Assembly: GCA_036277095.1 (NCBI GenBank)
Contig: DASUNP010000067.1
Location: 67,551 to 131,550 of the forward strand
Origin: Blastocatellia bacterium
GTDB taxonomy: Bacteria; Acidobacteriota; Blastocatellia; UBA7656
Direction: 5' to 3'
DNA length: 64,000 nucleotides
Shown: positions 1 through 64,000 of the stretch, one piece after another
Numbering within the stretch: the first letter of the stretch is position 1
How the letters are laid out: the number at the start of each line of letters is the position of its first letter
Notes under the pieces: model-generated
The model's input: only the letters and a program-made list of their open reading frames with translations
What the model was told of the DNA's origin: nothing
Databases searched by the model: none
Made by a program: the position numbers and the translations under genes

Positions 1-963
1 GGCCTCTAAATCCGCGCGGACCATCTCCGCGACCAGCTCTTGAAACGAACACTCCGGTTGCCAGCCCAGCTCTCTTTTTGCTTTTGCATAATCCCCTATG
101 AGCAGATCGACCTCGGCGGGGCGTATGAACCGCTCGTCAACCTTGACGTATTCGCTGTAATCGAGCCCGACCTCGGCAAACGCGAGCTCGCAAAAGTCGC
201 GGACGCTGTGACTCTCCCCGGTGGCGATCACATAATCATCGGGCGCGGGCTGTTGCAGCATGAGGTGCATAGCGCGAACGTAATCTACGGCATGGCCCCA
301 GTCCCGTCTCGCCTCTAAATTACCGAGCCGGAGCTCGGTTGCCAGACCCAGCTTTATGCGCGCGACGGTGCTGGTGATTTTGCGAGTCACGAACTCGTAA
401 CCACGCCGGCTCGATTCGTGGTTGAACAGTATGCCGCTCACGCAAAACATGTCGTAGGCTTCCCTGTAATTTCTCGTCAGGTGATAACCGGCAACTTTGC
501 TGATGCCATAGGGGCTTCTGGGATGGAACTCTGTCGTCTCGGTTTGCGGAGACTCATGAACTTTCCCGAACATCTCGCTCGACCCGGCGAAGTAGAACTT
601 GCAGTTCGGTCGGAGCTCGCGCAACGCGGCCAGCATGAAATGTGTCCCGTTGATGTTCGCGTTCATGGTCGAAAACCCGTCGGCAAAACTTTCGGCCACG
701 AAGCTCTGCGCCGCCAGGTGATAGCACTCGTCAAAATCATGCCGGCTGACGACGTGAAAGATGCTGGCGTAACTCTCCAGGTTCGCCGGGTGAAGCGTCA
801 CCCGGTCGAGCAGATGGGCGATTCGCCCGAACCTCCGCTCGGGGTCTTCCATCGCTACGCGGCGCACAAGCCCGTGCACCTCGTAGCCTAAGCCGAGCAG
901 ATGCTCCGCAAGGTAGCTGCCATCTTGTCCTGTAATTCCCGTGATAAGCGCTTTCTTGCTCAT
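1..963 (-). CDS. gmd: GDP-mannose 4,6-dehydratase, partial (C-terminus runs off the window start). The ORF track omits it because it is incomplete.
   Basis: Reverse complement of 901-963 gives [22 protein letters not shown] (classic GMD N-terminus). Reverse complement of 1-72 gives ELGWQPECSFQELVAEMVRADLEA (GMD C-terminal region) in the same frame. The plus-strand ORFs 40-318 and 418-891 are antisense shadows. Confidence 0.8.
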   Translation of the reverse strand, partial: MSKKALITGITGQDGSYLAEHLLGLGYEVHGLVRRVAMEDPERRFGRIAHLLDRVTLHPANLESYASIFHVVSRHDFDECYHLAAQSFVAESFADGFSTMNANINGTHFMLAALRELRPNCKFYFAGSSEMFGKVHESPQTETTEFHPRSPYGISKVAGYHLTRNYREAYDMFCVSGILFNHESSRRGYEFVTRKITSTVARIKLGLATELRLGNLEARRDWGHAVDYVRAMHLMLQQPAPDDYVIATGESHSVRDFCELAFAEVGLDYSEYVKVDERFIRPAEVDLLIGDYAKAKRELGWQPECSFQELVAEMVRADLEA

Positions 964-980
964 GATCTTTCTCCAGGGCG

Positions 981-2213
981 CTACTGTAATATTTCGCTAT
1001 AAAGCCCGGCCATCTTTCGAGCGTATTCGGCCCAACTGAATCGCGCGGCCTGCATTAATCCCGCAGCCTTGCGCTCGCCCCACTTATCAGGGCGCTCGGC
1101 CCGCTCGCAAAGCGACCCTATGACCGCCTTGCGCCAGGCTTCGACATCGCCCACAGGGCAAAACAGGGCCGCCTCTCCGCCGACTTCCCTGAGCACGGCC
1201 AGGTCGCTTGCGATCACAGGAGCGCCGCAGGCCATAGCCTCTACGACGGGCAGACCGAATCCTTCGCCTTCCGACGGCTGCAATACGAGAGCCGCGCGCC
1301 TGTATACGGCCGCAAGGACCGCTCTATCGATGAAAGGCAGGACTTTGATAGAGCGGCTAAGGTCGAGCTTTTCAACCATCTTCTCTTGTTCAGCGGTGAA
1401 CTGGCCGCCGACACGAATCAGCCGGGCTTGCGGAAACTCTTTTACGACCAGCGCGAAAACCTCCAGCAACGTGTCTATCCGCTTTCGCTTGATGACGCTC
1501 CCGACGTGAAGAATATCGATCGCCCCGTCACCGATCGGGCCAAGCAACCGCTCGGCCCCCGCATCGCCCGGAGGGTCGGGATCAATCGAGCAAGACGGGT
1601 GGACGCCGTTCGCAACGACGGTGAGGCGGTCGGGCGGCACGACCGAATACTTGACCAGCTCGTCGCGCGTCGCCCGGCTATCGCAGGTTATCAGCGCGGC
1701 CTTGCGAAAGCCGTCGAGTATCCGCTTAGTCATCGCTTTGAACGCCCTTCCCCGGCGGTCGCGCGAAGGATCGAGCAGACAGCGGAAAGCGTCGAGGTCG
1801 TGACAGGTAATTATAGTCCGCTCGCCCGGTAGTTCGAGCGCAAGATGCGCGTAGCTGTGATCGATGATGTGAAAGATGTCGAACTGGTCCCTTTTCTCTC
1901 TCAGCAATCGCGGGTAATGCCAGAAGCGATTAATCAACCGGTCGGCGTTGAAACCGACGCGCACGCCGCCGAGCTTCGGGATGTGGCCGAACCATTGCGC
2001 CATGCGAGGCTGGACCCTCGCGACTGAAAGCTCTTTCGAATAATCGTTACGAAGATTCTTTAAGAGCATGTCTGCGACCAGGTCCATGCTGGGCCATCTC
2101 TCTTCGATCAAGTCGCAGATCACCCCCACGCGCCGGAGCGCACCATCTTTAGGCCCATCTATCACGAGGTCGCGGCCTAAATCTTTTCTGTTAGCAATGT
2201 CCGTCTCGACCAT
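981..2213 (-). CDS. GT4 family glycosyltransferase
   Basis: 410 aa; C-terminal EGFGLPVVEAMACGAPVIASD motif (GT4/GT-B E-x7-E region). Confidence 0.8.
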   Translation of the reverse strand: MVETDIANRKDLGRDLVIDGPKDGALRRVGVICDLIEERWPSMDLVADMLLKNLRNDYSKELSVARVQPRMAQWFGHIPKLGGVRVGFNADRLINRFWHYPRLLREKRDQFDIFHIIDHSYAHLALELPGERTIITCHDLDAFRCLLDPSRDRRGRAFKAMTKRILDGFRKAALITCDSRATRDELVKYSVVPPDRLTVVANGVHPSCSIDPDPPGDAGAERLLGPIGDGAIDILHVGSVIKRKRIDTLLEVFALVVKEFPQARLIRVGGQFTAEQEKMVEKLDLSRSIKVLPFIDRAVLAAVYRRAALVLQPSEGEGFGLPVVEAMACGAPVIASDLAVLREVGGEAALFCPVGDVEAWRKAVIGSLCERAERPDKWGERKAAGLMQAARFSWAEYARKMAGLYSEILQ

Positions 2214-2987
2214 CTATTTTTTGCGCGCTATAAACCACACCTGGCTCGCCATTTGTGGCGGCAGCCATGTGATGGGCGAGCTGAGTGTGGCTTCGACGTG
2301 AAACCTCTCGGAAAGAATTTCGCGCAATACTTTCCAGTTAAACCCCTTGTGATCGTGAAAAGCATGTTCGTCGTCGCCTTTGTAAATCGGGCGCGCGATG
2401 TGCTGACGCTTTCCCGGAAACAGGCTCGCGCAGTATTCCCTCAGCGTGTAAGCGCTCGTGTATTTGTAGTCGCCGAGCCCGCGCCATCCCGCGATCCTGC
2501 GCGCAGCCTGTTTGACGAGCAGCGGCATACCCGTTTCCACAGGGACGCTTATCAAAAGCTTCCCTTCGGGTTTAAGCGATCCGGCGAGAGACTCAAGCAC
2601 CGGGGCGAGTTGAACTACATGTTCGAGGACTTCCATGCAGAATACCGCATCGTAGGCTTCTCTGTGCGCCGGGGCTTGTAAATCGGCGACCGGCGCAAAG
2701 TCGAGGCCCGGCACGTCGCCGAACCGCTTGAGACAATCGTCGATTAATTCGGAATGTACTTCCGCCCCTACGGCTTCGCCCGGGGGCGCATCGCCAGCCA
2801 TTAGCATTGCCAGGAATGTCCCATCGCCGCATCCGTAATCGAGTATGCGCTGTCCGGCAAACTGCCGAGCCAGGCGCAGGCCGATTTGAAACCGGCTGTT
2901 GTGACTCCACGAAATCAGCCAGTCCTTACAGAATATTTGCTTCTTTGCGTAGTGCCCTTCTTCGAGGGCGTCGTTTACGTTGGGCAT
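2214..2987 (-). CDS. class I SAM-dependent methyltransferase
   Basis: 257 aa; RILDYGCGDGTFL glycine-rich SAM motif I; stop/start abuts the upstream GT. Confidence 0.75.
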   Translation of the reverse strand: MPNVNDALEEGHYAKKQIFCKDWLISWSHNSRFQIGLRLARQFAGQRILDYGCGDGTFLAMLMAGDAPPGEAVGAEVHSELIDDCLKRFGDVPGLDFAPVADLQAPAHREAYDAVFCMEVLEHVVQLAPVLESLAGSLKPEGKLLISVPVETGMPLLVKQAARRIAGWRGLGDYKYTSAYTLREYCASLFPGKRQHIARPIYKGDDEHAFHDHKGFNWKVLREILSERFHVEATLSSPITWLPPQMASQVWFIARKK

Positions 2988-2997
2988 GTTAATAAAG

Positions 2998-4182
2998 CTA
3001 TTGTGACATGCTCAAAAGCTCGTCAAAAAAGGCGAGGTGTTTTTTCGCGACGACGGGCCATCCGTAGGTCGAGCGGGCGCGATCAAGCCCCCTGCGCGCA
3101 AGCTCCGCGCGGCGCGAGCCGTCATCGATCAATTCTTCGATGGCGCGCGCCCATTCCCGCTCGTCCGATTCGCTGACGACGACGCCGGAATCCCCCACGA
3201 CGTATGGGATCTCGCCGCTGTCGCTCGCCACGACGGGCACGCCGCAGGCGAAAGCTTCGATCAACATCCTCCCCAACTGCTCGCGCCATCGCGGCGTTGT
3301 TTGACTGGGCGCGCACAACAGGTCCATAGCGTTGATGTAAGCCGGGACTTGATCGTGCTTAACGCCTGATACTACGCGGACCCTTTCGCCGTGTCTTGAG
3401 GCCCAGTCTCGCAGGTATCGCTCAAGCGGCCCCGCCCCGACAAAGAGCGCACGCCACGGCGCACAAACGCGATCGAGCGCGCGCGTCAGTATGTGCAATC
3501 CCTTCTCGGAAACGAAGCGACCCAGATAACCCACTACGGGCGGCCCCGCCTCGTCCCAGCCGAGCCGTGTGCGTATCTCGCTTCGGGCTTTCGTGTCGGG
3601 GTAGAAGCGAGCGAGGTCGACGCCCGGCGGGATGACGCGCCGCGCCTTGCTCAGGTAGCAGCGGCGGCTGGTCAAGGTCTGCTCTATCGTCTCCCCGAAT
3701 GCTATCCACCCCGAAGCGCGGCTCATAGAATACCGCTCGATCCAGTTGAAAGGCGGCGGGTAGCTCTTAGCGATATTTTGAAACGTCGCGTAGACCAGTA
3801 TTGCCTTAGCCGGCGACCACCGTGCGACCTGCCCTCCTGCGAATATGAAAGGCTCTTCCCAGCAATGGACGACGTCCCAGTCGTCATCGAGTATCGCGCG
3901 CAACTGCCGCCCGTAAAGCATCGCGTGTATGCGGCGGCTGAAACGCACGGGGACGACTTTGAGCCGAGAGGCTTCGCCGGGAAAAGTCTCCAGGCGAACG
4001 GGCCGAAGGTCGCCGTAAAAAAATGACGGGGCGACGGCTGTGACCTCCCAGTCGTCGCCGCCTGCTAAGGCCATCTCGTGCGCGAGCCTCCGGTTGAGCG
4101 CCACGCAGTAAGAATGCGCTATCGAAATTAGCCGCCGCTTTCTGCCCATAGGAACGTAGTGAGAATTGAGGGAATCATTCAA
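2998..4182 (-). CDS. GT4 family glycosyltransferase
   Basis: 394 aa; EAFACGVPVVASDSGEIPYVV motif. Confidence 0.8.
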   Translation of the reverse strand: MNDSLNSHYVPMGRKRRLISIAHSYCVALNRRLAHEMALAGGDDWEVTAVAPSFFYGDLRPVRLETFPGEASRLKVVPVRFSRRIHAMLYGRQLRAILDDDWDVVHCWEEPFIFAGGQVARWSPAKAILVYATFQNIAKSYPPPFNWIERYSMSRASGWIAFGETIEQTLTSRRCYLSKARRVIPPGVDLARFYPDTKARSEIRTRLGWDEAGPPVVGYLGRFVSEKGLHILTRALDRVCAPWRALFVGAGPLERYLRDWASRHGERVRVVSGVKHDQVPAYINAMDLLCAPSQTTPRWREQLGRMLIEAFACGVPVVASDSGEIPYVVGDSGVVVSESDEREWARAIEELIDDGSRRAELARRGLDRARSTYGWPVVAKKHLAFFDELLSMSQ

Positions 4183-4234
4183 AGTCGAGGTGCGCTGATA
4201 TTACTCACGGCGTTCCATGTTCACCAAATCACTG

Positions 4235-5047
4235 CTAGCAGACCTCTTTACGCCGTGCGTAAAGTAGCCCTAACTTGTCATGATCTCGCTTGCTGGGGCG
4301 TACCTGACAGACAAAGCCAGATGCCTCTAAAACGCTCTTGCATCGTGTTAGCGCGCCCGCACAAAGGTAGTCATGATATTCGAGGGCTACGCACTTAATC
4401 TTGCTTAGAGTCGAGTGCGTGGCCCCTTCTAGCAGGTCGGCTTCAGCCCCTTCGATATCGATCTTAAGCAATTCAACTGCTTGTCCAATCCGATCCACAA
4501 CTTCATTCAGATCGATCATCGGCACGGTAATCGAACCTTCTTCGTCTGAAAGAGCGGTTGTCCCATAGCCTGAAGCAATCACGCTAGGCACGTTTGTCCA
4601 CATTCTGAAATCAGAACGTACGCGCCCAACCGCTTCGTCGTATATCCTCACCCTATCTTTTTTGCCATTGACGATAATGTTATGGCGCAAGGTCTCATTA
4701 GTCTTGGGATTTGGCTCGTAAGCATGAATAAAAAGCTTGTCTGATTTCTTAGTACAATAGAGGGTAAATGCTCCGATATTAGCGCCGATATCAAGCACCA
4801 CGCCTTCTCTTGGAAAATCAAAGTGTTGGCTATAACACTCGTCCGCGAAAATTTCGAGCACCAGTGCTACCGGGCCATCAGCGATTGTATGGTGCAAATT
4901 TAGTCCGCAACGCAGTTGTAGTGTCGGCAAAGGGGCGTTTGAAAAATAAGGACGCCAAATCTCTTTCCAATTAACAAACCACTTCATCATTCTGAGTAGA
5001 ACCCAGTAGGAACGTAGTTTCTCAGTTATTTTGTTTGCAGGCATCAT
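4235..5047 (-). CDS. FkbM-family methyltransferase
   Basis: 270 aa; VLDIGANIGAFTLYC ... YEPNP motifs typical of Methyltransf_21/FkbM. Confidence 0.75.
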   Translation of the reverse strand: MMPANKITEKLRSYWVLLRMMKWFVNWKEIWRPYFSNAPLPTLQLRCGLNLHHTIADGPVALVLEIFADECYSQHFDFPREGVVLDIGANIGAFTLYCTKKSDKLFIHAYEPNPKTNETLRHNIIVNGKKDRVRIYDEAVGRVRSDFRMWTNVPSVIASGYGTTALSDEEGSITVPMIDLNEVVDRIGQAVELLKIDIEGAEADLLEGATHSTLSKIKCVALEYHDYLCAGALTRCKSVLEASGFVCQVRPSKRDHDKLGLLYARRKEVC

Positions 5048-5976
5048 AAGGTATCGCGCCTTTGATTATATTGTGGCCAGGTCTTCTTAATACTTCTCCA
5101 CTGCCTGAATGTGGCCCACCTGATGGGATGCCGCTCTCGCCATACTTCAGGTAGAGATGAAAATATCTCTCTTATAATCCAGCTCAATCCTCCCGAATCT
5201 TGAGTCTGCGACTGTCTTACCATCCGCAAGTAAGCATAAATGCGAAATGGTATGCTCAATATCATTATCGGCAGGGGCTCGTTATAGATCGCACCCAAAC
5301 AATCATTGCGTATTGCATGCCTGATATATTTCTGCTGACTGCGGCCCGAAGGGTCCGGCAGATGGCTGACAAGGGCATCCGGCAGGTACACGACCTTATG
5401 GCCCGCGTCGAGGAGCCTTATACAGAACTCTTTCTCCTCGCCGTAATAATGGAATAGACTGCGATAACCTCCCAGGGATAAGAAGACATCCTTACGCAGC
5501 AGGGTCGCAAACCCGATGAATGCGGCGACGTAGCAAGGATATTTCATAGGAGAAGGCTGCATAGACATTGGCCAGGGATTACCGTCAGCTTCGGCCTGCG
5601 CAAAAGCGACGGCAGCCACGCTCTCATCCTTTTGAATAATTTCGACTGCCTGTTTAATACCTTTCGGCTCGATAATGACGGCATCATCATCAAGGCTCAG
5701 GATAAGGTTTGCCGCAGCCGTTTTAGCTATTGTATTTCTTGCTACGATAGGGCCGTAGTTTTGATCGTGCCTTATCACTTTGATCGACGGCTTAAAGTTT
5801 TCGCCGATCTCTTTTCTTAAAGGCTCCTCGACCGGGTGATCCGAGCAGTCATCCACAATAATAATTTCATGTACAAAGTCAGATATGATGTTTATCGAAC
5901 GGACACACCTGACAAGTGAGTTAAGCCTGTTACGCGTTGTGATTCCCACAGTCAACTTAGAAAGAGCGGGTTGCAT
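5044..5976 (-). CDS. GT2 family glycosyltransferase
   Basis: 310 aa; N-terminal TVGITTRNR ... IIVDDCSDHP (GT-A DxD region); 4-bp overlap with the downstream gene. Confidence 0.75.
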   Translation of the reverse strand: MQPALSKLTVGITTRNRLNSLVRCVRSINIISDFVHEIIIVDDCSDHPVEEPLRKEIGENFKPSIKVIRHDQNYGPIVARNTIAKTAAANLILSLDDDAVIIEPKGIKQAVEIIQKDESVAAVAFAQAEADGNPWPMSMQPSPMKYPCYVAAFIGFATLLRKDVFLSLGGYRSLFHYYGEEKEFCIRLLDAGHKVVYLPDALVSHLPDPSGRSQQKYIRHAIRNDCLGAIYNEPLPIMILSIPFRIYAYLRMVRQSQTQDSGGLSWIIREIFSSLPEVWRERHPIRWATFRQWRSIKKTWPQYNQRRDTL

Positions 5977-5990
5977 AGTTCTTCAGCGCC

Positions 5991-7124
5991 TTATCCTTTA
6001 GCCCCTGTGTAAATCGCGAGAGTCCGTACGGCAGTTTTTCTCCAGGTCATATCGCGAACGATCTGAAAAGCGTTATCCGCAAGCCGCAAACACATATCCC
6101 GGTCTTCAAGCAATTGCACGATTGCATCGGCAAGGGCTCGCGCGTCGCGCGCGGCCACGACCAGCCCCGTCTGGTTGTCGCGGACGAGCGAAGCGGCGCA
6201 GCCGACGGGCGTCGCGACGACCGGCAGTCGCTGGCTCATCGCTTCGATCACCACCATGCCGAACCCTTCGTATGTTGAGCAGAAGACCAGCGCGTCATGC
6301 CGGCGGTAATGGCGCATGACTTCCTCTTCGGGAGCGCGCGGAGCTACCGTTATCAACTGCTGCAAATGGTCCGGGAACGAAGACCGTATAATGCTTTCCG
6401 AAACGCCGCCGCCCAGTATCGTCAGGTTGAATCGCGCGCCGCGCTTGAATAGCAGGTCAAAGCCCGCGACAAGGTAATCGATTCCTTTGACTCGGTCCCA
6501 CGTGCCGCAAAAAAGTATGCCGCCGCCGCGCGGCTCGTCCGGCGCGGGCGACTCGTCTAGGAAGCGACTCGATACGGCGTGCGGTACTATTTCGATGTCA
6601 CCGGGCGATTTCCATTTCCGCCTGACAGCAAATTCGCGGTCGCCCTCGTTGAGCAGCAACAGTTTGTCGGCGAGCCTCGCGGCGGCTTCGACCTGCGACA
6701 ATCGCGCCGCCGGGTACCATATCCTGCGCGTCCACGGTTTTCGCAAAAGCCCGGCCCGGTGATCGTCCAGCATCCTTTGATAATTCAGATGCTCCAGGCC
6801 GTTAGAACGGCTGATGAAGACTGTATCTTTGTACGCCCCCAGACGCCGCCGCGCCCCGAAGACGAAACCTTCTGCGCTCGCCACGTCGACCACGTCGTAA
6901 GGGCCGCGCTCGCCGAACCGCTTTGCAATCGCCCGCGCCGCCAGCAGTGGCCCGACCGCCTGGCGGACCTGGCGGTTCGCCGGGCGCGCGCCTATCTCTT
7001 TGCCGAACAGAATGTCGCACTCATGACCGAGCGCGTTATACTCTTCGCGCAGCTTATAAAGCACTTTCGCAGAACCGAGGAGCGCGTCGTCAGGGTAATC
7101 TCCGACAAGAAGAATTCGCATCAA
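5991..7124 (-). CDS. GT4 family glycosyltransferase
   Basis: 377 aa; EGFGMVVIEAMSQRLPVVATPVG motif. Confidence 0.8.
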   Translation of the reverse strand: MMRILLVGDYPDDALLGSAKVLYKLREEYNALGHECDILFGKEIGARPANRQVRQAVGPLLAARAIAKRFGERGPYDVVDVASAEGFVFGARRRLGAYKDTVFISRSNGLEHLNYQRMLDDHRAGLLRKPWTRRIWYPAARLSQVEAAARLADKLLLLNEGDREFAVRRKWKSPGDIEIVPHAVSSRFLDESPAPDEPRGGGILFCGTWDRVKGIDYLVAGFDLLFKRGARFNLTILGGGVSESIIRSSFPDHLQQLITVAPRAPEEEVMRHYRRHDALVFCSTYEGFGMVVIEAMSQRLPVVATPVGCAASLVRDNQTGLVVAARDARALADAIVQLLEDRDMCLRLADNAFQIVRDMTWRKTAVRTLAIYTGAKG

Positions 7125-7157
7125 GCGGCGTTCATACTATAAACCGGCGGTGCTCGT

Positions 7158-8000
7158 TCAATGCTCTACCGCGCTGAGAGCAAGATACCTTACTCTGGCT
7201 TTAAGGTTGCGACAGGCCTGTATAACCCTCTCCGAGCGCGACGGGCTCCACTTGAAAACCTCTCTCTGTAGCTCAACCTCTTCCTGCTCGCCAGCGTTGC
7301 GAGAACGCAATTCCGACACCTGCTCAAAGTATTTGACCCAGAGCGAAAAATAATAGGCGTCGAGAGCGGACAAAAATCGCGTGTATTGGGCGAAAGGGCT
7401 TTTCACCCATGCCTGCGTGTGATGCTCGTGGAGTATGTAGGGGTCGCGATTCAGCAAGATTGCATTTGCGTGGCATAGCAGGATGGCAGCATAAACGTTA
7501 TCCCACACGGGCTCGCCCGCAATATAAGGTCGGAAGCGCCAGTTGTTATCGATCCACCAGCGCGCCTCGACTATAAAAAAATCTATCCCCGCCAGAAGCA
7601 TTCCCAGCCTCTGGTCAGTCTCTCCGTCAAAGTCCATGCGAGAGAACAGATATGCCTGACTACGCCGGTCGATCGCGTAATCTATCGCACCATTTGAAAC
7701 GAGTATGTCCGAATTAAGGTAGCCGAAATAAGAGCAGCCGCGCTCGCGCGCCTGATTGGCGAGAACGTCGAACACTTCCGAGATTATAGGCTTCTGCGCG
7801 CCTTTCTTTCCTGTGACTTTGAGCGAATCGCTTTCAAGCTCACACAAGGTTTCAAAGCCTTCGGCCTCAATCGCGCCGGTCTTAAACTGTAGATTGACGA
7901 GGCAAACATTCTTTAGCTCGCGAAGCGATCTCAAGCAGTTCTCTTGTCTTCGCGCGGCATCGCCTTTCGGCGCATAGACGTTTACGCCTAATAGAATCAT
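7158..8000 (-). CDS. hypothetical protein in the polysaccharide cluster (possibly a GT-A-like transferase)
   Basis: 280-aa ORF in the same orientation and spacing as the cluster; no motif I can confidently assign. Confidence 0.4.
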   Translation of the reverse strand: MILLGVNVYAPKGDAARRQENCLRSLRELKNVCLVNLQFKTGAIEAEGFETLCELESDSLKVTGKKGAQKPIISEVFDVLANQARERGCSYFGYLNSDILVSNGAIDYAIDRRSQAYLFSRMDFDGETDQRLGMLLAGIDFFIVEARWWIDNNWRFRPYIAGEPVWDNVYAAILLCHANAILLNRDPYILHEHHTQAWVKSPFAQYTRFLSALDAYYFSLWVKYFEQVSELRSRNAGEQEEVELQREVFKWSPSRSERVIQACRNLKARVRYLALSAVEH

Positions 8001-8018
8001 CTTAATAGTCGCTGAAGT

Positions 8019-9230
8019 TTAAAAAGTCGACGAAAGAAGTTCCGGCTCGCAGCCCTGGCTCGCATCCTGCAATAACGTCTTAATAGAGTGGTCGAGCGAA
8101 AGCTCTCGCAGGTAAAGCTCTCGGCCCGCCCGCCCGGTTTTCTTCCTCAAGCTGCTGTCATCGAGCAATCTCAAGGCAAGCTGCACCATAGCCGCCTTAT
8201 CGTCTGCGGGCGCAAGCGGCACGGCATCGGCCCGCCCCCAGAACGATTCGGTGAGACGGCCTGAAGAGCTGATCGTAGCCGTTTCATTTAATAGCGCGGC
8301 CATCAATGATGTGCGGCGGCTGCTCGCCCCATCGGGATAGAACTGAATCGCGAGGTCGCAAACTTGCAAATAGAGCGACGTGTCGCGCTTCGAAAGAAAC
8401 CCTGCGGCCAGTAATCGGCCTTCAAGCTCGGGGCGCGCGGCTATAAAACTCTTGACGAACTCTTCTCCGTTTGCGCCGATGAATAACCCCACCACCTCGC
8501 TGCGCCTGCTGAAAAGCTCTGTGAAGATCTCTACGAGGCCCGGCCTTATGTGATCGCCGTAGGTTCCGAAATGGCCGACTATCAACCTGCTCGCGTCGCC
8601 GCGCGCGTATCTGTCGCGGACTGACCGAACCGCCTCATCATCTTCGACGCGCGGAATGGTCGAAGGAATCGGCAGCCAGATCATCTCCACGTCGCGCAGC
8701 AACGCGTATGGCCGCAGCATCTTTTCCCACGCCGGTATCGAGATATAGACGAGACGGCTGGCCGCAAGCAGCGCGGCGGCCATGACGCGGTTTACCGCCG
8801 CAAGCAGATTGCGCCTCAATCTTTGCCTGCCGAAATAAAAGAACGGCTCGTGAAACATCACGCGGATGTCGTCGCCTTTAAAGAGCCTGCGGCCAAGCAG
8901 CCAGAGGCAAAAAGGCAAGTTCAGCCCGCGCATTCCGAACGCGTTCGGGACGTACTGCACCAGCAGAGTGCGCGGCGATGGAAAGCCATCCAGAAGTCTT
9001 CCGAGCCTCCTTAAATCCGAAGCAGAGAAATCGCCCGCCACCCTGTGGACTTCAATCACGTCGCGCTTTAGCTCGTCGGTTTCATGCTCATCGCCTTTAT
9101 CTCCCGCGGACCAGACGTGAACCTTGCGGTCGCGCTTCGCAAGCCCGAAAGCAATCTGCTGGGTGTAATCGCTCACGCCGCCGCGCTCGGGCGGGTATTC
9201 GCCTGTGATGATGTGCCACGTAGTTGTCAC
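8019..9230 (-). CDS. glycosyltransferase (GT4-like)
   Basis: 403 aa; N-terminal ITGEYPPERGGVSDY motif typical of GT4 N-domains. Confidence 0.65.
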   Translation of the reverse strand: MTTTWHIITGEYPPERGGVSDYTQQIAFGLAKRDRKVHVWSAGDKGDEHETDELKRDVIEVHRVAGDFSASDLRRLGRLLDGFPSPRTLLVQYVPNAFGMRGLNLPFCLWLLGRRLFKGDDIRVMFHEPFFYFGRQRLRRNLLAAVNRVMAAALLAASRLVYISIPAWEKMLRPYALLRDVEMIWLPIPSTIPRVEDDEAVRSVRDRYARGDASRLIVGHFGTYGDHIRPGLVEIFTELFSRRSEVVGLFIGANGEEFVKSFIAARPELEGRLLAAGFLSKRDTSLYLQVCDLAIQFYPDGASSRRTSLMAALLNETATISSSGRLTESFWGRADAVPLAPADDKAAMVQLALRLLDDSSLRKKTGRAGRELYLRELSLDHSIKTLLQDASQGCEPELLSSTF

Positions 9231-9236
9231 GTAAAA

Positions 9237-10496
9237 CTATCGCTGCCCCGCCTGAAGCTCACCGGCCTGAAGCTCACTGGCCTCAAAGGTCGGCTCCTTA
9301 TTTGCGGCCCGCGCGAATACTCGTTCGAGCCTGTCAACATGTTTCTGTAGCGACATCTCAGCCGCGACCTTGCGCGCGCCGGCGCGCATAGCGTCGAGCG
9401 CGTCTTTATCAGAAAGCGCTTTAATCATTACGCGCGCCAGCGCGCCGGGCGTGGGCGGACCTGCCTCTGCGAGATAGCCGTTGTAACCGTCTCGCAGCCA
9501 TTCGCTGATGCCTCCGACATCGAATGCGATCGCAGGAATACCTGCAAAAGCGGCCTCCAGCCCGACCAGCCCGAATGGCTCGGGCCAGATGCTGGGCACT
9601 GCCAAAAGCGTCGCTTCGCTCAAAAGCTCGGAGTGTTTTTCGCCCGTAACCCAGCCCGTGAATTCCGCATTCACTCTTGATTGCGCGGCGAGCCTCTCCC
9701 ACGCATTGCGCTGCGGGCCGTCGCCCGCCATCACCAATCGAATATCTTGCCCCGTTTTTTCTACGGCCTCGGCCACCGCTCGAATCAATACGTCCCCGCC
9801 TTTGAGCGATGTCATCCTTCCCAAAAACAGGACCGTTTGCTGCTGCGCATCGGCTTTCGGCGGTCGCGCTTCACAAGGCAGGTTCGCGGGAAAGAGCGGA
9901 TTGACATGCAAGTGGTCTTCGGCCATGCCGTTGTTGACGTACTCTCGGCGCATGTGTTCGCTCGCGACGATGACGGCCGTATAGTCATTGAAAAGCTCTC
10001 TCTGGCTCACAGCCCATCTGTATTGGCCGAGCATCTTGCCGACGCTCATCTGGCCGCAACGGCGAGGGAAATAGAGGGCCATGCAAGAGAGTCCGAATTG
10101 TCTGTCGCACGGTTTCGGGCTTGGAAAAGAGAGCGTCTTTAGCCCGCTCACGCAACTGCCGAAATATCCATGCATCATCTTGATGACTGCCATCTGATTC
10201 AGCAAACGGCGCTCGATGTCGAGGCGATTCATGTTATGTGAGAAACAGAGATCGGCCTCCCACGATTTCACACCGGCCAGCGCGCGCTCTTCGCCCAGGT
10301 CGAGAATGCCGAAATAGCTTATCACTCTCTTTAGCTCGGGCGCGCGGCGGCTCTGTACAGGGTCGTGCTTTATGTGGTCGTAATGCAAGAATGCCAGTTC
10401 GTGCCCCCGCTCGATCAATTCCGGCATGACCGCATCGAGGTATGATTGGACGCCGCCCGCGTCTCCGATTCCGTCATTGGCAAACAGGATTCGCAT
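9237..10496 (-). CDS. GT4 family glycosyltransferase (start trimmed to the internal MRILFAND; the ORF track gives 10523)
   Basis: PEPFGLVGLEAAFAGIPAIAFDVGGISEW motif. The longer start would overlap the upstream FkbM gene by 25 bp. The MRILFAN... start is typical of GT4 enzymes. Confidence 0.75.
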   Translation of the reverse strand: MRILFANDGIGDAGGVQSYLDAVMPELIERGHELAFLHYDHIKHDPVQSRRAPELKRVISYFGILDLGEERALAGVKSWEADLCFSHNMNRLDIERRLLNQMAVIKMMHGYFGSCVSGLKTLSFPSPKPCDRQFGLSCMALYFPRRCGQMSVGKMLGQYRWAVSQRELFNDYTAVIVASEHMRREYVNNGMAEDHLHVNPLFPANLPCEARPPKADAQQQTVLFLGRMTSLKGGDVLIRAVAEAVEKTGQDIRLVMAGDGPQRNAWERLAAQSRVNAEFTGWVTGEKHSELLSEATLLAVPSIWPEPFGLVGLEAAFAGIPAIAFDVGGISEWLRDGYNGYLAEAGPPTPGALARVMIKALSDKDALDAMRAGARKVAAEMSLQKHVDRLERVFARAANKEPTFEASELQAGELQAGQR

Positions 10497-10498
10497 GA

Positions 10499-11359
10499 CT
10501 ACTTCCGCACTACTCGCAGGCACTCGCCCTCAATGGACCACATATCGTCGCAATCTCTGAGCGGCATGGCTTTTAGACCTTGCCGGTCAAGCTCTTCGAT
10601 CAGGTCGGCTTTAGACTGGCCGATTTCGCCCCAGGTCGTCGGGTGGATTTCGATAAAAAGAGCAAGCTCTTTGCCGCGAGCTTTGATCGTCTCGCGCGCG
10701 CCGCGCAATACGGCCAGCTCAAATCCTTCGACATCTATCTTGATTAAATCGGGCGCGATTTTTTCGCGCGCGCAGAATTCATCTACGGTGACGGTTGGCA
10801 CCGTTACGACCCGCGATTGATCGTTCCGGTCTTGTTCAACCGCGAGCCTGTTCATTCCGTGATGATCGAGCGCAAGAAAACTGGCCGTCGCCGTAGAATC
10901 AGAAACCGCCGCCTGCACGGGCGTCACACGGTCGCTCAAGGAGTTCAAGCTGATGTGTTTGGAAAGCTTCGAGAATGTATCCGCCGCAGGCTCGAAGGCA
11001 AAGACGCGGCCCGTCGGGCCAACCCACTGGCCCAACAGTAGAGAGTAGCAGCCGACGTTAGCGCCGATATCGAGCGCCGTATGACCCTGCGCGATCGCTT
11101 CTTTGAATGCTCTGTACTCGGCCACATTCCACGAGACGAAACGGCAGGCGGGCAAGACCCGAACAACTTCGCCGTCGGGCAGCGAGCATTTCAACCCCCT
11201 GCCGCCGGTTTGAATATTGAGAGCGATCTGGTAAGCAGCTTTGAGCAAGGGTCGAAAGGGCAGGTTGGCAACCGCCCTGCCGACGCTAGCGCCGAAGCTT
11301 TCAATGCGCGAAGGGCGGCGGAACTTATCGCTTTCCGCAATGGTTATACGGTCGGTCAT
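10499..11359 (-). CDS. FkbM-family methyltransferase
   Basis: 286 aa; ALDIGANVGCYSLLL ... FAFEP motifs. Confidence 0.75.
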   Translation of the reverse strand: MTDRITIAESDKFRRPSRIESFGASVGRAVANLPFRPLLKAAYQIALNIQTGGRGLKCSLPDGEVVRVLPACRFVSWNVAEYRAFKEAIAQGHTALDIGANVGCYSLLLGQWVGPTGRVFAFEPAADTFSKLSKHISLNSLSDRVTPVQAAVSDSTATASFLALDHHGMNRLAVEQDRNDQSRVVTVPTVTVDEFCAREKIAPDLIKIDVEGFELAVLRGARETIKARGKELALFIEIHPTTWGEIGQSKADLIEELDRQGLKAMPLRDCDDMWSIEGECLRVVRK

Positions 11360-11377
11360 TATGGTTTTGATGGCTGC

Positions 11378-12565
11378 TTAACTGCTACTGCCCGCAGCGA
11401 GCCGCTTTATCAACGCTGTCAGTTTTTCAGAGTAGATATCCGGTCGCCAGTCATTCTCTACTCTCTTCCTCGCTGCCGTTCCCAAACGATATCTGAGACG
11501 TGCCGAATCGATAAGCGTTTGCATTGATCTCACAAGCCCGCGCTCATCGCCCGGCTCGACTAGCAATCCCGTCACATCGTCTTCGATGATCTCAGGCACG
11601 GCATTGATGCGAGTGCCGATGGCGGGCAACCCCGCCGCCGCCGCTTCCTGATAGACCATGCCAAATGCTTCGCCGCGAGTCGGCATCACAAACAGGTCCG
11701 CTTCTCGCCAGAGGTCGGTCCACTTGTCTGTGAAAGGAGCGACCTGATTGATGACGCTTGCGCCGCGCGGCAAATCGGCCTCGTTTATGGGCCAGTCGGT
11801 TACCAGGTTAAGATCTGCGCGCGCGCCAAAATCTCCGGCCTTCCATGCGGCCAGAAGCTCAGGCCCGCCTTTGCGGTTGAAATCGCCGCCGATAAACAGG
11901 ACGCGAACGCGCGCTGAATCATCGGCTTCAAATCGCGCCTGTCTCTGCTCGATCCATCGCTTTTGAAAGCTCTCTAACCTTACGGGGTAAGGCAGGACAT
12001 GCAGCTTCTCTGCACAGTCCGGATGTTCGCGCGCCAGGTCGTCAGCCGCCCATCTGGAAGTCGCAATAATGGCCGCCGCCGCTCGGAAGACGGCCCGGTC
12101 GTGAATTATGTTAGGCCAGTAGGTCGCACGCTCCAGCCGCGAAGCGGCTTCGCGGCTCGCCAGGCGTTGAGTGCAATCGATTGAAACTATGCTCGGAACC
12201 CGCCTCATGCGTCCGAGGCTCATGTAAGCGGTCGCCTGTGTGTGGAAATGGAAAATGTCGAACCGGCCTGCGCGCTGTTCGCAGGCCCTTATGCGCCGCG
12301 CCGCGAGCAGCCCGCAGTGTAATTCGTGCCGCCACCGCGCAAGGTCGATATTGGTGCCCGAAAACCGTGTCGCCCCGAGAGCCTGGAAGCAGATCAGGCG
12401 GCGGAGCGCGCGGTCGTTTGTCGTCAGCCCTTCGCTCAGATCGATATGACAGCTATCAATCTCGCGATCGGATTGCACGCAATCTCTCAATAGTCGCGAG
12501 ACTGACCTGTGACCGAGGATGCCGGAGTTGATAAACAAAGCGCTGTGCTTATTCTGTCCGCTCAA
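11378..12565 (-). CDS. GT4 family glycosyltransferase
   Basis: 395 aa; GEAFGMVYQEAAAAGLPAIGTRINAVPEII motif. Confidence 0.8.
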   Translation of the reverse strand: MSGQNKHSALFINSGILGHRSVSRLLRDCVQSDREIDSCHIDLSEGLTTNDRALRRLICFQALGATRFSGTNIDLARWRHELHCGLLAARRIRACEQRAGRFDIFHFHTQATAYMSLGRMRRVPSIVSIDCTQRLASREAASRLERATYWPNIIHDRAVFRAAAAIIATSRWAADDLAREHPDCAEKLHVLPYPVRLESFQKRWIEQRQARFEADDSARVRVLFIGGDFNRKGGPELLAAWKAGDFGARADLNLVTDWPINEADLPRGASVINQVAPFTDKWTDLWREADLFVMPTRGEAFGMVYQEAAAAGLPAIGTRINAVPEIIEDDVTGLLVEPGDERGLVRSMQTLIDSARLRYRLGTAARKRVENDWRPDIYSEKLTALIKRLAAGSSS

Positions 12566-12603
12566 TCTCTATTTGCCTTGATCGCGAGCAGTGTTGGAGG
12601 CCG

Positions 12604-13449
12604 TCACGTGGCTATGAAGCGAAAGACCGCGTCGATAGAATCATAAACATCGCGCGCAGCCATCCGACGCCCCTCGTAGGAAAAGAATTGATAGCCGTAG
12701 CCTTGAAGGTCGTTGCAAATGATCCTCGGGTTTATCCCTCTTTGCTCAAGCAGGTCCAGGTGCAGCTCAAGACATATTACGGGCTTCTTCCGCTTTAACA
12801 TATCACGCGCGCCGAGCAGTGCTTCATGCTCGTAACCCTCTATGTCAATCTTTACTATGTCCGGGTAAATGCCGAGCCTGCTGCATTCTTCATCCAGGGT
12901 CGTCATCTGCACGTCGATCTCCTGGTCGCGATTCTCTTCGGAGCCGAAGCGTATGAACTCCGAAGAATCCAAAGAGGCGGTGACTATGTCTCTCTTATCG
13001 CCGATAGCGAACGGCTCCAGGCTGATCCTTGACTGAAACCAATTCATGCGCGCTAACTTTTCTGCCCCTCGGACCAGTGAAGGCGAAGGCTCGTAAGCGA
13101 TTGCTTTGTTCGCTTGATTACAACCGCAGAAGACGAGTGAAAAGAGCCCCTTGTGCGCGCCGACATCAAAAAGAGTCCGCGCAGTATCGGCGGCCTTGAC
13201 GAACCCGTACATCTCTTCAATCGATGCGCCGTTGCTGACAAAGTGAAACGTAAAATCGTCGAGATCGTCCTTCGTCACGTATAGTTTTATTCTGTTGTCT
13301 ATCAGGATGAATAACCCGGACTCGTCATTCGAGACGCTGAACGCGAGTTTCATCCTGCTCCGCTTGTAGCCGTAAAGCCTGCCCCTGACCCTGCTCTTTA
13401 GTCTTTCGGGCGCTAGCCTGGCGCCGGCCCTTCTTAACCATCGCTTCAT
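12604..13449 (-). CDS. FkbM-family methyltransferase
   Basis: 281 aa; LFDVGAHKGLFSLVF ... AYEPSP motifs. Confidence 0.7.
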   Translation of the reverse strand: MKRWLRRAGARLAPERLKSRVRGRLYGYKRSRMKLAFSVSNDESGLFILIDNRIKLYVTKDDLDDFTFHFVSNGASIEEMYGFVKAADTARTLFDVGAHKGLFSLVFCGCNQANKAIAYEPSPSLVRGAEKLARMNWFQSRISLEPFAIGDKRDIVTASLDSSEFIRFGSEENRDQEIDVQMTTLDEECSRLGIYPDIVKIDIEGYEHEALLGARDMLKRKKPVICLELHLDLLEQRGINPRIICNDLQGYGYQFFSYEGRRMAARDVYDSIDAVFRFIAT

Positions 13450-13472
13450 AAATTCTCGATCACGCTTGCCAC

Positions 13473-14999
13473 TTACTGCTGCTGCGGCAGCAGCCGCATC
13501 TTAATCAGCCACGGCTTAAACCTCAGAGGCAGCGGAAGCCCTACGTACAAAGGCCGCATGCCCCAGAGATAAACCGCCCCAAACAACGGCGCTATCAGGA
13601 CTGCGAACCAGAGACTATTCACCGCAAGCCAGGCCCCGATTACTCCGCACGCAAGCATCAAAGGCATGACGCGCACAAGCCACGGCATTATTGCCGCCTC
13701 CCAAACTTGCTTAAACGATAATCCCGTTCGCCGTTTAAGAATATGAGCAGCCAGCGGAACCATGAACAGTAGCGAGCCTATCAGGCTTGCCGCAGCGACT
13801 CCGTTGATGCCGAATAATAGGCCGAGCAGTGTGGCCGCCAGCAGGAAGAGGCCGCCTTGAATGAGAGTCAATAAGCCCGCCTGCATGCGACTTCCTAAGA
13901 CCGAAGCAGGGACGATCAACCCGTGCGTGAGAGAATGACCGATCACGACCGCAGCCAGCAGCGCGTTCAGCGCAAGCCCGCCGAACTTGTCGGCCCCGAC
14001 CCACAAGCTTACAAATCCCGGATTGAGTAAGAGGACGGCGCAAGCCACACCGCCCGTCGTAACGAGCAACAGCCGCAACATGCTCAGGACTACTTCTCTG
14101 ACTCTCTTCTGATCGCCTTCGCCCGAAAGTTGCGCAAGACCTACCATGCCGCTATCGGGCAACTGCCATGATAGCTGCATCAATATCTCGCCCATCTTCG
14201 CCGTGCAGGCATAAACGACGGCCATCTCCGGCCCTCTAATGGCAACGATGATCGCGCTGTTGCTCGCGGCAATCATCCGCCAGCCGAAATTACCGAGCCA
14301 TGTTCCGAACCCTTCTCTCATCAAGTAAGCGAGCTCGGAAAAAGTGGGGCGGCTCCACCCCGTCAGCAGATCGGGCGCAACGAGCCTGATCCTGATCAGA
14401 CAAAGCGCACAGCCGATCAGGGGGGGCACAACGGCGGACACTGCCAGAGCGTACAGGCCATAACCGTTGAACAGGAGCACCAGCATCAGGCAGATATTTA
14501 AAGCCCACTGGCCTACTCCCAGAAGGCCGAAAAAGACCACATCCTGTAATCCTTGCAACACAGCATAGAAAGCCCGGAACGGGAACAGAACCGCCGTGCC
14601 CGTGATTAGGAGAATTAGAGGACCGAACAGCGTCGCTTCGTTCGCACCGCTTAAATCGGCAATGCCGACAGAAAGGCCCCACATCAATACGGCCACAAGA
14701 ATATAGAGCAGCGAGGTGAGAATCGATGCGGCCAGGCCGTACCCGATCAGTTTTCTCATGCCTGCGCGGTCTTTTCCTCCATCCTTTTCGGCGACGAGCC
14801 AGGGCAGCACGTTTAGCACGCCGAGGTCTACCATCGCCGAATAGGCGAGAAGCTCTCCGCAGGCGAGCCACAATCCGTAATTCTGCGCGCCCACTTTCGA
14901 GAGGATGAGCGGCACCATCACTATGCCGGAAACAAACGCCAGCCCGAACTGAATATAGCTGAAACTGGCTGTCAGAGCCGCTTTGCGGGTTCGACTCAC
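13473..14999 (-). CDS. wzx: polysaccharide flippase (Wzx/MOP superfamily)
   Basis: 508 aa, highly hydrophobic with many predicted TM helices, typical length and position for an oligosaccharide flippase in Wzy-dependent clusters. Confidence 0.7.
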   Translation of the reverse strand: MSRTRKAALTASFSYIQFGLAFVSGIVMVPLILSKVGAQNYGLWLACGELLAYSAMVDLGVLNVLPWLVAEKDGGKDRAGMRKLIGYGLAASILTSLLYILVAVLMWGLSVGIADLSGANEATLFGPLILLITGTAVLFPFRAFYAVLQGLQDVVFFGLLGVGQWALNICLMLVLLFNGYGLYALAVSAVVPPLIGCALCLIRIRLVAPDLLTGWSRPTFSELAYLMREGFGTWLGNFGWRMIAASNSAIIVAIRGPEMAVVYACTAKMGEILMQLSWQLPDSGMVGLAQLSGEGDQKRVREVVLSMLRLLLVTTGGVACAVLLLNPGFVSLWVGADKFGGLALNALLAAVVIGHSLTHGLIVPASVLGSRMQAGLLTLIQGGLFLLAATLLGLLFGINGVAAASLIGSLLFMVPLAAHILKRRTGLSFKQVWEAAIMPWLVRVMPLMLACGVIGAWLAVNSLWFAVLIAPLFGAVYLWGMRPLYVGLPLPLRFKPWLIKMRLLPQQQ

Positions 15000-15892
15000 T
15001 TGCTCACCTGCGTCTTTTTAATAGAGCGCGCCATCTGCCGGAAAGTAAACATCCAGCTTCGCGCCGCCACGCGCCTTCGCCACACTGCGCGGCGGCGCGC
15101 ATGTTCTCTCGTTATTTCGCCGCCCCAGCGCTCGTGAAAAAGCCGCCCGTTTACCAGGGCTATTCGCTGCTGCGAGGATGGCTCTTTTCTTGACAGCGTA
15201 GAGCTACCCAGGTGCTTGAAGGCCCCTAGCCGCTCGTAGCCGTGGGTCGCCACCCTCCATCCGGCCTGCCTAATGCGAAAGCAGAGGTCGGCCTCGTCCC
15301 ACTCATGCGGGCAGAAGGCTTCGTCAAGATAGCCTACACGGTCTAGGCACTCGCGCCTGACTATCCAGGGGCGAACGACTATGTCGACCTCTTGAAGTCG
15401 CATCCAGTTCAGCGGCGCCTTACCGATCGTGCTCTCAAGCCGCCGCCAGTCGAGCAGGTCTACCCATTCGACTATAGGCTCGTCGAGCGGGTAACAGTTC
15501 AACCCACGGCTCAGGCTTAACAAGCCTATCTCGGGGTATGCGGCAAAGGTCGCAATCAATTCGTCTACGAACCAATCGCACTGCAAAAACATGTCGTCCT
15601 GCCAGACCAGTAGCAGCGGCGCCTTCGCTTCGGCAAAGCCTCGGTTATTGCACCTGAGCTCGTTGACATCGTCTTCGTGAAACCAGCGCATCTGTCTGCG
15701 TCCCCAGTCAGTATCGGCAAGCGACGCCAGATAATCCCGAGTATGATCGCGGCAGCCGTCTTCGATAACCAGTATCTCGATCTGCCCTGCTCGCCCGAAC
15801 CTCTGCCAGCTTTCCAGGCAGCGCTTGAGCACATTTAGATTGTTGTGTGTCGGGATGATGACAGATAGCTGAGGAATCAATGAATCGTTCAT
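14996..15892 (-). CDS. GT2 family glycosyltransferase
   Basis: 298 aa; LSVIIPTHNN ... EDGCRD region (GT-A); 4-bp overlap with wzx. Confidence 0.75.
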   Translation of the reverse strand: MNDSLIPQLSVIIPTHNNLNVLKRCLESWQRFGRAGQIEILVIEDGCRDHTRDYLASLADTDWGRRQMRWFHEDDVNELRCNNRGFAEAKAPLLLVWQDDMFLQCDWFVDELIATFAAYPEIGLLSLSRGLNCYPLDEPIVEWVDLLDWRRLESTIGKAPLNWMRLQEVDIVVRPWIVRRECLDRVGYLDEAFCPHEWDEADLCFRIRQAGWRVATHGYERLGAFKHLGSSTLSRKEPSSQQRIALVNGRLFHERWGGEITREHARRRAVWRRRVAARSWMFTFRQMARSIKKTQVSK

Positions 15893-15904
15893 CTGACTTC
15901 GCGT

Positions 15905-16903
15905 TTATGAAATCCTTTGAGCGTAAGCCTGCAAGTTCAAAGCCAGCGGCGTGTGGACGCCTCCCGGAATCAAGCGAGCTGCGTGATATACGCTCAACCG
16001 CAGATTATTCGATAATGCCGAACGAGAGAATAACGAGGCGCGGGTTGCACTCAGTTCGGGCGCGCCCACTGTGATCTCGATGTTCGAGAAGCCCGCGCGC
16101 TCAAGGGCCAGCTTGAGCGCGCGAGGGGAGAAATGATTTATGTGAACGAGATTATCCGCGACCGATACCCTGTAATTCTTTCTGAGTTTTGAGCGCGTTA
16201 TCTCTTTTAACAACTGGTTGGGGCCGCTGGGAACTTTGACGGCTATCGAGCCGCCCACCTCCAACAACCCCTTGAGAGTTGTGAGCACTGCGACAGGATC
16301 GGGAATATGCTCAAGCACGTCGAGCATGGTTACGGCTCGATAGCTGCGCCCAGCCGAAACCAGCGCGTGAGCATTGACCCTGTGAACCGGAAGCCCCGTT
16401 TTGTCTGCGGCAAAAGCAGAGGTGCGCGGGTTCAGCTCAATCCCCTCTGCTGCCCATCCGGCCTTGCTCGCCAGATAAATCAATCGCCCGACGTGCGCAC
16501 CTACATCGAGAAGACTGTAATGATTGCTGCTGAGATGATTATCGCGGTTGACACGACGCGAGAGCGCGGACAGCACGCGGCTGAAGATCAGGTCTTTACA
16601 TTCTGACTCGAACTCCTGTTCTATCCATTCCTGCGACCATCGCTGATCGTACATGCGATCAAAATATCGCGGGAGGGTCGGCGTCACGTCCGGTTGAGCG
16701 AACCCACACTCACGGCATCGATTGAGCCAGAACCGCTCGCCTGTATACTCTGCAAGCTCAGGGTCCTGCTCGGAGTAAACTTCAAACTCAAAGAGCCCCT
16801 GATGAACGGGCACGAGCCGATTGCCGCCGCAAATCCAACAATGGGTGAGCGGCTTGAATTTTGAATCTTTCGATCCGCGCTCTCGAACCGGTGCTAAAGA
16901 CAT
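15905..16903 (-). CDS. class I SAM-dependent methyltransferase with an N-terminal Cys4 zinc-ribbon
   Basis: 332 aa; CWICGGN ... CRECG zinc-ribbon; LLDVGAHVGRL SAM motif. Confidence 0.7.
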   Translation of the reverse strand: MSLAPVRERGSKDSKFKPLTHCWICGGNRLVPVHQGLFEFEVYSEQDPELAEYTGERFWLNRCRECGFAQPDVTPTLPRYFDRMYDQRWSQEWIEQEFESECKDLIFSRVLSALSRRVNRDNHLSSNHYSLLDVGAHVGRLIYLASKAGWAAEGIELNPRTSAFAADKTGLPVHRVNAHALVSAGRSYRAVTMLDVLEHIPDPVAVLTTLKGLLEVGGSIAVKVPSGPNQLLKEITRSKLRKNYRVSVADNLVHINHFSPRALKLALERAGFSNIEITVGAPELSATRASLFSRSALSNNLRLSVYHAARLIPGGVHTPLALNLQAYAQRIS

Positions 16904-16915
16904 AATGGATAATCG

Positions 16916-18055
16916 CTAGTTGCGCGCTTCGATCAACTGAATCATCTGCGCAGCCATGCCCTCCCAGGTGTGGCTGCGCAGGCTATTTGACAGGGGCGCG
17001 ACTTCTTCTTTGATCGTGTTGATGTTCCGTCGCCAGTTCCACAATCGTTCGCGGACCTCGTCGGGCTTGTTCGGGTCTTGAATCAATAGCTGCCGCAATC
17101 GGCCATCGTAATGTTCGGCCACGCCTGAAGCTGCGCTTACAATGGCCGGCACGTTGCGGCACAGGGCTTCGCGAACGACAAGGCCATAAGCCTCGTAACG
17201 CGCCGGGTGCGCGAGCGCATCACAGGCGGCAAGTACTTCGTGCACGTCCTGGCGAAAGCCGAGAAATTTTATCCGCCCCGTCAAATTCCTTTCCCCCGCC
17301 TGCCGTTTCCAATCGTTAAGCTCTGCGCCCGCGCCAATCACTACCAGATCGCAATCCCAATCCTTGTCCGCGCACAGCGTCTGCCACGCTTTAAACAGCG
17401 TGTCGAACCCTTTGCGGCGGTCGCCGAGCGCGCCCACGAAAGCGATCAGGGGCCGTTCGTCCCGCAGGCCGAGACTTCGGCGCGCCTCGCTTCTTTGCTC
17501 CGGCGTGATGGGCGAAAACCGTTTCGGATCGGACCCGTAATAGACGACGTTGACACGATCTTCAGCCACCCCGAGGTGTTCGATTATGTCTCGCCGAGTT
17601 CGATGGCTGTTGCACAACACTAAACGAGCGCCGGCCAGCGTTGCGCGTTCGCTGGTAAGGGCCTTGCGATGAGCGATGTCCGTCTTGAGCCTGTAGATCG
17701 CACGCCCAGACGCCTGTGGCGTGTAAGCGGCGTGAACGTAATGTATCCAGTTGATATCACTCCATGAGCAGTTGCCGCCGTTGACCACTACGCGGCCGCT
17801 GCGCGCCGTTATCTTTGAAGCCCATGCGCGGCCCACGCGGTCGAGCAAAGGGCTGCCGAGCAGGTATGAGTCCAGGGGCTTTGAAACAGAGTGGACGCGT
17901 ACGTTGGGATAAGCGCAGAGTCCTGTATCTACGCGGTGCGCGACCAGGTGCAACTCCACGCCACGCTCAGCCAGGTAGCTGGCAAGCGCCAGGTTTGCCA
18001 TGTCCATCCCGCCCGTGCGAACGAAATCGCCTGTAACGATAACGTAAGGTGCCAT
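16916..18055 (-). CDS. GT4 family glycosyltransferase
   Basis: 379 aa; N-terminal GGMDMANLALASYLAERG and C-terminal EAYGLVVREALCRNVPAIVSA. Confidence 0.8.
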   Translation of the reverse strand: MAPYVIVTGDFVRTGGMDMANLALASYLAERGVELHLVAHRVDTGLCAYPNVRVHSVSKPLDSYLLGSPLLDRVGRAWASKITARSGRVVVNGGNCSWSDINWIHYVHAAYTPQASGRAIYRLKTDIAHRKALTSERATLAGARLVLCNSHRTRRDIIEHLGVAEDRVNVVYYGSDPKRFSPITPEQRSEARRSLGLRDERPLIAFVGALGDRRKGFDTLFKAWQTLCADKDWDCDLVVIGAGAELNDWKRQAGERNLTGRIKFLGFRQDVHEVLAACDALAHPARYEAYGLVVREALCRNVPAIVSAASGVAEHYDGRLRQLLIQDPNKPDEVRERLWNWRRNINTIKEEVAPLSNSLRSHTWEGMAAQMIQLIEARN

Positions 18056-19449
18056 CAGCGATTAGATTTGGGGCTGTTGCGAGCCGCAGCGAATATAGCC
18101 GCGTTGAGCAACCAGAATTCCAGACCCGCCTGCCCTATAAAGAGGGGGTAGCTGAATGTGAGCGCGATCGCGCTGACGTTGTAAGCCAACAGCAGCGCCC
18201 CCCAGAGATAAAGATTACCGAACAGATGTGGCGGCTTTTGCACGACCCTCCAGGCTGCGTAGAGAGCCATTAATAGCGCTATCATATAAGCAATCATCAA
18301 AGGCACGCCGCCATCCAGAAGCCAGCCCGTCCATTGGATCTCTGCGTAAAGCGCTTTCTTAGTTGGGTCGCCCTTCTGGCCGAAATAAGAACTCATCATC
18401 CCCCAGCGCCCGAGCCCGGCCCCGAGCGGATAAACGGGCAGCAATTCTCTAAGCGTATACTCAAGAAATATCCCGCGGCTTCTGTAATAGACTTCCGTAG
18501 GGCGCGCATCGACGAGCGAAGAGAGCCTGGTCGTGACGCTCGTTCCGGCCAGTGATACGGCGAGGTAGAAACTTCCCAGCACTGCAATGACCAGAATCAT
18601 GAGGAGCATGCTGAATTTAGCCACGTTGCGCTTCCATATCAGTATGGCTGTTAATGCCACTATGCAGATGGCGGCCATAATAAGAACGGACCGCAACTGA
18701 GACAGGTATATGCTTCCAAGCCCTATGATGATGCTTACGATAGAAGCGACTTTTACCCACGCTTTGCGCTCGATCAGAAAGAACCCCAGCCCGAAAAGCA
18801 CGGCGTAGTACCCGCCTGTCGCAGCTCCGCCGGGGATGTCTGTCAACCCCATAGGTCTCAGCACACGCTGCCCGCTGGCGGTCGTGATCGACAGGTCCGC
18901 AATAAAGCCTTCATCCATCGCCGCATAAATGGCCGAAAGATTCGGCTGAAACCTGCCCGGCGCATAGACCTGTAAGATCCCTACGGCCGCGCTCAGCGTA
19001 TAAAAGACCCACAGTATCAAGATCACGCGGCGCAGCCCGTTCACATCGACCTTAAGACGAGATACCCAGAACAAAGGGGCAAGAATCGCCAGGTACATGA
19101 CGCATTGAGCGACCCCGGCTGCGAGATTAGTATTCGGGTGAAATAATGATAAAAAGACAATGCCCAGTATCCACTTTGCGGCTGTGCTTGCCGGGTGTCT
19201 CTCTCCGCGACCGCGCAGGGCGAAGAGGAAAGCAATGCTCAGTCCGAAGCTCGCTATACGAAGCATGAGGCGGAAGGAGCCGAAGCTGCTTGAAAGCAAC
19301 GCGAGCTGGCAGCATATCTGGAATAAGACGAATACCTGTATCCAGAAGGTCGAAGACCGGTCGCGCAGCCGCCTTAAAGCGCTCGGTTTTGTGGTGATGG
19401 GTCGCGCGCCTGTTGTTAAGCTGGTAAAGCCTGGTCTGATAGAAGCCAT
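18055..19449 (-). CDS. wzy: O-antigen ligase/polymerase-like membrane protein (Wzy-like)
   Basis: 464 aa, polytopic membrane protein with a large periplasmic loop, located in a Wzx/Wzc cluster. The start may be an internal Met, because the ORF overlaps the upstream gene by 34 bp. Confidence 0.6.
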   Translation of the reverse strand: MASIRPGFTSLTTGARPITTKPSALRRLRDRSSTFWIQVFVLFQICCQLALLSSSFGSFRLMLRIASFGLSIAFLFALRGRGERHPASTAAKWILGIVFLSLFHPNTNLAAGVAQCVMYLAILAPLFWVSRLKVDVNGLRRVILILWVFYTLSAAVGILQVYAPGRFQPNLSAIYAAMDEGFIADLSITTASGQRVLRPMGLTDIPGGAATGGYYAVLFGLGFFLIERKAWVKVASIVSIIIGLGSIYLSQLRSVLIMAAICIVALTAILIWKRNVAKFSMLLMILVIAVLGSFYLAVSLAGTSVTTRLSSLVDARPTEVYYRSRGIFLEYTLRELLPVYPLGAGLGRWGMMSSYFGQKGDPTKKALYAEIQWTGWLLDGGVPLMIAYMIALLMALYAAWRVVQKPPHLFGNLYLWGALLLAYNVSAIALTFSYPLFIGQAGLEFWLLNAAIFAAARNSPKSNR

Positions 19450-20348
19450 AAGCTGTGCGGCCAGTCATCAATGTTTGAAGCCGCGCCCAAAGGACTCAAG
19501 AACCGTCTCAGATCGAGCGAGCGAGCGTAAGACGCATGGCGTATCGCTTCGGGCGAATGATCTATCCACCACCCGCGATACCCGTGCGACAAAAGTAGAT
19601 CGAGCACATCCTTTGTGCTGTGTCCGTGCTCGGCAAGTATCGAGGGGTGCATCTCAAGCAATATCGAGCGGTAGCGCTGCCCGGCCAGCCCCTCCTGCAT
19701 TCCGCGCAGCGCCATTCTTTCAGCGCCTTCAATATCCATCTTTAAAACATCGACCCGCTCGACCGTTTGCTCGTCCAGCACTTCGTCAAGCTGTCGCGCC
19801 TCAACCGGAAAGAGCGGCGAGTTATCGACAGCCCCTCGGACGACTTTGGACAATCCCCAGTTGTCGCGCTCTTCATCGTAACCGCTTAAATTGACAGTCC
19901 CATTTTTGTCCATCGCAGCCAGTTGCAGGGCCGTGACGTGCGAAAGATTGTTTCTGACAAGATTGCTCTCAAGCAGACGAAATATTCTCGGGTCGGGTTC
20001 AAGACTGATTACGCGCCCGCTGTCGCCGACCAGATGCGCGGCCAGTAATGTGAAGTAGCCCCAGTTCGCCCCTACGTCGACAAACGTCATGCCCGGTTGC
20101 AGCAATCTCTGAAGCAACGCCGATTGCTGCGGCTCGTATCTGCCCATAAAGCAGACTTCGCGCGAAATGGAATCGCGCAGATTGCATTCGAAGAGAAACC
20201 GCCCGCTCTCTTCCGGCAATTTCATCAGGAAGGGGGGCGAAGGCCGCCGGCATAGCCAGTTCATAGCTCGATAGCGGGCCGCCGGGAGCCGCCTGATTAT
20301 CGATGACGTGATATGCACCCACGCGGGCGGCGTGCTAGGGGTTTCCAC
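19416..20348 (-). CDS. FkbM-family methyltransferase
   Basis: 310 aa; FVDVGANWGYFTLLAA ... SLEPDP motifs. Confidence 0.75.
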   Translation of the reverse strand: METPSTPPAWVHITSSIIRRLPAARYRAMNWLCRRPSPPFLMKLPEESGRFLFECNLRDSISREVCFMGRYEPQQSALLQRLLQPGMTFVDVGANWGYFTLLAAHLVGDSGRVISLEPDPRIFRLLESNLVRNNLSHVTALQLAAMDKNGTVNLSGYDEERDNWGLSKVVRGAVDNSPLFPVEARQLDEVLDEQTVERVDVLKMDIEGAERMALRGMQEGLAGQRYRSILLEMHPSILAEHGHSTKDVLDLLLSHGYRGWWIDHSPEAIRHASYARSLDLRRFLSPLGAASNIDDWPHSLWLLSDQALPA

Positions 20349-21027
20349 TCGCTTTCCTCCCGATCAAAATAAGGTTATCCGACAACGCGCGGGGAAAGAT
20401 GTTCGAGACGAATCGCGGAAAGTGCCAGGGCGACAGAATGATTCGCCCCTTGCGGCTGTAATCGATCTCTATGTCGCCGAGCTTGCACTCGCTCGCTATC
20501 CGCTTCAAATCCACTTCGATCAGCGCGGTGATGTGCGCGGGATAGCTCGCGTCTTGAAAAGCAGAGAACCTATGTTTGAAGACGAGGGTTATCAAACTGA
20601 GCAAACTGAGTTGATTAGGAGTTGTCACTAAAACCCAGCCGCCGGGCTTCGCAATTCTTAAGATGCTGCGCATGAATGCTCGCGGGTTTTCCAGATGCTC
20701 AATCGTCTCGACCGCGACGACCGCATCTGCGCAACCCGCCGGCAAGCTTAGATCTTCCTTATCGAGGTCCGCCAGAATAAGCTCTGCGCCCTCGGGAAAG
20801 TCATCATGCCGGATTGCGTCAACTCCTATGTAGCGGTCGAATCGATCGCGCACGAAAGGCCAGAGGTTGCCGGTTCCGCAACCAACGTCGACGAGCAACT
20901 CTCCGCGCGCGCAGCGATCTTTAAGGATTCCGGCGACCCTGCCGTAGATGGCTTCGTCGCTTGCGCCGAGACTCTGGCGCGCGCGCGCTTCAAGCTCTTG
21001 CCGATCCATAGAAGCGACAACATTCAT
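20335..21027 (-). CDS. class I SAM-dependent methyltransferase (start trimmed to the internal MNVVAS; the ORF track gives 21150)
   Basis: LLVDVGCGTGNL motif. The long form would overlap the upstream GT by 110 bp. Confidence 0.7.
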   Translation of the reverse strand: MNVVASMDRQELEARARQSLGASDEAIYGRVAGILKDRCARGELLVDVGCGTGNLWPFVRDRFDRYIGVDAIRHDDFPEGAELILADLDKEDLSLPAGCADAVVAVETIEHLENPRAFMRSILRIAKPGGWVLVTTPNQLSLLSLITLVFKHRFSAFQDASYPAHITALIEVDLKRIASECKLGDIEIDYSRKGRIILSPWHFPRFVSNIFPRALSDNLILIGRKASGNP

Positions 21028-21040
21028 GCGCCAGCCTCGT

Positions 21041-22186
21041 TCATGCGGCAGCCTCGCGCCCCGCAATATCAGCGAAGAGGTCATAAAGACATCGCAACTG
21101 CGTGAGGGGATCGCAAAGCTCGCGGGCGCGCTTCGGGCCCGCCTCCCCAAGCTCGACTCGAAGCGAGCGTTCTTCTATGAGCCGTCGCAAAGATTCGCTC
21201 AACGCCTCGGGGTCGTCGGGCGGGACGAGGATGCCTGAATCGTCGTCTATTATCTCTCTTGCGCCGCCCATCGAAGTCGTAACAACAGAGAGGCCGTTGG
21301 CGAGCGCTTCTATAAAGGCTATCCCGAATGGCTCAGGGCCCGTGTTGGGCTGGCAATAAATATCTGCCGCAGCCATAAGCCTTGCCACGTCCTTGCGCTG
21401 ACCGAGAAAGCGGACGCGGTCGGCAATGCCTGTTTGAGCAGCAAGCTTTTTCAACTCTTCAAGGTATCGAATCTCGTGCGGCCGCTGACCGCCGCCCGCC
21501 TGCCAGCAGACCCAACCAGGAATATCTTTTAACAGGCTGAGGGCTCGCAAATGTAACGCCTGCCCTTTCCACTCTTCCAAGCGGCTCGCCTGTAAAATAA
21601 CTGTCGCATCCGGCGGCGTATTCAGATCAAGCCTGAGCGCGCGCTTTTCGCCTTCCGATAAACTCGCCGCAGGCGCGGCCACAGGGCAGTGCAAAAGAGT
21701 TGATCGCACATGCGGGTACAACCGAGGCAGCGTAGCCGCTGTGTACAGGCTGTTAGCTATAACCACGTCAGGCGGCGTCTTGCTTGCCCATCGCTCCAAC
21801 CAGTGACGCCCGTCGACTGCATCGTGAAGCCAGAAGACGAGCGGCAGACGCGCCGCCCTGATAACAGGGCCGAAGATCGCCTGAGACCAGCACGAATGAC
21901 AGACGGCCAGATCGAAGCGGTCGCCATCAATCAATCGCTTTAATCTGCGTCGCGCCTGCCAAATGCTTGCGGGACGACTGACGCGAGCATTGCCAATCAT
22001 GTGAACCGATGCGCCCGAAGCCTTCAGCTCATCACTCAATCTCCCCTCGAAGCAGAGCGCGAAGTGTGGCTCCATCGCGGGGCAGAGGGCGCGACAGCTT
22101 GCCAGCGTCGCCAACATGCTCTCTACGCCGCCGTAAAGGTTTCCGCTGTAAACGTGAAGGACGCGCATAGATTCCCGCCAGCTCAA
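21041..22186 (-). CDS. GT4 family glycosyltransferase
   Basis: 381 aa; PEPFGIAFIEALANGLSVVTTSMGGAREII motif. Confidence 0.8.
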   Translation of the reverse strand: MSWRESMRVLHVYSGNLYGGVESMLATLASCRALCPAMEPHFALCFEGRLSDELKASGASVHMIGNARVSRPASIWQARRRLKRLIDGDRFDLAVCHSCWSQAIFGPVIRAARLPLVFWLHDAVDGRHWLERWASKTPPDVVIANSLYTAATLPRLYPHVRSTLLHCPVAAPAASLSEGEKRALRLDLNTPPDATVILQASRLEEWKGQALHLRALSLLKDIPGWVCWQAGGGQRPHEIRYLEELKKLAAQTGIADRVRFLGQRKDVARLMAAADIYCQPNTGPEPFGIAFIEALANGLSVVTTSMGGAREIIDDDSGILVPPDDPEALSESLRRLIEERSLRVELGEAGPKRARELCDPLTQLRCLYDLFADIAGREAAA

Positions 22187-23409
22187 TTGTTTAAAGAAGC
22201 CGCTTCGCAGTAGATGGGGATGAGGTCGGTTGCCAGCCTCGCGCGGTTGAAATGCTGCTCGGTCCAGGTCCTCCCCGCTCGCGCGAGGCTCTTTCTCAGA
22301 TCGATGTCTTCAGCCAGTTGCTTTATCCGGTCGGCCAACTCTTCCGCATCGCCGGGATGATGTCCCAGCGCATTCGTTCCCTCATCTATTATCTCTGCGG
22401 CCCCTCCGGCCCGGCTGACAATAACCGCTCGACCACAGGCCATGGCCTCGACGATGACCAGGCCGAATGGCTCGGGCTCCGTGCTGGTGTGAACAACGAT
22501 ATCGAGGGAGCGTATGGCGGAGGCCGTATCGTCGACGAAGCCTGTAAACCCCACCTTGTGCGATACACCCATTTGAGAAGACATTTTGCGAAGCTCTTCG
22601 AGGCTGTATTGACTCCCGGCAGTCTTGTATAACGCCGCGCCTATAACATAGCCGCGAAACTGCACAGAGGGTGGGAGCAGCGATAAAGCCTTAAAGAAGA
22701 CCGCGTGCCCTTTCCATCTCCCGAAGGTTGCTAACAGCCCCACTCTCAGCGTGCCGGGCGGAGCTTGCGGAAGGCTCGCGAGCATGTCCAGATTCGACTT
22801 TGACCCTGTCGGCGAGAACCGATCAAGATCGACAGCATTGTAAACGGGATGCACCTTCATGCCGCCATTGCATACCGCCCGCAGATCATCGGCCACGCTA
22901 TTGGAATTCGCTATGGCAGCCGAGCATCGAGATCGATACCTGCGCAGCAATCGGGTCATCACCGGGCGAGCGCTCACATAATCGTGAATGTGCCAGACAA
23001 GCGAGGCTTCGCGCGGACGCGACCACGCGCCCAGGATATGCATCTTGAATCCGTTTGTGTGCAAGACATCAGGATCAAGCTTGCGCAATTCACGTCGCAG
23101 CCGCGTTACATATTTAACGACCGAAAGACCGGCGGGCGCGCTTTTAACAAGCATGCTGAAAGCACCCGATTGATTTTGCCCAGGGCTGCCGGCTCCTGCA
23201 TCACCCAGGCGGGACAATGGCTGTGGGAACGGTAAAACCGTCGCCGCTATATTCAGCGACTTCACTTTTGAAAGAAGCGGTCCGTCTTCGCCGACCACAA
23301 GGCTCAGCTTCCAGTCCGGCCTGGCTGCGCTCAGGCTCGCCAGAATATCGATGAGGCTTTTCTCGGCCCCACCCAGTTGCCCCGACGGGCTAAGGTAGAC
23401 GATCTTCAT
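22183..23409 (-). CDS. GT4 family glycosyltransferase (start trimmed to [17 protein letters not shown]; the ORF track extends to 23787)
   Basis: [31 protein letters not shown] motif. The first 126 aa of the track ORF are Arg-rich nonsense that overlaps fcl. The ATG at 23409 overlaps the fcl stop as ATGA. Confidence 0.8.
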
Positions 23410-24359
23410 GGACGCTCGGAAGAGATAAGGGCTTGATAATACTCTATTGTTTGCCTGATGCCTTCTTCCAGGCTGATGCGCGCGCGAAAGCCAAACTCTT
23501 TTTCTGCGCGCGACGTATCCAAGCACCGGCGCGGTTGTCCATCGGGCTTGGCGTGATCCCACACCACTTCGCCCTCGTACTTTGTCAGCCGCACGATCAT
23601 CGATACAAGCTCTCTTATCGAAATCTCCTGACCCGTGCCCAGGTTGATCGGGTCGGGCTTGTCGTATCGCTCTGCGGCCATCAGAATTCCTTCGGCGCAG
23701 TCTTCGGCATGGAGAAACTCCCTGGTCTGAGCGCCGGTCCCCCAAACAACGATCTGCTGCTCGCCTTGCCTTTTGGCATCGATACATTTTTTGATCAGCG
23801 CCGCGACGACGTGTGAAGTCTGAGGGTTAAAATTGTCTCGCGGCCCATACAGATTTACAGGCAACAGGTATATCGAGTTAAACCCGTATTGCTCGCGGTA
23901 GGCGCGCGCCTGGACCAGGAGCATTTTTTTTGCCAGCCCGTAAGGCGCGTTCGTCTCTTCGGGGTAGCCGTTCCACAGGTCGTCTTCACTAAACGGGATG
24001 GGTGCGTACTTAGGGTAGGCGCAAATGGTCCCGAGAGCGACGAACTTTTCAACCTTTCGCTCCTTTGCCTCGTCCATCAACTGAACGCCCATCATCAAAT
24101 TGTCATAAAAGAATTTTCCGGGGTTTTGAAGGTTCGCCCCGATGCCGCCGACTGTCGCTGCCAGGTGTATGACAACATCCGGGCGCGCGTCGTCATACAT
24201 GCGGCAGATGCTTGCGCGGTCGCGCAAGTCGTAGTCCTGCGACCTCGCAACGAAGGGGTTTGAGCCGCCCATCTGCTTTAGCTTGTCGACCACGTATGAG
24301 CCGAGAAACCCGGCCCCTCCCGTGACGCAAACTCTCTTCGTGACCAGATAGTCAAACAT
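23406..24359 (-). CDS. fcl: GDP-L-fucose synthase (GDP-4-keto-6-deoxy-D-mannose 3,5-epimerase/4-reductase)
   Basis: 317 aa; [13 protein letters not shown] Rossmann motif and SDR-type YxxxK; sits next to gmd. Confidence 0.85.
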
Positions 24360-24430
24360 GGCAAGCGATACTCTGATGTCGGATTGGCGCGCTTGTTGAA
24401 CCCGTGGAAAGCGCGGGCAGGCTGAAACCG

Positions 24431-25477
24431 TTACCTGTCTGCCGACCCCCGAAAAGCCACCGTGTGGCCCGCCTCTTTGAGCGTGCGCTCTTGCCGGGCA
24501 AGCTCCAGATCGTGCTCGACCATCATCCTTACCAATTCATTGAATGAGACCTTCGGTTGCCAGCCCAGCTCTTGAAAAGCTCTGGAAGGGTCTCCCAGCA
24601 GATGGTCCACCTCGGTCGGGCGGAGGTAGCGCGGGTCGGGCAGGACATGATCCTGCCAATCGAGTTCCAGACACGCCGCAGCTTTGTCTAAAAATTCTCT
24701 CACGCTATGAGACTCTCCGGTGGCTACTACGTAATCGCCCGGCTCCGCCTGCTGAAGCATCAGCCATACGGCGTACATATAGTCTGCGGCGTAGCCCCAA
24801 TCCCTCCTGGCATCCAGGTTGCCGAGGTAGAGCTTCGTTTGCAGTCCCATCTTGATGCGTGCCAGGGCTCTGGTGATCTTTCGCGTAACAAAGGTCTCAC
24901 CCCGACGAGGCGATTCGTGATTGAAGAGAATCCCGTTGACTATATATATCCCGTAAGCCTCGCGGTAATTGACGGCCCACCAGTGGGCAGCGACCTTGCT
25001 GACGGCGTAGGGGCTTCGCGGGGAGAAAGTCGACCTCTCATTTTGCGGCGGGGGCGTGCTTCCGAACATCTCTGAAGAGCCGGCCTGGTAAAAGCGCACG
25101 TGCTTGGAGGAAATAGTTGCATAATTTCGAACCGCCTCAAGTAAACGCAGTGTGCCTGTGGCGACGACATCAGCGGTGTACTCTGGCTGATCGAACGAGA
25201 CTCTGACATGAGACTGGGCTCCGAGATTATATATCTCGTCGGGCTGTGTCTGTTCCAGGACATGCCTTATCCCCGTGCCATCCGTGAGGTCGCCGTAGTG
25301 AAGAAAGAGACGGGCCTGGCGGTCATGAGGGTCGGAATAAATATGATCGATTCGATCCGTGTTAAAGACGGAGGCCCGCCGAATGATCCCGTGGACCTCG
25401 TAGCCTTTATTAAGAAGCAATTCGGTCAGGTATGAACCATCCTGTCCGGTTATTCCTGTTATCAGAGCTTTTTTCAT
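24431..25477 (-). CDS. gmd: GDP-mannose 4,6-dehydratase
   Basis: 348 aa; [23 protein letters not shown]-terminus; second gmd copy in the window. Confidence 0.9.
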
Positions 25478-25525
25478 GAATCTGCTTTCCGGGTAATCTG
25501 AGCGGTCTGTGATTGGTGAGGCTCC

Positions 25526-27940
25526 TTACCCATCTATGACCTCGTCGGTCGCCTGCTGGTAGTAGCGCTGATAATAATAATCGTCGTAGCCGTCTCGCTT
25601 GAGGTCGAGGTTGTTCAGCACGACGCCGAATACCTTTGCGCCGACGGTCGAGAGCTCCTGTCGCGCACGCCGCACGACGGTGCGAGTGCTTTTGCCGCCG
25701 TGGACTACGAGTATCACTCCATCGACGAGCGTAGAAAGAATGACCGGGTCGGTCACGCTGATAAGGGGTGGCGAATCTATCAGTATGTGATCGTACCGCT
25801 CGGCCAGCTCGCCGAGCAGGTTCTTCATCCTGTCAGAGCTGAGAAGCTCGGCAGGGTTGGGCGGGATGGGGCCGCACGGCAGCAGCGACAGGTTGGGTAT
25901 CTGTAGCTTGTGTATGAGCCCGTCGACGTCAATTTCGCGAGACAGGTAAGTCGACAGCCCCTGCGTATGCGTTATGCCGAACGCTTTGTGTGTCGCGGGC
26001 TTTCTCAGGTCGCAGTCGATAATGAGCACGGATGACCCGAGCTGCGCCAGCGAGATAGCAGTGTTGACGGTGGTCGTCGTTTTGCCTTCGCCCGGCTGCC
26101 CGCTCGTCACAAGTATGGTCTTCGGCGGATTGCCCGCTGCCGACAAAAGCATGGACGTGCGGACTACACGGTACGCCTCTGCGGCAGTCGAGCGGTTGTC
26201 TAAGGCCATCAAACTCGTCGAATGGTGCTGGGCATTTTCAGAGACGCGGTCCGACCCGTTGGCGCCCTTCAGCCTCTTATTCAGCTTTTGGGCTGAAAAC
26301 CTTCCGGTCGCGCCCCTTGCGATAGCGGGTATGACGCCGAGCGCGGGCAGTTGAGCGTAGCGCCCCACGTCCTCGACCGATTTGATGGTGTTGTCGAGGT
26401 AATCGAGGAACAACGCCAGGCCGATGCCTGCCGCGAGGCTCAACAAGAATCCGAAGAGTATTGTCCGAAAGCGCCCCGGCCCCACCGGCGCTTTCGGCAC
26501 CTTTGCGGGCTGTATCAACTTCAGGTTGTTATGCTGCTGCGCGACCTCTACCTTCGCCTGGCTGGTCTTTTGCAGAAAGTCCGTGTAAAGCCCTTTCGCC
26601 GTGTCGACCTCCTGCTTGAGTATGTTGTATTGAATGGCGTCCTGGTTCTGCTTTACGGCGTCGCCTTTAGCCTGACCGAGCGCGGTCTTGAGCGACTGCT
26701 CGTCACGAGAGGCCAGTTCGTACTCGCCCTTGAGTTTATCTTCGAGCGCGCGGCGCGCCGCCTCCATCTGAGCGCGCGTGGTTGCCATCTCCTGCTTCAC
26801 TTCGATGACGGCCGGGTAGTCCGGGCCGTATTTGAGGCTCAGCTTATCGAATTGCGCTTGCATCTCGTCGAGCTTGTTGCGCAGAGTGGTGATCTTCGGG
26901 TCAGCGAAGGCCGCAGGGAGTTGGGCGACGCGGCCCTGGCGCACCTCTTCGTATAGCGACTGCTTCATGATGCGGTCGGTTTCGGCGCGCGTCGCTTGAT
27001 CGTGCAGCCGCGAGAGCTTGTCTGTAGTCAGCGTCTCTTTGCCGTCCGTGGTAAAGATATTGTGCTCGCGCGTGTAGTCGGCAAGCTTCTGTTCGGCCTG
27101 CTCGACCCTCGTCTTCAGCTCTCGCGTAGTCCGGTCGAGCCAGTCAGAAGCGTTTGTGAACTTCGCCGTCTTTGTTTGAAAGCTGCTTTCGATGAATGTC
27201 TGAGCTATCCCGTTTACGACAGAGGCGGCGATGACAGGGTCCGTGTGGGTGTAGGAGACCCTGAGCACACGTGTATCTTTTATATGCTCCACCTCAAGCC
27301 CGCCGGCTATCAGGCCCACGTAGGGGGCCAGGCGCTCGCTCTCTTCGGGCGAGCGCTGCCTTCCCGTCGTGGCCCAGGCAGCCGGGGTATTGATAGTGGA
27401 GTGCGTCTGTTCATCGGGAGGCTGCGCGCTCACGCGATTGCCAATAGACTTTACCGCCTCCCATACGGACTTCTTCCCTCCGTCTACGAATTTCGGATTC
27501 TGATCCAGATTAAGGCTGGCCACCACATCTTCAAGCAGCGGCTCGCTTGTCAGCGTAATCATCTTTGTCTTTATGCTCATCTCGGGATAATAGAGGTCCG
27601 TCTCATCGCCTTGAAGGACCATCTCGCCCGTCCCGGACTTGATCATCGTGGCGTTCTCTTTGCCCAGCTCTATAAGAGCCGAGGCCGCGAAGGCGGGCTT
27701 CGAGCGATAGGCTTCGATCGTTACTATCGTGGTAACGACGAAAGCTATAGTGATGATAAGCCATTTGCGTTTATGGACAGTGCGCCAGATGTCTCGCAGG
27801 TGCAGACCCTCTTGTTCGCCGTAGCCGTAGCCGTATCCCATAGCTTCCGGATAACCCGGCATCCTCGGATAACCTGCGCGCGTAAGAGGCGCGTCGTCTA
27901 CTGGTGCAATCCGCTCAAGCTCGGCCTTCTCGTCCGCCAT
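25526..27940 (-). CDS. wzc: polysaccharide co-polymerase with a C-terminal BY tyrosine autokinase (Wzc/EpsB-like)
   Basis: 804 aa; N-terminal Wzz-type TM region; Walker A GEGKTTTTVNTAISLA; C-terminal Tyr cluster DGYDDYYYQRYYQQ. Confidence 0.85.
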   Translation of the reverse strand: MADEKAELERIAPVDDAPLTRAGYPRMPGYPEAMGYGYGYGEQEGLHLRDIWRTVHKRKWLIITIAFVVTTIVTIEAYRSKPAFAASALIELGKENATMIKSGTGEMVLQGDETDLYYPEMSIKTKMITLTSEPLLEDVVASLNLDQNPKFVDGGKKSVWEAVKSIGNRVSAQPPDEQTHSTINTPAAWATTGRQRSPEESERLAPYVGLIAGGLEVEHIKDTRVLRVSYTHTDPVIAASVVNGIAQTFIESSFQTKTAKFTNASDWLDRTTRELKTRVEQAEQKLADYTREHNIFTTDGKETLTTDKLSRLHDQATRAETDRIMKQSLYEEVRQGRVAQLPAAFADPKITTLRNKLDEMQAQFDKLSLKYGPDYPAVIEVKQEMATTRAQMEAARRALEDKLKGEYELASRDEQSLKTALGQAKGDAVKQNQDAIQYNILKQEVDTAKGLYTDFLQKTSQAKVEVAQQHNNLKLIQPAKVPKAPVGPGRFRTILFGFLLSLAAGIGLALFLDYLDNTIKSVEDVGRYAQLPALGVIPAIARGATGRFSAQKLNKRLKGANGSDRVSENAQHHSTSLMALDNRSTAAEAYRVVRTSMLLSAAGNPPKTILVTSGQPGEGKTTTTVNTAISLAQLGSSVLIIDCDLRKPATHKAFGITHTQGLSTYLSREIDVDGLIHKLQIPNLSLLPCGPIPPNPAELLSSDRMKNLLGELAERYDHILIDSPPLISVTDPVILSTLVDGVILVVHGGKSTRTVVRRARQELSTVGAKVFGVVLNNLDLKRDGYDDYYYQRYYQQATDEVIDG

Positions 27941-28657
27941 TGCTAATCCTCCTGGACATCACACGATCAACGCAAAAGCTGTTGTAGCAGCTACGGGCTG
28001 GCGCATAAACCATAAATCGCCCTTTGATAATTGCGTAATAAACGTATCGCCAATAATAACCCTAACTTCGCTTCTTTATAAATAGATTAAAGCCCCGGAC
28101 AGACTGCGCCCCCGGAGGGTTAAGCCCCGAAGGGAAGCCATAGACCATGGCGAATTACGAAAGTCAAAACCTGCTCCGAGTAAAGCTTCGTGTAAGTGGC
28201 GCGAGAAGCTTCAGCATCGGCGCGTTATCGATTTGGGGGCCCAAAGCCGCGCAAGCATCGGCGATGCGGTTAAAGGGGGAACCTGGTAAGCGCCCTCCTG
28301 CGAACCTGCAAGAGTGAGATTTGAGAGGCGTCTGGCGATCGAGACCTGAGCTTAAAGCACCATCCCCGCATATTCGTTATTCAAGCTTCGGTCTGAACCC
28401 GCGCCCGCAGAAGCGCTACAAGGCCGTCGGAAATATACTAACCGCAAACTTTGCTGTCAATATAATGTGCTGACTCGGGCAGACCTACAAACCGGCTTAA
28501 AGTAGATATACTTACAACCATCGACAATACAACGGCTACGAACATGGGGCGCTAAGATAAAGGATTGCGGCAAAAGTTTTTATTGGTATAATCCGCCAGT
28601 GCGATCAGATTGTTGACACTTCAAAGGATCGCCGGCTATTGAGAGCCGCCAGCGAAA

Positions 28658-28990
28658 GTGGTTTCGCGCATCTACGCAATCCGGGAGGGCATTAAGCAAA
28701 ACGAAATGGTCATCCCTTTTTCCACGCGGATATCTATTCCGCCGGACGTGCTTGTGTCCGCGTTAGCAGGCGAGTCTGTCTTACTGAACCTGAAGAGTGA
28801 GAAGTACTTTGGCCTGGACGAAATGGGGACGCGCATGTGGGGCGCGCTTACTTCGTCCAGATCGATTCAAGAGGCGTATGAGATTCTGCTGGCGGAATAC
28901 GATGTAGAGGCCGAGCGATTGCGCCGCGACCTGAGCGATTTAATAGAGAAGCTCGCCGAGCAGGGACTAATAGATGTTCACCATGAATAA
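28658..28990 (+). CDS. lasso peptide biosynthesis B1 protein (PqqD-family RRE)
   Basis: 110 aa; PqqD-like SVLLNLKSEKYFGLDEMGTRMWGAL ... ; first gene of a B1-B2-C series. GTG start in the track; the ATG at MVIPFST is an alternative. Confidence 0.8.
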   Translation: MVSRIYAIREGIKQNEMVIPFSTRISIPPDVLVSALAGESVLLNLKSEKYFGLDEMGTRMWGALTSSRSIQEAYEILLAEYDVEAERLRRDLSDLIEKLAEQGLIDVHHE

Positions 28991-29447
28991 ATGGCGCAAA
29001 TTCATCGGACTGTCGGCACGAGAGCGATGGCTGTTGTCGCAATCGCTCGTGCTGTTGCCGTTTGCTGCGGCGGCCTTGTCTGTGATGGGGCTCAGGAGAT
29101 ATCAGAGACTGATGGATAGATTCTCGCGCGCCATTAAGCCGGATGTCGCCGGGGACGAGCGAGAGCTTCGCGACCGAGTTCGTAAGACGGCCCGCCTGGT
29201 AGAGGCGGCGAGAAGGTACGGGCCTTACCGTGCGAAGTGCTTGCCCGAATCGCTAACCCTGTGGTGGCTTTTGCGCCGGCAAGGGATCGAAAGCCAGGTC
29301 AAATTCGGCGCGCGCAAAAATGATCGCCGGATGGAAGCACATGCCTGGGTGGAGTTCGAAGGAGTTCCGCTCAACGACACCACAGATGTCATGGAGCGTT
29401 TCAAGCCTTTCGAGCCCGCCGTCCTGCCCGAGGAGTTGAAGACATAA
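28974..29447 (+). CDS. lasso peptide biosynthesis B2 protein (transglutaminase-like leader peptidase)
   Basis: 157 aa; Cys (AKCLPESLTLWWLL), His (EAHAWVEF) and Asp (LND) of the catalytic triad; 17-bp overlap with B1. Confidence 0.85.
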   Translation: MFTMNKWRKFIGLSARERWLLSQSLVLLPFAAAALSVMGLRRYQRLMDRFSRAIKPDVAGDERELRDRVRKTARLVEAARRYGPYRAKCLPESLTLWWLLRRQGIESQVKFGARKNDRRMEAHAWVEFEGVPLNDTTDVMERFKPFEPAVLPEELKT

Positions 29448-31306
29448 TGAGCGGCATTATCGGCATCGTCAATCTGGATGGCAGACCGGTCAGCCGGGAA
29501 TTGTTACGCCGGATGACAGACTTCATGGCCTATCGCGGCCCGGACGCGCAACAGATTTGGAGCGCGGGGCACATCGGATTCGGCCACGCGATGCTGCGCA
29601 CGACCAGAGAGTCAATCAATGAGCGCCAGCCTCTGAGCCTGGATAGAGAAGTTTGGATTACTGCGGACGCGCGAATCGATGGCCGGAACGAGCTGATCGG
29701 CAAATTAGAGTCTAAAGTCGCAGCCGACCTCGCAGGTGTTACGGATGTCGAGCTAATTCTTCACGCCTACAACGCCTGGGGCGAAGGATGTCTGGAACAT
29801 CTGATAGGCGATTTCGCCTTTGCGATATGGGATGGGCGGAAGCGGCGATTGTTTTGCGCTCGCGACCATTTCGGGGTGAAGCCTTTTTACTATGCGCACG
29901 TAGATAATAGTTTGATATTCAGCAACACGCTCAATTGCGTGCGATTGCACCCTGCGGTTTCGGATGAATTAAACGAGCGAGCCATCGGCGATTTCCTGCT
30001 CTTTGGTCTTAATCAAGAATTCAATACAACGACATTTGCTGACATCAAGCGTCTGCCCCCTGCCCACTACTTGCTATTGTTGGCTGGACGAAAGCAGGCA
30101 CGTCGTTACTGGACCTTACCTACGGAGGAACAAATCCGGTACAGGCGCGATGACGAATATGTTGAGCATTTCAAATATCTATTGCGAGAAGCGGTTGGTG
30201 ATAGGCTTCGCGCTAAGAAGATCGCCGTTAGTATGAGCGGTGGGCTCGATTCCACATCAGTGGCGGCAATTGCTAAAGAAGTATCATCTGAGAAACTCGA
30301 TCTGCAAGCCTTCACTATGATTTATGACAGGTTGATACCTGATCAAGAGCGGTACTATTCAGGATTAGCAGCGGAAGGGCTTGGCATCCCGATTCACTAC
30401 CTTGTATTGGACGACTATAAGTTGTATGAGCGATGGGGTTGTCCAGAACATCGTTTTCCTGAGCCGATGCATTTCCCACTGTCAGCATTCGTTTCAGATC
30501 ATCTAATGCGAATCTCATCGCACAGCCGAATAGTTCTGAGTGGCGATGGCGGTGACCCGGCACTATATTTTTCGCAGGCGTATTTTGCTCAACAGCTAAA
30601 GAGGTTTCGATTTTGGCCTGTAGCTTCGTTTATAGCGCGATACGTGCGAACCTATCGGCGGTTTCCAAAACTCGGTTTCCGCACAACGCTGAAGCGCTGG
30701 GCAGGGACTTACTTGGAGTGGAAACATCCTTATCCAATTTGGGTCGAACAGGTTTTTGCGGACCGCTACAACCTGCAAGCGAGGCTGGAATGGGTGAGCA
30801 AAGTATCAGGACCGATTCATCCGACTCGCCCGGAAGCCTATAATTTCCTCACTATGATTGATTGGCCGAACACTTTTGAGTGCGCAGACCCGGGGGCGAC
30901 ATCTATTCCGGTCGAATATCGTTATCCATTTTTTGATCTCCGTTTAGTAAGCTACTTATTGGCAATCCCTCCCTTACCCTGGTGTGCGCACAAGGAAATA
31001 GTTCGCAGGGCGATAAAAGGGTGGTTGCCGGACCCGGTGCGGCTCCGGGCAAAAACGGCCCTGGCCGGAGATCCTTACACTGAACTTATAAAGCAACCCG
31101 ATTCAGACTGTATAGATCGGTTCTCTCCGATGGCCGAATTAACCAGATATATCGATGTAAATGCCATCCCACAGATTGCTCAAGAAAAGGATCCATATAA
31201 GTTATGGTTGAATACTCGTCCAGTTAGTTTAAACTACTGGCTTCGGGATTATAGATCAGTGGGAATTGCCGCAAACAAGGAGAGTTGCTATGAAATCGCA
31301 AGATAA
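29447..31306 (+). CDS. lasso peptide isopeptide-bond-forming cyclase (asparagine-synthetase-like, C protein)
   Basis: 619 aa; AsnB-like N-domain (MSGIIGIV...) and PP-loop SMSGGLDSTSVAAIA; TAATG overlap with B2. Confidence 0.85.
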   Translation: MSGIIGIVNLDGRPVSRELLRRMTDFMAYRGPDAQQIWSAGHIGFGHAMLRTTRESINERQPLSLDREVWITADARIDGRNELIGKLESKVAADLAGVTDVELILHAYNAWGEGCLEHLIGDFAFAIWDGRKRRLFCARDHFGVKPFYYAHVDNSLIFSNTLNCVRLHPAVSDELNERAIGDFLLFGLNQEFNTTTFADIKRLPPAHYLLLLAGRKQARRYWTLPTEEQIRYRRDDEYVEHFKYLLREAVGDRLRAKKIAVSMSGGLDSTSVAAIAKEVSSEKLDLQAFTMIYDRLIPDQERYYSGLAAEGLGIPIHYLVLDDYKLYERWGCPEHRFPEPMHFPLSAFVSDHLMRISSHSRIVLSGDGGDPALYFSQAYFAQQLKRFRFWPVASFIARYVRTYRRFPKLGFRTTLKRWAGTYLEWKHPYPIWVEQVFADRYNLQARLEWVSKVSGPIHPTRPEAYNFLTMIDWPNTFECADPGATSIPVEYRYPFFDLRLVSYLLAIPPLPWCAHKEIVRRAIKGWLPDPVRLRAKTALAGDPYTELIKQPDSDCIDRFSPMAELTRYIDVNAIPQIAQEKDPYKLWLNTRPVSLNYWLRDYRSVGIAANKESCYEIAR

Positions 31307-31421
31307 AACAACTGCGAAGAAAGATTATAATACCCCCAAGCTGTTCATCTATGGAAATATTTCTCAGCTCACACAGAATATAACCGACATGGGGATGAAT
31401 GATAACCCGACTATGAAGACT
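31290..31421 (+). CDS. lasso peptide precursor (A peptide), 43 aa. It is absent from the ORF track (under 60 aa).
   Basis: MKSQDKTTAKKDYNTPKLFIYGNISQLTQNITDMGMNDNPTMKT. The leader fits the lasso consensus Y-x2-P-x-L-x3-G-x5-T-x exactly (Y13..T28-Q29). An AAGGAG RBS lies 8 nt upstream. The gene overlaps the C gene's 3' end by 17 bp. Predicted core NITDMGMNDNPTMKT, with Asp9 as ring acceptor. Confidence 0.7.
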
Positions 31422-31483
31422 TAGCAGTTCGTTGCTCATCACAGATAGCATCTGAAGCTGCTCAATGTCTATTCGTTAAGATC

Positions 31484-32509
31484 ATGTATTTGGCCTATTC
31501 CCTTTACGGCTTGTGCCTGCAAACTAATCTACCTCTTCCTGGCTTAATTCCCCGACCCTCTGCCTCGAAAATAGATGCTCATGTGTGGCTACAATTTATA
31601 CCAGATGCTTTGCTTGGTAAGAGTGAGACACAGGCAAAGCTTGTGTATGCCAGCCAAAATCAGGATGAACTTGGAGAGCCTGTGCTGAAAGCCTGGGAGC
31701 TAATGGACGGGAGCTTTTTCCGGCTGCGTTACAGCGATGGGACGGAGTTCGTTATCGACCGCGAAGGTGCTCAGATATGGTGCACTTGGCCGGATAATTT
31801 AACGATTGAGGACACAACCGTTTATCTTCTTGGTCCAATATTCGGATTTGTACTACGTCTTCGCGGAACGCTCTGCTTGCATGCAAGCGCTATCGCCGTA
31901 GGAGAATATGCAATCGCAATTGTAGGTCCCGCCGGGACTGGAAAATCTACAACCGCCGCAGCGCTTGCGAAGTCAGGATTTCCAGTATTGACAGATGATG
32001 TATTAGCGCTTACCGATATGGATGGCATATTTATGGCTCAACCCGCCTATCCGCACCTGCGCTTATGGCCGGCATCAGTGAATATCTTATATGGTAAACC
32101 GGACGCCCTGCCGAGATTGGTGCCGGGGGATTCATTATGGGATAAACGCTACCTGAATCTCACCGAGAATGATTATATGTTTCAACGCCATCCGCTCCCT
32201 CTCGCGTCAATATACCTGTTAAGCGAACGCACTGAAGATTCAGCAGCTCCATTTATCGAATCAATGTCTGCAAGCGCCGGCTTGATGACTCTTGTTACGA
32301 ATACTTACGCGAACCATCTTCTGAATACTTCGAGGCGCGCCCAAGAATTTGGCTTACTGAGCCGCATCGCATCCAGCCTGCCGGTGCGACGAGTAATACC
32401 TCATGCCAGCCCGTTCTTTCTGTCAAAACTCTGTGAAGTGATCATCAATGATTTTCATCAACAGGTTGAATCGAATAGAATGAGCACGGCGGAAGAAGCG
32501 CAACTCTGA
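31484..32509 (+). CDS. HPr-kinase/phosphorylase-like kinase (lasso precursor kinase homologue)
   Basis: 341 aa; P-loop GPAGTGKSTTAAALA followed by the LTDD motif typical of the HprK C-domain; this family is known in phosphorylated lasso clusters (paeninodin type). Confidence 0.7.
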   Translation: MYLAYSLYGLCLQTNLPLPGLIPRPSASKIDAHVWLQFIPDALLGKSETQAKLVYASQNQDELGEPVLKAWELMDGSFFRLRYSDGTEFVIDREGAQIWCTWPDNLTIEDTTVYLLGPIFGFVLRLRGTLCLHASAIAVGEYAIAIVGPAGTGKSTTAAALAKSGFPVLTDDVLALTDMDGIFMAQPAYPHLRLWPASVNILYGKPDALPRLVPGDSLWDKRYLNLTENDYMFQRHPLPLASIYLLSERTEDSAAPFIESMSASAGLMTLVTNTYANHLLNTSRRAQEFGLLSRIASSLPVRRVIPHASPFFLSKLCEVIINDFHQQVESNRMSTAEEAQL

Positions 32510-32569
32510 ATAAGTAGTGCCTGAAATACGGCGCTGTGATTCTTCAGCAGAGGAAAGCTTTTTGTTGTA

Positions 32570-33193
32570 GTGAGACCAAAGATGCCGGACTCTGATTTTT
32601 TCACTCGCTTCGGATTCTTTGCGGTCAAAGGTTTTCTTGACACGCGATTATGCGCAAGATTTCGATCCGAGATGCTTTCAACTGCACTCTCCCCCACAAC
32701 GGTCGTAGACGCCTACACATCTCAAGACATGCTGAAAGAGAAGGTCCGCAAAAGTTTGCATGCGGAAGTCTCTCAATCATCCACATTGCTTGTAAAAGAG
32801 CGTTTGATGGCTCTAAGGGGAAAGCTGGAGAATCATTTTGAGTTGTCGTTCGACAGTTGCGAGAAGCCACAGTTCCTGGTTTACAAAGAAGGAGGCTACT
32901 TTCAACCACACAGGGATGGGGAAGACGAAGCCGGCAAGCCTGAATATATTAAGAGCCGCCAGATATCTATAGTTGTATTCTTGAACCGAGAGTCTGACAG
33001 GCCCGCGCCCAATGCATACTGCGGCGGGGCGCTGACGTTCTACGGGTTGATAGATGATCCTAAGTGGAAAAGGTATGGCTTTCAATTGAAGGGCGAAACG
33101 GGGATGCTGGTTGCCTTCAGGGCGGGGGTCCTTCATGAAGTCACGACCGTTACACACGGAACACGTTGCTCGATTGTTAGCTGGTTCTTCTGA
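32570..33193 (+). CDS. 2OG-Fe(II) oxygenase superfamily protein
   Basis: 207 aa; HxD (FQPHRDGED) ... distal His (VLHEVTTVTHG) facial triad; P4H/PhyH-like. Confidence 0.65.
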   Translation: MRPKMPDSDFFTRFGFFAVKGFLDTRLCARFRSEMLSTALSPTTVVDAYTSQDMLKEKVRKSLHAEVSQSSTLLVKERLMALRGKLENHFELSFDSCEKPQFLVYKEGGYFQPHRDGEDEAGKPEYIKSRQISIVVFLNRESDRPAPNAYCGGALTFYGLIDDPKWKRYGFQLKGETGMLVAFRAGVLHEVTTVTHGTRCSIVSWFF

Positions 33194-33223
33194 TTTCAAC
33201 CTATAGTAAACTGAGAAGTCATA

Positions 33224-34393
33224 ATGTATAGCATCACCAGCTATGGCAAGATGATTGCCGACCATGTACGCACAGAGGCTTATGCGCATGCTTTGCGTCG
33301 GGCGATAAAGCCCGACTCGGTCGTCCTCGATATCGGAACGGGGATAGGCATCTTTGCGATGCTGGCCTGTCAATTCGGCGCGCGACGAGTCTATGCCATT
33401 GAGCCGGATGATGCCGTCCAGGTTGCGCGAACGATCGCCGCAGATAACGGCTTTGCCAACCGCATTGAGTTTATTCAAGAACTCTCTTCTCGTATCACAT
33501 TATCTGAGCGAGTCGATCTGATCGTCTCTGACTTGCGGGGCGTGCTGCCTTTGTTTCGTCATCACATTCCGTCAATCATCGATGCTCGAAAGCGCTTCCT
33601 TGCTCCAGACGGCATACTGATACCACAGCAAGACACTTTATGGGCGGCAGTGTCGGAAGCCCCGGATCTGTATGAACGCTATTCGACGCTCTGGAGCGAT
33701 AATGCTTATGGGCTTGACCTCGGCGCAGCCCGGCGATTAGCGGTTAACACCTGGCAGAAAGGCCGAGTCGCCTCCGATCAGCTTTTAACGCCTCCTCAAC
33801 AATGGGCTACGCTCGATTATTATTCTATAGAGAGCGCCAACATCAGCGCTGAAATGATCTTTACCGCGATGCGCGCGGGGACTGCTCACGGCTTGAGCCT
33901 GTGGTTCGACGGCCTGCTCGCTGAAGGAGTGAGTTTTTCGAACGCTCCCGGCCAGCCCGAATTAATCTATGGCAGCGCCTTCTTCCCATTCTCTTCTCCC
34001 GTAACGCTGGCCGTCGGCGATAGAGTCTCCGTTAAGCTTTCGGCAGACCTCGTAGTCGATGATTACGTCTGGCGGTGGAATACTCAGGTGGCGGGTCAGG
34101 GCGATGAGATCAAAGCCGATTTCAAACAGTCTACTTTCTTCGGCGCGCCGCTGTCTCCGAATCAACTGCGCAAACGAGAGAGCAGCTATGTCCCTGCGCT
34201 TGATAAAGAGGGGCAGATCGACCGGCTCATCCTTTCTCTCATGAACGGGCAGAATTCTCTAAGCGATATTGCTCACACAGTTGCAACTGATTTCCCGGAC
34301 CGCTTCAAAAGCTGGCAGGATGCGCTGAACCGCGCAGGCGAGCTCTCTGTTAAATACAGCAACCGGTCCGGCCTCTCTCATGCTTCGCAATGA
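33224..34393 (+). CDS. PRMT-fold (protein arginine N-methyltransferase-like) class I methyltransferase
   Basis: 389 aa. MIADHVRTEAYAHAL and VLDIGTGIGIFAMLACQFGARRVYAIE align with PRMT motif I/post-I. The double-E loop is replaced (SDLRGV instead of SEWMGY). Confidence 0.65.
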   Translation: MYSITSYGKMIADHVRTEAYAHALRRAIKPDSVVLDIGTGIGIFAMLACQFGARRVYAIEPDDAVQVARTIAADNGFANRIEFIQELSSRITLSERVDLIVSDLRGVLPLFRHHIPSIIDARKRFLAPDGILIPQQDTLWAAVSEAPDLYERYSTLWSDNAYGLDLGAARRLAVNTWQKGRVASDQLLTPPQQWATLDYYSIESANISAEMIFTAMRAGTAHGLSLWFDGLLAEGVSFSNAPGQPELIYGSAFFPFSSPVTLAVGDRVSVKLSADLVVDDYVWRWNTQVAGQGDEIKADFKQSTFFGAPLSPNQLRKRESSYVPALDKEGQIDRLILSLMNGQNSLSDIAHTVATDFPDRFKSWQDALNRAGELSVKYSNRSGLSHASQ

Positions 34394-35589
34394 AACCGTC
34401 AAGTCGCGCAGTCTCCGGCATGATCTCTGAACACGAGTTGCTCGTATGCTGCGCCCGGACATATCTGGATTCTAAGAGCGCCGCGCGCGTTGCCGCGCTC
34501 GTTCAACAGCGAATAGACTGGGATTACCTGGTCCGAGCGGCTACACATCACAGCCTGCTTCCGCTCCTGCACTCACATCTGAGCGCAATCTGCCCCGATG
34601 ACATTCCCGGCGCCGCCTCCAACCGGCTCAAAGAGCATTCTCAGAATAACAGCAGAAACAGTCTTCTCCTCACAGGCGAGCTGATTAAGCTTCAACGGCT
34701 TTTTCAGTCTCAAGATATTCCGATGGTCCCGTTTAAGGGGCCGATCCTGGCCGCCTGTTTCTATGGCGATGTAGGGCTCAGGCAGTTTAGCGACCTCGAC
34801 CTGTTGGTCCGCAAACAGGACGTGTTCAAAGCCAGGGATATTCTCATCTCTGCTCAATACCTTCCGCGCTACCGGTTGGGCGCGACGCAACGGGCGGCGA
34901 TGGTCGAGCAAAAGTGCGAGGAGCCCTTTGACCGGGACGATAACGCTGCGACGGTCGATCTACACTGGGCAGTTATACCAACGCGATTCTCTTTCGCGCC
35001 CGATATCGCCTCGATATGGCAGGGGCTTGAGCGAGTCTCGCTCAGCGGCTGCGAGTTTCTGACGGTCGCGCCCGAAGATCTGATTATGCTGATCTGCATA
35101 CATGGCGCAAAGCATGCCTGGGAGCGATTGGGCTGGATATGCGACCTGGCGGAGTTGATTCGCGCCCGCAGAAGTTTGGATTGGAACTCAGTCATCGAGA
35201 CGGGAAGACGAAGCGGCGGCCAAAGAATTCTTTCTCTCGGTCTTTTCCTGGCGAGCGATCTGCTGGATGCGCCGCTCCCGCCGGGAGTTTTCGAAAGCGT
35301 GCAATCTGATAGACAGGTCCGGTCGCTTGCGGCGAAAGTTTATTCGAATCTCTCGCGCAGGATTGATAGACAGATAAGTGTCTTTGAAAGGGACCTGTTT
35401 TACCTCCAATCCATGAATCGCGTAAAGGATCGCGCGCATTTACTGTCGGACCATATAAAGCCGACGCCTCTCGAATGGCAGATGGTGCCGCTGCCCCCGT
35501 ATCTCTCCTTCTTTTATTATCCGCTGCGCCCTATCAGGATAATCGAGAAACACTGGCAGAGTTTAACTAAACGCATGTTATCGAAATGA
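34390..35589 (+). CDS. nucleotidyltransferase-family protein (PF14907-like 'uncharacterised NTP transferase')
   Basis: 399 aa; FSDLDLLV motif; ATGA overlap with the methyltransferase; this family co-occurs with kinases in lasso clusters. Confidence 0.6.
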   Translation: MKPSSRAVSGMISEHELLVCCARTYLDSKSAARVAALVQQRIDWDYLVRAATHHSLLPLLHSHLSAICPDDIPGAASNRLKEHSQNNSRNSLLLTGELIKLQRLFQSQDIPMVPFKGPILAACFYGDVGLRQFSDLDLLVRKQDVFKARDILISAQYLPRYRLGATQRAAMVEQKCEEPFDRDDNAATVDLHWAVIPTRFSFAPDIASIWQGLERVSLSGCEFLTVAPEDLIMLICIHGAKHAWERLGWICDLAELIRARRSLDWNSVIETGRRSGGQRILSLGLFLASDLLDAPLPPGVFESVQSDRQVRSLAAKVYSNLSRRIDRQISVFERDLFYLQSMNRVKDRAHLLSDHIKPTPLEWQMVPLPPYLSFFYYPLRPIRIIEKHWQSLTKRMLSK

Positions 35590-35668
35590 GACTGGTCAAA
35601 CCTACTCGTTGAATGTACATTGGTGATCCGAAAGCACGCGCCATGCGCCCTTAAATTAATTCGCAGAC

Positions 35669-37495
35669 ATGACGACTACCACGGCATCAATTAACAGAAT
35701 TTTTATCGCCACTTTGCTCGGCGAAATGTCGTGGAGAGTGGTCCTGGTCCTTACGCTCATGCTCTCGCTCGGCCTTATCGAAGGCATCGGGCTGATACTT
35801 CTAATCCCTCTGCTTGGGCTCACGGGCATAGATGTTCAACAAGGCGCGGTCGGCGCAATCGATAGCTTCGTCGCGTCAGCTTTCAATGTCGCGGGCCTGC
35901 GCCCGACTCTCATGTCTGTGCTGGCCGTTTATGTCGCAATCACAATTGCTCACTCGCTCTTACAACGCTGGCAAACGGTGAGCAGCGCTTCGCTTGAAAA
36001 CGAATTTGTAGATCGTCTCAGGCAGCGGCTCTATAAATCGATCACGAATGCGAACTGGCTATTTTTCTCCAGGTCGAAAGCTTCCCATTTCACTCACGCG
36101 CTCACTTCGGAGCTTGACCGTGTAGATATCGCAACCTATAGCCTGCTTGCCATAGTCGTCAACTGCGTCGTCGCCTCAGTCTACATAATCCTGGCTTTGC
36201 GTTTGTCCGTGCCGATGACGGTGCTGGTCTTCGCTTGCGGAGCGGCGCTCCTGCTCCTGCTTAAAGGCAAGATGCGAAAGGCGCGTTTGAGCGGGGAAGC
36301 TCTCTCTGATGCGACAGGGGAGATGCACTCTTCTTCGCTGGAGCACTTCGGCGGCATAAAAGTGGTGAAAGCCTATAACGCCGAACGGCGCAATATAAAG
36401 ATCTTTTCGGAGTTGACCCGTCGCGTCACGCGCATCTACGACGCCTACACGCGCGACCATGCGAATATGAAACTCTGGTTCGACGTGGGCGCTGTGCTTG
36501 TCCTGGCGGTGATTCTTTACGTCTCCATAGGGGTGGCTTCTATGCCCGCGGCGGGCGTGCTCGTCTTGATATTCCTGTTCGCGCGCATCATGCCAAAGCT
36601 CTCAACCATACAGCAGAACTATCAGCGTTACGTTCACGCGCTGCCTGCGTTCGCTGCCGTGATGGATGTAGAATCGCGCTGCCTGGCGGCATCCGACCCG
36701 GCGCCTACAGATACAGAGCCTGTGCAGTTCCGGCAGTCCGTGAGGCTCGACCGCGTAGATTTCGAATATGAGCCTGGCGGGTTTCGATTACAGGCGCTTG
36801 ACCTGACAATCGCATTCGGCGATATGACGGCTATAGTCGGCCAATCGGGCGCGGGCAAAAGCACTATAGCAGACCTTCTCCTGGGCCTGGTCGCACCCGG
36901 GCGAGGCCGTGTCTTGATCGATGACGCCGTTTTAGAAGCAAAGCTCATTAAAGGCTGGCGCGACCAGATCGGCTACGTTGCGCAGGACACTTTCTTATTT
37001 CACGACACGGTCAGGGCCAACCTGCTATGGGCGCGGCCCGAGGCAACCGAGCAAGAGTTGTGGGATGCGTTGAGGCTCGCGGCGGCAGATGAGTTCGTTA
37101 AGGATTTGCCTCAAAGACTTGAAACAGTCCTGGGCGATCGCGGCGTGAGGCTTTCGGGCGGCGAGAGACAACGAATAGCATTGGCGCGCGCGCTGCTGCG
37201 CAAGCCGCAGCTCTTGATACTTGACGAGGCCACGAGCGCGCTCGATTCAGAAAATGAAAAGCGCATACTCTCTGCCATAGAAGAGTTGCACGGCCGTCTC
37301 ACTATACTCGTCATTGCCCACAGGCTCTCTACAATCAGAACAGCGGATCACATTTATCTTATCGAACGGGGCAGATTGATCGAACACGGAGATTGGTCTT
37401 CGCTCATCACCAGGGAAGGCGGCAGGTTTCAAGCCTTCTTTAAGGCGCAGAACCTTGAAGTTGTCCCTGACACACAGAAGGTTTCTTATGATTGA
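35669..37495 (+). CDS. ABC transporter, fused permease/ATPase (lasso exporter D)
   Basis: 608 aa; 6 TM N-domain; Walker A GQSGAGKST; signature LSGGERQRIALARALL; Walker B LILDEATSALD. Confidence 0.85.
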   Translation: MTTTTASINRIFIATLLGEMSWRVVLVLTLMLSLGLIEGIGLILLIPLLGLTGIDVQQGAVGAIDSFVASAFNVAGLRPTLMSVLAVYVAITIAHSLLQRWQTVSSASLENEFVDRLRQRLYKSITNANWLFFSRSKASHFTHALTSELDRVDIATYSLLAIVVNCVVASVYIILALRLSVPMTVLVFACGAALLLLLKGKMRKARLSGEALSDATGEMHSSSLEHFGGIKVVKAYNAERRNIKIFSELTRRVTRIYDAYTRDHANMKLWFDVGAVLVLAVILYVSIGVASMPAAGVLVLIFLFARIMPKLSTIQQNYQRYVHALPAFAAVMDVESRCLAASDPAPTDTEPVQFRQSVRLDRVDFEYEPGGFRLQALDLTIAFGDMTAIVGQSGAGKSTIADLLLGLVAPGRGRVLIDDAVLEAKLIKGWRDQIGYVAQDTFLFHDTVRANLLWARPEATEQELWDALRLAAADEFVKDLPQRLETVLGDRGVRLSGGERQRIALARALLRKPQLLILDEATSALDSENEKRILSAIEELHGRLTILVIAHRLSTIRTADHIYLIERGRLIEHGDWSSLITREGGRFQAFFKAQNLEVVPDTQKVSYD

Positions 37496-37742
37496 CACGT
37501 GTAGCACTCGAAGATAGAATAGCGCCGCGTCTTTAAAGGCGCCGGTCGTCACGTTGATCTCATGACAGTGACTTCATCGCATGGCCGAATCATAAAACAA
37601 CTCCTCTCATCACTCCATCCCCAGTAACGAAATCAAATACCAGCACGACGATGCCGGTCTGTCATCAGACGGATTCGACGGCCCGTCCACCATCAGCCGC
37701 AGCCTGTACAGACCCCAGAACGAAATTGCAGGAAGGAATTCC

Positions 37743-38225
37743 ATGAGAAGAGAACCGTTCATGACGTTACCCCTGGCGAGAAGAGACGGGTTGTTAGTTC
37801 GGGAGATGAATGAAGAGATGCTGGTCTATGACCTGCAACGACATAAAGCGCACTGCTTGAACCGCCCCGCCGCTCTGGTATGGGGCCACTGCGACGGAAA
37901 GGCTAGCGTGGCTGAAGTGGCGCGGCTCGTCGGAGAGAAGATAGGAACACCGCTTGACGAAGAGACGATCCGCCATGCCTTAACTCAACTCGATCGGGCG
38001 GCGCTGTTAGAGAGGCGGATAACGCAAGCCGGTAACACTAGAAGATTATCCCGCAGACAGGCAGTGCGCAGATTGAGTGCGGCTGCGGTGGCCGCCGTGC
38101 CGATTGTGACAACCATCGTTGCGCCGCAGGCGGCAGAAGCCGCGACCTGTACACGCGCCGGGGAGACGTGCACAGGGCTGCCCTGCTGCGGCAGCGCTAC
38201 GAGGTGCTTTGTCGGCAGGTGCTAA
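37743..38225 (+). CDS. PqqD-like (RRE) domain protein with a hydrophobic/Tat-like segment and a C-terminal 6-Cys tail
   Basis: 160 aa. LVYDLQRHKAHCLNRPAALVWGHCDGKASVAEVARLV matches the PqqD fold. Then SRRQAVRRLSAAAVAAVPIVTTIVAPQAAEAA, followed by TCTRAGETCTGLPCCGSATRCFVGRC (C-x6-C-x4-CC-x5-C-x4-C). Confidence 0.5.
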   Translation: MRREPFMTLPLARRDGLLVREMNEEMLVYDLQRHKAHCLNRPAALVWGHCDGKASVAEVARLVGEKIGTPLDEETIRHALTQLDRAALLERRITQAGNTRRLSRRQAVRRLSAAAVAAVPIVTTIVAPQAAEAATCTRAGETCTGLPCCGSATRCFVGRC

Positions 38226-38234
38226 CTCTATTCA

Positions 38235-39323
38235 ATGAATAACAGCCTTGCACAGTCTCGGGGAAGTCAGATCGCCGCCGTGCTCGCAGGCTCATGGCGC
38301 GACCATCCCCCGCCCTTGAAAATATCGGGCGGCCAATTGGCCGAGATAACTTCGGCATTGCTCGCGACGGGGACCGCGCCCCTTTGTTGGAGGCGTCTTC
38401 TTCATTCTAAAACGGAAGCGCGCGCAGCCTTAGAGTTAAAAGCGGCTTACTACTTTCACACGATTCGGGCCGCCTACCACGAATATGAGGTCGAGCAGGT
38501 CTTCCGGCTGCTGCGTGCAGCGGGCTTAGAGCCCGTGCTGATGAAAGGGTGGGCCGTCGCACGACTTTATCCCGAATCGGGGCTCAGGCCATACGGAGAT
38601 GTAGACCTTTTCATCAGGCCCCGCGAGCGCCGCAAGGCTGCGGCTGTTTTAGCGAGCAATGAAGGCGTGAAACTTAACGTAGACATCGAGCATGAAGAGT
38701 TTGCCTGTGTGAGCGACCGGGCGGCGGATGATTTATGCGCTCGCTCAAAGCTTGTGACGCTGGGCGAAACGCATGTTCGCATTCTCGGCGACGAAGACCA
38801 CCTGCGTATGCTCTGTCTGCACACGCTCAGACATCACGCATGGCGACCGCTGTGGCTCTGCGACATAGGCGTTGTGGTCGAATCTTTGCCGGAAGGTTTC
38901 GATTGGGAGATCTGTCTTGGCGCAAACAAGAGGGAAGCCAACTGGGTCGCCTGCCTGGTCGAGCTGGCGAGCCAGGTTCTCGGCGTCCAACCGCGCGGTG
39001 ATTTTGTGTCGCGCGCCTCGTCGAAGCTGCCGCGCTGGGTCGGGCCCGCGCTTCTAAGAGACTGGGGCAGGTGGCACGGCCCGGGACCTGCGGAGTTGGC
39101 AGCCACGGCGTTCGTGAAGAATGTCAAAAGCCCCTCTCGAATGATTGGCGAGATCATCTCCAGGTGGGATCGCCCGATCAAGGCTACGGTCGAGATGCGA
39201 GGTCCGTTCAATCAATTTCTAAGACTTCCCTTTCAGATCTCTTACGCTCTTTCGCAGACTCCGAGGATCGCCCGACAGGTCGCGCGCGGTTTCTGCAAAG
39301 GGCGAACAGCGGAGGAGCAATGA
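38235..39323 (+). CDS. nucleotidyltransferase-family protein (second PF14907-like paralogue)
   Basis: 362 aa; YGDVDLFIRP motif; 9 bp after the RRE-Cys ORF; its stop overlaps the next gene as ATGA. Confidence 0.55.
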   Translation: MNNSLAQSRGSQIAAVLAGSWRDHPPPLKISGGQLAEITSALLATGTAPLCWRRLLHSKTEARAALELKAAYYFHTIRAAYHEYEVEQVFRLLRAAGLEPVLMKGWAVARLYPESGLRPYGDVDLFIRPRERRKAAAVLASNEGVKLNVDIEHEEFACVSDRAADDLCARSKLVTLGETHVRILGDEDHLRMLCLHTLRHHAWRPLWLCDIGVVVESLPEGFDWEICLGANKREANWVACLVELASQVLGVQPRGDFVSRASSKLPRWVGPALLRDWGRWHGPGPAELAATAFVKNVKSPSRMIGEIISRWDRPIKATVEMRGPFNQFLRLPFQISYALSQTPRIARQVARGFCKGRTAEEQ

Positions 39324-42300
39324 ACAATATTATTTCGCGTTCTATTCGACTCTCACTGGTTGCGGCCTTCTTTATGCTGTCTGCGTCTTCGCCCGCCAAG
39401 GCCCAGATCAGTCTTCCAACTGCATCGCCTTACACACAGAGTTTTGACAGCCTCTCGACATCTGCCACGGCCACGCTGCCTGCGGATTGGAGGGTTGATA
39501 AGATAGACGGGCTCGTCAGGACGGTCGGAAGCTTCACGACGGCAGGTACGGTGACCGAGCAGATCGCCGGTAACGGCATGGCTGTCAATGCAGCTAACGG
39601 CATTTACAACTATGGCGCAGGCGTGGCGAATACAGCGACTGACAGGGCAGCAGGCTGGATCTCATCCGGCACTGCTACGAGAAGCGGAAATCTGTACGCC
39701 CGGTTTATCAACAGCACTGGCGCGAGCGTTTCAAGCCTGAGCATCTCTTACGACATTGAAAAGTACCGTAATGGATCTAACACGGCGGGTTTCAGAATCG
39801 AGATGTTTTATTCATTTGACGGGGCGACCTGGACTGCGGCCCCGGCTAACTTTCTAACAAGCTTTCCAGCCGACGCAAACAACAACGGATTTGCAAGCGC
39901 CCCCGGAGTGATTGTTTCACTCACCAACCAGGTTCTCCAGGTCACAATACCAAACGGCAGCGACTTTTACCTGGCCTGGAACTACTGCGTCACCTCCGGG
40001 ACGACAACGACGAATGCGCAGGCGCTGGGCATCGATAACTTTTCCGTCATAGTCAACACCGTCACAGCGGTCGAGCTTCTTTCATTTACTGCTTCTCAAT
40101 CGGGCGATGGAGTATTGCTCGAATGGGCGACCGGGCATGAAGTCGATAATCTCGGCTTTAACATTTATCGAGAGGACGGGGGCAAGCGCGCTCGCATCAC
40201 CCCTCGGATCGTTGCGGGGTCGGCCTTGCTCGCCGGGTCCGGCAATGCTTTGACGGCCGGGCGGCAGTACAGATGGTTTGACCCCGCCCCCGGCATCGAA
40301 GGCAATATCGATTACTGGCTCGAAGACATAGACCTTAACGGCAAGGTTACGCTGCACGGCCCGATCACGCCCGCGCCCGGCGGTAAGCTATCTCTCAGGT
40401 CCGACTCGCTTCCGCTTTCGAGCGTACAGACTGATACGAGAGCGTGGCAGCGACAGGTAGTTGTTTCGAATGTCGGTAAGAATTCTCATCCGCATTCGGC
40501 TCAAGAATCTTTGAACAGTCTCCAGACCCAGTGGGAAATTGCGGCGGGCCCTGCCGTGAAGATCACGATCAAGAAAGACGGGTGGTACCGCGTGACCCAG
40601 CCCGCCCTCGTAGCCGCCGGCCTGGACCCGTCGCGCGACCCGCGCCTGCTAAGGCTGTTCGCGGACGCCGAGGAAGTGCCGATCATCGTCAGAGGCGGGC
40701 AGAAGGGGAGGCTTGAGCCGACAGACGTAATAGAATTCTACGGCGCGACGCTCGACACGCCCTCCACAGACAGGCGCGTCTACTGGCTCACGTCCGGCAA
40801 TCAGCCGGGCCGCAGAATAACCATTCTGGCGGGAGAAGCCGTCAAACCGACGGGTGGGGGCAGCTTCCCCTACACAGTCGAGAGAAAGGAGCGCAGCGTC
40901 TACTTTGCGGCGTTGATAAACGGGGAGGCGGAGAACTTCTTCGGCCCAGTAGTCACAGCCGATCCGGTCGCTCAGGAATTCCGGATCGAGAACCTCGACA
41001 AGGGATCGACCGACAAAGCCAGGCTCGAAGTGGCCTTGCAAGGCGTAACCGATGTCACAAATGTTGCGCCCGACCACAGCGTGAAAGTGAAGCTCAACGG
41101 GGTAGAGATAGGCTCTGTCGCCTTCGACGGGCAGGCGCGCAAGATTACCGAGATAATCTTCTCTAATCAATTGCTGCTCGAAGGATCAAACGACATCACG
41201 CTTGTCGCCGAAGGCGGCGAGATGGACGTGAGTCTGATAGATCACATCAGGCTCACCTACGCGCACAGATTCCGCGCGGACGGGGACGCGCTCGAACTGA
41301 GCGCCATCGGCGGAGAGCCGATAACCGTAACGGGCTTCAGCCAGCCCGCAATCCGGGTATTCGACATCACTGACCCGAACGACGTGCAAGAGATGACTCC
41401 AATAGTCGAAGCGCAAGGATCTGAATTCGCCATCACCTTCAGGGCGAATGCTTCGGGCGAGAGGCGGCTCCTCGCCCTGGTCGACCATCTTGCGCAAGCG
41501 CCTTTCACAGTCACGGCCAACCGGCCTTCGACTTTGAACCGCGCGGGCAACGGGGCGAATTTTATCATCATCACGCACGGCCTATTCGCCGCCGCGATGG
41601 AGCCGCTAAAGCGATTGCGGCAGGGCCAGGGCTTGAGCGCGACTATCGTCGACGTGGAAGATGTCTATGACGAGTTCAGCCACGGGGCGCACTCTCCGCA
41701 GGCAGTAAAAGATTTCCTGGCGCGGGCCGCGACCGTTTGGAAGAAGCGGCCCGGCTGGGTGATGTTTGCCGGGGACGCCAGCTTCGACCCGAGAGACTAT
41801 CTCAATCTGGGTGAAAGCGACTTCGTGCCGACGAAGCTCATAGACACGTCCGGGCTTGAGACGGCTTCGGACGACTGGTTGGCAGACTTCGACTCTGACG
41901 GATTGCCCGAGATGGCTGTGGGCCGCCTGCCCGTGCGCACTGTCGGCGAGGCCGGAGCGGTAATAGAAAAGATCATGGGCTACGCTCAGGCGGGCAGGGC
42001 CGAAGGCGCGTTGATGGTTGCCGACCGCAACGACGGGTATGATTTCGAGGCCGCAAGCCTGAGCGTGAAAGCGCGACTTCCTGCCGACGTAATCGCGCAG
42101 GAGGTCTTTCGGGGGAGGGTAGACGACGCGACGGCCAGGCAGCAGATCATTGACGCGGCCAGGCGAGGTCCTAAGATTGTCAACTACCTCGGGCACGGGT
42201 CGGCTGGGACATGGAGAGGGGACCTGTTGACATCGTCGGATGCCGCCGCTCTTCAGAATTCAGAGGGGCCATCGTTATTCGTGATGATGACGTGCCTGAA

Positions 42301-42565
42301 CGGATTCTTCCACGACCCTTACGGAGACAGCCTCGCCGAATCGCTGATGAAGTGCGAGCGTGGTGGAGCCGTGGCGGCATGGGCTTCGTCGTCGCTGACA
42401 ACACCGGGCGGGCAGTCGGCAATGAATCAGCGGTTTTATCAGCTCTTGTTCGCGGGCAACCTGACGCTGGGCGAGGCGGCAATGAGGGCAAAGCTCGCCG
42501 CGAGTGACACGGACATTCGCCGGACCTGGATACTGTTCGGCGACCCGACATTAAAGATCAAATAA
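39320..42565 (+). CDS. secreted C25-family (gingipain-like, clan CD) cysteine peptidase, large multidomain (start trimmed to the signal peptide Met; the track starts at 39071)
   Basis: Signal peptide MNNIISRSIRLSLVAAFFMLSASSPAKAQ; catalytic His (NYLGHGS) and Cys (MMTCLNGFF); C-terminal ILFGDPTLKIK. Confidence 0.75.
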   Translation: MNNIISRSIRLSLVAAFFMLSASSPAKAQISLPTASPYTQSFDSLSTSATATLPADWRVDKIDGLVRTVGSFTTAGTVTEQIAGNGMAVNAANGIYNYGAGVANTATDRAAGWISSGTATRSGNLYARFINSTGASVSSLSISYDIEKYRNGSNTAGFRIEMFYSFDGATWTAAPANFLTSFPADANNNGFASAPGVIVSLTNQVLQVTIPNGSDFYLAWNYCVTSGTTTTNAQALGIDNFSVIVNTVTAVELLSFTASQSGDGVLLEWATGHEVDNLGFNIYREDGGKRARITPRIVAGSALLAGSGNALTAGRQYRWFDPAPGIEGNIDYWLEDIDLNGKVTLHGPITPAPGGKLSLRSDSLPLSSVQTDTRAWQRQVVVSNVGKNSHPHSAQESLNSLQTQWEIAAGPAVKITIKKDGWYRVTQPALVAAGLDPSRDPRLLRLFADAEEVPIIVRGGQKGRLEPTDVIEFYGATLDTPSTDRRVYWLTSGNQPGRRITILAGEAVKPTGGGSFPYTVERKERSVYFAALINGEAENFFGPVVTADPVAQEFRIENLDKGSTDKARLEVALQGVTDVTNVAPDHSVKVKLNGVEIGSVAFDGQARKITEIIFSNQLLLEGSNDITLVAEGGEMDVSLIDHIRLTYAHRFRADGDALELSAIGGEPITVTGFSQPAIRVFDITDPNDVQEMTPIVEAQGSEFAITFRANASGERRLLALVDHLAQAPFTVTANRPSTLNRAGNGANFIIITHGLFAAAMEPLKRLRQGQGLSATIVDVEDVYDEFSHGAHSPQAVKDFLARAATVWKKRPGWVMFAGDASFDPRDYLNLGESDFVPTKLIDTSGLETASDDWLADFDSDGLPEMAVGRLPVRTVGEAGAVIEKIMGYAQAGRAEGALMVADRNDGYDFEAASLSVKARLPADVIAQEVFRGRVDDATARQQIIDAARRGPKIVNYLGHGSAGTWRGDLLTSSDAAALQNSEGPSLFVMMTCLNGFFHDPYGDSLAESLMKCERGGAVAAWASSSLTTPGGQSAMNQRFYQLLFAGNLTLGEAAMRAKLAASDTDIRRTWILFGDPTLKIK

Positions 42566-42580
42566 TTCCTGTCGCCATTC

Positions 42581-42625
42581 GCTTGTGCGGCTCCGGTGCA
42601 TTTGCGAGTTAGGCGCGATTTCGCA
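42581..42625 (+). repeat. intergenic repeat copy R1 (consensus CGCTCCGGTGCATGTGCTTGTTAGG ... TTYGCA)
   Basis: Aligns with copies at 45171-45227, 45951-45995 and 47071-47115, all in the same orientation. Confidence 0.55.
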
Positions 42626-42877
42626 GGCCCGAACTGAGTCCTTCTCGTAAGAATGTTCTTACTGGCTTTGAATGCTCTGTCTACTTAATTACGTCATGTG
42701 TTATGTAAGAGTTTACCTGCTGCTTCTTGGCAAGGATAGAATTTTATTGCCGATGAATTATCAGAGTGCGATGAGCTTTAACAACGCAGCAGGCCGTCCG
42801 CGAGTATAGCTTATTCACGCCCTGAACACCTTCTGGCTACATGCTGGCCAATGTTACCGCCTAAAAGGAGAATTTCT

Positions 42878-44566
42878 ATGCCAACTAAAAAAGGAACTAC
42901 TAAAAAAGGAGCTTCTAAGAAAGGGGGCTCAAAAAAAGCTCCCTCTGCAAAGAAAGCCAAGACTGAAAAAAAGACCTATAGTGTATCTGGTGAGCACCTT
43001 GTGTCGAGCAAAGTAAAGACTGGTTACATTTCTGGAGAAACGTTTGGATTGAAAGAAGTAGCTTATTCAGCGGTTGATGGTCAGGCCATCTTTGAAGGCG
43101 ATATTGTTCTTGGCAGTGTCGCGGAAATGGACGCTATCAAGAAACAGGTTGAAAACCCTCAACCGGGCGCGGAGGCTGCGGCCATCGTTGTCGGCAGCCA
43201 ATTCCGCTGGCCCGACGGCGTAATGATCTTCCGCATCGATCCCAGTCTCCCAAATCAGCAAAGAGTCACTGATGCAATTCAGCATTGGCAGACAAACAGT
43301 AACGTCAGATTCAGGCAGCGAACTACTGAAACAAACTTTGTGACTTTCACACCGGGCGGAGGATGCAGCTCTCAGGTCGGCATGCGGGGCGGAGAGCAAT
43401 TTATTACACTCGGGGCAGGCTGCACGACCGGTAACACGATTCACGAAATTGGTCACGCTGCAGGGCTTTGGCACGAGCAAAGCCGTGAAGATAGGGACAG
43501 CTTCGTCACTATCAACTTTGCTAACATTCAGCCGGGGCTGGAACACAACTTTAATCAGCACATAACGGATGGCGATGACATTGGGCCTTATGATTACGGC
43601 TCAATTATGCACTATCCCCGCAATGCGTTCGCCATCAATCCAAATGTGGATACCATCACTCCAAAGCCCAATCCCAACGTGGCTATAGGTCAGCGCACAG
43701 GCTTGAGCGCTGGTGATCTTCGAGCAATAAACTCGATCTATCAAAGAAAGGCCATCCTTGGAGAAACCAGCAGTAACGGACCTGCGCTGACAACGAGGAA
43801 CAATCAGCTTCTTCTCAGTTGGACAGGAGTTGGAAATTTGCGCCTCAACTTTATGAGTTCAACTGATGGCCTCAATTACTCTAACAAGGTGACTCTGGGT
43901 GAAGTCTCTCCGGCAGCCCCTGCCCTTGCGGTTTTCCAAAACAGGTTCATAGTTGCCTGGATAGGCGTTGGCAACAACCGGCTTAACATCTTGCAGTCGA
44001 ACAACGGGCTGAGTTGGGGCAATAAAGTAACGCTCGGCGACACGTCACAGTCGTCTCCGGCGCTTGCCGTATTAGGCAACCAGCTTTTCATCGCCTGGCG
44101 TGGCGTCGGCAATAACCGGCTAAACGTAATGCGAAGCTCAAACGGTGTAAACTGGACGGGGAAGGTTACTCTCGGCGATACAACGACATCCGGCCCTGCG
44201 CTGGCAACGCTGGGGAGTCGACTACTGTTAGGATGGCGTGGCGTCGGCAATAACCAGCTAAATGTCATACAAAGCCCTAACGGTACGAACTTCACTGGCA
44301 AGGTTACGCTTGGCGAAACAACTATCTCCAAACCTGGCCTACATGCAAGCGGCGGACGCGCTTTACTCACCTGGCAAGGAGTCGGCAATCGGTTTCTCAA
44401 CGTGCTTGCCAGTAACAACGGGACAGCGTGGACGAGCAAGCAAACCTCATCACAGACTTGTATAGATGGACCGGTGATTTCAAACCTTGGCAACCGTCTC
44501 GTCTGGGGGTGGACTGGAACCGACAACGCTCACCGTCTCAACTCTATGCTTTTCAATGTTGTTTGA
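42878..44566 (+). CDS. astacin (M12A) zinc metalloprotease with a Lys-rich N-terminal tail and C-terminal tandem repeats (start set at the Met after a strong AGGAG RBS; the track gives 42851)
   Basis: HEIGHAAGLWHEQSREDRD zinc site, then the SIMHY Met-turn. N-terminus PTKKGTTKKGASKKGGSKKAPSAKKAKTEKK. Six ~44-aa repeats (W-x-G-V-G-N-x-x-L-N ... G-x-x-W ... K-V-T-L-G) from about 43770. Confidence 0.8.
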   Translation: MPTKKGTTKKGASKKGGSKKAPSAKKAKTEKKTYSVSGEHLVSSKVKTGYISGETFGLKEVAYSAVDGQAIFEGDIVLGSVAEMDAIKKQVENPQPGAEAAAIVVGSQFRWPDGVMIFRIDPSLPNQQRVTDAIQHWQTNSNVRFRQRTTETNFVTFTPGGGCSSQVGMRGGEQFITLGAGCTTGNTIHEIGHAAGLWHEQSREDRDSFVTINFANIQPGLEHNFNQHITDGDDIGPYDYGSIMHYPRNAFAINPNVDTITPKPNPNVAIGQRTGLSAGDLRAINSIYQRKAILGETSSNGPALTTRNNQLLLSWTGVGNLRLNFMSSTDGLNYSNKVTLGEVSPAAPALAVFQNRFIVAWIGVGNNRLNILQSNNGLSWGNKVTLGDTSQSSPALAVLGNQLFIAWRGVGNNRLNVMRSSNGVNWTGKVTLGDTTTSGPALATLGSRLLLGWRGVGNNQLNVIQSPNGTNFTGKVTLGETTISKPGLHASGGRALLTWQGVGNRFLNVLASNNGTAWTSKQTSSQTCIDGPVISNLGNRLVWGWTGTDNAHRLNSMLFNVV

Positions 44567-44605
44567 TCTCTCAACTGTAAGTAATGCGTGTATCTTTGAT
44601 CAGAT

Positions 44606-44661
44606 TGACCTTGCGCGACCTGGCTACCGGAATTTTGGGTTTGTCTTAGATCGCGCAAGGT
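44606..44661 (+). terminator. 12-bp perfect inverted repeat (gaccttgcgcga / tcgcgcaaggtc) with a ~32-nt loop, 40 bp downstream of the astacin stop
   Basis: Seen directly; weak T-tract, so either a terminator or a protein-binding site. Confidence 0.3.
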
Positions 44662-44758
44662 CATCTTTCATAGCAAAAGCATTAATAGAGATCTTGCAGC
44701 GAATAGGATTTCTGATTGACAATGATTTATGGTAAGACTAGTAAAGCGAGGTTGAGGT

Positions 44759-45115
44759 ATGGATAAACCTCTAGTAAGCGGGGAAATCCTATTCGCTGAG
44801 CAGCCGCACCTACCGTCTGACGTGAAAGCATATGTGCGACTTTCGGATGTCGGCATGGCAGATGCGCCGTCTCGCCTGGTTGCAGAAGAAGTGCTAACAG
44901 ACATAGCGCAAAAAGCAAACTCAGGAAAACCTATTCCGTTCGTTTTATACGGCGCGCTTCAAGATCAGCGTGGAAGCTACGCGATAAGCGTGCTTGTGGA
45001 CGTGGACGGTAATGGCAAAATAAGTAGTGGCGACTTTATCAATATGCAAAGTTATCCTGTTCTTACTTTTGGATATCCTAGTCACGTAGCTGTTCAAGTA
45101 AAAAAGGTGAACTGA
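44759..45115 (+). CDS. hypothetical protein (YbaY-like?)
   Basis: 118-aa ORF after the astacin gene; no strong motif. Confidence 0.4.
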   Translation: MDKPLVSGEILFAEQPHLPSDVKAYVRLSDVGMADAPSRLVAEEVLTDIAQKANSGKPIPFVLYGALQDQRGSYAISVLVDVDGNGKISSGDFINMQSYPVLTFGYPSHVAVQVKKVN

Positions 45116-45170
45116 GCTATCAATTTCGTTCCCGCGATTGAATCGATTATGTCAAGTTTAGCGACGGGCG

Positions 45171-45227
45171 CACTCCACCGGTCGCATAGCTGGGAAACTG
45201 AATGCGCTTGTTAGGCGCTGCGCTTTT
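45171..45227 (+). repeat. intergenic repeat copy R4 (longer variant; overlaps the stop of the 45211-45873 gene)
   Basis: ctccaccggtcgcat ... tgcgcttgttaggcgc aligns with R1-R3. Confidence 0.45.
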
Positions 45228-45873
45228 TATCAACTAACGGTTGGCCGCCGGGGTAACAAATATCTGAAATCTTCCACAACCCTAAGCACTTATCTGCGTA
45301 AATGCCGTCTCCTATAGTGCAATTCTCGTTTATTAGGCTGACCGGCTCAGGAAAGTTAAATGGGGGCTGTTGCAGATTATAGGGCTGCCAATCTCCGGTG
45401 TGGATATCCTCGTTTTTTTCCCTTTCACTAAAGGTGGTCGTTAAGAGGTACGTCGAGCCGCTCCTCTTAATATTTTCGAGCGCGGAGCTTATATCTCTGA
45501 AGGAAAAGTGTACCAGGCAGTCCCTGCAAAGTATTAAATCCACCTTGGGGATTTCATCTTCAGTGATGTCTAACACTATAAATTTACGGCCTGGTTCCTC
45601 GTACCTCCTTCGATTCTCTTCGATCAATTCCCTGACGATGTCAGCCCCGATATATTCGTCAACGTCGAGCTCGACCCGATTCATCCAATAAAAATCTCCA
45701 CAAGGGGCATCCAACAGCTTTTTCACTCCCAAGCTTCTAAAGAGGACGGATAAGTGTTCCCTGATCGTTGTCGTTTGCTTCAGGTTTGAGCCGTTGCCTG
45801 ATCTGGATTCGTCAGTACCCCACAAACCCTTTACGTACACTTCAGTGAAGAACTCGCTGTTTTTAGAATTCAT
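45211..45873 (-). CDS. class I SAM-dependent methyltransferase (lower-GC gene)
   Basis: 220 aa; LLDAPCGDFYWM methyltransferase motif I-like; AT-richer codon usage than the neighbours. Confidence 0.6.
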   Translation of the reverse strand: MNSKNSEFFTEVYVKGLWGTDESRSGNGSNLKQTTTIREHLSVLFRSLGVKKLLDAPCGDFYWMNRVELDVDEYIGADIVRELIEENRRRYEEPGRKFIVLDITEDEIPKVDLILCRDCLVHFSFRDISSALENIKRSGSTYLLTTTFSEREKNEDIHTGDWQPYNLQQPPFNFPEPVSLINENCTIGDGIYADKCLGLWKISDICYPGGQPLVDKKRSA

Positions 45874-45950
45874 TCTTTGACCCCAAAAGCCTAACGCATC
45901 GCATCAGCGGGGCCGCGAGCAGCATTGATGGATTGATACGAGACTCGCTT

Positions 45951-45995
45951 ACCGCGCTCCGCTGTATGCGCTTGTTAGACCCCATTCGCAGCATA
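45951..45995 (+). repeat. intergenic repeat copy R3
   Basis: cgcgctccgctgtatgcgcttgttagac ... ttcgca. Confidence 0.5.
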
Positions 45996-46011
45996 GGGCT
46001 CTTATCAAGTC

Positions 46012-46998
46012 TTAGTTCTGAATAGACTCATAACCCTCTCGGGAATGGATTCTGTACTCTTCTTGCCCTGGCTTATTAACGAGCTTGACTGTTACTTTCC
46101 GATTAGAACCTTTGCTTGATTTGACTGTTGGATTATAACCAATCACGTACTGCGTGCGAAGGTAGGACGTTATATCATTTGCTGCATTCAGTAAGTCGCT
46201 GGCTGATTGCGGAAGAAAGATGTGCCCACCTGTCTCTTTAGCCAGTCTAGTCAAATATATTGCTGCCCGTTCTCGCTTGCCCTTATCCATAAGTTTCCCT
46301 TTCTTGTCAGGGTAGTTGCTAAGTCCAATGACAAACACTTGAACGCCTTCTTTCCTCAAGCGTTTGAAGAGATCTTTTTCGTTATAATAGCTCCCGCCGT
46401 CTTCACCATCGCTCATTAGAATAAGTGCGTATCTGCGGTCTGAATCAGGGTGCGACTTCTTGTAATCTGCAAACGGATCAAGGGCAAGATATATCGCGTC
46501 ATTCAATGCTGTTTGGCCCCCTGCCCAACGAGCAGCTTGATCAAGCTCAGTGAATAGGGCTTCCTTATTGGATGTAAAAGTGGGCAGCAAAGCCTCAGCC
46601 TGATCTCTAAAAGCGATCAAGAATGTTTCGTCGCCAGGTTTATTACCATTAACAATTATTTTGGCAGCCGTCATTATTTCGCTGATGCGGTCTTTTAGAG
46701 AACCTGAGATGTCTATGGCTAAGACATAGTTGATAGGCAATTCGTTCTTTGAGAAGAAAGCTATTGTTTGTGGAACACCTTCCTCGGCGACCTGGAAATC
46801 GTCTTGGCTTAGGATGCTGACTGGACGATTCTGAACATCTGTTACGAGTACATGCAGTATTACACTTGGTTTTGAGGAGGGAGCCTGCACTGACTGAGAT
46901 AATGTTTGTGCGAGAGCGGAATCAGGGAGAGGAAGATAAACAAAGCTCGAAACGATAAGTAATAAAAGGCGATAAACTAACATATGTCCTCCTATCAA
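46012..46998 (-). CDS. secreted VWA (von Willebrand factor A) domain protein
   Basis: 328 aa; signal peptide; MIDAS motif LAIDISGSL; lower GC. Confidence 0.75.
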   Translation of the reverse strand: MIGGHMLVYRLLLLIVSSFVYLPLPDSALAQTLSQSVQAPSSKPSVILHVLVTDVQNRPVSILSQDDFQVAEEGVPQTIAFFSKNELPINYVLAIDISGSLKDRISEIMTAAKIIVNGNKPGDETFLIAFRDQAEALLPTFTSNKEALFTELDQAARWAGGQTALNDAIYLALDPFADYKKSHPDSDRRYALILMSDGEDGGSYYNEKDLFKRLRKEGVQVFVIGLSNYPDKKGKLMDKGKRERAAIYLTRLAKETGGHIFLPQSASDLLNAANDITSYLRTQYVIGYNPTVKSSKGSNRKVTVKLVNKPGQEEYRIHSREGYESIQN

Positions 46999-47070
46999 GT
47001 ATCTCCAGTGACCACTGCTGGGGTCTAACGGCCCACATCACCGGGCGGCGATGATGTGACTGATGGGTTC

Positions 47071-47115
47071 ATACGAAATCCGCTATCGCCGCTCCGGTGC
47101 ATGTGCTTGTTAGGT
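47071..47115 (+). repeat. intergenic repeat copy R2
   Basis: ccgctccggtgcatgtgcttgttaggtggcg ... tttgca. Confidence 0.55.
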
Positions 47116-47925
47116 GGCGTCAATTTGCATTAGACCTTTGGTTTCTAAGTAAGTTATCATCCTATTTATAACATCTATACATAACCAAAATAAATCTTGC
47201 ACTTCTTGAATGTCATATATCTTTTCAGGGTGCTGTGTAGGGTTTCGGAATGAACGCCTGATGTTGTCTAGGTTGTCGAGTAATTCTATCGGAGGCGGAA
47301 CACGTCTCTTTTTAAGTGAGACTACGATCGGTCCCCACAACAATGTAGACATCCGGTTCTTTTTGACTAATGCACAGTAAAACATCCGCAGTACGGCCTC
47401 GGTACCACGTAAGATGTGAAAAGCCGCTGCCGTCGGTCTTTCAAAGGCAATGCACTTCCCACATTCTGCAAAATCATATTTAGCAGATTCAGGTAAAGAG
47501 GCATAGATACCAGGTGCCATCAGCGTATCTATAGAGTAAAGAAGTTTATTAACATCAACCCTTTTATCAGTTGCAATAAATGCGATATTACCTTGTGCCT
47601 CAGCTTCTAATGTGGGACGAATAGTCGATACAATTTTAGCTAAACGCTCTGCCTCTTCCTTATTCAGATTATACTTTTCATCTGCCTTCGAGACTAATTC
47701 GTCATAAAACTTTTGTAATTCTTCTGATGCCCGCAATGTAACAGTTAGATTGAGAAACTTTAGATACTGGAAGAACCATTTAATATGATTTTCGACTTTC
47801 CTTTCGCCAAGAAAAGTCCATCCTGGTTTGACTCCCATCAAATGTCTAAGGATCAATCCAAAATTGATGTACTCACTGATTTTTACTGTGCGCATACTTA
47901 CCTCATAATAATAGCCACCTAACAT
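47110..47925 (-). CDS. hypothetical protein (lower GC)
   Basis: 271-aa ORF (possibly starting at the internal MRTVKISEY); no recognisable catalytic motif. Confidence 0.45.
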   Translation of the reverse strand: MLGGYYYEVSMRTVKISEYINFGLILRHLMGVKPGWTFLGERKVENHIKWFFQYLKFLNLTVTLRASEELQKFYDELVSKADEKYNLNKEEAERLAKIVSTIRPTLEAEAQGNIAFIATDKRVDVNKLLYSIDTLMAPGIYASLPESAKYDFAECGKCIAFERPTAAAFHILRGTEAVLRMFYCALVKKNRMSTLLWGPIVVSLKKRRVPPPIELLDNLDNIRRSFRNPTQHPEKIYDIQEVQDLFWLCIDVINRMITYLETKGLMQIDAT

Positions 47926-47962
47926 GGATTAAACAGACAATCGTAAATCGATGGAAGCGATC

Positions 47963-49702
47963 TCAATCAAGCTCGAACTCGCGCTGCCAATCCGTGTCGC
48001 CCTCCATAGGCTTCATCTCTCGCTTATCGAGTATGAACTGGTCCATTACCAGAAAATCCATGTTTGTTCGCATGAAACATCGGAACGCATCTTCGGGTGT
48101 GCAGACTATAGGCTCGCCCCGCACGTTGAATGACGTATTGATTATCACCGGCACTCCGGTCAGCTTGTAGAACTCCGCGATCAGGTCATAAAAAATCGGG
48201 TTCGTTTCGCGCGACACGGTTTGAATCCGCGCCGAGCCGTCTACGTGAGTTACTGACGGTATGACTCGCTTGTCTTCCCTGACCTGGCCAACGAGCAACA
48301 TGTATGGGCTCGGGCGGTCCAGGTCGAAGTATTCCGAGCAATGGTCCTCAAGCACGCCCGGGGCGAACGGCCGGAAGCTTTCGCGGAATTTTATCTTCAG
48401 GTTTACGCGGTCGCGGTTTTCCGCACGTCTCGCGTCGGCCAGTATGCTGCGGTTGCCGAGCGCGCGCGGGCCGAACTCCATGCGGCCCTGAAACCAGCCC
48501 ACCACGTTCTGGTCCGCGATCAGGCGGGCAACTTTGCAAAGCAGCTCCTCGCGTTCGAGCTTCTGATACCGAGCGCCGATCTCATCGAGATAAGATTCAA
48601 TCTCGTCGGAAGTGAAAGATGGCCCCAGGTAGACGTGGCTCAACGCAGAGTCGCGCGCGTTGCCGAGCAACGTGTGATAGATATATTTTGCGACCCCGAT
48701 TGCCCCCCCGGCGTCCCCCGCCGCAGGCTGAATAAAGATATTCTTGAAAGGCCCATCCCTCAAAATCCTCCCGTTAGCCACACAGTTCAACGCGACGCCG
48801 CCGGCCATGCATAAATCCGTAAAGCCCGTCTCAGAGTGCAGCGAGAAGGCGAGCCTTAGCATTACCTCCTCGGTTACTTTTTGAATGCTCGCGGCTATAT
48901 CCTTGTGGCGCTGGTCGAGGGGAGATTCGGGCTGGCGCGGCGGCCCCTCGAATAGCTCCTCAAATTGCCCGTTGGTCATCCGTAGCCCATAGGCGTACGC
49001 GAAATAGTCCATGTTGAGCCGGAAGCCGCCATCGGCGTGTACATCTATCAACTCGCTCATTATCCGGTCGTAGTACTTAGGCTCGCCGTAAGGCGCGAGC
49101 CCCATGACTTTGTATTCGGCGCTGTTGACTTTGAAGCCCAGGTAATAGGTGAAGGCGCTATAGAGCAGCCCGAGCGAGTGGGGGTAGTTGATCTGCTTGA
49201 GCATGCGAATAGCATTTCCGGAACCCGAGGCGAGGCTGGCCGTGGCCCACTCGCCAACGCCATCGACTGTGAGGATCGCGGCCTCCTCGAAGGGCGAGAC
49301 GAGAAACGCGCTCGCGGCATGAGACTGGTGGTGCTCCGCAAAAAGTATCTCCCCTTTGTAGCCCAGCTCACGCGCGATCAGGTCTTTCGTCCACAGCTTC
49401 TCGCGCAGCCAGACCGGGACCGCTTTCATGAAGGCGAAGTAAGAGCGCGGGAAGTTCGCAAGGTAAGACGTGATTATGCGCTCGAACTTCAACAATGGCT
49501 TGTCGTAGAACCCTACGCGGTCGAGGTCGACTGCAGTTATGCGCCCCTCTTCGAGGCAGTAGCGTATGGCGTTATGAGGGAAGCCGGCGTCATGCTTTTT
49601 ACGCGTGAATCGTTCCTCGGAGGCGGCGGCGACTATCTCGCCGTCCCGCACAAGGCAGGCCGCCGAGTCATGATAAAAACATGATATGCCAAGTATGTTC
49701 AT
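47963..49702 (-). CDS. carbamoyltransferase (NodU/CmcH family)
   Basis: 579 aa; MNILGISCFYHDSAACLVRDGEIVAAASEERFTRKKHD N-terminus is characteristic of NodU/CmcH O-carbamoyltransferases. Confidence 0.85.
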   Translation of the reverse strand: MNILGISCFYHDSAACLVRDGEIVAAASEERFTRKKHDAGFPHNAIRYCLEEGRITAVDLDRVGFYDKPLLKFERIITSYLANFPRSYFAFMKAVPVWLREKLWTKDLIARELGYKGEILFAEHHQSHAASAFLVSPFEEAAILTVDGVGEWATASLASGSGNAIRMLKQINYPHSLGLLYSAFTYYLGFKVNSAEYKVMGLAPYGEPKYYDRIMSELIDVHADGGFRLNMDYFAYAYGLRMTNGQFEELFEGPPRQPESPLDQRHKDIAASIQKVTEEVMLRLAFSLHSETGFTDLCMAGGVALNCVANGRILRDGPFKNIFIQPAAGDAGGAIGVAKYIYHTLLGNARDSALSHVYLGPSFTSDEIESYLDEIGARYQKLEREELLCKVARLIADQNVVGWFQGRMEFGPRALGNRSILADARRAENRDRVNLKIKFRESFRPFAPGVLEDHCSEYFDLDRPSPYMLLVGQVREDKRVIPSVTHVDGSARIQTVSRETNPIFYDLIAEFYKLTGVPVIINTSFNVRGEPIVCTPEDAFRCFMRTNMDFLVMDQFILDKREMKPMEGDTDWQREFELD

Positions 49703-49713
49703 AACGGATGCGG

Positions 49714-49956
49714 CTAGAACTGTCGCCGCGCGCGTTCAGTTTCGTCGCCCGGCGGCTGACCGTCAATCCAGTAGCTCAAGTCGCCTCCCCTGCGCCGGGC
49801 GAGCATATCTTTGTCGAATAGCCTGATGAGAACCCAGGCGGGCCCGGCTACAACGAAGTAAAATACCGTGAGTATGATGCGAGTTTGAAAGCGGCCGATG
49901 ACGCCCGCAACCCTCTTCCATCCCGCCCAGACGCGTTTGAAGAATCTAATAAGCAA
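49714..49956 (-). CDS. small membrane protein often paired with carbamoyltransferases (SxtJ-like)
   Basis: 80 aa, one or two TM helices, 11 bp downstream of the carbamoyltransferase. Confidence 0.5.
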   Translation of the reverse strand: MLIRFFKRVWAGWKRVAGVIGRFQTRIILTVFYFVVAGPAWVLIRLFDKDMLARRRGGDLSYWIDGQPPGDETERARRQF

Positions 49957-50044
49957 GCAACTTCCTTATTACAGGGATTGACTCTCGATAATGATCTTCT
50001 ATCATAGATAACGGCAGCAAGCCCATTTTGAAAACAGAGATAAA

Positions 50045-50464
50045 ATGATGCCCGTGATGACAGCCGAAGAGTTGGAGAAGTTCTTATACTCTCATTTTCC
50101 CGAGAGGAAGGCCCGGCCCTTCCGCGTCGAGAAAGTAGAAGACCGCACTGCCTCTGTGCGGCTGGTTTATCACGACAGCCAGCTCCGCCCGGGCGGCACC
50201 ATCTCCGGGCCTGCGCTTATGACGCTGGCCGACACGGCGATGTTTATGGTGCTGCTTGCAGAGATAGGCCCCGTGGAGCTTGCCGTCACTACGAACTTGA
50301 ATATCAACTTTCTGCGCAAGCCCCGCCGGGCCGATGTTATTGCCGAAGCGCGGCTGTTGAAGTTAGGCAAGCGGCTGGCAGTAGGGGATGTCTTAATGTA
50401 TTCCGAGGGCGAGCCGGAGCCCGTCGCTCACGCCACCGTGACTTACTCGGTCCCGCCGAGATAG
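50045..50464 (+). CDS. PaaI-family hotdog-fold thioesterase
   Basis: 139 aa; hotdog-fold-like sequence with GPALMTLADTA. Confidence 0.65.
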   Translation: MMPVMTAEELEKFLYSHFPERKARPFRVEKVEDRTASVRLVYHDSQLRPGGTISGPALMTLADTAMFMVLLAEIGPVELAVTTNLNINFLRKPRRADVIAEARLLKLGKRLAVGDVLMYSEGEPEPVAHATVTYSVPPR

Positions 50465-50486
50465 TTTATCAATCGCTGAGGCCCAT

Positions 50487-50666
50487 ATAGAAGATGTCTA
50501 CGATGAGTTCTGCTTCGTAGAGAAGACCCCACAATCCGTAAGAGATTTTCTGTTGCACGCAAAATCTAACTGGAAGAAGAAGCCGCGCTTCGTGCTTCTT
50601 GCCGCCGACCGAGACATTCGCCGGACCTGTATACTGTTCGGCGACCCGGCGTTAAAGCTTAAGTAA
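50487..50666 (+). pseudogene. remnant of a C25 peptidase gene (internally deleted 3' fragment)
   Basis: Translates to IEDVYDEFCFVEKTPQSVRDFLLHAKSNWKKKPRFVLLAADRDIRRTCILFGDPALKLK*. This is homologous to VDVEDVYDEFSHGAHSPQAVKDFL...WKKRPGWVMFAGDA and to the last 20 aa (DTDIRRTWILFGDPTLKIK*) of the 39320-42565 protein. The final ~60 nt are near-identical at the DNA level. Confidence 0.75.
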
Positions 50667-50680
50667 TTCAAGCAGAGTTT

Positions 50681-53600
50681 TTAATCGGCGGTCGCTTCTG
50701 CAAGCTCTTGCGGGCCTACGCTAAAATAAGCAGCGTCGGGGTGATGAAATACCAGCGCCGAGACCGAAGCTTCCGGCTCCATCATGAAGCCTTCCGTAAG
50801 CTCTATTCCAATCTCTTCGGGCCGCAGCAGGCGGAACAACCCCGCCTGTGATTCCAAATCCGGGCAAGCCGGATAGCCGAATGAATACCGCTTGCCGCGA
50901 TAACGCGCTTGAAAGATGGCTTGCCGCGACAGCCCTTCGGGGTCCGCAAATCCCCACATCGCGCGCAATCGCGCGTGCAGCCATTCGGCCGCCGCCTCTG
51001 CCGTTTCGAGCGCCAACGCCTGTAGCGCGTAAGACCTCAGATACTCGCCCTGCTGCTTTGCGGCTTCGGCAAGCTCGCGTATCCCTTCGCCCGCGGTCGT
51101 GGTAAACAGGGCTATGTGATCGCGGCCAGGATCAGGCGGCAAGACGAGATCGCTTAACGCCACGCCGTCGTCTTTCCGCTGGCGAGGGAAGACGAATGTC
51201 TCGGCTGGCTCTGTCGCGCCGCGCCCCGCGAAAACGTGCAGGCGGTTGCCTTCGGATTCGGCTTCGAAGAATTGCCAGACGACGCGGACGCTCATGGCCC
51301 CACGGCGACACTCTTCTTTCACACGCTCGATCTTCTCTTCGAGATCGCGCGCGCGGCGGTCGCCTGCCGCGATCAAATCGTTAAACCGCCCGCGCAACCC
51401 GAGGTGGCGGCCATAAAGCATCTGCGGGTTGATGTAGCTCCAGACTTCATCCAGATCCCTGACCTGTTCGACGTGACGCGAAAGGTCCGTCACAGGCGGT
51501 ATCGGAACGTCGAGAGAGATCTTTGTGCTGCGGCGGTCGGTTTCGGCCGCTACGACTTGCACTGTTTGCGCCGTCGCCCCCAGGTCTTTATCGAGCAATT
51601 CGGCTTCGAGCCGCGCGCGCTGGTCTGGGTCCATCAAGCGATTCAGAATATCGAGCCCGTGCATTGCGTCGTTCGCATAGACGACGGTGTTGCTGTAGGC
51701 GGGCGCGATCTTTGTGCGCGTGAAACGATCGGACAACGCCGCCCCGCCTACGAGCAGCGGGAGCCCTACGCCTGCGTCTTTCAAATCGCTTGCGGTTATG
51801 ACCATCTGCTGGGCCGATTTGACGAGCAGGCCGGAAAGCCCTATCGCGTCGGGGCTGTGCTCTCGCACGGCCTGTATCAAGACTTCGGGCGGGACCTTGA
51901 TGCCGAGGTTTATCACCTCGTAGCCGTTGTTCGACATAATGATGTCGACGAGGTTTTTGCCTATGTCGTGTACGTCGCCTTTAACGGTCGCAAGTATTAT
52001 TCGCCCGCGAAGGCTCGTGGCGCTCTTCTCCATGAACTGTTCAAGGTGAGAGACGGCCGTCTTCATCGCTTCGGCTGATTGTAGGACTTCGGCGACGATC
52101 AACTCGTTGTTGTTGAAGAGGCGACCGACTTCTCCCATCCCCGTCATCAGCGGCCCGTTGATGATGTCGAGCGGCGCGGCTTCTTTCAGCTTCAAGTCGA
52201 GGTCCGCGATCAAGCCTTCTTTTGTGCCCTCGATGATGTAGGCGGCCAGCCGCTCGTCGAGCGGAAGATCGGCTGTCGTCTTTTTGACGCGCGAAGTCGC
52301 GGCGCGAAAGTGAGCCGCGAACCGGGCTATCGGATCATCCCCGCGATTCCACAACAGGTCTTCGGCAAGCCGCCGCTCTTCGTCCGGTATCGAAGCGTAG
52401 CGTTCGAGCTTTTCTGAATTGACTATCGCAAGGTCGAGCCCGGCTTTTGTGCAATGATAAAGAAAGACGGAGTTCAACACCTCGCGGCCCGCGTCGGGCA
52501 GGCCGAACGACACGTTGCTTATGCCGAGAACGGTTTTGACATGAGGTATCTCTTGCTTGATGAGCCGCACGCCCTCAATGGTCTCGACCGCGCTCCCGAT
52601 ATAATTCTGATCCCCGGTTGCGCAGGGGAAGACCAGCGGGTCAAAGATAATGTCTTCCGCGCGTATGCCGTAGTCTTCGGTGAGCAATTTGCAAGAGCGG
52701 CGGGCTATCTCAAGCTTTCGCTCGCGCGTTATGGCCTGCGCCTGCTCTTTGTCTTCGTCGATGCAGCCGACGATCAGGGCCGCGCCGTATTTGCGCGCGA
52801 GCGGGGTGACGAGCTCGAACTTTTCAAGCCCGTCTTCGAGGTTGATAGAGTTGATGATCGATTTGCCCTGACAGTAGGTGAGCGACCGCTCGATCGCAAC
52901 AGAGTCTGTGGTGTCTATCATGATCGGCACTTTTACGAGCCGTATCATGCGGTCGTAAAAACGGTCTATGTCATACAGTTCGTCGCGGTCGGCGTTCTGG
53001 AGATTGACGTCGCAAATCTGCGCGCCACCTTTGACTTGCTGGCGCGCTATCTCGGCGGCCTCTTCGTATTTCTCTTCGGTGATGAGTCGCTTGAACTTGC
53101 GCGAGCCTACTTCGTTGGTCCGCTCGCCCACGATCAACGGGCGCTGGTCGTCGGATGCTTCGACAAAGTCTATGCCTGAGAAGAGGGTCCGGTGATGCTT
53201 CCGGTAAACGCGCGGGCGCTTGCCCTCGACCATCTGGGCGAGTTGGCGTATGTGCGCTGCGGTAGTCCCGCAACAGCCGCCAACAAGATTTATCCAGCCG
53301 TGATCTACGAACCGCTCAAGCGTTGAGGCCAGGCTTTCGGGAGTTTCAAGATAGATGCCGTCTTCGTTCGGCAGCCCCGCGTTCGGTATGCAAGAGACGC
53401 GCGTTTCGGCCTGCGCGGCTATCGATCGGATGTGATCGGTCATGAACTCAGGCCCCGTAGCGCAGTTCAGACCAACCGAAAGCAGGTCGGCGTGCATCAG
53501 CGAAGTGACGAAAGCTTCCGCGGTCTGGCCCGCCAGCATCGTGCCCGTCGCTTCGATCGTGCCGGAAACCATTATCGGCACTCTCACTCCCAGTTCATCA

Positions 53601-54157
53601 AACACGCGCCATATTCCGATGAGCGCCGCCTTCACGTTGCGCGTGTCCTGCTGCGTCTCGACTATCAGAAGGTCTGCGCCGCCCGCGACGAGCCCGGCAG
53701 CCTGATCGTGGAAAGCGTCTACGAGTTGCTCGAACGTGACGCCGCCCGTCACCGATATAGCTTTTGTAGTAGGCCCCATCGAGCCTGCGACGAATCGCGG
53801 GCGGGCTGGTGAAGATAATTCTTTGGCGGCTTGCCGGGCCAGCCGCGCCGCAATTTCATTCTGTTCGCGCGCGCGGTCTTCGAGGCCGTATTCGGCCAGC
53901 ACTATCCCGGTGCTGCCGAACGTATTTGTCTCGATGATGTCTGCGCCCGCGTTGAGGTAGCCGCGATGTATATCGAGCACGACGTCGGGCCGCGTAAAGA
54001 CCAGGTTCTCGTTGCAGCCTTCCAGATGCGGGCCGCCAAAATCCTCCGCCTGCAGATTGCGCTCTTGAATCGCGGTGCCCGTCGCGCCGTCGAGCACGAG
54101 AATGCGCTCGGCCAGCAACTCTTTCAGCATCTGTGTGCGATGTTGTCTGTCTTCCAT
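50681..54157 (-). CDS. metH: cobalamin-dependent methionine synthase
   Basis: 1158 aa; Hcy-binding (ILVLDGATGTAIQ), pterin-binding, B12-binding and AdoMet-reactivation regions. Confidence 0.9.
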   Translation of the reverse strand: MEDRQHRTQMLKELLAERILVLDGATGTAIQERNLQAEDFGGPHLEGCNENLVFTRPDVVLDIHRGYLNAGADIIETNTFGSTGIVLAEYGLEDRAREQNEIAARLARQAAKELSSPARPRFVAGSMGPTTKAISVTGGVTFEQLVDAFHDQAAGLVAGGADLLIVETQQDTRNVKAALIGIWRVFDELGVRVPIMVSGTIEATGTMLAGQTAEAFVTSLMHADLLSVGLNCATGPEFMTDHIRSIAAQAETRVSCIPNAGLPNEDGIYLETPESLASTLERFVDHGWINLVGGCCGTTAAHIRQLAQMVEGKRPRVYRKHHRTLFSGIDFVEASDDQRPLIVGERTNEVGSRKFKRLITEEKYEEAAEIARQQVKGGAQICDVNLQNADRDELYDIDRFYDRMIRLVKVPIMIDTTDSVAIERSLTYCQGKSIINSINLEDGLEKFELVTPLARKYGAALIVGCIDEDKEQAQAITRERKLEIARRSCKLLTEDYGIRAEDIIFDPLVFPCATGDQNYIGSAVETIEGVRLIKQEIPHVKTVLGISNVSFGLPDAGREVLNSVFLYHCTKAGLDLAIVNSEKLERYASIPDEERRLAEDLLWNRGDDPIARFAAHFRAATSRVKKTTADLPLDERLAAYIIEGTKEGLIADLDLKLKEAAPLDIINGPLMTGMGEVGRLFNNNELIVAEVLQSAEAMKTAVSHLEQFMEKSATSLRGRIILATVKGDVHDIGKNLVDIIMSNNGYEVINLGIKVPPEVLIQAVREHSPDAIGLSGLLVKSAQQMVITASDLKDAGVGLPLLVGGAALSDRFTRTKIAPAYSNTVVYANDAMHGLDILNRLMDPDQRARLEAELLDKDLGATAQTVQVVAAETDRRSTKISLDVPIPPVTDLSRHVEQVRDLDEVWSYINPQMLYGRHLGLRGRFNDLIAAGDRRARDLEEKIERVKEECRRGAMSVRVVWQFFEAESEGNRLHVFAGRGATEPAETFVFPRQRKDDGVALSDLVLPPDPGRDHIALFTTTAGEGIRELAEAAKQQGEYLRSYALQALALETAEAAAEWLHARLRAMWGFADPEGLSRQAIFQARYRGKRYSFGYPACPDLESQAGLFRLLRPEEIGIELTEGFMMEPEASVSALVFHHPDAAYFSVGPQELAEATAD

Positions 54158-54226
54158 ATAAAAGCCGTGAACCGTTACAAGATGTGAGTTGAGATCTCAA
54201 ATCTCAAATTTCAAATCGCCCTCTTG

Positions 54227-54775
54227 TCACGGTTCGCGCTCCTTACCTAACATCTGGCGAATCTCACCGCGGCGGTCGCGCGCAACGGTCGCCATCGTCA
54301 GGTAGATGGTCGAGAACGCGTTCTGGTTGAGCGGCTGCGCCGTGCTTATCATGTACTTGTAGCCGATGTCTTCCTCGTTATCGACGAAGAAGCTGCCTAT
54401 AGTTATCGCGTCGTTGGCGCCGAGCAAGAACTTATAAACATCTTCGCGGTTAGAGGCTTTCTTAAGGCTGCCAAAGTTGTAGACATAAAAGCCGAGCAGC
54501 CCCTTGCGGCGGTCATTCACGATGACTATGGTGGTCTTTCCGCCGCCCCTGGGGTCGGTGTAATTAGAGACGACCATGTCGGCAGTGCTCTTGCTTTGAT
54601 CCACGGTTGCGCCCACATGCTGCAAGTACCGCTTGACCGAATCGATCAGGGTGAGCCTGGGGGCGGGGCGGGCCGCGCGCGGGGCCTGGGTCGGCGGCGC
54701 CGGGTCCTGGGCCAGAGCCCCGGCGAAGGCGAGCGCCACCACAAGCGGAGCTGTTGAAATCATGCTTTTTTTCAT
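54227..54775 (-). CDS. YbjN-domain secreted protein
   Basis: 182 aa, signal peptide, paralogue of the next gene. Confidence 0.5.
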   Translation of the reverse strand: MKKSMISTAPLVVALAFAGALAQDPAPPTQAPRAARPAPRLTLIDSVKRYLQHVGATVDQSKSTADMVVSNYTDPRGGGKTTIVIVNDRRKGLLGFYVYNFGSLKKASNREDVYKFLLGANDAITIGSFFVDNEEDIGYKYMISTAQPLNQNAFSTIYLTMATVARDRRGEIRQMLGKEREP

Positions 54776-54817
54776 AACTTCATCCGAATTGAAACGGGTT
54801 CGATCTCACAGGGCCGA

Positions 54818-55339
54818 TCAATTCTTCGTTTCGCTCTTGCGCATGTGCCCTTCGAGTATCGGCGTGTATTCATCGCTGATGCGCAGCAACTCCATGACCG
54901 CGACGCGGAACGACTCGAACCCGACGCCGTTCTCGGTCGTGAAAGTGAAGCGCGCGCCTATGTCCCCCTGGTTATCGACAAAGAAGGTGGCGAACGCGCG
55001 GTGGTTGGCATCGAGCAATCGCTGGAGCGTCTTTTCGCGGTCCGCAGCGCGCGACATGTTGAAGTAGCCTATGGGCTGCTTGCTGTAGGCCATGAGCACT
55101 AGCGTATGGTCCTCGCCGCGCACTTCGATGTATAGGTCCACGCGGTCCGCGTGGTCGTTGTCGGAGCGCGTCACTACCAGGGCGTTGCTGCTTTTCGGAT
55201 GCGGGACGTACTTCATCCCCATCTTGTCGAGATAGCCGCGAAGCACCCCGACGGTAGTTCCTCGCTGGTCGTTGCCGATGGGCGCAAGCGCCAACAGCGC
55301 GCCCGCCAGGATCGGCATAGCAATTCTTTTCCTCATCAA
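54818..55339 (-). CDS. YbjN-domain secreted protein (tandem paralogue)
   Basis: 173 aa, signal peptide; similar to 54227-54775 (FFVDNxxDIG ... ). Confidence 0.5.
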   Translation of the reverse strand: MMRKRIAMPILAGALLALAPIGNDQRGTTVGVLRGYLDKMGMKYVPHPKSSNALVVTRSDNDHADRVDLYIEVRGEDHTLVLMAYSKQPIGYFNMSRAADREKTLQRLLDANHRAFATFFVDNQGDIGARFTFTTENGVGFESFRVAVMELLRISDEYTPILEGHMRKSETKN

Positions 55340-55451
55340 TCAACTAACTCCAATCCGTTTAGATTACATTCAAAGAACGTTTGGTTCGTCGCTCAAACTT
55401 TTTAAGCTAACACTGCTGCACTCGGTATTTCAAGCATAGAGAAAAGAGTAT

Positions 55452-55545
55452 CTCACCGCAGAGACGCAGAGAACACAGAGTTCACGCAGAGCAGAATTAT
55501 CTTCTCTCTGCGCCCGCTCTGTGTTCTCTGCGTCTCTGCGGTGAG
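55452..55545 (-). terminator. 29-bp perfect inverted repeat hairpin (ctcaccgcagagacgcagagaacacagag ... ctctgtgttctctgcgtctctgcggtgag), 16 bp downstream of the metF-fusion stop
   Basis: Seen directly; T-rich flanks on both sides; probable intrinsic (bidirectional) terminator. Confidence 0.65.
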
Positions 55546-55560
55546 GTTTGCCTTTCCATC

Positions 55561-57390
55561 TCATAAAACACTGAAAACGTCGAGCGCGTATTGCACCTTG
55601 CCGAATGGCGCGGAGACTTGAACGCCCTGCACAACGTCCATAACGTCGAGCAGGGTTTCGCGCGCGATCGCGAGGCCTTCTTCGCGCGCGGCGTCTTTAT
55701 CCGTGATGCCGTGCATGCGCTCAAGCACCGAGTCGGGCACGACCACGCCGGGCACTTCGTTAGCCAAAAACTCCGCATTGCGGTAGCTCACAAGCGGCCA
55801 GATGCCCGCGATCACAGGGATGCAGCAATGCTCTATGCGCTTTAGAAAACTTCTTAGCTGCTTTACGTCGAAAGTCGGTTGCGTGATGGCGAACTCTGCC
55901 CCGGCTTCCACCTTCCACTCGAACCGCCGCAGCTCATAATCTAAATCTACGGCGCAAGGATTGACTCCGACGCCCATGTAAAAAGATGTCGGGCCGCCGA
56001 TGGGGTTCCCGCCAATGTCGAGCCCGTGGTTGAGCCGGTTGACCATGTTGACGAGCCCTATCGAGTCTATGTCAAAGACGGCAGTCGCTTCGGGGTACGG
56101 CCCCATCTTGGGCGGGTCGCCTGTGATGATCAGCAAATTGCGCAACCCCATAGCGGCCGCGCCCAACAGATCGCTCGTCATCCCTAACAGGTTTCGGTCG
56201 CGGCAGCAGTAATGCACGACCGCCTCTATCCCTACTTGCTGCTCGATCAACGTAGAGACGGCCAGCACACCCATTCGCGATTGCGCGCGCGGGCCGTCGG
56301 GGACATTGACCGCGTCGACGCCCGATTCTTTAAGCAGCCTTACGCCTTCGAGCATCTTTGACGGGTCGCACCCTTTGGGCGGGACTATCTCGACGGAAGT
56401 GACGAACTCGCCCGCCGAAATCTTTCGAGCGAACCTACTCTTCTCTTCGCGCGGAGTGACGGCGATATTTGCGGGCGTCTCTTCGGGCACAAAGACGCGC
56501 ACGCTTGAGCGGCCCGGCGAGAGCGCCGCCACGGCGTTTGCGATCTGCTTTATGTGATCGGGCGTCGTCCCGCAACAGCCGCCCACGAACTTTGCGCCGG
56601 ATTGTATGAGGCGTTTGGCGTACTTCGCCATGTATTCGGGCGAAGCCATGTAAAACATCCGCCCATCGACTTGTCGCGGCAGCCCGTTGTTGGGCTGCGT
56701 CGAGAGCTTGCGCCGCGTGACCTGATGCATCTTCTCGATCGCTTCGAGCATGGCGTGCGGCCCCACGGAGCAGTTGAGCCCGATCACGTCCGCGCCCCAC
56801 TCGTCTAACCTCTTTGTGAAAATCTCGGGCGAAGTGCCGTAGCTCGTCGAGCCGTCATTTTGTATGGTCATCTGCGCTACAATCGGCAGGTCGCAGACGG
56901 AGCGGACGGCCAGGATTGCCTGATGAATCTCCGCCACGTCGGAAAATGTTTCGAGGATGAACAGATCCACGCCGCCTTCAAGCAACGCCTCGGCCTGCTC
57001 GCGAAATATGGCCTGGGCCTCTTCGCTCGACGTAGGCCCGTAAGGCTCTATGCGAATGCCGAGCGGCCCGATGGCTCCCGCGACGAACGCGCGCCCGCAC
57101 GCGGCTTCATTTGCGAGCCGTGCGCCCGCGTTGTTGATCTGATAAATCCTGTCTTCCAGCCCGTAGCCGGTCAGCTTCGCGCGGTTAGCGCCGTAGGTGT
57201 TCGTCTCGACAATGTCCGCGCCCGCCTTAACATAATCGCGGTGGACGTTCAAAACCAGATCGGAGCTTGTCAAATTCAGCTCGTCGTAACATCGATTGAT
57301 GTAGACGCCGCGCGAATAGAGCATCGTGCCCATCGCGCCGTCGAAGACGTAGACTCGATCATCCGTGACAGCGTCTCGAAAATCTTTCAT
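55561..57390 (-). CDS. metF: bifunctional homocysteine S-methyltransferase / 5,10-methylenetetrahydrofolate reductase
   Basis: 609 aa; N-terminal Hcy-binding domain (VFDGAMGTMLY ... GGCCGT), C-terminal MTHFR domain. Confidence 0.85.
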   Translation of the reverse strand: MKDFRDAVTDDRVYVFDGAMGTMLYSRGVYINRCYDELNLTSSDLVLNVHRDYVKAGADIVETNTYGANRAKLTGYGLEDRIYQINNAGARLANEAACGRAFVAGAIGPLGIRIEPYGPTSSEEAQAIFREQAEALLEGGVDLFILETFSDVAEIHQAILAVRSVCDLPIVAQMTIQNDGSTSYGTSPEIFTKRLDEWGADVIGLNCSVGPHAMLEAIEKMHQVTRRKLSTQPNNGLPRQVDGRMFYMASPEYMAKYAKRLIQSGAKFVGGCCGTTPDHIKQIANAVAALSPGRSSVRVFVPEETPANIAVTPREEKSRFARKISAGEFVTSVEIVPPKGCDPSKMLEGVRLLKESGVDAVNVPDGPRAQSRMGVLAVSTLIEQQVGIEAVVHYCCRDRNLLGMTSDLLGAAAMGLRNLLIITGDPPKMGPYPEATAVFDIDSIGLVNMVNRLNHGLDIGGNPIGGPTSFYMGVGVNPCAVDLDYELRRFEWKVEAGAEFAITQPTFDVKQLRSFLKRIEHCCIPVIAGIWPLVSYRNAEFLANEVPGVVVPDSVLERMHGITDKDAAREEGLAIARETLLDVMDVVQGVQVSAPFGKVQYALDVFSVL

Positions 57391-57423
57391 TCCTAAGTCC
57401 CACTCAAAAAACGTCTCGCTATA

Positions 57424-57513
57424 AAAAGCAAAAGCCCCGCGCTAAACTGCGCGGGGGCCGATTCCGGGCTGTTTAGCAGTTTTTTACGTGGAGCAATTAC
57501 CATAAATCGCCAC
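57424..57513 (-). promoter_or_regulatory. conserved leader element copy A (candidate SAM-responsive riboswitch/attenuator) ending in an intrinsic terminator directly upstream of the metF-fusion start
   Basis: RNA sense: GUGGCGAUUUAUGGUAAUUGCUCCACGUAAAAAACUGCUAAAC...GCCCCCGCGCAGUUUAGCGCGGGGCUUUUGCUUUUU, then 43 nt, then AUG. Two more copies lie upstream of the thrC-like gene. Confidence 0.6.
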
Positions 57514-57574
57514 ATTAAATTTTCAACGCTGCAAGGATACACCCTGGCAACGCTCAAGTCAATCATGACGGTCG

Positions 57575-58954
57575 TTAATCGAACACCGCAGGGTCGGCTT
57601 CCTTGAAGAACCGATCGTGCAGCGCGCGGACCACATTCTCAACCTCGCTTTCGTCTATGACGAAGGTAAGGTTTATCTCGCTCGCGCCCTGGCTGATCAT
57701 GTTGACGTTGGTCGTTTCGATCGCGCGAAACAGTTGCGCGGCGACGGCCGGCTTGAATTTCAGGTTGTCGCCGATGACGCAGACGATCGCTTTGCCCGTC
57801 TCTACGGAAACCTGCGCGATGGCTTCGAGGTCACGCTTGATCACTGCAAGGCGGTCCGTGCTGTCGAGCGTCATCGAGACCGAAACTTCGGACGTGGTGA
57901 CCACGTCGACGGAAGTCTGGTGCTGGTCGAAGACCTCGAATATCTTGCGCAAGAATCCGTACGCCATCAGCATCCTCGTCGATGTGACGTTGACTATAGT
58001 CACGCCGCGCTTGAAGGCGATCGATTTTATGAGGTTGCTCGAAGGGCGCGGCTCGCGGATGATCAACGTTCCCTCACAGGACGGATTGCGCGTGTTGTAG
58101 ATGTGCACGGGTATTCCCCGCTCGACGGCGGGCATCACAGTGCTCGGGTGCAGCACCTTCGCGCCGAAGTATGAAAGCTCCGCCGCCTCCGCGAAAGAGA
58201 GCACGCGGATGCGCCTCGCCCGCGAGACGACGCGCGGGTCCGCCGTCATAAGGCCGTCAACGTCCGTCCAAATTTCTATCGCTTCCGCGCTGAGAGATGC
58301 GCCTATTATCGCGGCGGAATAATCCGACCCGCCGCGCCCGATCGTCGTGGTCACGCCTTCCGCAGTCGAGCCGATGAAGCCTTGCGCTACAGGCACAACC
58401 TGCCGCCCTATCAAGGGCAGCAGCGCCGCGCGCGCGCGCGTTTCGGTCTCTCGCATGTTGGGCGCGGCCACAGTGAAGTGATCGTCCGTGACGATGAAGC
58501 GGCGCGAGTCGACAAGCTCTGCCCGCGCGCCGCGCGAATGGAGCGCGGCGGTCACAATCAGCGAGGAGAGTCGCTCGCCGAACGAGACGATCGCGTCCTG
58601 GCTGCGCGGGGAAAGCTCGCCGAGCGTAGCGACCGAGCGGGCCAGGCTTTCAAGCTCGGCGAAATTATCTTCGATGGCGCGCCTCACCTCATCAATCAAA
58701 TGATGATCGGACGGGAGCAGGTCGCGCGACGTGGCGAGGTGTCGTTCGCGCAACTCGTCAATAATGGCCCCGGCTTCATCGAAACGCCTATCCTTTGCCG
58801 ACTCGGCCAGCCGCAGCAGCGCATCTGTGACGCGCGCCATCGCCGACACGATCACCACGGGCGAGCTAGCCATGCGGCTGCGGACGATCTCGACTGCTTG
58901 ATTTATCGCGGCTGCGTCCCCAACCGACGTGCCGCCGAATTTCATCACGATCAT
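57575..58954 (-). CDS. lysC: aspartate kinase
   Basis: 459 aa; MIVMKFGGTSVGDAAAI N-terminus; C-terminal ACT domains. Confidence 0.9.
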   Translation of the reverse strand: MIVMKFGGTSVGDAAAINQAVEIVRSRMASSPVVIVSAMARVTDALLRLAESAKDRRFDEAGAIIDELRERHLATSRDLLPSDHHLIDEVRRAIEDNFAELESLARSVATLGELSPRSQDAIVSFGERLSSLIVTAALHSRGARAELVDSRRFIVTDDHFTVAAPNMRETETRARAALLPLIGRQVVPVAQGFIGSTAEGVTTTIGRGGSDYSAAIIGASLSAEAIEIWTDVDGLMTADPRVVSRARRIRVLSFAEAAELSYFGAKVLHPSTVMPAVERGIPVHIYNTRNPSCEGTLIIREPRPSSNLIKSIAFKRGVTIVNVTSTRMLMAYGFLRKIFEVFDQHQTSVDVVTTSEVSVSMTLDSTDRLAVIKRDLEAIAQVSVETGKAIVCVIGDNLKFKPAVAAQLFRAIETTNVNMISQGASEINLTFVIDESEVENVVRALHDRFFKEADPAVFD

Positions 58955-58966
58955 AAGTAATCCACT

Positions 58967-59734
58967 TCATCCGCACATCACGGAGCCGCCGTTGACGTTT
59001 ATGACTTCGCCCGTGATGTGCCGCGCCAGGTCCGACGCGAGAAAGAGGATCGGGCCTGCGACATCATCCGCGCAAGCCACGCGGCCAAGCGGAATGCCGC
59101 GATTGATCTTCTCAAGCTCCGGCGGGTCGCGCAAAGGTTCGGCAGACATGTCAGTATCGACCCAGCCCGGCGCAACGGAGTTAACCGTTATACCATAAGA
59201 ACCGAGCTCAGCGGCCAGGGATTTAGTAAAAGAGATTATGCCGCCCTTCGAAGCAGCGTAATGCGAATGAAAAGCCTCGCCGCGCTGGCCCGCAGTCGAC
59301 GACAGCGTGACGATACGGCCCGACCGCTGATGCTTCATTATCTTTGCCGCAAAGTGGCAGCAGAGAAAAACGCCTTTCAGGTTCACGTCAATCGTCTCTT
59401 GCCAGCTCTGCTCGTCGAGACGGTCGACCGCCGCGCCGGTCCACACGCCAGCGTTTGCGATTACGATGTCTAAGCGGTCGAACTCCGCCAGCGCCTGCTC
59501 GAACATCGTGCGGACATCGTCTGCGCGCGAGATATCTGCCCGCACAGCGATGGCGCGCGCTCGAAACGAGCGCGCGCTGGCCGTGACGCGGGCGGCTTCG
59601 GCCTCGTGGTTGAAATAGTTTACTACCAGCGAGGCCCCGGCTTCGGCAAGCCTTAGAGCCGTCGCCGCGCCGATGCCGCGCGAAGCGCCTGTGACGAGCG
59701 CAACTTTACCATTCAGATCTATCATGTTCCCCTC
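58967..59734 (-). CDS. SDR-family oxidoreductase (FabG-like); start trimmed to MIDLNGK after a GGGAGG RBS (the track gives 59782)
   Basis: KVALVTGASRGIGAATALRLA Rossmann motif; YxxxK. Confidence 0.75.
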   Translation of the reverse strand, partial: EGNMIDLNGKVALVTGASRGIGAATALRLAEAGASLVVNYFNHEAEAARVTASARSFRARAIAVRADISRADDVRTMFEQALAEFDRLDIVIANAGVWTGAAVDRLDEQSWQETIDVNLKGVFLCCHFAAKIMKHQRSGRIVTLSSTAGQRGEAFHSHYAASKGGIISFTKSLAAELGSYGITVNSVAPGWVDTDMSAEPLRDPPELEKINRGIPLGRVACADDVAGPILFLASDLARHITGEVINVNGGSVMCG

Positions 59735-59783
59735 CCATAAACTAAGCTGTCGCGTGGAAGTGGCTCCGGGAGCCATTTTCACG

Positions 59784-60059
59784 TCATCCGCCTGCGATTG
59801 CCGGGACTATAGATACTTCCGCGCCATCCGTCACCTGCGTCGACAGGTTATCGAGAAAGCGCACGTCTTCGCCGTCGACATAGATGTTGATGAAGCGGCG
59901 CAACCCGCCGCCCTCTTCGCACAATCGTGAGCGAAAGCCCGGGAAACGTTTGTCGAGCCGGTCGATCAATTCATCTACAGAAGAGGCTTCGACCTCTACT
60001 GTATCAACGTCTCCAGTGAGCCGGCGAAATGGTGTTGGTATGCTTACAGTAAGTGACAT
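59784..60059 (-). CDS. MoaD/ThiS-family sulfur-carrier protein
   Basis: 91 aa ending in ...VPAIAGG (C-terminal Gly-Gly); immediately downstream of the ThrC-like gene. Confidence 0.75.
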
Positions 60060-60086
60060 AATCTTTCCTCCCTCGTGTGAGTCTTC

Positions 60087-61325
60087 TTAAGCCGTAGCCG
60101 CAAAGCCCGTTAACGCTTTCTCGAACTGTGCGACTCGCGGCTCGATGACTATGGGCTGCTCGCTTTTGGCGGCCTCCTGCGTCTTGAGGCCATTGCCCGT
60201 GATCGCGATGACCGTCAGATCATCGGGGCTAATGCGGCCCTGCTCGATCAGCTTTTTGGTCACGGCGACGGTGACGCCGCCGGCAGTTTCGGTAAAGACA
60301 CCTTCCGTCTCTGCCAGCAGCCGTATGCCGTCGACGATCTCGGTATCCGTTGCATCTTCGGCCCAGCCTCCGGTTTCGGCGATAACGCGAGCCGCTTGAT
60401 AACCGTCGGCAGGGTTGCCGATGGCGAGCGACCGAGCGATGGTCGCGGGCTTGACTGGCCGAATTTCTGTCGAGTTCCGTTTCACGGCTTCAACTATGGG
60501 ATTGCACCCGGCGGCTTGTGCTCCGAAGATTCGCGTCGAGGCTTCGCCTTCCAGCAACGAGAGGCGCTCGAACTCCTTCAAGCCCTTGTAAACCTTTGTG
60601 ATGAGCGAGCCGCCGGCCATCGGCGCAATGACGGCTGTGGGAGCGCGCCAGCCGAGACTTTCTGCTATCTCATAACCGACGGTCTTCGACCCTTCGCCAT
60701 AAAAAGGTCTGAGATTAACATTCACAAATCCCCACGGGTGACGGTCGGCTATCTCGACGCACAGCCGGTTCACGTCGTCGTAGTTGCCGCGCAAGGCGAT
60801 CACCCGCGCGCCATAAATAGCGGTCGCGGTGATCTTGGCCGGTTCGAGGTCTTCGGGAATCAGTATGTAGGCGGGCAATCCTGCGGCTGCTGCGTTAGCG
60901 GCGACAGAGTTCGCGAGGTTTCCAGTCGATGCGCAGCCGACGGCTCGGAGACGGAACTCAAGCGCCTTGTTGATGGCGACCGCCGCGACGCGGTCTTTGA
61001 ACGACAGCGTCGGCGAGTTGACGCTGTCGTTTTTTATATAGAGGTTTGAAACGCCGAGCCTTGAAGCCAATCGGTCCGCGCGAATGAGCGGTGTCGCGCC
61101 GCTGGTTCGACCGACGACAGGCTCGCGGTCGAGCGGCAACAGCTCGCGGTATCGCCATAAACTCTTTTCACGTGATTCGATCTTGCGGCGCGAAAGCGAG
61201 CGCCGAATCGCGTCGTAATCGTAATCGACCTCAAGCGGGGCGAAGCAGTCTTCGCACCCGGCCACGAGCCGCTTTTCGTAAGCGCGGCCACACTCTGTGC
61301 AACGAAGTCCTTTCACAAAACTCAT
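60087..61325 (-). CDS. threonine-synthase-like PLP enzyme (MetM-like; sulfur-carrier-dependent homocysteine synthase candidate)
   Basis: 412 aa; N-terminal Cys4 zinc-ribbon (CTECG...CEDC), PLP lysine region SFKDR; paired with a MoaD-like gene and preceded by tandem met-type leaders. Confidence 0.65.
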   Translation of the reverse strand: MSFVKGLRCTECGRAYEKRLVAGCEDCFAPLEVDYDYDAIRRSLSRRKIESREKSLWRYRELLPLDREPVVGRTSGATPLIRADRLASRLGVSNLYIKNDSVNSPTLSFKDRVAAVAINKALEFRLRAVGCASTGNLANSVAANAAAAGLPAYILIPEDLEPAKITATAIYGARVIALRGNYDDVNRLCVEIADRHPWGFVNVNLRPFYGEGSKTVGYEIAESLGWRAPTAVIAPMAGGSLITKVYKGLKEFERLSLLEGEASTRIFGAQAAGCNPIVEAVKRNSTEIRPVKPATIARSLAIGNPADGYQAARVIAETGGWAEDATDTEIVDGIRLLAETEGVFTETAGGVTVAVTKKLIEQGRISPDDLTVIAITGNGLKTQEAAKSEQPIVIEPRVAQFEKALTGFAATA

Positions 61326-61343
61326 AGCTTTACCTCCTTAAAA

Positions 61344-61436
61344 ACGAAAAGCCCCGCGCCAAACTAGCGCGGGGCCTGATGCCTTCGGGGCCGTTTAGCA
61401 GTTTTTTACGTGGAGCAAGTCGCCTTAAATCGCCAC
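61344..61436 (-). promoter_or_regulatory. conserved leader element copy B (proximal) with terminator + AAGGAGG RBS before the thrC-like start
   Basis: RNA sense: ...UUGCUCCACGUAAAAAACUGCUAAACGG...GCCCCGCGCUAGUUUGGCGCGGGGCUUUUCGUUUUUAAGGAGGUAAAGCUAUG. Confidence 0.6.
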
Positions 61437-61463
61437 GCGCGTCGAATTGTTAAAGACCAAATG

Positions 61464-61555
61464 AAAACGCCCCGCGCTAAACCAGCGCAGGGCGTCAAAA
61501 CTCCTCAGCGGTTTAGCACATGTTTTACGTGGAGCAATTTGCTTTAAATCACCAC
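61464..61555 (-). promoter_or_regulatory. conserved leader element copy C (distal, tandem to copy B)
   Basis: RNA sense: GUGGUGAUUUAAAGCAAAUUGCUCCACGUAAAACAUGUGCUAAACCGC...GCCCUGCGCUGGUUUAGCGCGGGGCGUUUUC. Confidence 0.55.
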
Positions 61556-61860
61556 GATCAGTTTCAGAAACCGCAGAGTACACCCGCGCGGCCCGTGAAG
61601 TCAAGGAGATTCATCAGAACTTTTATTCCGCGTAGATCGTTTGCCACAGCACTTGACGCAGAGCGCGGCGAGTGCTATATCTCAATTTGCTTAAGGTTCT
61701 GTTAAAGGCTTATGACCCGAATGACGAACTCAATCTGTTGCATCTGTTGTTGCGCGCCAGCGGCGCGCCGGGCAAAGCCTTTAGTGGAGATTTATATCCG
61801 TAGAACCTGAATCTGATTTTTAGATAAGAGTTTTCATTAAACCCACTATCGGCGACGCCG

Positions 61861-62721
61861 GTGGTGGGTTTTTCGTTTTTGGTCGCTCTTTTATCGGCTA
61901 TGAGATTGATGGCGAGAAAACTTGGGAAGGTCTACCTGATAGGCGCGGGGCCGGGCGACCCGCTTCTTCTCACGCTCAAGGCGGCCAAGGCCATAGCGAC
62001 GAGCGACGTGATCGTTTACGACTACCTTGTAAACCCCGAAATCCTGGCCCACGCGCGGCGAGGAGCAGAATTGATCTACGTCGGCAAACGCGCGGGCGAG
62101 CAATCTATCTCACAATCGGAGATCAACCGCATTCTGATCGAGCGCGCAAATCGAGGCGAGATGGTCGCGCGCGTGAAGGGCGGCGACCCGTTCATCTTCG
62201 GTCGCGGCGGCGAAGAAGCCGAAGCCCTCGCAGAGGCAAACATCAAATGGGAAGTCATACCGGGCGTGTCGTCAGGCGTGGCCGCCGCTGCATACGCAGG
62301 GATTCCGCTGACGCATCGCGGCTACGCTTCGAGCGTCGCTTTCATCACGGGCCACGAAAGCAGCAAAGCCGGGGGCGGGCTCGACTGGTCCGCGCTCGCG
62401 CACTCTGCCGATACGCTCGTGGTCTTTATGTGCGCGGAGACGATAACCACCATCGCCGGACACCTCATCCGGGCGGGGCGCGCGCCTTCGACCCCTGTCG
62501 CGATCATTCGATGGGGCACCTACGAATCATGCCAGGAAGTTTACTCAACCTCGCTCGATGCGCTCGCGCGCACGGACGAGCAGACAGGCGAAGAGGCGCG
62601 GATCAAGATTGAGCCGCCCGCCATCGCAATCATCGGCAGCGTTGTCTCTCTCAAAGAAAAGCTCCACTGGTTTGGCCGGCCCGCAATCGATATAGAGCAG
62701 GGCGAACCTGTCGGAGTGTAG
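61861..62721 (+). CDS. cobA: uroporphyrinogen-III C-methyltransferase (siroheme branch)
   Basis: LGKVYLIGAGPGDPLLLTLKA and VKGGDPFIFGRGGEE SUMT motifs. The true start is probably an internal Met (MRLMARK...). Confidence 0.85.
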   Translation: MVGFSFLVALLSAMRLMARKLGKVYLIGAGPGDPLLLTLKAAKAIATSDVIVYDYLVNPEILAHARRGAELIYVGKRAGEQSISQSEINRILIERANRGEMVARVKGGDPFIFGRGGEEAEALAEANIKWEVIPGVSSGVAAAAYAGIPLTHRGYASSVAFITGHESSKAGGGLDWSALAHSADTLVVFMCAETITTIAGHLIRAGRAPSTPVAIIRWGTYESCQEVYSTSLDALARTDEQTGEEARIKIEPPAIAIIGSVVSLKEKLHWFGRPAIDIEQGEPVGV

Positions 62722-62733
62722 TCGGAGAAGAAG

Positions 62734-63489
62734 ATGGATTTCAGTCAAACGCTCGCTTTTTCGGTCGAGGACGCTGACAGGCTCGAAGCGGTCGCCACGC
62801 TGCTTGAAAAGTGCGCGCCTCAGGAGATTCTTAGATGGGCCTTCAACCAGTTCGGCACCGGAGTCGCAATCGCGACGGGGTTCGGCGCCGAAGGCGTGGC
62901 GATGATCGACATGGCAGTGAAGATCAACCCGCGCCCTAATATCTTTTTCATCGATACGGGTTTTCTCTTCCCCGAAACATACGCGCTGCGTCGCCAGATA
63001 GAAGACCGTTACGGAATAGAGATTCGCGCCCTTCGGTCCGAGCTTAGCCCCGAGTCACAAGAGATGGAATTCGGCCCGCGCCTCTGGTCGCGCGACCCGG
63101 ACCTCTGCTGCCGCATCAGAAAACTCGAACCTTTGAAAGAGACTCTTAACGGCTTGACCGCGTGGATGACCGCAATCCGGCGCGATCAGACGCAGGCGCG
63201 CGCGCGGGCGCGCGTGATCGAGTGGGACTACCTCTGGCAACTGGTGAAGATCAACCCGATTGCCACGTGGACCAAACGTGATGTGTGGGACTACATCGTA
63301 AAAAACCATGTTCCTTATAACCCGCTGCACGACGATGGCTACCCGAGCCTCGGCTGCACACACTGCACGCGGCGCACGATCGAAGGCGAGCCTGAGCGCG
63401 CGGGCCGCTGGTCGGGTCACCAAAAGACAGAGTGCGGGCTCCATGCCTTGCCTCAGACGACGATCGCCTCAAGCAGCTTTGAAGTTTGA
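62734..63489 (+). CDS. cysH: assimilatory adenylyl-sulfate (APS/PAPS) reductase
   Basis: 251 aa; PP-loop-like region, CC...CxxC iron-sulfur cysteines (LCCRIRK, GCTHCT) and ECGLH motif, indicating an APS-reductase type. Confidence 0.85.
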   Translation: MDFSQTLAFSVEDADRLEAVATLLEKCAPQEILRWAFNQFGTGVAIATGFGAEGVAMIDMAVKINPRPNIFFIDTGFLFPETYALRRQIEDRYGIEIRALRSELSPESQEMEFGPRLWSRDPDLCCRIRKLEPLKETLNGLTAWMTAIRRDQTQARARARVIEWDYLWQLVKINPIATWTKRDVWDYIVKNHVPYNPLHDDGYPSLGCTHCTRRTIEGEPERAGRWSGHQKTECGLHALPQTTIASSSFEV

Positions 63490-63519
63490 TACAGAAATTT
63501 TTGAGCGGAGGGGAGACGG

Positions 63520-64000
63520 ATGAAAACGGATGACACGGGTTTTGGAACATCTGCTAAAGGCTTGGTTATATGGCTTACGGGACTTTCGGGCGCAGGCAAA
63601 ACTACGCTCGCCCGCGCGATCAGGCAAGAGCTTTTACAGACGGGCCGGACGGTCGAGCTTCTCGACGGCGACGAAGTGCGCGAGAACCTCAGCCACGGAC
63701 TCGGCTTTAGCAAGGAAGACCGCGACCGCAACATAGGCCGTATCGGATTCGTCGCGCGGCTGCTGGCGCGCAATGGTGTAACGGTGCTCGTCTCAGCCAT
63801 CTCGCCTTACCGGCAGTCGCGCGATGATGCTCGCCGGTTGATAGAGGGCGACGGCGTCCGCTTCCTTGAGGTCTACGTCCGTTGCCCGCTTCAAGTGCTC
63901 ATCTCTCGTGACGTGAAGGGGCTGTACAAAAAAGCTCTCGCGGGCGAGGTGCGCCACTTCACAGGGATCAGCGATCCTTACGAAGCGCCGCTCGCGCCCG
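63520..64000 (+). CDS. cysC: adenylyl-sulfate kinase, partial (runs off the window end)
   Basis: [34 protein letters not shown] ... P-loop; GGAGGGGAG RBS upstream; not in the ORF track because it is truncated. Confidence 0.85.

Follow-up and report, generated by a model that had tools for sequence, protein, structure and literature searches.

Several described polysaccharide and glycan systems resemble the locus analysed here. Wzx/Wzy-dependent clusters of the group 1 capsule/colanic acid type in Enterobacteria (wza-wzb-wzc, gmd, fcl/wcaG, wzx, wcaD) share with it a Wzc BY-kinase co-polymerase, Wzx and a Wzy-like protein, and they likewise combine gmd and fcl for GDP-L-fucose with a mix of GT4 and GT2 glycosyltransferases (GTs) in one long operon. 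The present operon differs from these clusters in having no wza or wzb, in its predicted PNPT (WecA-type) priming in place of WcaJ, in carrying about twice as many GTs, and in having seven methyltransferases (MTs) in place of acetyl- and pyruvyl-transferases; matches to the NCBIfam colanic acid equivalogs WcaI, WcaL and WcaA fall far below cutoff. The pathway for the common polysaccharide antigen (D-rhamnan) of Pseudomonas aeruginosa uses a GDP-mannose-derived 6-deoxyhexose, GT4 rhamnosyltransferases and accessory MTs, and its shared point with the operon is gene g1, whose best PDB match is the P. aeruginosa GMD 1rpn. That pathway depends on an ABC transporter and needs Rmd, whereas the operon has no Rmd, Wzm or Wzt.

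A different kind of precedent is the 27-kb polycistronic cluster for general protein O-glycosylation in Tannerella forsythia, in which wzx, five Gtfs and three Mtfs give rise to a methylated decasaccharide (PMC6120980). There, a complex, fucose-containing, O-methylated glycan is assembled on a lipid carrier (PMC6120980), as is predicted here from the genes. The T. forsythia system has no Wzc and no polymerisation, carries nonulosonic-acid genes and belongs to a different phylum, and the likeness drawn here is one of gene content. With the rhizobial O-antigens that are rich in fucose or other 6-deoxyhexoses and methylated or acetylated, and with the GT-A fucosyltransferase WrtF (PMC12595478), the common element is a pathway that uses GDP-fucose. 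Finally, g4 has a full-length alignment to NF038298, the family of HpsO from cyanobacterial hormogonium polysaccharide (HPS) synthesis (E 1e-55), with a score of 189 bits that lies far below the cutoff of 575, and it is therefore a distant paralogue of HpsO rather than an equivalog; no other Hps protein has a good match among the operon proteins in NCBIfam.

The window, by which we mean the whole 64,000-nucleotide stretch of DNA that was analysed, comes from an uncultured soil acidobacterium that is Blastocatellia/Pyrinomonadaceae-like. In positions 1-27940, the open reading frame list and a frame check place 25 genes in a row on the minus strand, from <1..963 to 25526..27940, and this array is one long, tightly packed operon; all features described below lie on the minus strand. 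With refined starts, intergenic gaps reach 71 nt at most, and about 5-7 of the 24 junctions overlap, including ATGA overlaps at g6/g5, g15/g14 and g23/g22. No excess of terminator-like or promoter-like sites was found within the array. A promoter-like site, TTGACA-17-TATATT (28432..28460), lies ~490 nt upstream of wzc and is a candidate operon promoter by consensus match only; the number of promoter-like sites in the same scan was not above shuffle expectation. Families were assigned with Pfam and NCBIfam profiles, and matches to solved structures were sought in the PDB. Paralogues within the operon are at most 33% identical to one another (the seven MTs, at most 36%) and are therefore distinct enzymes rather than recent duplicates. 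The system would be of an ordinary kind, a Wzx/Wzy/Wzc pathway, but it is unusually rich in MTs.

The product of the operon is probably a heteropolysaccharide, extracellular or capsular, that is made by a Wzx/Wzy-dependent pathway under the control of Wzc. Its lipid-linked repeat unit would be unusually large (up to ~13 sugars) and would contain L-fucose, possibly a second GDP-mannose-derived 6-deoxyhexose, and several O-methyl groups; the gene content predicts a heavily O-methylated, fucose-containing product. The gene set for de novo GDP-L-fucose synthesis is complete, consisting of a long-type GDP-mannose 4,6-dehydratase of 348 aa (Gmd; g24, 24431..25477; PF16363, E about 1e-137) and a bifunctional epimerase/reductase, the GDP-L-fucose synthase Fcl/WcaG (g23, 23406..24359), which matches the solved synthases 8du0 (E 4e-68) and 1bsv (E 5e-60). 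A second, short-type Gmd (g1, 1..963; PF16363, E 1e-121) has lost ~9 C-terminal codons at the window start, is 330 aa long in a sibling, and is divergent from g24 (53% identical). GDP-L-fucose would be supplied by g24 and g23, and GDP-4-keto-6-deoxymannose would also come from g1, for which no reductase partner, including Rmd, was found here.

Two soil contigs (L165 and L171) whose DNA is 89-91% identical to the window carry, after gmd (g1), one more GT4 gene and then a gene for a PF00953 protein, a WecA/MraY-type polyprenyl-phosphate HexNAc-1-P transferase (PNPT), with which the cluster ends two genes beyond g1. By comparison with these siblings, the present genome would encode a 13th GT (GT4) and a PNPT priming enzyme, both beyond the window, and synthesis would begin on undecaprenyl phosphate primed by the WecA-type enzyme encoded just past position 1. 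The sequence-only reading had anticipated that the cluster continues upstream of position 1, with wbaP or wecA and wza. The siblings bear out a continuation, but this side lies downstream, at the operon's 3′ end, and the priming enzyme of their lineage is, by family assignment, a PNPT and not WbaP-type; the equivalent position in distant relatives is held by a Bac_transf enzyme. No Wza/Poly_export protein is encoded downstream of the cluster end in L171 or in the scanned ORFs of the window, and an OPX protein is therefore either encoded elsewhere or absent. Profile scans also agree with the earlier observation that acyl- and pyruvyl-transferases, a priming transferase and Poly_export/OPX are absent from positions 1-27940 and from the scanned ORFs of at least 120 aa elsewhere in the window.

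Twelve proteins in positions 1-27940 have a GT fold: eight canonical GT4, one divergent GT4, two GT2 and one orphan GT-A. The canonical GT4 enzymes, each with Glycos_transf_1/Glyco_transf_4 matches above cutoff and an EX7E motif, are g22 (22183..23409; both profiles), g21 (21041..22168; Pfam E 6e-35), g17 (16916..18055), g12 (11378..12565), g10 (9237..10496; Pfam E 6e-32), g7 (5991..7124), the HpsO relative g4 (2998..4182) and g2 (981..2213). Start analysis places the true start of g22 at ATG 23409, giving 408 aa; the longest ORF, which reaches 23787, extends too far. The g2 family serves as a marker of the cluster family and was found in 104 genome and 232 metagenome stretches in our collection scans. 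The GT2 enzymes are g15 (14996..15892; PF00535) and g6 (5044..5976; PF00535, E 3e-19). Elongation on the cytoplasmic face would be carried out by the nine GT4-type enzymes in the window and the one just outside, all retaining, together with the two GT2 enzymes and the orphan GT-A protein g8, which are probably inverting and are the best candidates for addition of alpha-L-fucose.

Two of these proteins are atypical. By structure, g9 (8019..9230) is a GT-B protein of GT4 type, with neither Glycos_transf_1/Glyco_transf_4 above cutoff nor EX7E, and its family is marked by the motifs HFGTYG and QPYPDGASxRRTS. The orphan g8 (7158..8000), a putative GT, has a GT-A Rossmann-like fold by structure and a helical bundle at the C-terminus; it has no match in Pfam, NCBIfam or PDB profile searches, and an invariant N96-S-D98 (‘NSD’) stands where DxD, which is absent, would be expected. 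It differs from WrtF (PMC12595478): the two proteins are only 6% identical, Foldseek places other GT-A enzymes higher, and WrtF is a GT2 by sequence whereas g8 matches no sequence family.

Seven SAM-dependent MTs are apparently intact. Four are FkbM proteins, namely g19 (19416..20348; PF05050 E 3e-23; TIGR01444 110.4 bits), g13 (12604..13449; PF05050; 86.5 bits), g11 (10499..11359; 112.6 bits) and g5 (4235..5047; 92 bits), and their scores of 86-113 bits compare with a curated TIGR01444 cutoff of 37.7 bits. By synteny, g11 is the most widely conserved MT, with g10 always adjacent. In alignment, 4/4 keep D[IV]GA[NH]xG, xEP and K[IM]D[IV]EGxE (DVGANWG, LEP and KMDIEGAE in g19), and with them the glycine-rich SAM motif I, the acidic residue after beta-2 and the KxDxEGxE family motif; just one FkbM relative has been solved, the structural-genomics entry 2py6. 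The class-I enzymes are g20 (20335..21027; Methyltransf_23/11; motif I DVGCGTG), g16 (15905..16903; Methyltransf_23 E 2e-17), whose alignment reveals an N-terminal 4-Cys element, and g3 (2214..2987; Methyltransf_23/12/11; motif I DYGCGDG), with GxGxG kept in the alignment of g3 and g20. The four FkbM and three class-I MTs named in the sequence-only reading are thus borne out, and the concern that the FkbM proteins might be inactive through missing SAM-binding residues finds no support in their motifs. Its count of ten GT4 and two GT2 plus one extra GT-like ORF is off by one; and the unusually high MT:GT ratio is real, but is a conserved trait of the cluster family in Blastocatellia and is not confined to this genome. 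Enzymes of both MT classes can methylate non-sugar substrates too, and sugar O-methylation here is putative. The MT genes adjoin GT genes, with adjacency conserved for g16-g15, g13-g12 and g11-g10, and the MTs may each act beside a particular GT step, forming methyl ethers on individual residues before the unit leaves the cytoplasmic side.

For export, g14 (13473..14999) is a Wzx-like flippase of the MOP superfamily with ~12 TM segments; it has no direct Pfam match and is assigned by its 28% identity (BLASTP E 2e-45) to a protein that matches Polysacc_synt_3 (L157:4783-6351). The Wzy-like polytopic membrane protein g18 (18055..19449) has at least 8 TM/hydrophobic segments and a Wzy_C score of 20.8 bits (E 3.5e-4) that is below the cutoff of 31.7, and may be the polymerase, a ligase or O-OTase being equally compatible by sequence. 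The first gene of the operon, g25 (25526..27940; Pfam Wzz, GNVR and AAA_31; TIGR01007 190.9 bits versus a cutoff of 108), encodes Wzc, a PCP-2a chain-length regulator and BY-tyrosine autokinase with two TM segments, a Walker A GEGKT and a C-terminal Tyr cluster, DGYDDYYYQRYY (YYYxxYY tail). All the pathway proteins named previously (Wzx, Wzy-like, Wzc, fcl and two gmd) were recovered, Wzx by homology and the Wzy match below threshold. We propose that g14 would flip the unit, g18 would polymerise it, and g25 would govern both chain length and export, the latter via an OPX protein encoded elsewhere. To our knowledge, a 13-sugar repeat unit would sit at the extreme of the known range, which counts against a polymer of this kind, as do the lack of OPX near the cluster, the sub-threshold Wzy_C in g18 and the lack of a reductase for the second Gmd.

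WaaL ligases and PglL-type O-OTases share the Wzy_C domain, and g18 matches this domain alone, and weakly. The product might then be a single non-repeating methylated oligosaccharide of ~13 sugars that Wzx flips and g18, as ligase or O-oligosaccharyltransferase, transfers as a finished block to a lipid anchor or, in S-layer or general O-glycosylation, to proteins. The number of GTs is easier to reconcile with one long glycan than with a typical repeat unit, and a core kept collinear across phyla would be expected of a conserved structural glycan more than of a variable EPS. PCP-2a Wzc-type proteins, however, are associated with polymer export rather than with en-bloc glycosylation. The first gene of this very operon encodes a complete Wzc, whose kinase looks active and which carries the Tyr cluster, and Wzc also lies near the core in distant relatives. 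Even with the precedent of the T. forsythia methylated decasaccharide (PMC6120980), we consider en-bloc transfer doubtful; neither a target protein nor any feature specific to OTases was identified.

The collinear core, g17-g16-g15-g14-g11-g10-g9-g7-g6-g4-g2, recurs in MAGs of Blastocatellia, Vicinamibacterales and Gemmatimonadota at 40-60% protein identity, indicating that the operon core is conserved across soil phyla as judged from gene order and protein identity, and in distant relatives this GT/MT core is likewise accompanied by Wzx, Wzy_C, Wzc and a priming transferase. In those relatives g17..g2 remain collinear, orthologues of g18-g24 are mostly absent or elsewhere, and the Wzc and Wzy_C proteins are encoded downstream on the opposite strand. 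This arrangement, together with the divergence of the two Gmd copies, would fit a composite of two adjacent loci, a conserved core (g17-g2, GT4 and PNPT, with Wzx) and a lineage-specific g25-g18 module (Wzc, Gmd, Fcl, two GT4, two MTs and Wzy), yielding two products or a core with a variable side chain, and hence no single 13-sugar unit. We regard this as unlikely: the whole array has a single Wzx, Wzy-like protein, Wzc and priming enzyme (the last seen in the siblings), its gaps never exceed 71 nt, and g18 and g17 overlap by 1 nt with no terminator between them.

Chain-terminating methylation is a feature of ABC-transporter pathways and is not known from Wzy pathways, the divergence of the seven MTs (≤36% identity) argues against simple redundancy, and five MT positions are common to the window and a 58%-identical Blastocatellia locus (L163), each of which has five MTs in the g17-g2 block, including positions at which an MT of another family has taken over. 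A lightly methylated product, in which most MTs cap or terminate chains, methylate phosphate, amino or carboxyl groups, or are partly redundant, is thus very unlikely, although the three Mtfs of T. forsythia add two methyl groups with redundancy and terminal methylation is discussed there as a stop signal (PMC6120980), and although distant relatives carry fewer MTs (median 1, maximum 3, in 21 kb examined and not length-matched).

Within the preferred Wzx/Wzy-dependent reading, g5 and g6 stand out by their low GC (0.471 for g5; 0.479, with GC3 of 0.52, for g6). In the close relative L171 both are replaced by a Methyltransf_24/RMNT_CmcI-type MT and a divergent GT2, and by this comparison the pair behaves as one exchangeable cassette. 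More tentatively, the core g17-g16-g15-g14-g11-g10-g9-(g8)-g7-g6-g4-g2-GT4 could encode one conserved, complex, multiply O-methylated glycan, acting as a ‘common antigen’ among soil bacteria and not as an EPS that varies from strain to strain, with the GT-A protein g8 and the EX7E-less GT-B protein g9 as two unclassified enzyme families and MT+GT cassettes tuning methylation. If this possibility were true, uncultured lineages that are abundant in soil would share the glycan across at least two phyla: Gemmatimonadota and, with its Blastocatellia and Vicinamibacterales, Acidobacteriota.

Twenty-five genes follow one another on the minus strand of window positions 1-27940, as shown by an ORF map, with reading frames checked over the first kilobase; we number them g25 to g1 in the order of transcription. 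Once over-extended starts had been corrected (refined starts: g22, ATG 23409; g10, 10496; g20, 21027; g21, 22168), the largest intergenic gap was 71 nt, and stops and starts overlapped by 1-4 nt at several junctions. Scans of the array found promoter- and terminator-like sites no more often than in shuffled sequence, and none in the gaps. This layout suggests that the array forms a single long transcription unit. A near-consensus -35/-10 pair (11/12 match) about 490 nt upstream of wzc, the first gene, is only a lead, and the 5′ side of wzc is occupied by a divergent lasso-peptide cluster.

Family calls for the 25 genes were made with Pfam and NCBIfam. The product of g25 is Wzc, with Wzz, GNVR and P-loop domains (TIGR01007 above cutoff), two transmembrane segments, a Walker A motif and a C-terminal tyrosine cluster. 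It is followed by Gmd (g24) and Fcl (g23), the latter having GDP-L-fucose synthases as its best solved relatives (E 4e-68). A second Gmd, g1, is truncated at the window start and only 53% identical to g24; it is of the short type, and the nearest solved structure is P. aeruginosa GMD. Polytopic g18 has a weak Wzy_C match, and the 12-TM protein g14 is, by homology, a Wzx-type flippase (28% identity, E 2e-45, to a relative matching Polysacc_synt_3). Glycosyltransferases (GTs) of family GT4 are encoded by g22, g21, g17, g12, g10, g7, g4 and g2, and those of family GT2 by g15 and g6, while methyltransferases (MTs) comprise the FkbM proteins g19, g13, g11 and g5 and the class-I enzymes g20, g16 and g3; g9 and g8 received no family assignment. 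The feature described by the sequence-only reading is real and correctly located, and its interpretation as a fucose-containing, O-methylated polysaccharide cluster is largely reasonable. Its totals of 12 GT-fold proteins and seven MTs in the window are borne out, but its split into ten GT4, two GT2 and one further GT overcounts by one and implies 26 genes; we count nine GT4-type, two GT2 and one orphan GT-A protein.

An exact match to g2 was found on one contig only, a 23-kb Logan contig ending within g1; the best identities otherwise were 58% among GTDB-representative genomes and 57% among JGI metagenomes. Extension past position 1 was indirect, by way of approximately 90%-identical siblings reached through homologues. 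Two collinear farmland-soil contigs match the window at a nucleotide identity of 89-91%: L165 over window 1-19215, and L171 over 1-4149 and 6040-8817. Carriers of the cluster include the farmland-soil populations of ERZ1761308 and ERZ1761309. Both carry gmd (330 aa) followed by a GT4 gene (382 aa) and a gene for a PF00953 WecA/MraY-type transferase (536 aa), so g1 in the window is short by about nine codons. After the PF00953 gene of L171 the cluster ends, and convergent NTP_transf_5, asparagine synthase, sucA fragments and a peptidase follow. Because the siblings carry the GT4 and PF00953 genes after gmd, the cluster does run past position 1, as had been proposed, though at its 3′ end rather than upstream. 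Of the wbaP/wecA and wza genes expected there, the siblings supply a priming enzyme of the WecA type (PNPT) and no OPX gene nearby, and Wza is absent beside the cluster end in L171.

We consider a Wzx/Wzy/Wzc pathway the best explanation of the locus, and a fairly probable one. In this model g24 and g23 would convert GDP-mannose to GDP-L-fucose, g1 would supply extra 4-keto-6-deoxy intermediate, and the PNPT encoded beyond the window would prime undecaprenyl phosphate. The cytoplasmic unit would then be extended by up to 13 GTs, the GT4 enzymes acting with retention. The GT2 and GT-A enzymes are probably inverting and are natural candidates for alpha-L-fucosylation from GDP-beta-L-fucose. While SAM is available, the seven MTs would methylate particular residues, each following its neighbouring GT, after which Wzx would flip the unit, g18 would polymerise it and Wzc would set chain length and export. 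What we observed are the family, fold and motif assignments and the synteny; donor and acceptor specificities, MT-GT pairing, polymerisation and the presence of methyl ethers are inferred. The best documented operon of wzx with GT and MT genes is the Tannerella forsythia O-glycan cluster, which makes a methylated, fucose-containing glycan (PMC6120980). A complex methylated glycan of that kind, left unpolymerised and moved en bloc by a ligase or OTase of the Wzy_C type, would fit the large number of GTs, the weak Wzy call for g18 and the conservation of the core. The co-transcribed Wzc is hard to reconcile with such a product, and we regard this alternative as unlikely.

The Wzx/Wzy/Wzc reading places the cluster beside the group 1 capsule and colanic-acid pathways, which share the machinery of Wzc, Wzx, Wzy, gmd and fcl. 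The window cluster differs from them in that wza and wzb are missing, priming falls to a PNPT, methylation takes the place of acetylation and pyruvylation, and the number of GTs is approximately doubled; the NCBIfam equivalogs in this comparison all matched far below cutoff. Cyanobacterial HpsO is a distant full-length relative of g4 (189 bits; cutoff, 575).

To assess conservation, all 25 proteins were searched by tblastn against 170 related loci and the ORFs of those loci were clustered. The most widespread elements (59-117 loci) were the g9-g10 pair and g2 with the GT4 that follows it, a gene whose absence from the window is explained by its place beyond position 1. Of the 79 loci 15 kb or longer, 23 had at least six of nine core genes. 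MAGs labelled Acidobacteriota, Vicinamibacterales and Gemmatimonadaceae share the collinear order g17-g16-g15-(g14)-g11-g10-g9-(g8)-g7-g6-g4-g2, with 40-61% identity at the protein level, and the core is followed downstream in them by a priming enzyme of the Bac_transf type, an FAD oxidoreductase, NTP_transf_5, a Wzy_C protein and Wzc. The Blastocatellia MAG locus L163 (~58% identity) retains the entire block from g17 to g2 and the following GT4, with five MTs, two of them class-I enzymes at positions that are FkbM in the window, and therefore methylation capacity is conserved at the locus while the enzyme family is replaceable. The FkbM gene g5 and the GT2 gene g6 (4150-6040, minus strand) have a GC content of 0.47-0.48 and GC3 of about 0.5, against 0.52-0.62 and 0.59-0.73 in the remaining operon genes and a GC of approximately 0.57-0.62 in their neighbours. 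In L171, otherwise 91% identical, exactly this segment is swapped for a Methyltransf_24/RMNT_CmcI-type MT and a divergent GT2. The g5-g6 pair is an exchangeable MT and GT module, a strain-variable cassette, and was probably acquired horizontally. That the locus is instead a composite, with the conserved core and a lineage-specific module yielding two products, seems to us somewhat less plausible even than en bloc transfer.

With respect to METHYLTRANSFERASES integrity, all four FkbM proteins gave full-length TIGR01444 matches well above cutoff and keep the D[IV]GA[NH]xG SAM motif, the acidic xEP after beta-2 and the family motif KxDxEGxE, so the inactivity that would have undercut the sequence-only reading was not found. 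The GxGxG motif is canonical in g3 and g20, while g16 has the variant DVGAHVG and an N-terminal four-cysteine element. The MT paralogues share at most 36% pairwise identity and are therefore distinct enzymes; that they are redundant, cap chains or act on non-sugar groups, leaving methylation light, is very improbable. We set aside, as evidence that the window is exceptional, a comparison of MT counts in which it stands out (seven, against at most three in 57 related loci), those loci being 21 kb centred on g2 and unmatched in length.

No solved structure was matched by g8, g9 or g14 at the sequence level, and structure prediction was needed. The g8 model (pLDDT 96, pTM 0.93) has a GT-A fold with a C-terminal helical bundle. 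Its family consists of ~280-aa ‘hypothetical proteins’ (123 clusters, none with a Pfam domain) confined to Blastocatellia, Vicinamibacterales, Longimicrobia and Gemmatimonadaceae, and has an invariant N-S-D (N96 and D98 in g8) at the DxD position. Non-canonical DxD motifs have been described in GT2-type fucosyltransferases (PMC12595478), and a possible connection of g8 with fucose transfer is only a lead. Many of the 622 homologues of g9 carry GT4 Pfam domains and are also named as GT4 by their sources; g9 lacks the EX7E motif kept in all eight canonical GT4s of the cluster, and its family has the invariant motifs HFGTYG and QPYPDGASxRRTS in its place.

The lasso-peptide cluster divergent from wzc (28658-37495, plus strand) encodes a PqqD-type B1 chaperone (28658-28990), a B2 protease (28974-29447; NF033537 above cutoff), a lasso cyclase/Asn-synthase homologue (29447-31306; NF033535, 404 bits) and an HprK-like kinase (31484-32509), followed by a 2OG-Fe(II) oxygenase, a PRMT-like methyltransferase, an NTP_transf_5 protein and an ABC exporter. 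Between cyclase and kinase, a small plus-strand ORF (31266-31424) is a candidate precursor, ...MKSQDKTTAKKDYNTPKLFIYGNISQLTQ/NITDMGMNDNPTMKT, whose leader presumably fits the lasso pattern YxxPxLx3Gx5Tx; in the proposed 15-aa core, position 9 is Asp and the last residue is a Thr that the kinase might phosphorylate, and Asn would be an unusual first residue. Further plus-strand genes (37743-44566) encode a second PqqD-like protein (37743-38225), a second NTP_transf_5 protein (38235-39323), a large Peptidase_C25 (gingipain-family) ORF (39071-42565) and an astacin metalloprotease (42851-44566). NTP_transf_5 genes recur in or beside the polysaccharide cluster of the relatives L009 and L171. In L163, two reverse-strand genes (18069-19585) lie between the polysaccharide block and the PF00953 priming gene; one has an MbnB_TglH_ChrH domain, of a family known among RiPP-modifying enzymes, and is a further peptide-modification gene adjoining the cluster family. 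A low-GC stretch of the window (44000-48000, 0.43-0.49) may be an island; on the minus strand lie genes for a class-I methyltransferase (45211-45873), a VWA-domain protein (46012-46998), a 271-aa protein without family (47110-47925) and, adjoining the stretch, a NodU/CmcH-type carbamoyltransferase (47963-49702) that could modify a glycan or a natural product. Methyl-cycle genes (50681-57390, minus strand), B12-dependent methionine synthase MetH (50681-54157) and a homocysteine S-methyltransferase/MTHFR fusion (55561-57390), lie ~23 kb from the operon and are followed by an aspartokinase and a PLP-dependent enzyme; their proximity is probably coincidental housekeeping.

We found no description of this cluster family in the literature on FkbM, O-methylation, Acidobacteria/Blastocatellia or EPS clusters, and nothing in that on NoeI and 2-O-methylfucose. 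The system belongs to a well-known kind and stands above routine by its MT load with the modular arrangement of the MTs, by a core collinear across phyla and by two unclassified GT families. It offers, in g8 and g9, an unclassified GT-A family and a non-canonical GT4-like family; in the four FkbM and three class-I MTs, each apparently paired with a GT, candidates for new sugar O-methyltransferase specificities; and a natural example of the exchange of MT and GT cassettes. O-methylated glycans are proposed targets of fungal and animal innate-immune lectins (PMC6120980). The surface polymers of Acidobacteriota and Gemmatimonadota, which rank with the most abundant bacteria of soil and with the least cultured, have hardly been characterised. 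By general carbohydrate chemistry, a polysaccharide with much 6-deoxyhexose and many methyl ethers would be relatively hydrophobic and would resist common glycosidases, properties that bear on how soil aggregates and repels water, on survival of desiccation and on the persistence of microbial carbon.

Follow-up and report, generated by a model that had tools for sequence, protein, structure and literature searches.

A Nine-Gene Lasso Peptide Cluster with a Kinase, a PRMT-Derived Methyltransferase, and a Prolyl-4-Hydroxylase-Like Oxygenase from an Uncultured Soil Acidobacterium

Gene content of the locus

The window analyzed here is a 64,000-nucleotide stretch from a metagenome-assembled genome (MAG) of Blastocatellia (Acidobacteriota), an uncultured soil acidobacterium. 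Positions 28658 to 37495 of its plus strand are occupied by a genuine lasso peptide gene cluster of nine genes in the order B1 (PqqD)-B2-C-A-K-Ox-MT-N1-ABC exporter, and separate gene calling on a Logan contig recovered the same genes. A sequence-only reading of this DNA had listed eleven open reading frames, and all of them are present on the plus strand in the order claimed. Its suggestion of a host outside the Firmicutes is likewise borne out, as three of the window proteins are filed at NCBI under a Blastocatellia bacterium MAG. The cluster and the features that follow it are as listed below.

28658 to 28990, plus: B1, stand-alone RRE of the PqqD family (PF05402, 63.6 bits, cutoff 23.4; lasso_PqqD_Bac, 60.5 bits)
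28974 to 29447, plus: B2, transglutaminase-like leader peptidase (NF033537 lasso_biosyn_B2, 95.2 bits, cutoff 33; PF13471, 87 bits)
29447 to 31306, plus: C, Asn-synthetase-like lasso macrolactam cyclase (PF00733 and GATase_7)
31290 to 31424, plus: A, 44-aa precursor, leader MKSQDKTTAKKDYNTPKLFIYGNISQLTQ followed by core NITDMGMNDNPTMKT (GGAG Shine-Dalgarno sequence 7 nt upstream; overlaps C by 17 nt)
31484 to 32509, plus: K, HprK-like peptide kinase (weak HprK_rel_A, ScmC, and Hpr_kinase_C matches)
32582 to 33193, plus: Ox, Fe(II)/2OG oxygenase of the prolyl-4-hydroxylase superfamily (PF13640, 49.6 bits)
33224 to 34393, plus: MT, PRMT-derived SAM methyltransferase (PrmA and PRMT_C)
34390 to 35589, plus: N1, NTP_transf_5 (PF14907, 207.9 bits; ATGA overlap with MT)
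35669 to 37495, plus: D, ABC exporter, a permease-ATPase fusion (ABC_membrane and ABC_tran; kept in related loci), the final gene of the lasso block
37492 to 37520, plus: sigma-70-like promoter match, TTGACA-17-TAGAAT, 11/12 (a consensus match only)
37743 to 38225, plus: RC, RRE-fold and Cys-rich protein (weak PqqD match, 22.9 bits)
38235 to 39323, plus: N2, NTP_transf_5 of a subfamily other than that of N1 (PF14907, 98 bits)
39320 to 42565, plus: Peptidase_C25-domain protein of 1,081 aa (PF01364, 250 bits), beyond the interval of the eleven frames

The lasso class proposed by the sequence-only reading is upheld, with B1 and B2 matching PF05402 and PF13471 and C matching PF00733. The top NCBIfam match of C, the lasso cyclase model NF033535 (lass_lactam_cya), scores 404 bits, under its cutoff of 525; the PF00733 and GATase domains exceed their cutoffs, and the assignment of C as a lasso cyclase is secure from context. 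Cys89, His123, and Asp135 form a candidate triad in B2, read off the sequence rather than from an alignment to a characterized B2. B1 has another possible ATG start at 28706.

Translational coupling had been claimed for almost every junction. It is indeed seen at B1/B2 (17-nt overlap), B2/C (TAATG), C/A (17-nt overlap), and MT/N1 (ATGA), but the claim was overstated, since the remaining junctions are gaps of 9, 30, 60, 72, 79, and 247 nt. No strong terminator interrupts the lasso block, all of whose genes share one strand and have a GC content of 0.49 to 0.55.

The precursor peptide

The leader of the 44-aa precursor carries the motif Y(-17)xxP(-14)xL(-12) and a Thr at position -2 (Y13, P16, L18, and T28), and the acidic residue of the core, Asp9, lies within positions 7 to 9, as expected of a lasso precursor. 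More than 40 loci have a homologous precursor in the corresponding position. The predicted 15-aa core has Asp9 as the ring acceptor and a Lys-Thr C terminus (...MKT). The ring is predicted to join Asn1 to Asp9 and to leave a six-residue tail; both the Asn that starts the core and a tail of this length are unusual. The computed monoisotopic mass of the unmodified lasso peptide is 1663.70 Da. Because the family precursors vary in their acceptor position, between 8 and 11, the leader cut site is uncertain.

The family precursors have a common C terminus, [KR]-[TS]-x(0-2). This tag is kept, whereas Ser or Thr at core position 3 is not (NVG, GGN, AVG, and others). Lys and Arg are entirely missing from clade 2 cores such as GASGTVGDGVGAMQMIACL, and MT is retained with those cores. 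The C-terminal Ser of the paeninodin/pseudomycoidin type, which the sequence-only reading had invoked as phosphate acceptor, was not found here: the last residue is a Thr that follows a Lys.

The tailoring enzymes

K matches HprK models weakly (E values of 1e-8 to 1e-4), and yet it has the catalytic His, the P-loop Gly/Lys/Ser, and the Asp-Asp pair of HprK-like kinases. The spacing of these residues (H133-G148-G151-G153-K154-S155-D171-D172) equals that of the mutationally validated motif of BsfK (PMC10368454). N1 has a metal-binding D135-x-D137 comparable to D134/D136 in the published description of PsmN.

Ox contains the HxD...H facial triad and the 2OG-binding Arg of prolyl-4-hydroxylase-type enzymes; H114, D116, H189, and R199 (numbering of a 207-aa open reading frame; subtract 4 for the 203-aa protein) are invariant in 30 homologs. 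The homologs set its start at the ATG at 32582 (MPDSDFFTRFG, 203 aa); a GTG start at 32570, which would give the 207-aa frame, was rejected on the same grounds. Among solved structures, its nearest relatives are the PKHD-type and prolyl hydroxylases. The Ox family is small, with 83 matches, and adjoins PqqD genes, repeatedly within kinase-lasso clusters; its members are almost always beside an RRE gene or within a lasso cluster. Among close Blastocatellia relatives, those with Ox have cores reading ...DNPT (the window) or ...DNPP (L168 and L087), and those without it read ...DGG or ...DGK (L166 and L167). More broadly, a Pro is one of the two residues that follow the ring acid in 8 of 14 Ox-linked cores versus 7 of 36 others (Fisher P = 0.016, with sequences that are not independent). 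Exceptions are L005, L018, and L043, which have D-x-P or D-P and no Ox in the fetched DNA. Ox is an occasional extra module of the lasso family, found among close relatives only with Asp-Asn-Pro after the ring, and its co-occurrence with D-N/S-P cores points, as a correlation, to proline as a candidate substrate.

MT has the Rossmann motifs and the beta-barrel domain of type I PRMTs, with a SAM-binding VLDIGTGIG at residues 34 to 42, E60, and a PRMT_C match of 34 bits. Profile comparison with the structures of the eukaryotic type I enzymes PRMT1, -2, -6, and -8 gave E values of about 1e-40 over some 270 residues, and the N-terminal helix (M10, D13, R16, and Y20) is common to both. However, the double-E loop aligns as S-D103-L-R-G-V-L-P-L-F-x112-H-H, with an invariant Asp (D103) for the first Glu and a variable residue for the second. 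The THW loop is replaced by a near-invariant E246-L-I-Y-G250, and an extra helical domain of about 80 aa follows at the C terminus. The structure model of MT is of low confidence (pLDDT of 59.8). As these active-site loops are altered, only candidates can be named for the methylation target. A further difference from the PRMTs is that the cores are usually devoid of Arg.

Distribution of the gene family

The sequence-only reading had presented the gene complement as singular, which it is not. K-Ox-MT(-N1) is also found in L002, L044, L098, and L168, and K-MT-N1 in dozens of MAGs across phyla. MAGs with the arrangement B1-B2-C-A-K-MT(-N1-ABC) come from no fewer than seven phyla. The loci analyzed for linkage of the tailoring genes to the lasso core belong to the Acidobacteriota, Cyanobacteriota, Gemmatimonadota, Chloroflexota, Pseudomonadota, Myxococcota, and others. 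Both K and C were present in 27 of 32 genome loci (those with an MT of at least 300 bits and at least 4 kb of upstream sequence). In 22 of 41 close loci K lies immediately upstream of MT, and in 22 of the 41 N1 is kept downstream of it. The gene order is shuffled in L002, L024, and L035, and the genes are still together.

Relation to characterized lasso peptide clusters

The domain matches support the proposal of a kinase plus NTP_transf_5 lasso type with a 2OG oxygenase and a PRMT-fold methyltransferase as extras. In the literature searched (reviews to June 2026, full text), no characterized lasso cluster combines these four, nor is any with a PRMT-derived methyltransferase described. The sequence-only reading had claimed novelty for a combination that also held a second RRE and a second nucleotidyltransferase; the four-enzyme part stands, and the latter two genes fall outside the lasso machinery, as discussed below.

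In clusters of the paeninodin type (PadeK, ThcoK, and SyanK; Zhu et al. 2016, as summarized in PMC9266682 and PMC8498205), the kinase acts near the C terminus of the linear precursor. By those summaries, the shared features are split B1/B2 proteins, the C cyclase, the ABC exporter, and an HprK-like kinase with His...GxxGxGKS...DD. Our cluster differs in gene order, in its acidobacterial host, in the added PRMT-like methyltransferase and 2OG oxygenase, and in ending in Lys-Thr, within its family tag, rather than in the invariant Ser of the summarized precursors. The pseudomycoidin cluster likewise has a kinase (PsmK), together with PsmN, called an "uncharacterised nucleotidyltransferase," which has a DxD metal site and attaches one or two hexoses to phospho-Ser. 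It has no methyltransferase or oxygenase, and PsmN lies between B2 and D (PMC6993621). The kinship of N1 and PsmN is drawn from their common family description, not from sequence.

The bsf cluster of Bradymonas sediminis resembles ours in its Gram-negative host and its kinase and nucleotidyltransferase (BsfK and BsfN), and its BsfA leader, which has been cut experimentally, has the same Y(-17)/P(-14)/L(-12) spacing as our leader. Position -2 is Ile in the bsf leader and Thr in ours, and the bsf cluster is without MT or Ox. Phosphorylation there is stimulated by B1 and targets core Ser3, whereas the conserved candidate site in our family is C terminal (PMC10368454).

The canucin enzyme CanE, in the account of PMC9266682, is an Fe/2OG oxygenase encoded in a lasso cluster; aided by B1, it beta-hydroxylates the C-terminal Asp of the precursor in its linear form. 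Ox, likened to it by description, falls in the P4H/PKHD branch, and its presence tracks an Asn-Pro that follows the ring. As the reviews present them, StspM and LasF are C-terminal carboxyl O-methyltransferases and LihM and TceM carry out PIMT-type aspartimide formation; as proposed for MT, they use SAM to tailor lasso precursors or lasso peptides. The reviews name mitomycin 7-O-methyltransferase as the template on which StspM was homology modeled and class LihM as an aspartate O-methyltransferase; MT is a homolog of type I PRMTs with a beta-barrel domain.

Extent of the cluster and alternative readings

The sequence-only reading took RC and N2 to be lasso machinery, so that all eleven genes from 28658 to 39323 would form one cluster in which both proteins tailor the same lasso peptide further. 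We regard this as improbable. RC-N2 does come after the ABC gene here and in two relatives (L166 and L167), RC copies adjoin a related lasso cluster in L007, and in an AF2 model of RC (beta-beta-beta-alpha-alpha-alpha fold, pLDDT of 79 to 91) the N-terminal domain is closest to lasso B1 proteins, with TbiB1 and PqqD as its best PDB matches. However, the pair is autonomous: in L082, L083/84, L085/L171 (one conserved arg-gene setting), and L169, no lasso gene was found within 6 to 10 kb of it. On L170, whose contig stops before any downstream gene, RC is present twice, again with no lasso gene. The related lasso cluster of L168 is without RC-N2, and of the 41 close MT loci in other genomes, a single one has RC nearby. 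In the window, the 247-nt gap before RC holds the promoter match placed after the ABC stop codon, the GC content of RC-N2 is a genome-like 0.59 to 0.60 against the lower values of the lasso genes, and N2 is just 23% identical to N1. RC belongs to a large undescribed family (1,786 representatives at E of 1e-30 or less) whose members combine an RRE domain with a twin-arginine signal-like segment (in the window RC, SRRQ at 103 and AEA|A at 131 to 134) and a hypervariable knottin-like tail, of six Cys here, and are followed by NTP_transf_5. N2, which follows RC in L082 to L085, L166, L167, L169, and L171, is its obligate partner. The C25 gene, joined to N2 by an ATGA overlap, also follows RC-N2 in L166 and, as fragments, in L167, and elsewhere is not beside it. 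RC-N2(-C25) is a separate unit outside the lasso cluster, the boundary of which is corrected to 37495.

That Ox, MT, and N1 are chance neighbors or serve another pathway, leaving a plain lasso peptide as product, is very unlikely. MT homologs do occur away from lasso genes (L012, L022, L028, L033, and L036) and several junctions are gaps, but the co-location holds across phyla and through rearrangements, MT and N1 overlap, the block runs on one strand uninterrupted by a strong terminator, and the Ox family keeps close to RRE genes and lasso clusters. A different chemistry from the same genes deserves more weight, though we think it the less probable course: K would act on Thr3, as BsfK acts on position 3 and accepts Thr (PMC10368454), the window core beginning N-I-T, and MT would N-methylate the side chain of the conserved C-terminal Lys or Arg, so that [KR]-T is the recognition site of MT and not of the kinase. 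The invariant acidic residue D103, which MT has where PRMTs carry their first catalytic Glu, fits this, as does L108, the sole well-covered K-lasso locus without MT, whose core ends in ...CPT with no basic residue. The conservation of [KR]-[TS] rather than of a position 3 hydroxyl argues the other way, as do the loss of the second Glu and the THW loop and the presence of MT with clade 2 cores that have no Lys or Arg. Moreover, Ser46 of Bacillus subtilis HPr is preceded by Lys, which makes a Lys-Ser/Thr kinase motif plausible. By analogy with BsfK and its Ser3, the Thr3 of the window core means that the site of K may not be regarded as fixed.

Proposed biosynthetic pathway

The reading that we prefer, and consider likely, is that the nine genes make a small, disulfide-free, multiply tailored lasso peptide, RC-N2(-C25) being separate. 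The enzymatic steps are proposed from homology. B1 would bind the precursor via the YxxPxL leader motif. While the peptide is still linear and leader bound, K would phosphorylate a hydroxyl in the C-terminal Lys-Thr tag, most likely that of Thr15. Ox would hydroxylate the tail directly after the ring, with Pro11 the most likely site and Asn10 an alternative. MT would methylate the same C-terminal region, the leading options being N-methylation at the conserved Lys/Arg and O-methylation at either the phosphate or the C-terminal carboxylate, and N1 would decorate the phosphate, by analogy with PsmN. B2 would then cleave after Gln29, C would close the Asn1-Asp9 isopeptide ring around the six-residue tail, and the ABC transporter would export the product. 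Tailoring on a B1-bound linear precursor has precedents in PadeK/ThcoK, BsfK (PMC10368454), and CanE (PMC9266682). K, the PRMT-derived MT, and NTP_transf_5, sometimes with a P4H-like Ox, mark a widespread and so far uncharacterized family of lasso peptides.

The gene block and its setting

ORF calling placed eleven open reading frames at 28658-39323, all on the plus strand. They follow the order given by the sequence-only reading: RRE protein (B1), leader peptidase (B2), cyclase (C), precursor (A), HprK-like kinase, 2OG oxygenase, PRMT-derived methyltransferase (MT), a first NTP_transf_5 protein (N1), ABC exporter, an ORF with an RRE-fold domain and a Cys-rich tail (RC), and a second NTP_transf_5 protein (N2). 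The identical gene set was obtained in a separate gene call of a Logan contig carrying an identical cyclase. Translational coupling, proposed for almost every junction, was borne out at B1/B2 (17-nt overlap), B2/C (TAATG), C/A (17-nt overlap), and MT/N1 (ATGA); elsewhere, 9 to 247 nt separate neighboring genes. The main features are as follows.

981-27940, minus strand: long, uninterrupted run of genes, probably for polysaccharide synthesis, upstream of the lasso cluster and divergent from it
28658-37495, plus strand: lasso block
31290-31424, plus strand: precursor A, a 44-codon ORF with a GGAG Shine-Dalgarno sequence, MKSQDKTTAKKDYNTPKLFIYGNISQLTQNITDMGMNDNPTMKT
37743-38225, plus strand: RC, followed by N2 up to 39323
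39320-42565, plus strand: Peptidase_C25 protein, 1081 aa, its start overlapping the N2 stop (ATGA)
42851-44566: astacin-family metalloprotease, 571 aa, with a repeat-rich C-terminal half, downstream of the Peptidase_C25 gene

The host is a member of the Acidobacteriota and thus non-Firmicute, as had been supposed; three of the encoded proteins carry the NCBI name Blastocatellia bacterium MAG. The GC content is 0.59 to 0.60 in RC, N2, and the Peptidase_C25 gene, 0.49 to 0.55 in the lasso genes, and 0.56 in the window overall. From the cyclase through the precursor and kinase to the oxygenase (29447-33193), values of 0.38 to 0.50 were noted, which would fit acquisition of the lasso block by horizontal transfer. 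A decayed cluster was ruled out: the ORFs are intact, catalytic residues are kept, and the genes are conserved in relatives at 66 to 88% identity. An Rfam scan of 27000-43000 returned no RNA families, and no tRNA was found within the 64-kb window. The minus-strand run probably serves exopolysaccharide or O-antigen synthesis; the family scan covered only its last two genes, one for a GDP-mannose dehydratase and the other for a Wzz/GNVR tyrosine-kinase-type protein. A polysaccharide-type neighborhood also accompanies the lasso clusters of two close Blastocatellia relatives, L167 and L168 (L numbers denote homologous loci in other genomes and metagenomes).

Lasso machinery and precursor

Assignment to the lasso peptide class was confirmed. 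The family scan assigns B1 to the PqqD/RRE proteins (63.6 bits), and B2 scores 95 bits against the curated lasso B2 model (cutoff, 33), with a candidate triad of Cys89, His123, and Asp135 found by reading the sequence. The cyclase contains GATase and Asn_synthase domains; among NCBIfam models it scores highest with that for lasso cyclases, although its 404 bits fall short of the cutoff of 525. The exporter gene was identified by family scan. If the core begins at Asn30, leader residues Y13, P16, L18, and T28 fall at -17, -14, -12, and -2, the same spacing as in BsfA of Bradymonas sediminis, for which the cut site is known by experiment. The resulting 15-residue core, NITDMGMNDNPTMKT, contains no Cys, its sole possible ring acceptor is Asp9, and the mass calculated for the unmodified lasso is 1663.70 Da.

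The leader pattern Y-x-x-P-x-L-x-x-Y-G-x5-T-x is common to 50 distinct precursors. When the core is numbered from a cut at the conserved T(-2)-x, the earliest acidic residue from position 7 onward lies at position 9 in 19 cores, 10 in 14, 8 in 11, and 11 and 7 in 2 each. Known lasso rings comprise 7 to 9 residues. An acidic residue at 10 or 11, seen in 16 of the 50 precursors (e.g., L003, L010, L013, L018, L030, L035, L037, and L038), would reflect either a drifting cut site or, in some members, rings beyond the known sizes. Core position 1 is unusually variable across the family (N, A, G, S, T, K, or Q).

A modular family of kinase-methyltransferase lasso clusters

The gene complement had been thought singular, but the cluster proved to be one member of a large modular family. 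More than 3,700 relatives of the methyltransferase were found at an E value of ≤1e-5, and the best 120 of these are all at least 58% identical. A scan with the MT profile, limited to one genome per species, gave 80 loci, and all ORFs of these were searched with the window proteins. Forty-one loci with an MT score of at least 300 bits form a close set, and in 32 of them the upstream DNA extends for 4 kb or more; kinase and cyclase are both present in 27 of those 32. The kinase gene lies immediately upstream of the MT gene in 22 of the 41 close loci. Of these 41, 22 contain N1, 19 encode an ABC exporter, 2 have the oxygenase, and 1 has an RC homolog. The source MAGs belong to the Acidobacteriota, Cyanobacteriota, Gemmatimonadota (Longimicrobium), Chloroflexota, Gamma- and Betaproteobacteria, Desulfobacterota, Myxococcota, Deinococcota, and Planctomycetota. 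In three loci (L002, L024, and L035) the gene order is shuffled and the genes are still together; this cohesion despite rearrangement argues for a functional unit.

MT homologs scoring below 190 bits are mostly without lasso linkage. Two loci, L012 (Cyanobacteriota) and L028 (Anaerolineae), encode close MT homologs (46 to 54% identity) and have no kinase or lasso core gene within 10 kb. ABC and NTP_transf_5 genes still follow the MT gene in L012, an arrangement that suggests split clusters or a different substrate. Other members carry additional genes: a CmcI-like second methyltransferase and a dedicated PqqD ahead of the oxygenase in L120 (8090-9986), a 597-aa protein of the metallo-beta-lactamase fold separating MT from N1 in L166 (4840-6633), and a 167-aa protein without a family match between oxygenase and MT in L168 (9411-9914). 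The L120 and L166 clusters are at least as elaborate as that of the window.

Kinase, N1, and the C-terminal tag

The 341-aa kinase shows weak matches to HprK_rel_A, ScmC, and Hpr_kinase_C. Its motif residues, H133, G148, G151, G153, K154, S155, D171, and D172, agree in identity and spacing with the BsfK motif H148-G163-G166-G168-K169-S170-D186-D187, which was validated by mutation (PMC10368454). Two proteins match NTP_transf_5, N1 at 208 bits and N2 at 98 bits. N1 contains D135-x-D137. In PsmN, an "uncharacterised nucleotidyltransferase" that puts hexoses on the phosphoserine of pseudomycoidin, activity is lost on D134A/D136A substitution (PMC6993621).

In contrast to the paeninodin type, which ends in an invariant C-terminal Ser, the cores of the clade in which MT follows the kinase end in [KR]-[TS] and then zero to two small residues, as in MKT, DKTG, PKTGT, TKTA, FKSGG, and DRTH. 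A second clade, with the order C-A-MT-kinase and an MT about 33 to 40% identical (L048, L052-L054, L059, L060, L063, L066, and L088), has Met-rich, hydrophobic precursor ends (MMACL, MIACL, KMPCL, and MKMAM) and no [KR]-T tag.

Methyltransferase

The 389-aa MT matches PrmA and the PRMT oligomerization domain, and its family profile aligns with type I PRMT structures over about 270 residues (E value of about 1e-40). The SAM-binding elements and residues M10, D13, R16, and Y20 of the N-terminal helix are conserved. Unlike in PRMTs, the double-E loop reads S-D103-L-R-G-V-L-P-L-F-x-H-H, with the first Glu replaced by an invariant Asp and the second position variable, and E-L-I-Y-G stands in place of the THW loop. 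An AlphaFold2 model from a 23-sequence alignment had a mean pLDDT of 59.8; the substrate loops scored below 50, but a C-terminal helical extension of about 80 residues was modeled confidently, at 80 to 93. An hhalign comparison of the MT family with B1 gave no sign that the extension is an RRE (probability 8%), and a search of the extension alone against Pfam gave nothing significant.

Since most cores lack Arg, the enzyme is not a conventional arginine methyltransferase. Its near-obligate partnership with the kinase, together with the conserved basic-hydroxyl tag, makes the C-terminal segment its likely substrate; the candidate sites are the nitrogen of Lys/Arg, the phosphate, and the carboxylate. 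With its rebuilt substrate pocket, the enzyme may add to the phosphorylated tag a modification new to lasso peptides, such as a methyl phosphate ester or Lys/Arg N-methylation; literature searches for methyl phosphate or phosphothreonine in lasso peptides gave nothing relevant.

Oxygenase

For the oxygenase (about 205 aa, 2OG-FeII_Oxy_3 match), ATG 32582 is the probable start codon. It belongs to a small family of 83 matches; H114, D116, H189, and R199 are invariant in 30 homologs. The closest solved structures are PKHD-type hydroxylases (Sbal_3634 and PiuC), 4iw3, Chlamydomonas P4H, and P3H1; 4iw3, deposited under the title "putative uncharacterized protein," is presumably a bacterial prolyl hydroxylase. 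In 80 metagenome loci the oxygenase gene is nearly always behind a PqqD gene, with some tandem PqqD-oxygenase arrays. It occurs inside kinase-bearing lasso clusters in L096, L108, L116, L120, L127, L128, L098 (order kinase-oxygenase-MT), and L088. Lasso-free PqqD-oxygenase pairs, often in tandem, are found on soil metagenome contigs (L089-L091, L099-L101, L106, L118, and L147). These pairs suggest another RRE-guided hydroxylation system.

A link between the oxygenase and Pro anywhere in the tail was dropped, as such Pro residues are too frequent in cores lacking the enzyme. Because Pro at any tail position was uninformative, we narrowed the criterion to Pro at either of the two positions following the ring acid and also compared the close relatives. 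Such a Pro occurs in 8 of 14 oxygenase-linked cores versus 7 of 36 others (Fisher p = 0.016, for sequences that are not independent). Close relatives with the oxygenase read D-N-P-T (window) and D-N-P-P (L168 and L087); those without it read D-G-K (L167, MT 83% identical) and D-G-G (L166), with no Pro past the ring. From this co-occurrence of oxygenase and D-N-P, we propose that the enzyme would hydroxylate Pro11, or less likely Asn10, of the B1-bound linear precursor. This would resemble the CanE hydroxylation of canucin, which proceeds with CanB1 on the linear precursor (lasso review).

The RC-N2 cassette

The second RRE and second nucleotidyltransferase had been counted among the lasso tailoring genes; they are instead a separate cassette, as such pairs stand without lasso genes elsewhere. 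No lasso gene lies within 6 to 10 kb of RC-N2 in L082 (Gemmatimonadota), L083, L084, L085 and L171 (both adjoining arg genes), or L169 (between rpoC and rpsL), and the related lasso cluster of L168 is without RC-N2. In the window, the ABC-RC gap of 247 nt holds an 11/12 match to a sigma-70-like promoter consensus, and N2 is 23% identical to N1. L170 has two RC copies behind a Wzz/GNVR gene, and RC-N2 is also present in L166 and L167.

The N-terminal domain of RC is modeled by AlphaFold as beta-beta-beta-alpha-alpha-alpha (pLDDT 79 to 91), and in the PDB it is closest to the lasso RRE proteins TbiB1 (TM 0.73 to 0.74), PqqD, and 6jx3. Across the family this domain contains an invariant HKAHCLN strand. 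It is accompanied by an invariant twin-arginine segment, a hydrophobic stretch, and then Ala-x-Ala, a borderline match to the TAT signal model (16.4 bits; cutoff, 16.7). The Cys-rich, knottin-like tail is hypervariable, 25 to more than 100 aa long, and often reads C-x6-C-x5-CC-x3-5-C-x4-C. A profile search gave 1,786 representative RC proteins at an E value of ≤1e-30, and an N2-type NTP_transf_5 gene lies behind RC at every examined locus for which downstream DNA was available. In other genomes, RC-N2 is not consistently accompanied by either the Peptidase_C25 or the astacin gene. RC may be a precursor with its own RRE, a twin-arginine signal, and a knottin-like core, processed or guided by the N2-type enzyme. 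No literature on the RC-N2 pair was found in a search that left most subscription journals outside its coverage, and this family may be more novel than the lasso cluster.

Relation to known lasso tailoring and significance

To our knowledge, only about a dozen lasso tailoring reactions are known. The reactions cataloged in reviews dated 2021, 2022, and June 2026 are C-terminal Ser (poly)phosphorylation, PsmN-dependent glycosylation, C-terminal O-methylation, PIMT-type aspartimide formation, CanE hydroxylation, acetylation, acylation, citrullination, epimerization, prenylation, halogenation, cross-links, and dehydroalanine, to which Ser3 phosphorylation by BsfK can be added (PMC10368454). The expectation that no characterized member has the tailoring set of this cluster held: none was found in these reviews or in literature searches. 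The searches also returned nothing on a PRMT-like methyltransferase or P4H-type oxygenase in a lasso cluster, which is no proof given their thin coverage of subscription journals, and no literature tying PF14907 to lasso peptides. The implied chemistry is new to lasso peptides; the cluster itself is one of a large uncharacterized family and not singular. Two further readings, that MT makes a new lasso modification on the phosphorylated tag and that RC-N2 is a new kind of ribosomal peptide system, are tentative and rather doubtful. The reading of MT would make a large new lasso subclass possible, since its relatives number in the thousands and many are in kinase-lasso clusters.

Lasso peptides are prized as stable scaffolds and antibiotics. 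The corrected boundary spares an expression construct three irrelevant genes and reveals a separate large RRE-knottin family. The locus stands for a large, phylogenetically broad family of clusters from uncultured soil bacteria. Its members join predicted phosphorylation with a methyltransferase of PRMT origin and a putative PsmN-like enzyme, and they interchange modules such as the P4H-type oxygenase of the window, the metallo-beta-lactamase-fold protein of L166, and the second methyltransferase of L120. One characterized member would provide functions for at least two enzyme families without a known substrate and a test of whether bulky C-terminal decorations serve very short lassos as their lower "plug."

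Follow-up and report, generated by a model that had tools for sequence, protein, structure and literature searches.

The secondary modifications known from lasso peptides are few, and hydroxylation is rare among them. Reviews up to 2026 give only the beta-hydroxy-Asp of canucin A, introduced by CanE, and the 7-hydroxy-Trp of RES-701-2 and RES-701-4, which agrees with the rarity assumed in the original prediction for the locus described here; beta-hydroxylation by CanE is the only one of these hydroxylations that is enzymatically proven. CanE is a 2OG tailoring oxygenase encoded in the canucin lasso cluster of Streptomyces canus that beta-hydroxylates a C-terminal Asp, acting on the linear precursor with the help of the B1 recognition element (PMC9266682). 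Action on linear precursors is also known for ThcoK, StspM and MslH, and B1 aids MslH as well as CanE (PMC9266682, PMC8498205). A related gene organization is represented by the paeninodin-type clusters (PadeK/ThcoK), which combine split B1/B2 proteins, a cyclase C, an HPr-kinase-like kinase, a nucleotidyltransferase and an ABC exporter with a precursor that conserves a hydroxyl residue near its C-terminus; review accounts of these clusters do not mention an oxygenase. A full-text literature search with partial coverage of subscription journals, and hence of little weight as negative evidence, found no link of lasso peptides to hydroxyproline, prolyl hydroxylase or PF13640, and a search of similarly partial coverage found no prior description of a lasso cluster that combines an HPr kinase with an oxygenase.

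Three further groups of 2OG oxygenases are relevant for comparison. The prolyl hydroxylases of the PHD type (PPHD acting on EF-Tu, PHD2/EGLN1, and the Dictyostelium PhyA-type PHD) are single domains of ~200 aa with an HxD...H triad and an Arg approximately 10 residues past the distal His, and their substrate is peptidyl-proline; their targets are folded housekeeping or signalling proteins and their genes lie outside RiPP clusters. CorC, from the corallotide graspetide cluster, is a RiPP tailoring enzyme of family PF13640 that occurs in Corallococcus alone and forms 5-hydroxylysine on the isopeptide Lys once the peptide has been cyclised (PMC13097080). The YbiX/PiuC PKHD hydroxylases (3dkq, 9qn0) belong to the same superfamily, and their genes are tied to iron uptake rather than to peptide clusters.

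The locus analysed here lies in a stretch of 64,000 nucleotides from a soil bacterium of the Blastocatellia (Acidobacteriota), referred to as the window, in which a full string of lasso genes, including B1, B2, C, the precursor and an oxygenase, extends over 28658-37495 with every gene on the (+) strand and only short gaps. The string begins with lasso B1, a PqqD-type RiPP recognition element that serves as leader-binding chaperone (28658..28990 (+); PF05402, E 2e-17; NCBIfam lasso_PqqD, 1e-16), followed by the transglutaminase-like leader peptidase B2 (28974..29447 (+); NF033537 lasso_biosyn_B2, E 4e-27, above cut-off) and the asparagine-synthetase-like cyclase C (29447..31306 (+); NF033535, E 1e-120; PF00733). 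The precursor peptide of 44 aa (31290..31424 (+)) consists of the leader MKSQDKTTAKKDYNTPKLFIYGNISQLTQ (31290-31376), an exact fit to the lasso motif YxxPxLx3Gx5Tx, and the core NITDMGMNDNPTMKT (31377-31421), and homologous precursors occupy the same position in five related loci (L001, L033, L112, L114 and L115). The core has 15 residues, with N1, D4, N8, D9, N10 and a single Pro, P11, precisely as described in the original prediction, together with K14 and a K-T terminus; the ring acceptor Asp9 is encoded at 31401-31403 and Pro11 at 31407-31409. An HPr-kinase-like lasso precursor kinase (31484..32509 (+)), recognized by weak HprK matches, probably phosphorylates the conserved C-terminal [KR]-T. 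The placement of the oxygenase within a kinase-type lasso cluster, as first proposed, is confirmed.

Downstream of the oxygenase are a PrmA/PRMT-like methyltransferase (33224..34393 (+); PF06325, 2e-11; PRMT_C, 3e-8), an NTP_transf_5 nucleotidyltransferase-family protein (34390..35589 (+); PF14907, E 2.5e-61) and the ABC exporter, lasso D (35669..37495 (+); PF00005, PF00664). This organization resembles that of the paeninodin-type clusters but differs in that the subgroup represented by the window adds the methyltransferase and, in a minority of its members, the oxygenase. The methyltransferase is a common partner of the kinase and lies directly 3' of it in most oxygenase-free loci. Beyond the exporter, a PqqD-domain protein with a Cys-rich C-terminal module and an LPCC motif (the PqqD-Cys protein, 37743..38225 (+); PF05402, 1e-4) is paired with a second NTP_transf_5 protein (38235..39323 (+); PF14907, 7e-28), a pairing that recurs in L007. 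The PqqD-Cys protein is possibly a second substrate or part of a separate system. A promoter and terminator scan of the window gave no usable operon boundaries other than a strong promoter-like site at 37492-37520.

The original prediction set the oxygenase gene between kinase and methyltransferase at distances of 60 and 30 bp, and the coordinates match: the kinase stop at 32509 is followed by a 60-bp gap to the open reading frame at 32570, and the end of the gene at 33193 by a 30-bp gap to the methyltransferase ATG at 33224. The frame 32570..33193 (+) proposed at the outset is indeed present, its GTG start giving 207 aa, but the start itself should probably be revised. All full-length homologues have an N-terminus of the form MPxxDFF, and on this ground the ATG at 32582 is most likely the true start, giving a best span of 32582..33193 (+) and a protein of 203 aa with GTG 32570 as the alternative. 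At 173 aa, the gene model deposited at NCBI (P0001) falls short of the full protein, and an antisense frame overlapping the gene (32813..33478 (-)) has no support. In an alignment of 24 diverse homologues the facial triad H110/D112/H185 and the 2OG-binding R195 are invariant (H114/D116/H189/R199 in the 207-aa frame); in the 203-aa frame the codons are 32909-32911 for His110, 32915-32917 for Asp112, 33134-33136 for His185 and 33164-33166 for Arg195.

The recognition of this protein as a 2OG-Fe(II) oxygenase with an HxD...H triad was fully supported, and the protein is almost certainly a real enzyme of this class. It matches PF13640 (2OG-FeII_Oxy_3) with E 8.1e-13 and 49.6 bits against a gathering cut-off of 27, as do all 24 family members, and PF13661 is a second, weaker match. 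Models for AspH (PF05118), PhyH (PF05721) and TauD (PF02668) gave no match to the window protein at E<=0.01, and assignment to any of these families was rejected; PhyH matches weakly in 2 of the 24 relatives. The HxD triad likewise rules out a halogenase. The question of family left by the original prediction thus resolves to PF13640 and not PF05721, with the fold of the PHD/P4H prolyl hydroxylases. The model supporting this fold, built by AlphaFold on the family alignment, has a mean pLDDT of 89.8 and a pTM of 0.87, and it is predicted to be a double-stranded beta-helix of the PHD/P4H prolyl hydroxylase type. Its best match in a Foldseek comparison with the PDB is the P. putida PPHD (4iw3; E 1.5e-11, TM 0.72), and ranks 1-11 are occupied by PPHD, the Dictyostelium DdPHD, the Chlamydomonas CrP4H and the vCPH of PBCV-1, with PHD2 also among the top matches and PiuC, PolD and OGFOD1 lower in the ranking. 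There were 505 PDB matches at E<=1e-3, the best 50 of which are all 2OG oxygenases. Comparison of the family profile with PDB sequences ranked 3dkq, of the YbiX/PiuC group, as the best match at the sequence level (E 5e-8), followed by PPHD (1.5e-7) and an algal P4H (1e-6).

The window enzyme thus shares with the PHD-type enzymes a TM of ~0.7, the HxD...H triad, the single ~200-aa domain and the position of the Arg, but its identity to solved prolyl hydroxylases is only 15-22% (~20% to PPHD), and its predicted substrate, unlike theirs, is a leader-tagged core of 15 residues. An orthologue of YbiX/PiuC was ruled out, as the NCBIfam equivalogs (PRK05467) scored 30.3, 23.9 and 19.1 bits against cut-offs of 143, 180 and 336. 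Taken with the ~20% identity to PPHD, this means that the gene is not orthologous to a housekeeping hydroxylase, the outcome that the original prediction had set against itself. The enzyme is set apart from CanE by its PF13640 membership and PHD-like fold, a distinction drawn from the published description of CanE rather than from its sequence. CorC, also compared by description, shares the family and the role in RiPP tailoring; it shows that PF13640 membership does not dictate proline as a target, and the window core does contain K14.

A phmmer search of 1.84 billion protein representatives returned 809 hits at E<=1e-10, of which 256 reach E<=1e-30; with 256 representatives at the stricter threshold and a confident AlphaFold model, the gene lies well outside what chance would produce. 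Among 5.8 billion protein clusters searched there were 83 relatives, and one of these, from a Blastocatellia MAG, shows 100% identity. Judged by sequence comparison, these proteins form a small distinct family of ~200 aa with uncharacterised function, and homologues carry the source-database labels 'YbiX' or 'SM-20-related'. PqqD fusions were sought among longer homologues and none was found; one longer homologue has an NHLP-like leader fused in frame.

To evaluate the genomic context of the family, we scanned 185,579 species genomes with an alignment of 11 closer oxygenases and compared the resulting 31 loci by tblastn with the proteins of the window cluster. A lasso cyclase was found within the fetched flanks of 22 of these 31 loci, 21 of which have a full-length oxygenase (L031 has only a remnant), and most of the 22 also encode a kinase. 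They come from at least five phyla, with loci in the Acidobacteriota, Cyanobacteria, Binatia, Actinomycetota and Bacillota, the last represented by a Heliobacteriaceae MAG. Full synteny is seen in the clusters of the three closest relatives (67-82% identity), which adjoin the same Wzz/GNVR gene as that of the window. A metagenome scan with an 11-sequence kinase alignment gave 450 tblastn-confirmed relatives, from which 80 loci were kept (a scan with the single kinase sequence gave no matches). Where upstream sequence is present, the usual order in these loci is cyclase, precursor, kinase and methyltransferase, and the oxygenase occurs in 7 of the 80 loci with close kinase relatives, directly after the kinase in all 7. 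Because only these 7 carry it, we regard the oxygenase as an optional, accessory tailoring gene.

In a neighbour-joining tree of the oxygenases, lasso-linked members occur throughout; the window enzyme groups with the kinase/methyltransferase-linked L001, L033, L035 and L045, and the oxygenases linked to PqqD-Cys genes form a separate clade. In L008, L016 and L119 the oxygenase is immediately preceded by an additional PqqD gene. RiPP context is absent at approximately 8 homologue loci (e.g. L014, L018, L026, L027 and L118), the neighbour genes of homologues lacking lasso context appear unrelated to RiPPs, and a search for lasso-type leaders near such homologues (L013, L014, L017, L018, L026 and L027) gave chance matches only. 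Pfam gave no match for the 276-aa frame after the L007 oxygenase or the 203-aa frame beside that of L008. From this distribution, the oxygenase is very probably a dedicated lasso/RiPP tailoring enzyme.

The residue modified by the enzyme was approached by comparing precursor cores. Precursors were extracted by leader motif and their cores clustered at 60% identity, giving 18 cores from loci with the oxygenase and 18 from loci without; the Fisher p-values given here are uncorrected both for the 20 residue tests and for relatedness of the loci. All 18 cores with the oxygenase contain Pro, against 11/18 of those without it (p 0.008), and a Pro no more than 5 residues after the ring Asp, a criterion picked after seeing the data, is found in 16/18 and 5/18, respectively (p 0.0005). 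No amino acid other than Pro differed between the two sets: Asn occurs in 16/18 vs 13/18 and Lys in 12/18 vs 15/18 (neither significant), Arg in 12/18 vs 11/18, and Asp in all cores of both. The tails of oxygenase-free cores are often Gly-rich (…DGGGGAAAGPKTG). As the 11/18 oxygenase-free cores with Pro include D-N-P in L039, the association is one-way only. Within the subclade of the window, D-[NA]-P and M/N-K-T/S are kept and D4 and N8 vary, as can be seen from the cores of L115 (NVDNLGNMDNPTMKS), L112 (NVTNTMNADNPPGNMKT), L114 (NITNTMTADNPPGNMKT), L033 (NVTDTMTVMDNPSMKT) and L001 (TNTQKNTKDAPSNKT) beside that of the window.

Three other sets of peptides bear on the same question. At two Rokubacteria loci (L028 and L029), a small frame directly upstream of the homologue encodes an orphan peptide with a lasso-type leader (…PWQTPRLVVHGTVTVQTL and …PWKTPRLVEHGTITVRTL), and cyclase, B2 and PqqD were not found within 10 kb; the cores, GSGAVPAPAPPP in L028 and AATGPVPPSG in L029, are built from A, G, P, S, T and V alone, with no D, N, K or R. 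In L031 the HxD-bearing middle of the oxygenase is deleted, and both precursors lack Pro. The remnant adjoins a 152-aa frame that is putatively IS200-like from a reading of its sequence. In a second lasso clade (L011, L030, L116 and L117), some loci of which encode two oxygenase paralogues, Pro is always present, in cores such as GGGGKIPSIVADPGEARKTVPSG. Pro is thus the one type of residue that all putative substrates share, the PqqD-Cys proteins next to homologues included, in which LPCC is invariant. The original prediction had left the choice between Asp/Asn beta-hydroxylation and Pro hydroxylation; the comparative evidence favours the latter and disfavours the former, D4, N8 and N10 being variable. 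We put at about an even chance the specific reading, derived from these comparisons, that the oxygenase is a prolyl hydroxylase acting on Pro11 of NITDMGMNDNPTMKT.

Under this reading Fe(II) would be held by His110, Asp112 and His185, and the C5 carboxylate of 2OG would be bound by Arg195. O2-dependent decarboxylation of 2OG would generate an Fe(IV)=O species that hydroxylates a ring carbon of Pro11 (C4 or C3), giving hydroxyproline at position 11 and a mass increase of 15.995 Da. Pro11 lies two residues past the ring-forming Asp9, in the short loop or tail of the predicted 9-residue ring. The analysis establishes the enzyme class, catalytic residues, fold and conserved placement in lasso clusters, whereas the target residue, regiochemistry and timing of the reaction are inferred. 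Most likely the enzyme acts before the leader is cut off and the ring closed, on a linear precursor that the PqqD-type B1 presents with its leader attached; this timing, the same as that of CanE, is suggested by the additional PqqD genes that precede the oxygenase in three loci (L008, L016 and L119) and by the behaviour of CanE, the kinases, StspM and MslH. It would differ from that of CorC, which modifies a cyclised peptide.

Several other assignments of the target must be weighed against Pro11. Beta-hydroxylation of a core Asp or Asn (N10, the ring Asp9, D4 or N8), in the manner of CanE or AspH, would accord with the fact that the sole characterised lasso 2OG hydroxylase makes beta-hydroxy-Asp, and with an Asp/Asn-rich window core whose D-N-P recurs in its five closest relatives. 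We nevertheless consider it unlikely, as no Asp/Asn hydroxylase, TauD or PhyH model matches a protein with a PHD/P4H-like fold, even the closest relatives differ at D4 and N8, and N10 is replaced by Ala in L001 and is Ser, Gln or absent elsewhere. Asn and Asp are also nearly or fully as frequent in cores without the enzyme, and the orphan cores beside homologues lack both. The C-terminal Asp targeted by CanE was found in none of the lasso-type precursors recovered, which here end in [KR]-T(-x) (Thr in the window) and show no Asp/Asn link. Hydroxylation of Lys or Arg, with K14 beside the putatively phosphorylated Thr as the target, is distinctly unlikely: CorC offers a precedent of a PF13640 enzyme of a RiPP cluster that hydroxylates Lys C5 (PMC13097080), and clusters of this type conserve a [KR]-T close to the C-terminus, but that motif is equally common where the oxygenase is missing, Lys shows no link with the window-family gene, basic residues are missing from the C-terminal region of the orphan cores and of L036, and the top structural neighbours are prolyl, not lysyl, hydroxylases. 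That the true substrate is instead the PqqD-Cys protein (37743-38225), through the Pro of LPCC, is improbable. In L007 and L025, which have no nearby lasso cyclase, a family member does directly follow an orthologue of the PqqD-Cys gene, an alignment of three PqqD-Cys proteins shows LPCC to be invariant, and the window has a single oxygenase copy; against this, the window enzyme falls among the lasso-linked oxygenases and outside the PqqD-Cys-linked clade, the same kinase-oxygenase-methyltransferase placement is seen in loci without a PqqD-Cys gene, and the near-consensus form of the promoter-like site at 37492-37520 suggests that the PqqD-Cys gene is a unit of its own.

A low but appreciable probability attaches to a different 2OG reaction (desaturation, oxidative cleavage, or oxidation of Thr, Met or another residue) or to hydroxylation of the leader Pro, given that these oxygenases are chemically versatile, that the residue assignment is correlative, and that every lasso leader has an invariant Pro (YxxPxL). 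A leader target, however, would leave unexplained both the link with core Pro and the lack of Pro in the cores that accompany a decayed gene; for the other reactions, halogenation is excluded by the triad and no residue besides Pro is common to all putative substrates. Finally, it is highly improbable that this is a housekeeping or unrelated oxygenase (an EF-Tu or ribosomal prolyl hydroxylase, or YbiX/PiuC) in the cluster by chance, as the database labels and the homologue loci without visible RiPP genes might suggest. The YbiX equivalog scores far under their cut-offs and the low identity to PPHD speak against it, as does decay of the gene where substrates lack Pro, and it is already contradicted by the conservation of gene context, with placement in lasso clusters repeated across phyla.

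If hydroxylation of Pro11 is true, hydroxyproline would be a modification new to lasso peptides and would arise from a different enzyme lineage than CanE. The window enzyme may then be the founding example of a leader-guided RiPP prolyl hydroxylase family that is portable between scaffolds, acting on lasso peptides of at least five phyla, on Pro-rich linear orphan peptides with a lasso-type leader in Rokubacteria, and on PqqD-fused secreted Cys-knot-like modules in Pyrinomonadaceae, a broader proposal that we put forward tentatively. Peptide engineering would further gain a proline hydroxylase of small size (~200 aa) that is directed by a leader, and a function could be assigned to a few hundred sequence clusters that at present carry the labels 'YbiX' or 'SM-20-related'.

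In the public annotation (P0001, 173 aa), the window oxygenase begins at an internal methionine and thereby loses 30 conserved N-terminal residues, and comparison with homologues supports the ATG at 32582 (region 32570-32690) as the predicted true start of the gene. Downstream, a PrmA/PRMT-like methyltransferase is encoded at 33224-34393, and in most clusters of this type, including most of the metagenome loci with close kinase relatives (L032-L111), such a gene comes after the kinase. It differs from the lasso methyltransferases already described, which are PIMT-like or act on the C-terminal carboxyl. In these clusters most cores have a [KR]-T motif conserved close to the C-terminus, and cyclisation leaves them without a free N-terminus. 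In the window, just 30 bp separate the oxygenase gene from the methyltransferase gene, whereas the closest relatives carry an extra gene there (L112 6853-7242, L113 1805-2359, L114 6710-7213 and L115 6529-8298); its product has 129-184 aa, but 589 aa in L115, and gave no Pfam match in any of these four loci.

The G+C content of the lasso cluster (0.48-0.54 over 28000-40000) lies below that of its flanks (0.57-0.60), which hints at a foreign origin; against this, related MAGs (L112, L114) hold the cluster at the same position, adjoining a Wzz/GNVR polysaccharide co-polymerase gene. The long string of minus-strand genes at 1-28000 may be a polysaccharide cluster, as suggested by the genes at 23.4-27.9 kb, which encode GDP-sugar enzymes and a Wzz-like protein.

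Elsewhere, certain lasso clusters (L116 7001-9622; L011 5991-7224) have two paralogous oxygenases of the family, and the cores in these clusters hold two or three prolines, for example GGGGKIPSIVADPGEARKTVPSG. A Heliobacteriaceae lasso cluster (L031) retains an oxygenase pseudogene at 3834-4072, consisting of 39-aa N-terminal and 39-aa C-terminal fragments with the catalytic middle deleted, and proline is absent from both of its precursors. The pseudogene is followed at 4110-4568 by a 152-aa ORF that appears IS200-like in translation. Orphan peptides at L029 2886-3038 and L028 9545-9751 match the lasso-type leader motif W..P.L...G.....T. perfectly, have short cores that are rich in Pro and contain neither Asp nor Glu, and are each directly followed by an oxygenase homologue. 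No lasso B/C or PqqD gene was found within 10 kb of either peptide, and the neighbouring genes, judged from ORF translations, apparently encode SDR, luciferase-like and CorA proteins.

Beyond the lasso genes, the window encodes a 160-aa protein (37743-38225, plus strand) with an N-terminal PqqD-like domain, an interior SRR and hydrophobic segment resembling a TAT/Sec signal, and a C-terminal six-Cys module, C-x6-C-x3-LPCC-x5-CF-x4-C; its gene is paired with an NTP_transf_5 gene (38235-39323). This protein may represent a RiPP-like system in which recognition domain and knottin-like substrate form a single polypeptide. Homologues at L007 8728-9219 and L025 1946-2515 differ in the loop lengths between cysteines, and in these two Pyrinomonadaceae MAGs an oxygenase from the family of the window enzyme lies directly 3' of the homologue. 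In a metagenomic protein (P0177, 304 aa), an NHLP (nitrile-hydratase-like) leader ending in AWGG, with NHase_alpha and Frankia_peptide matches, shares one reading frame with the oxygenase homologue that it is joined to. Either the gene call has read through from one gene into the next, or the enzyme is genuinely fused to another type of RiPP leader. At L008 8116-13297 and L119 6664-14546, a PqqD-oxygenase gene pair is accompanied by additional PqqD genes and by a gene for a UPF0489/TPR protein. L119 also has two enzymes annotated as radical SAM near the pair; L008 shows just a truncated ORF with CxxxCxxC, where its contig ends. These gene neighbours suggest that oxygenases of this family work in a non-lasso, RiPP-like cluster as well.
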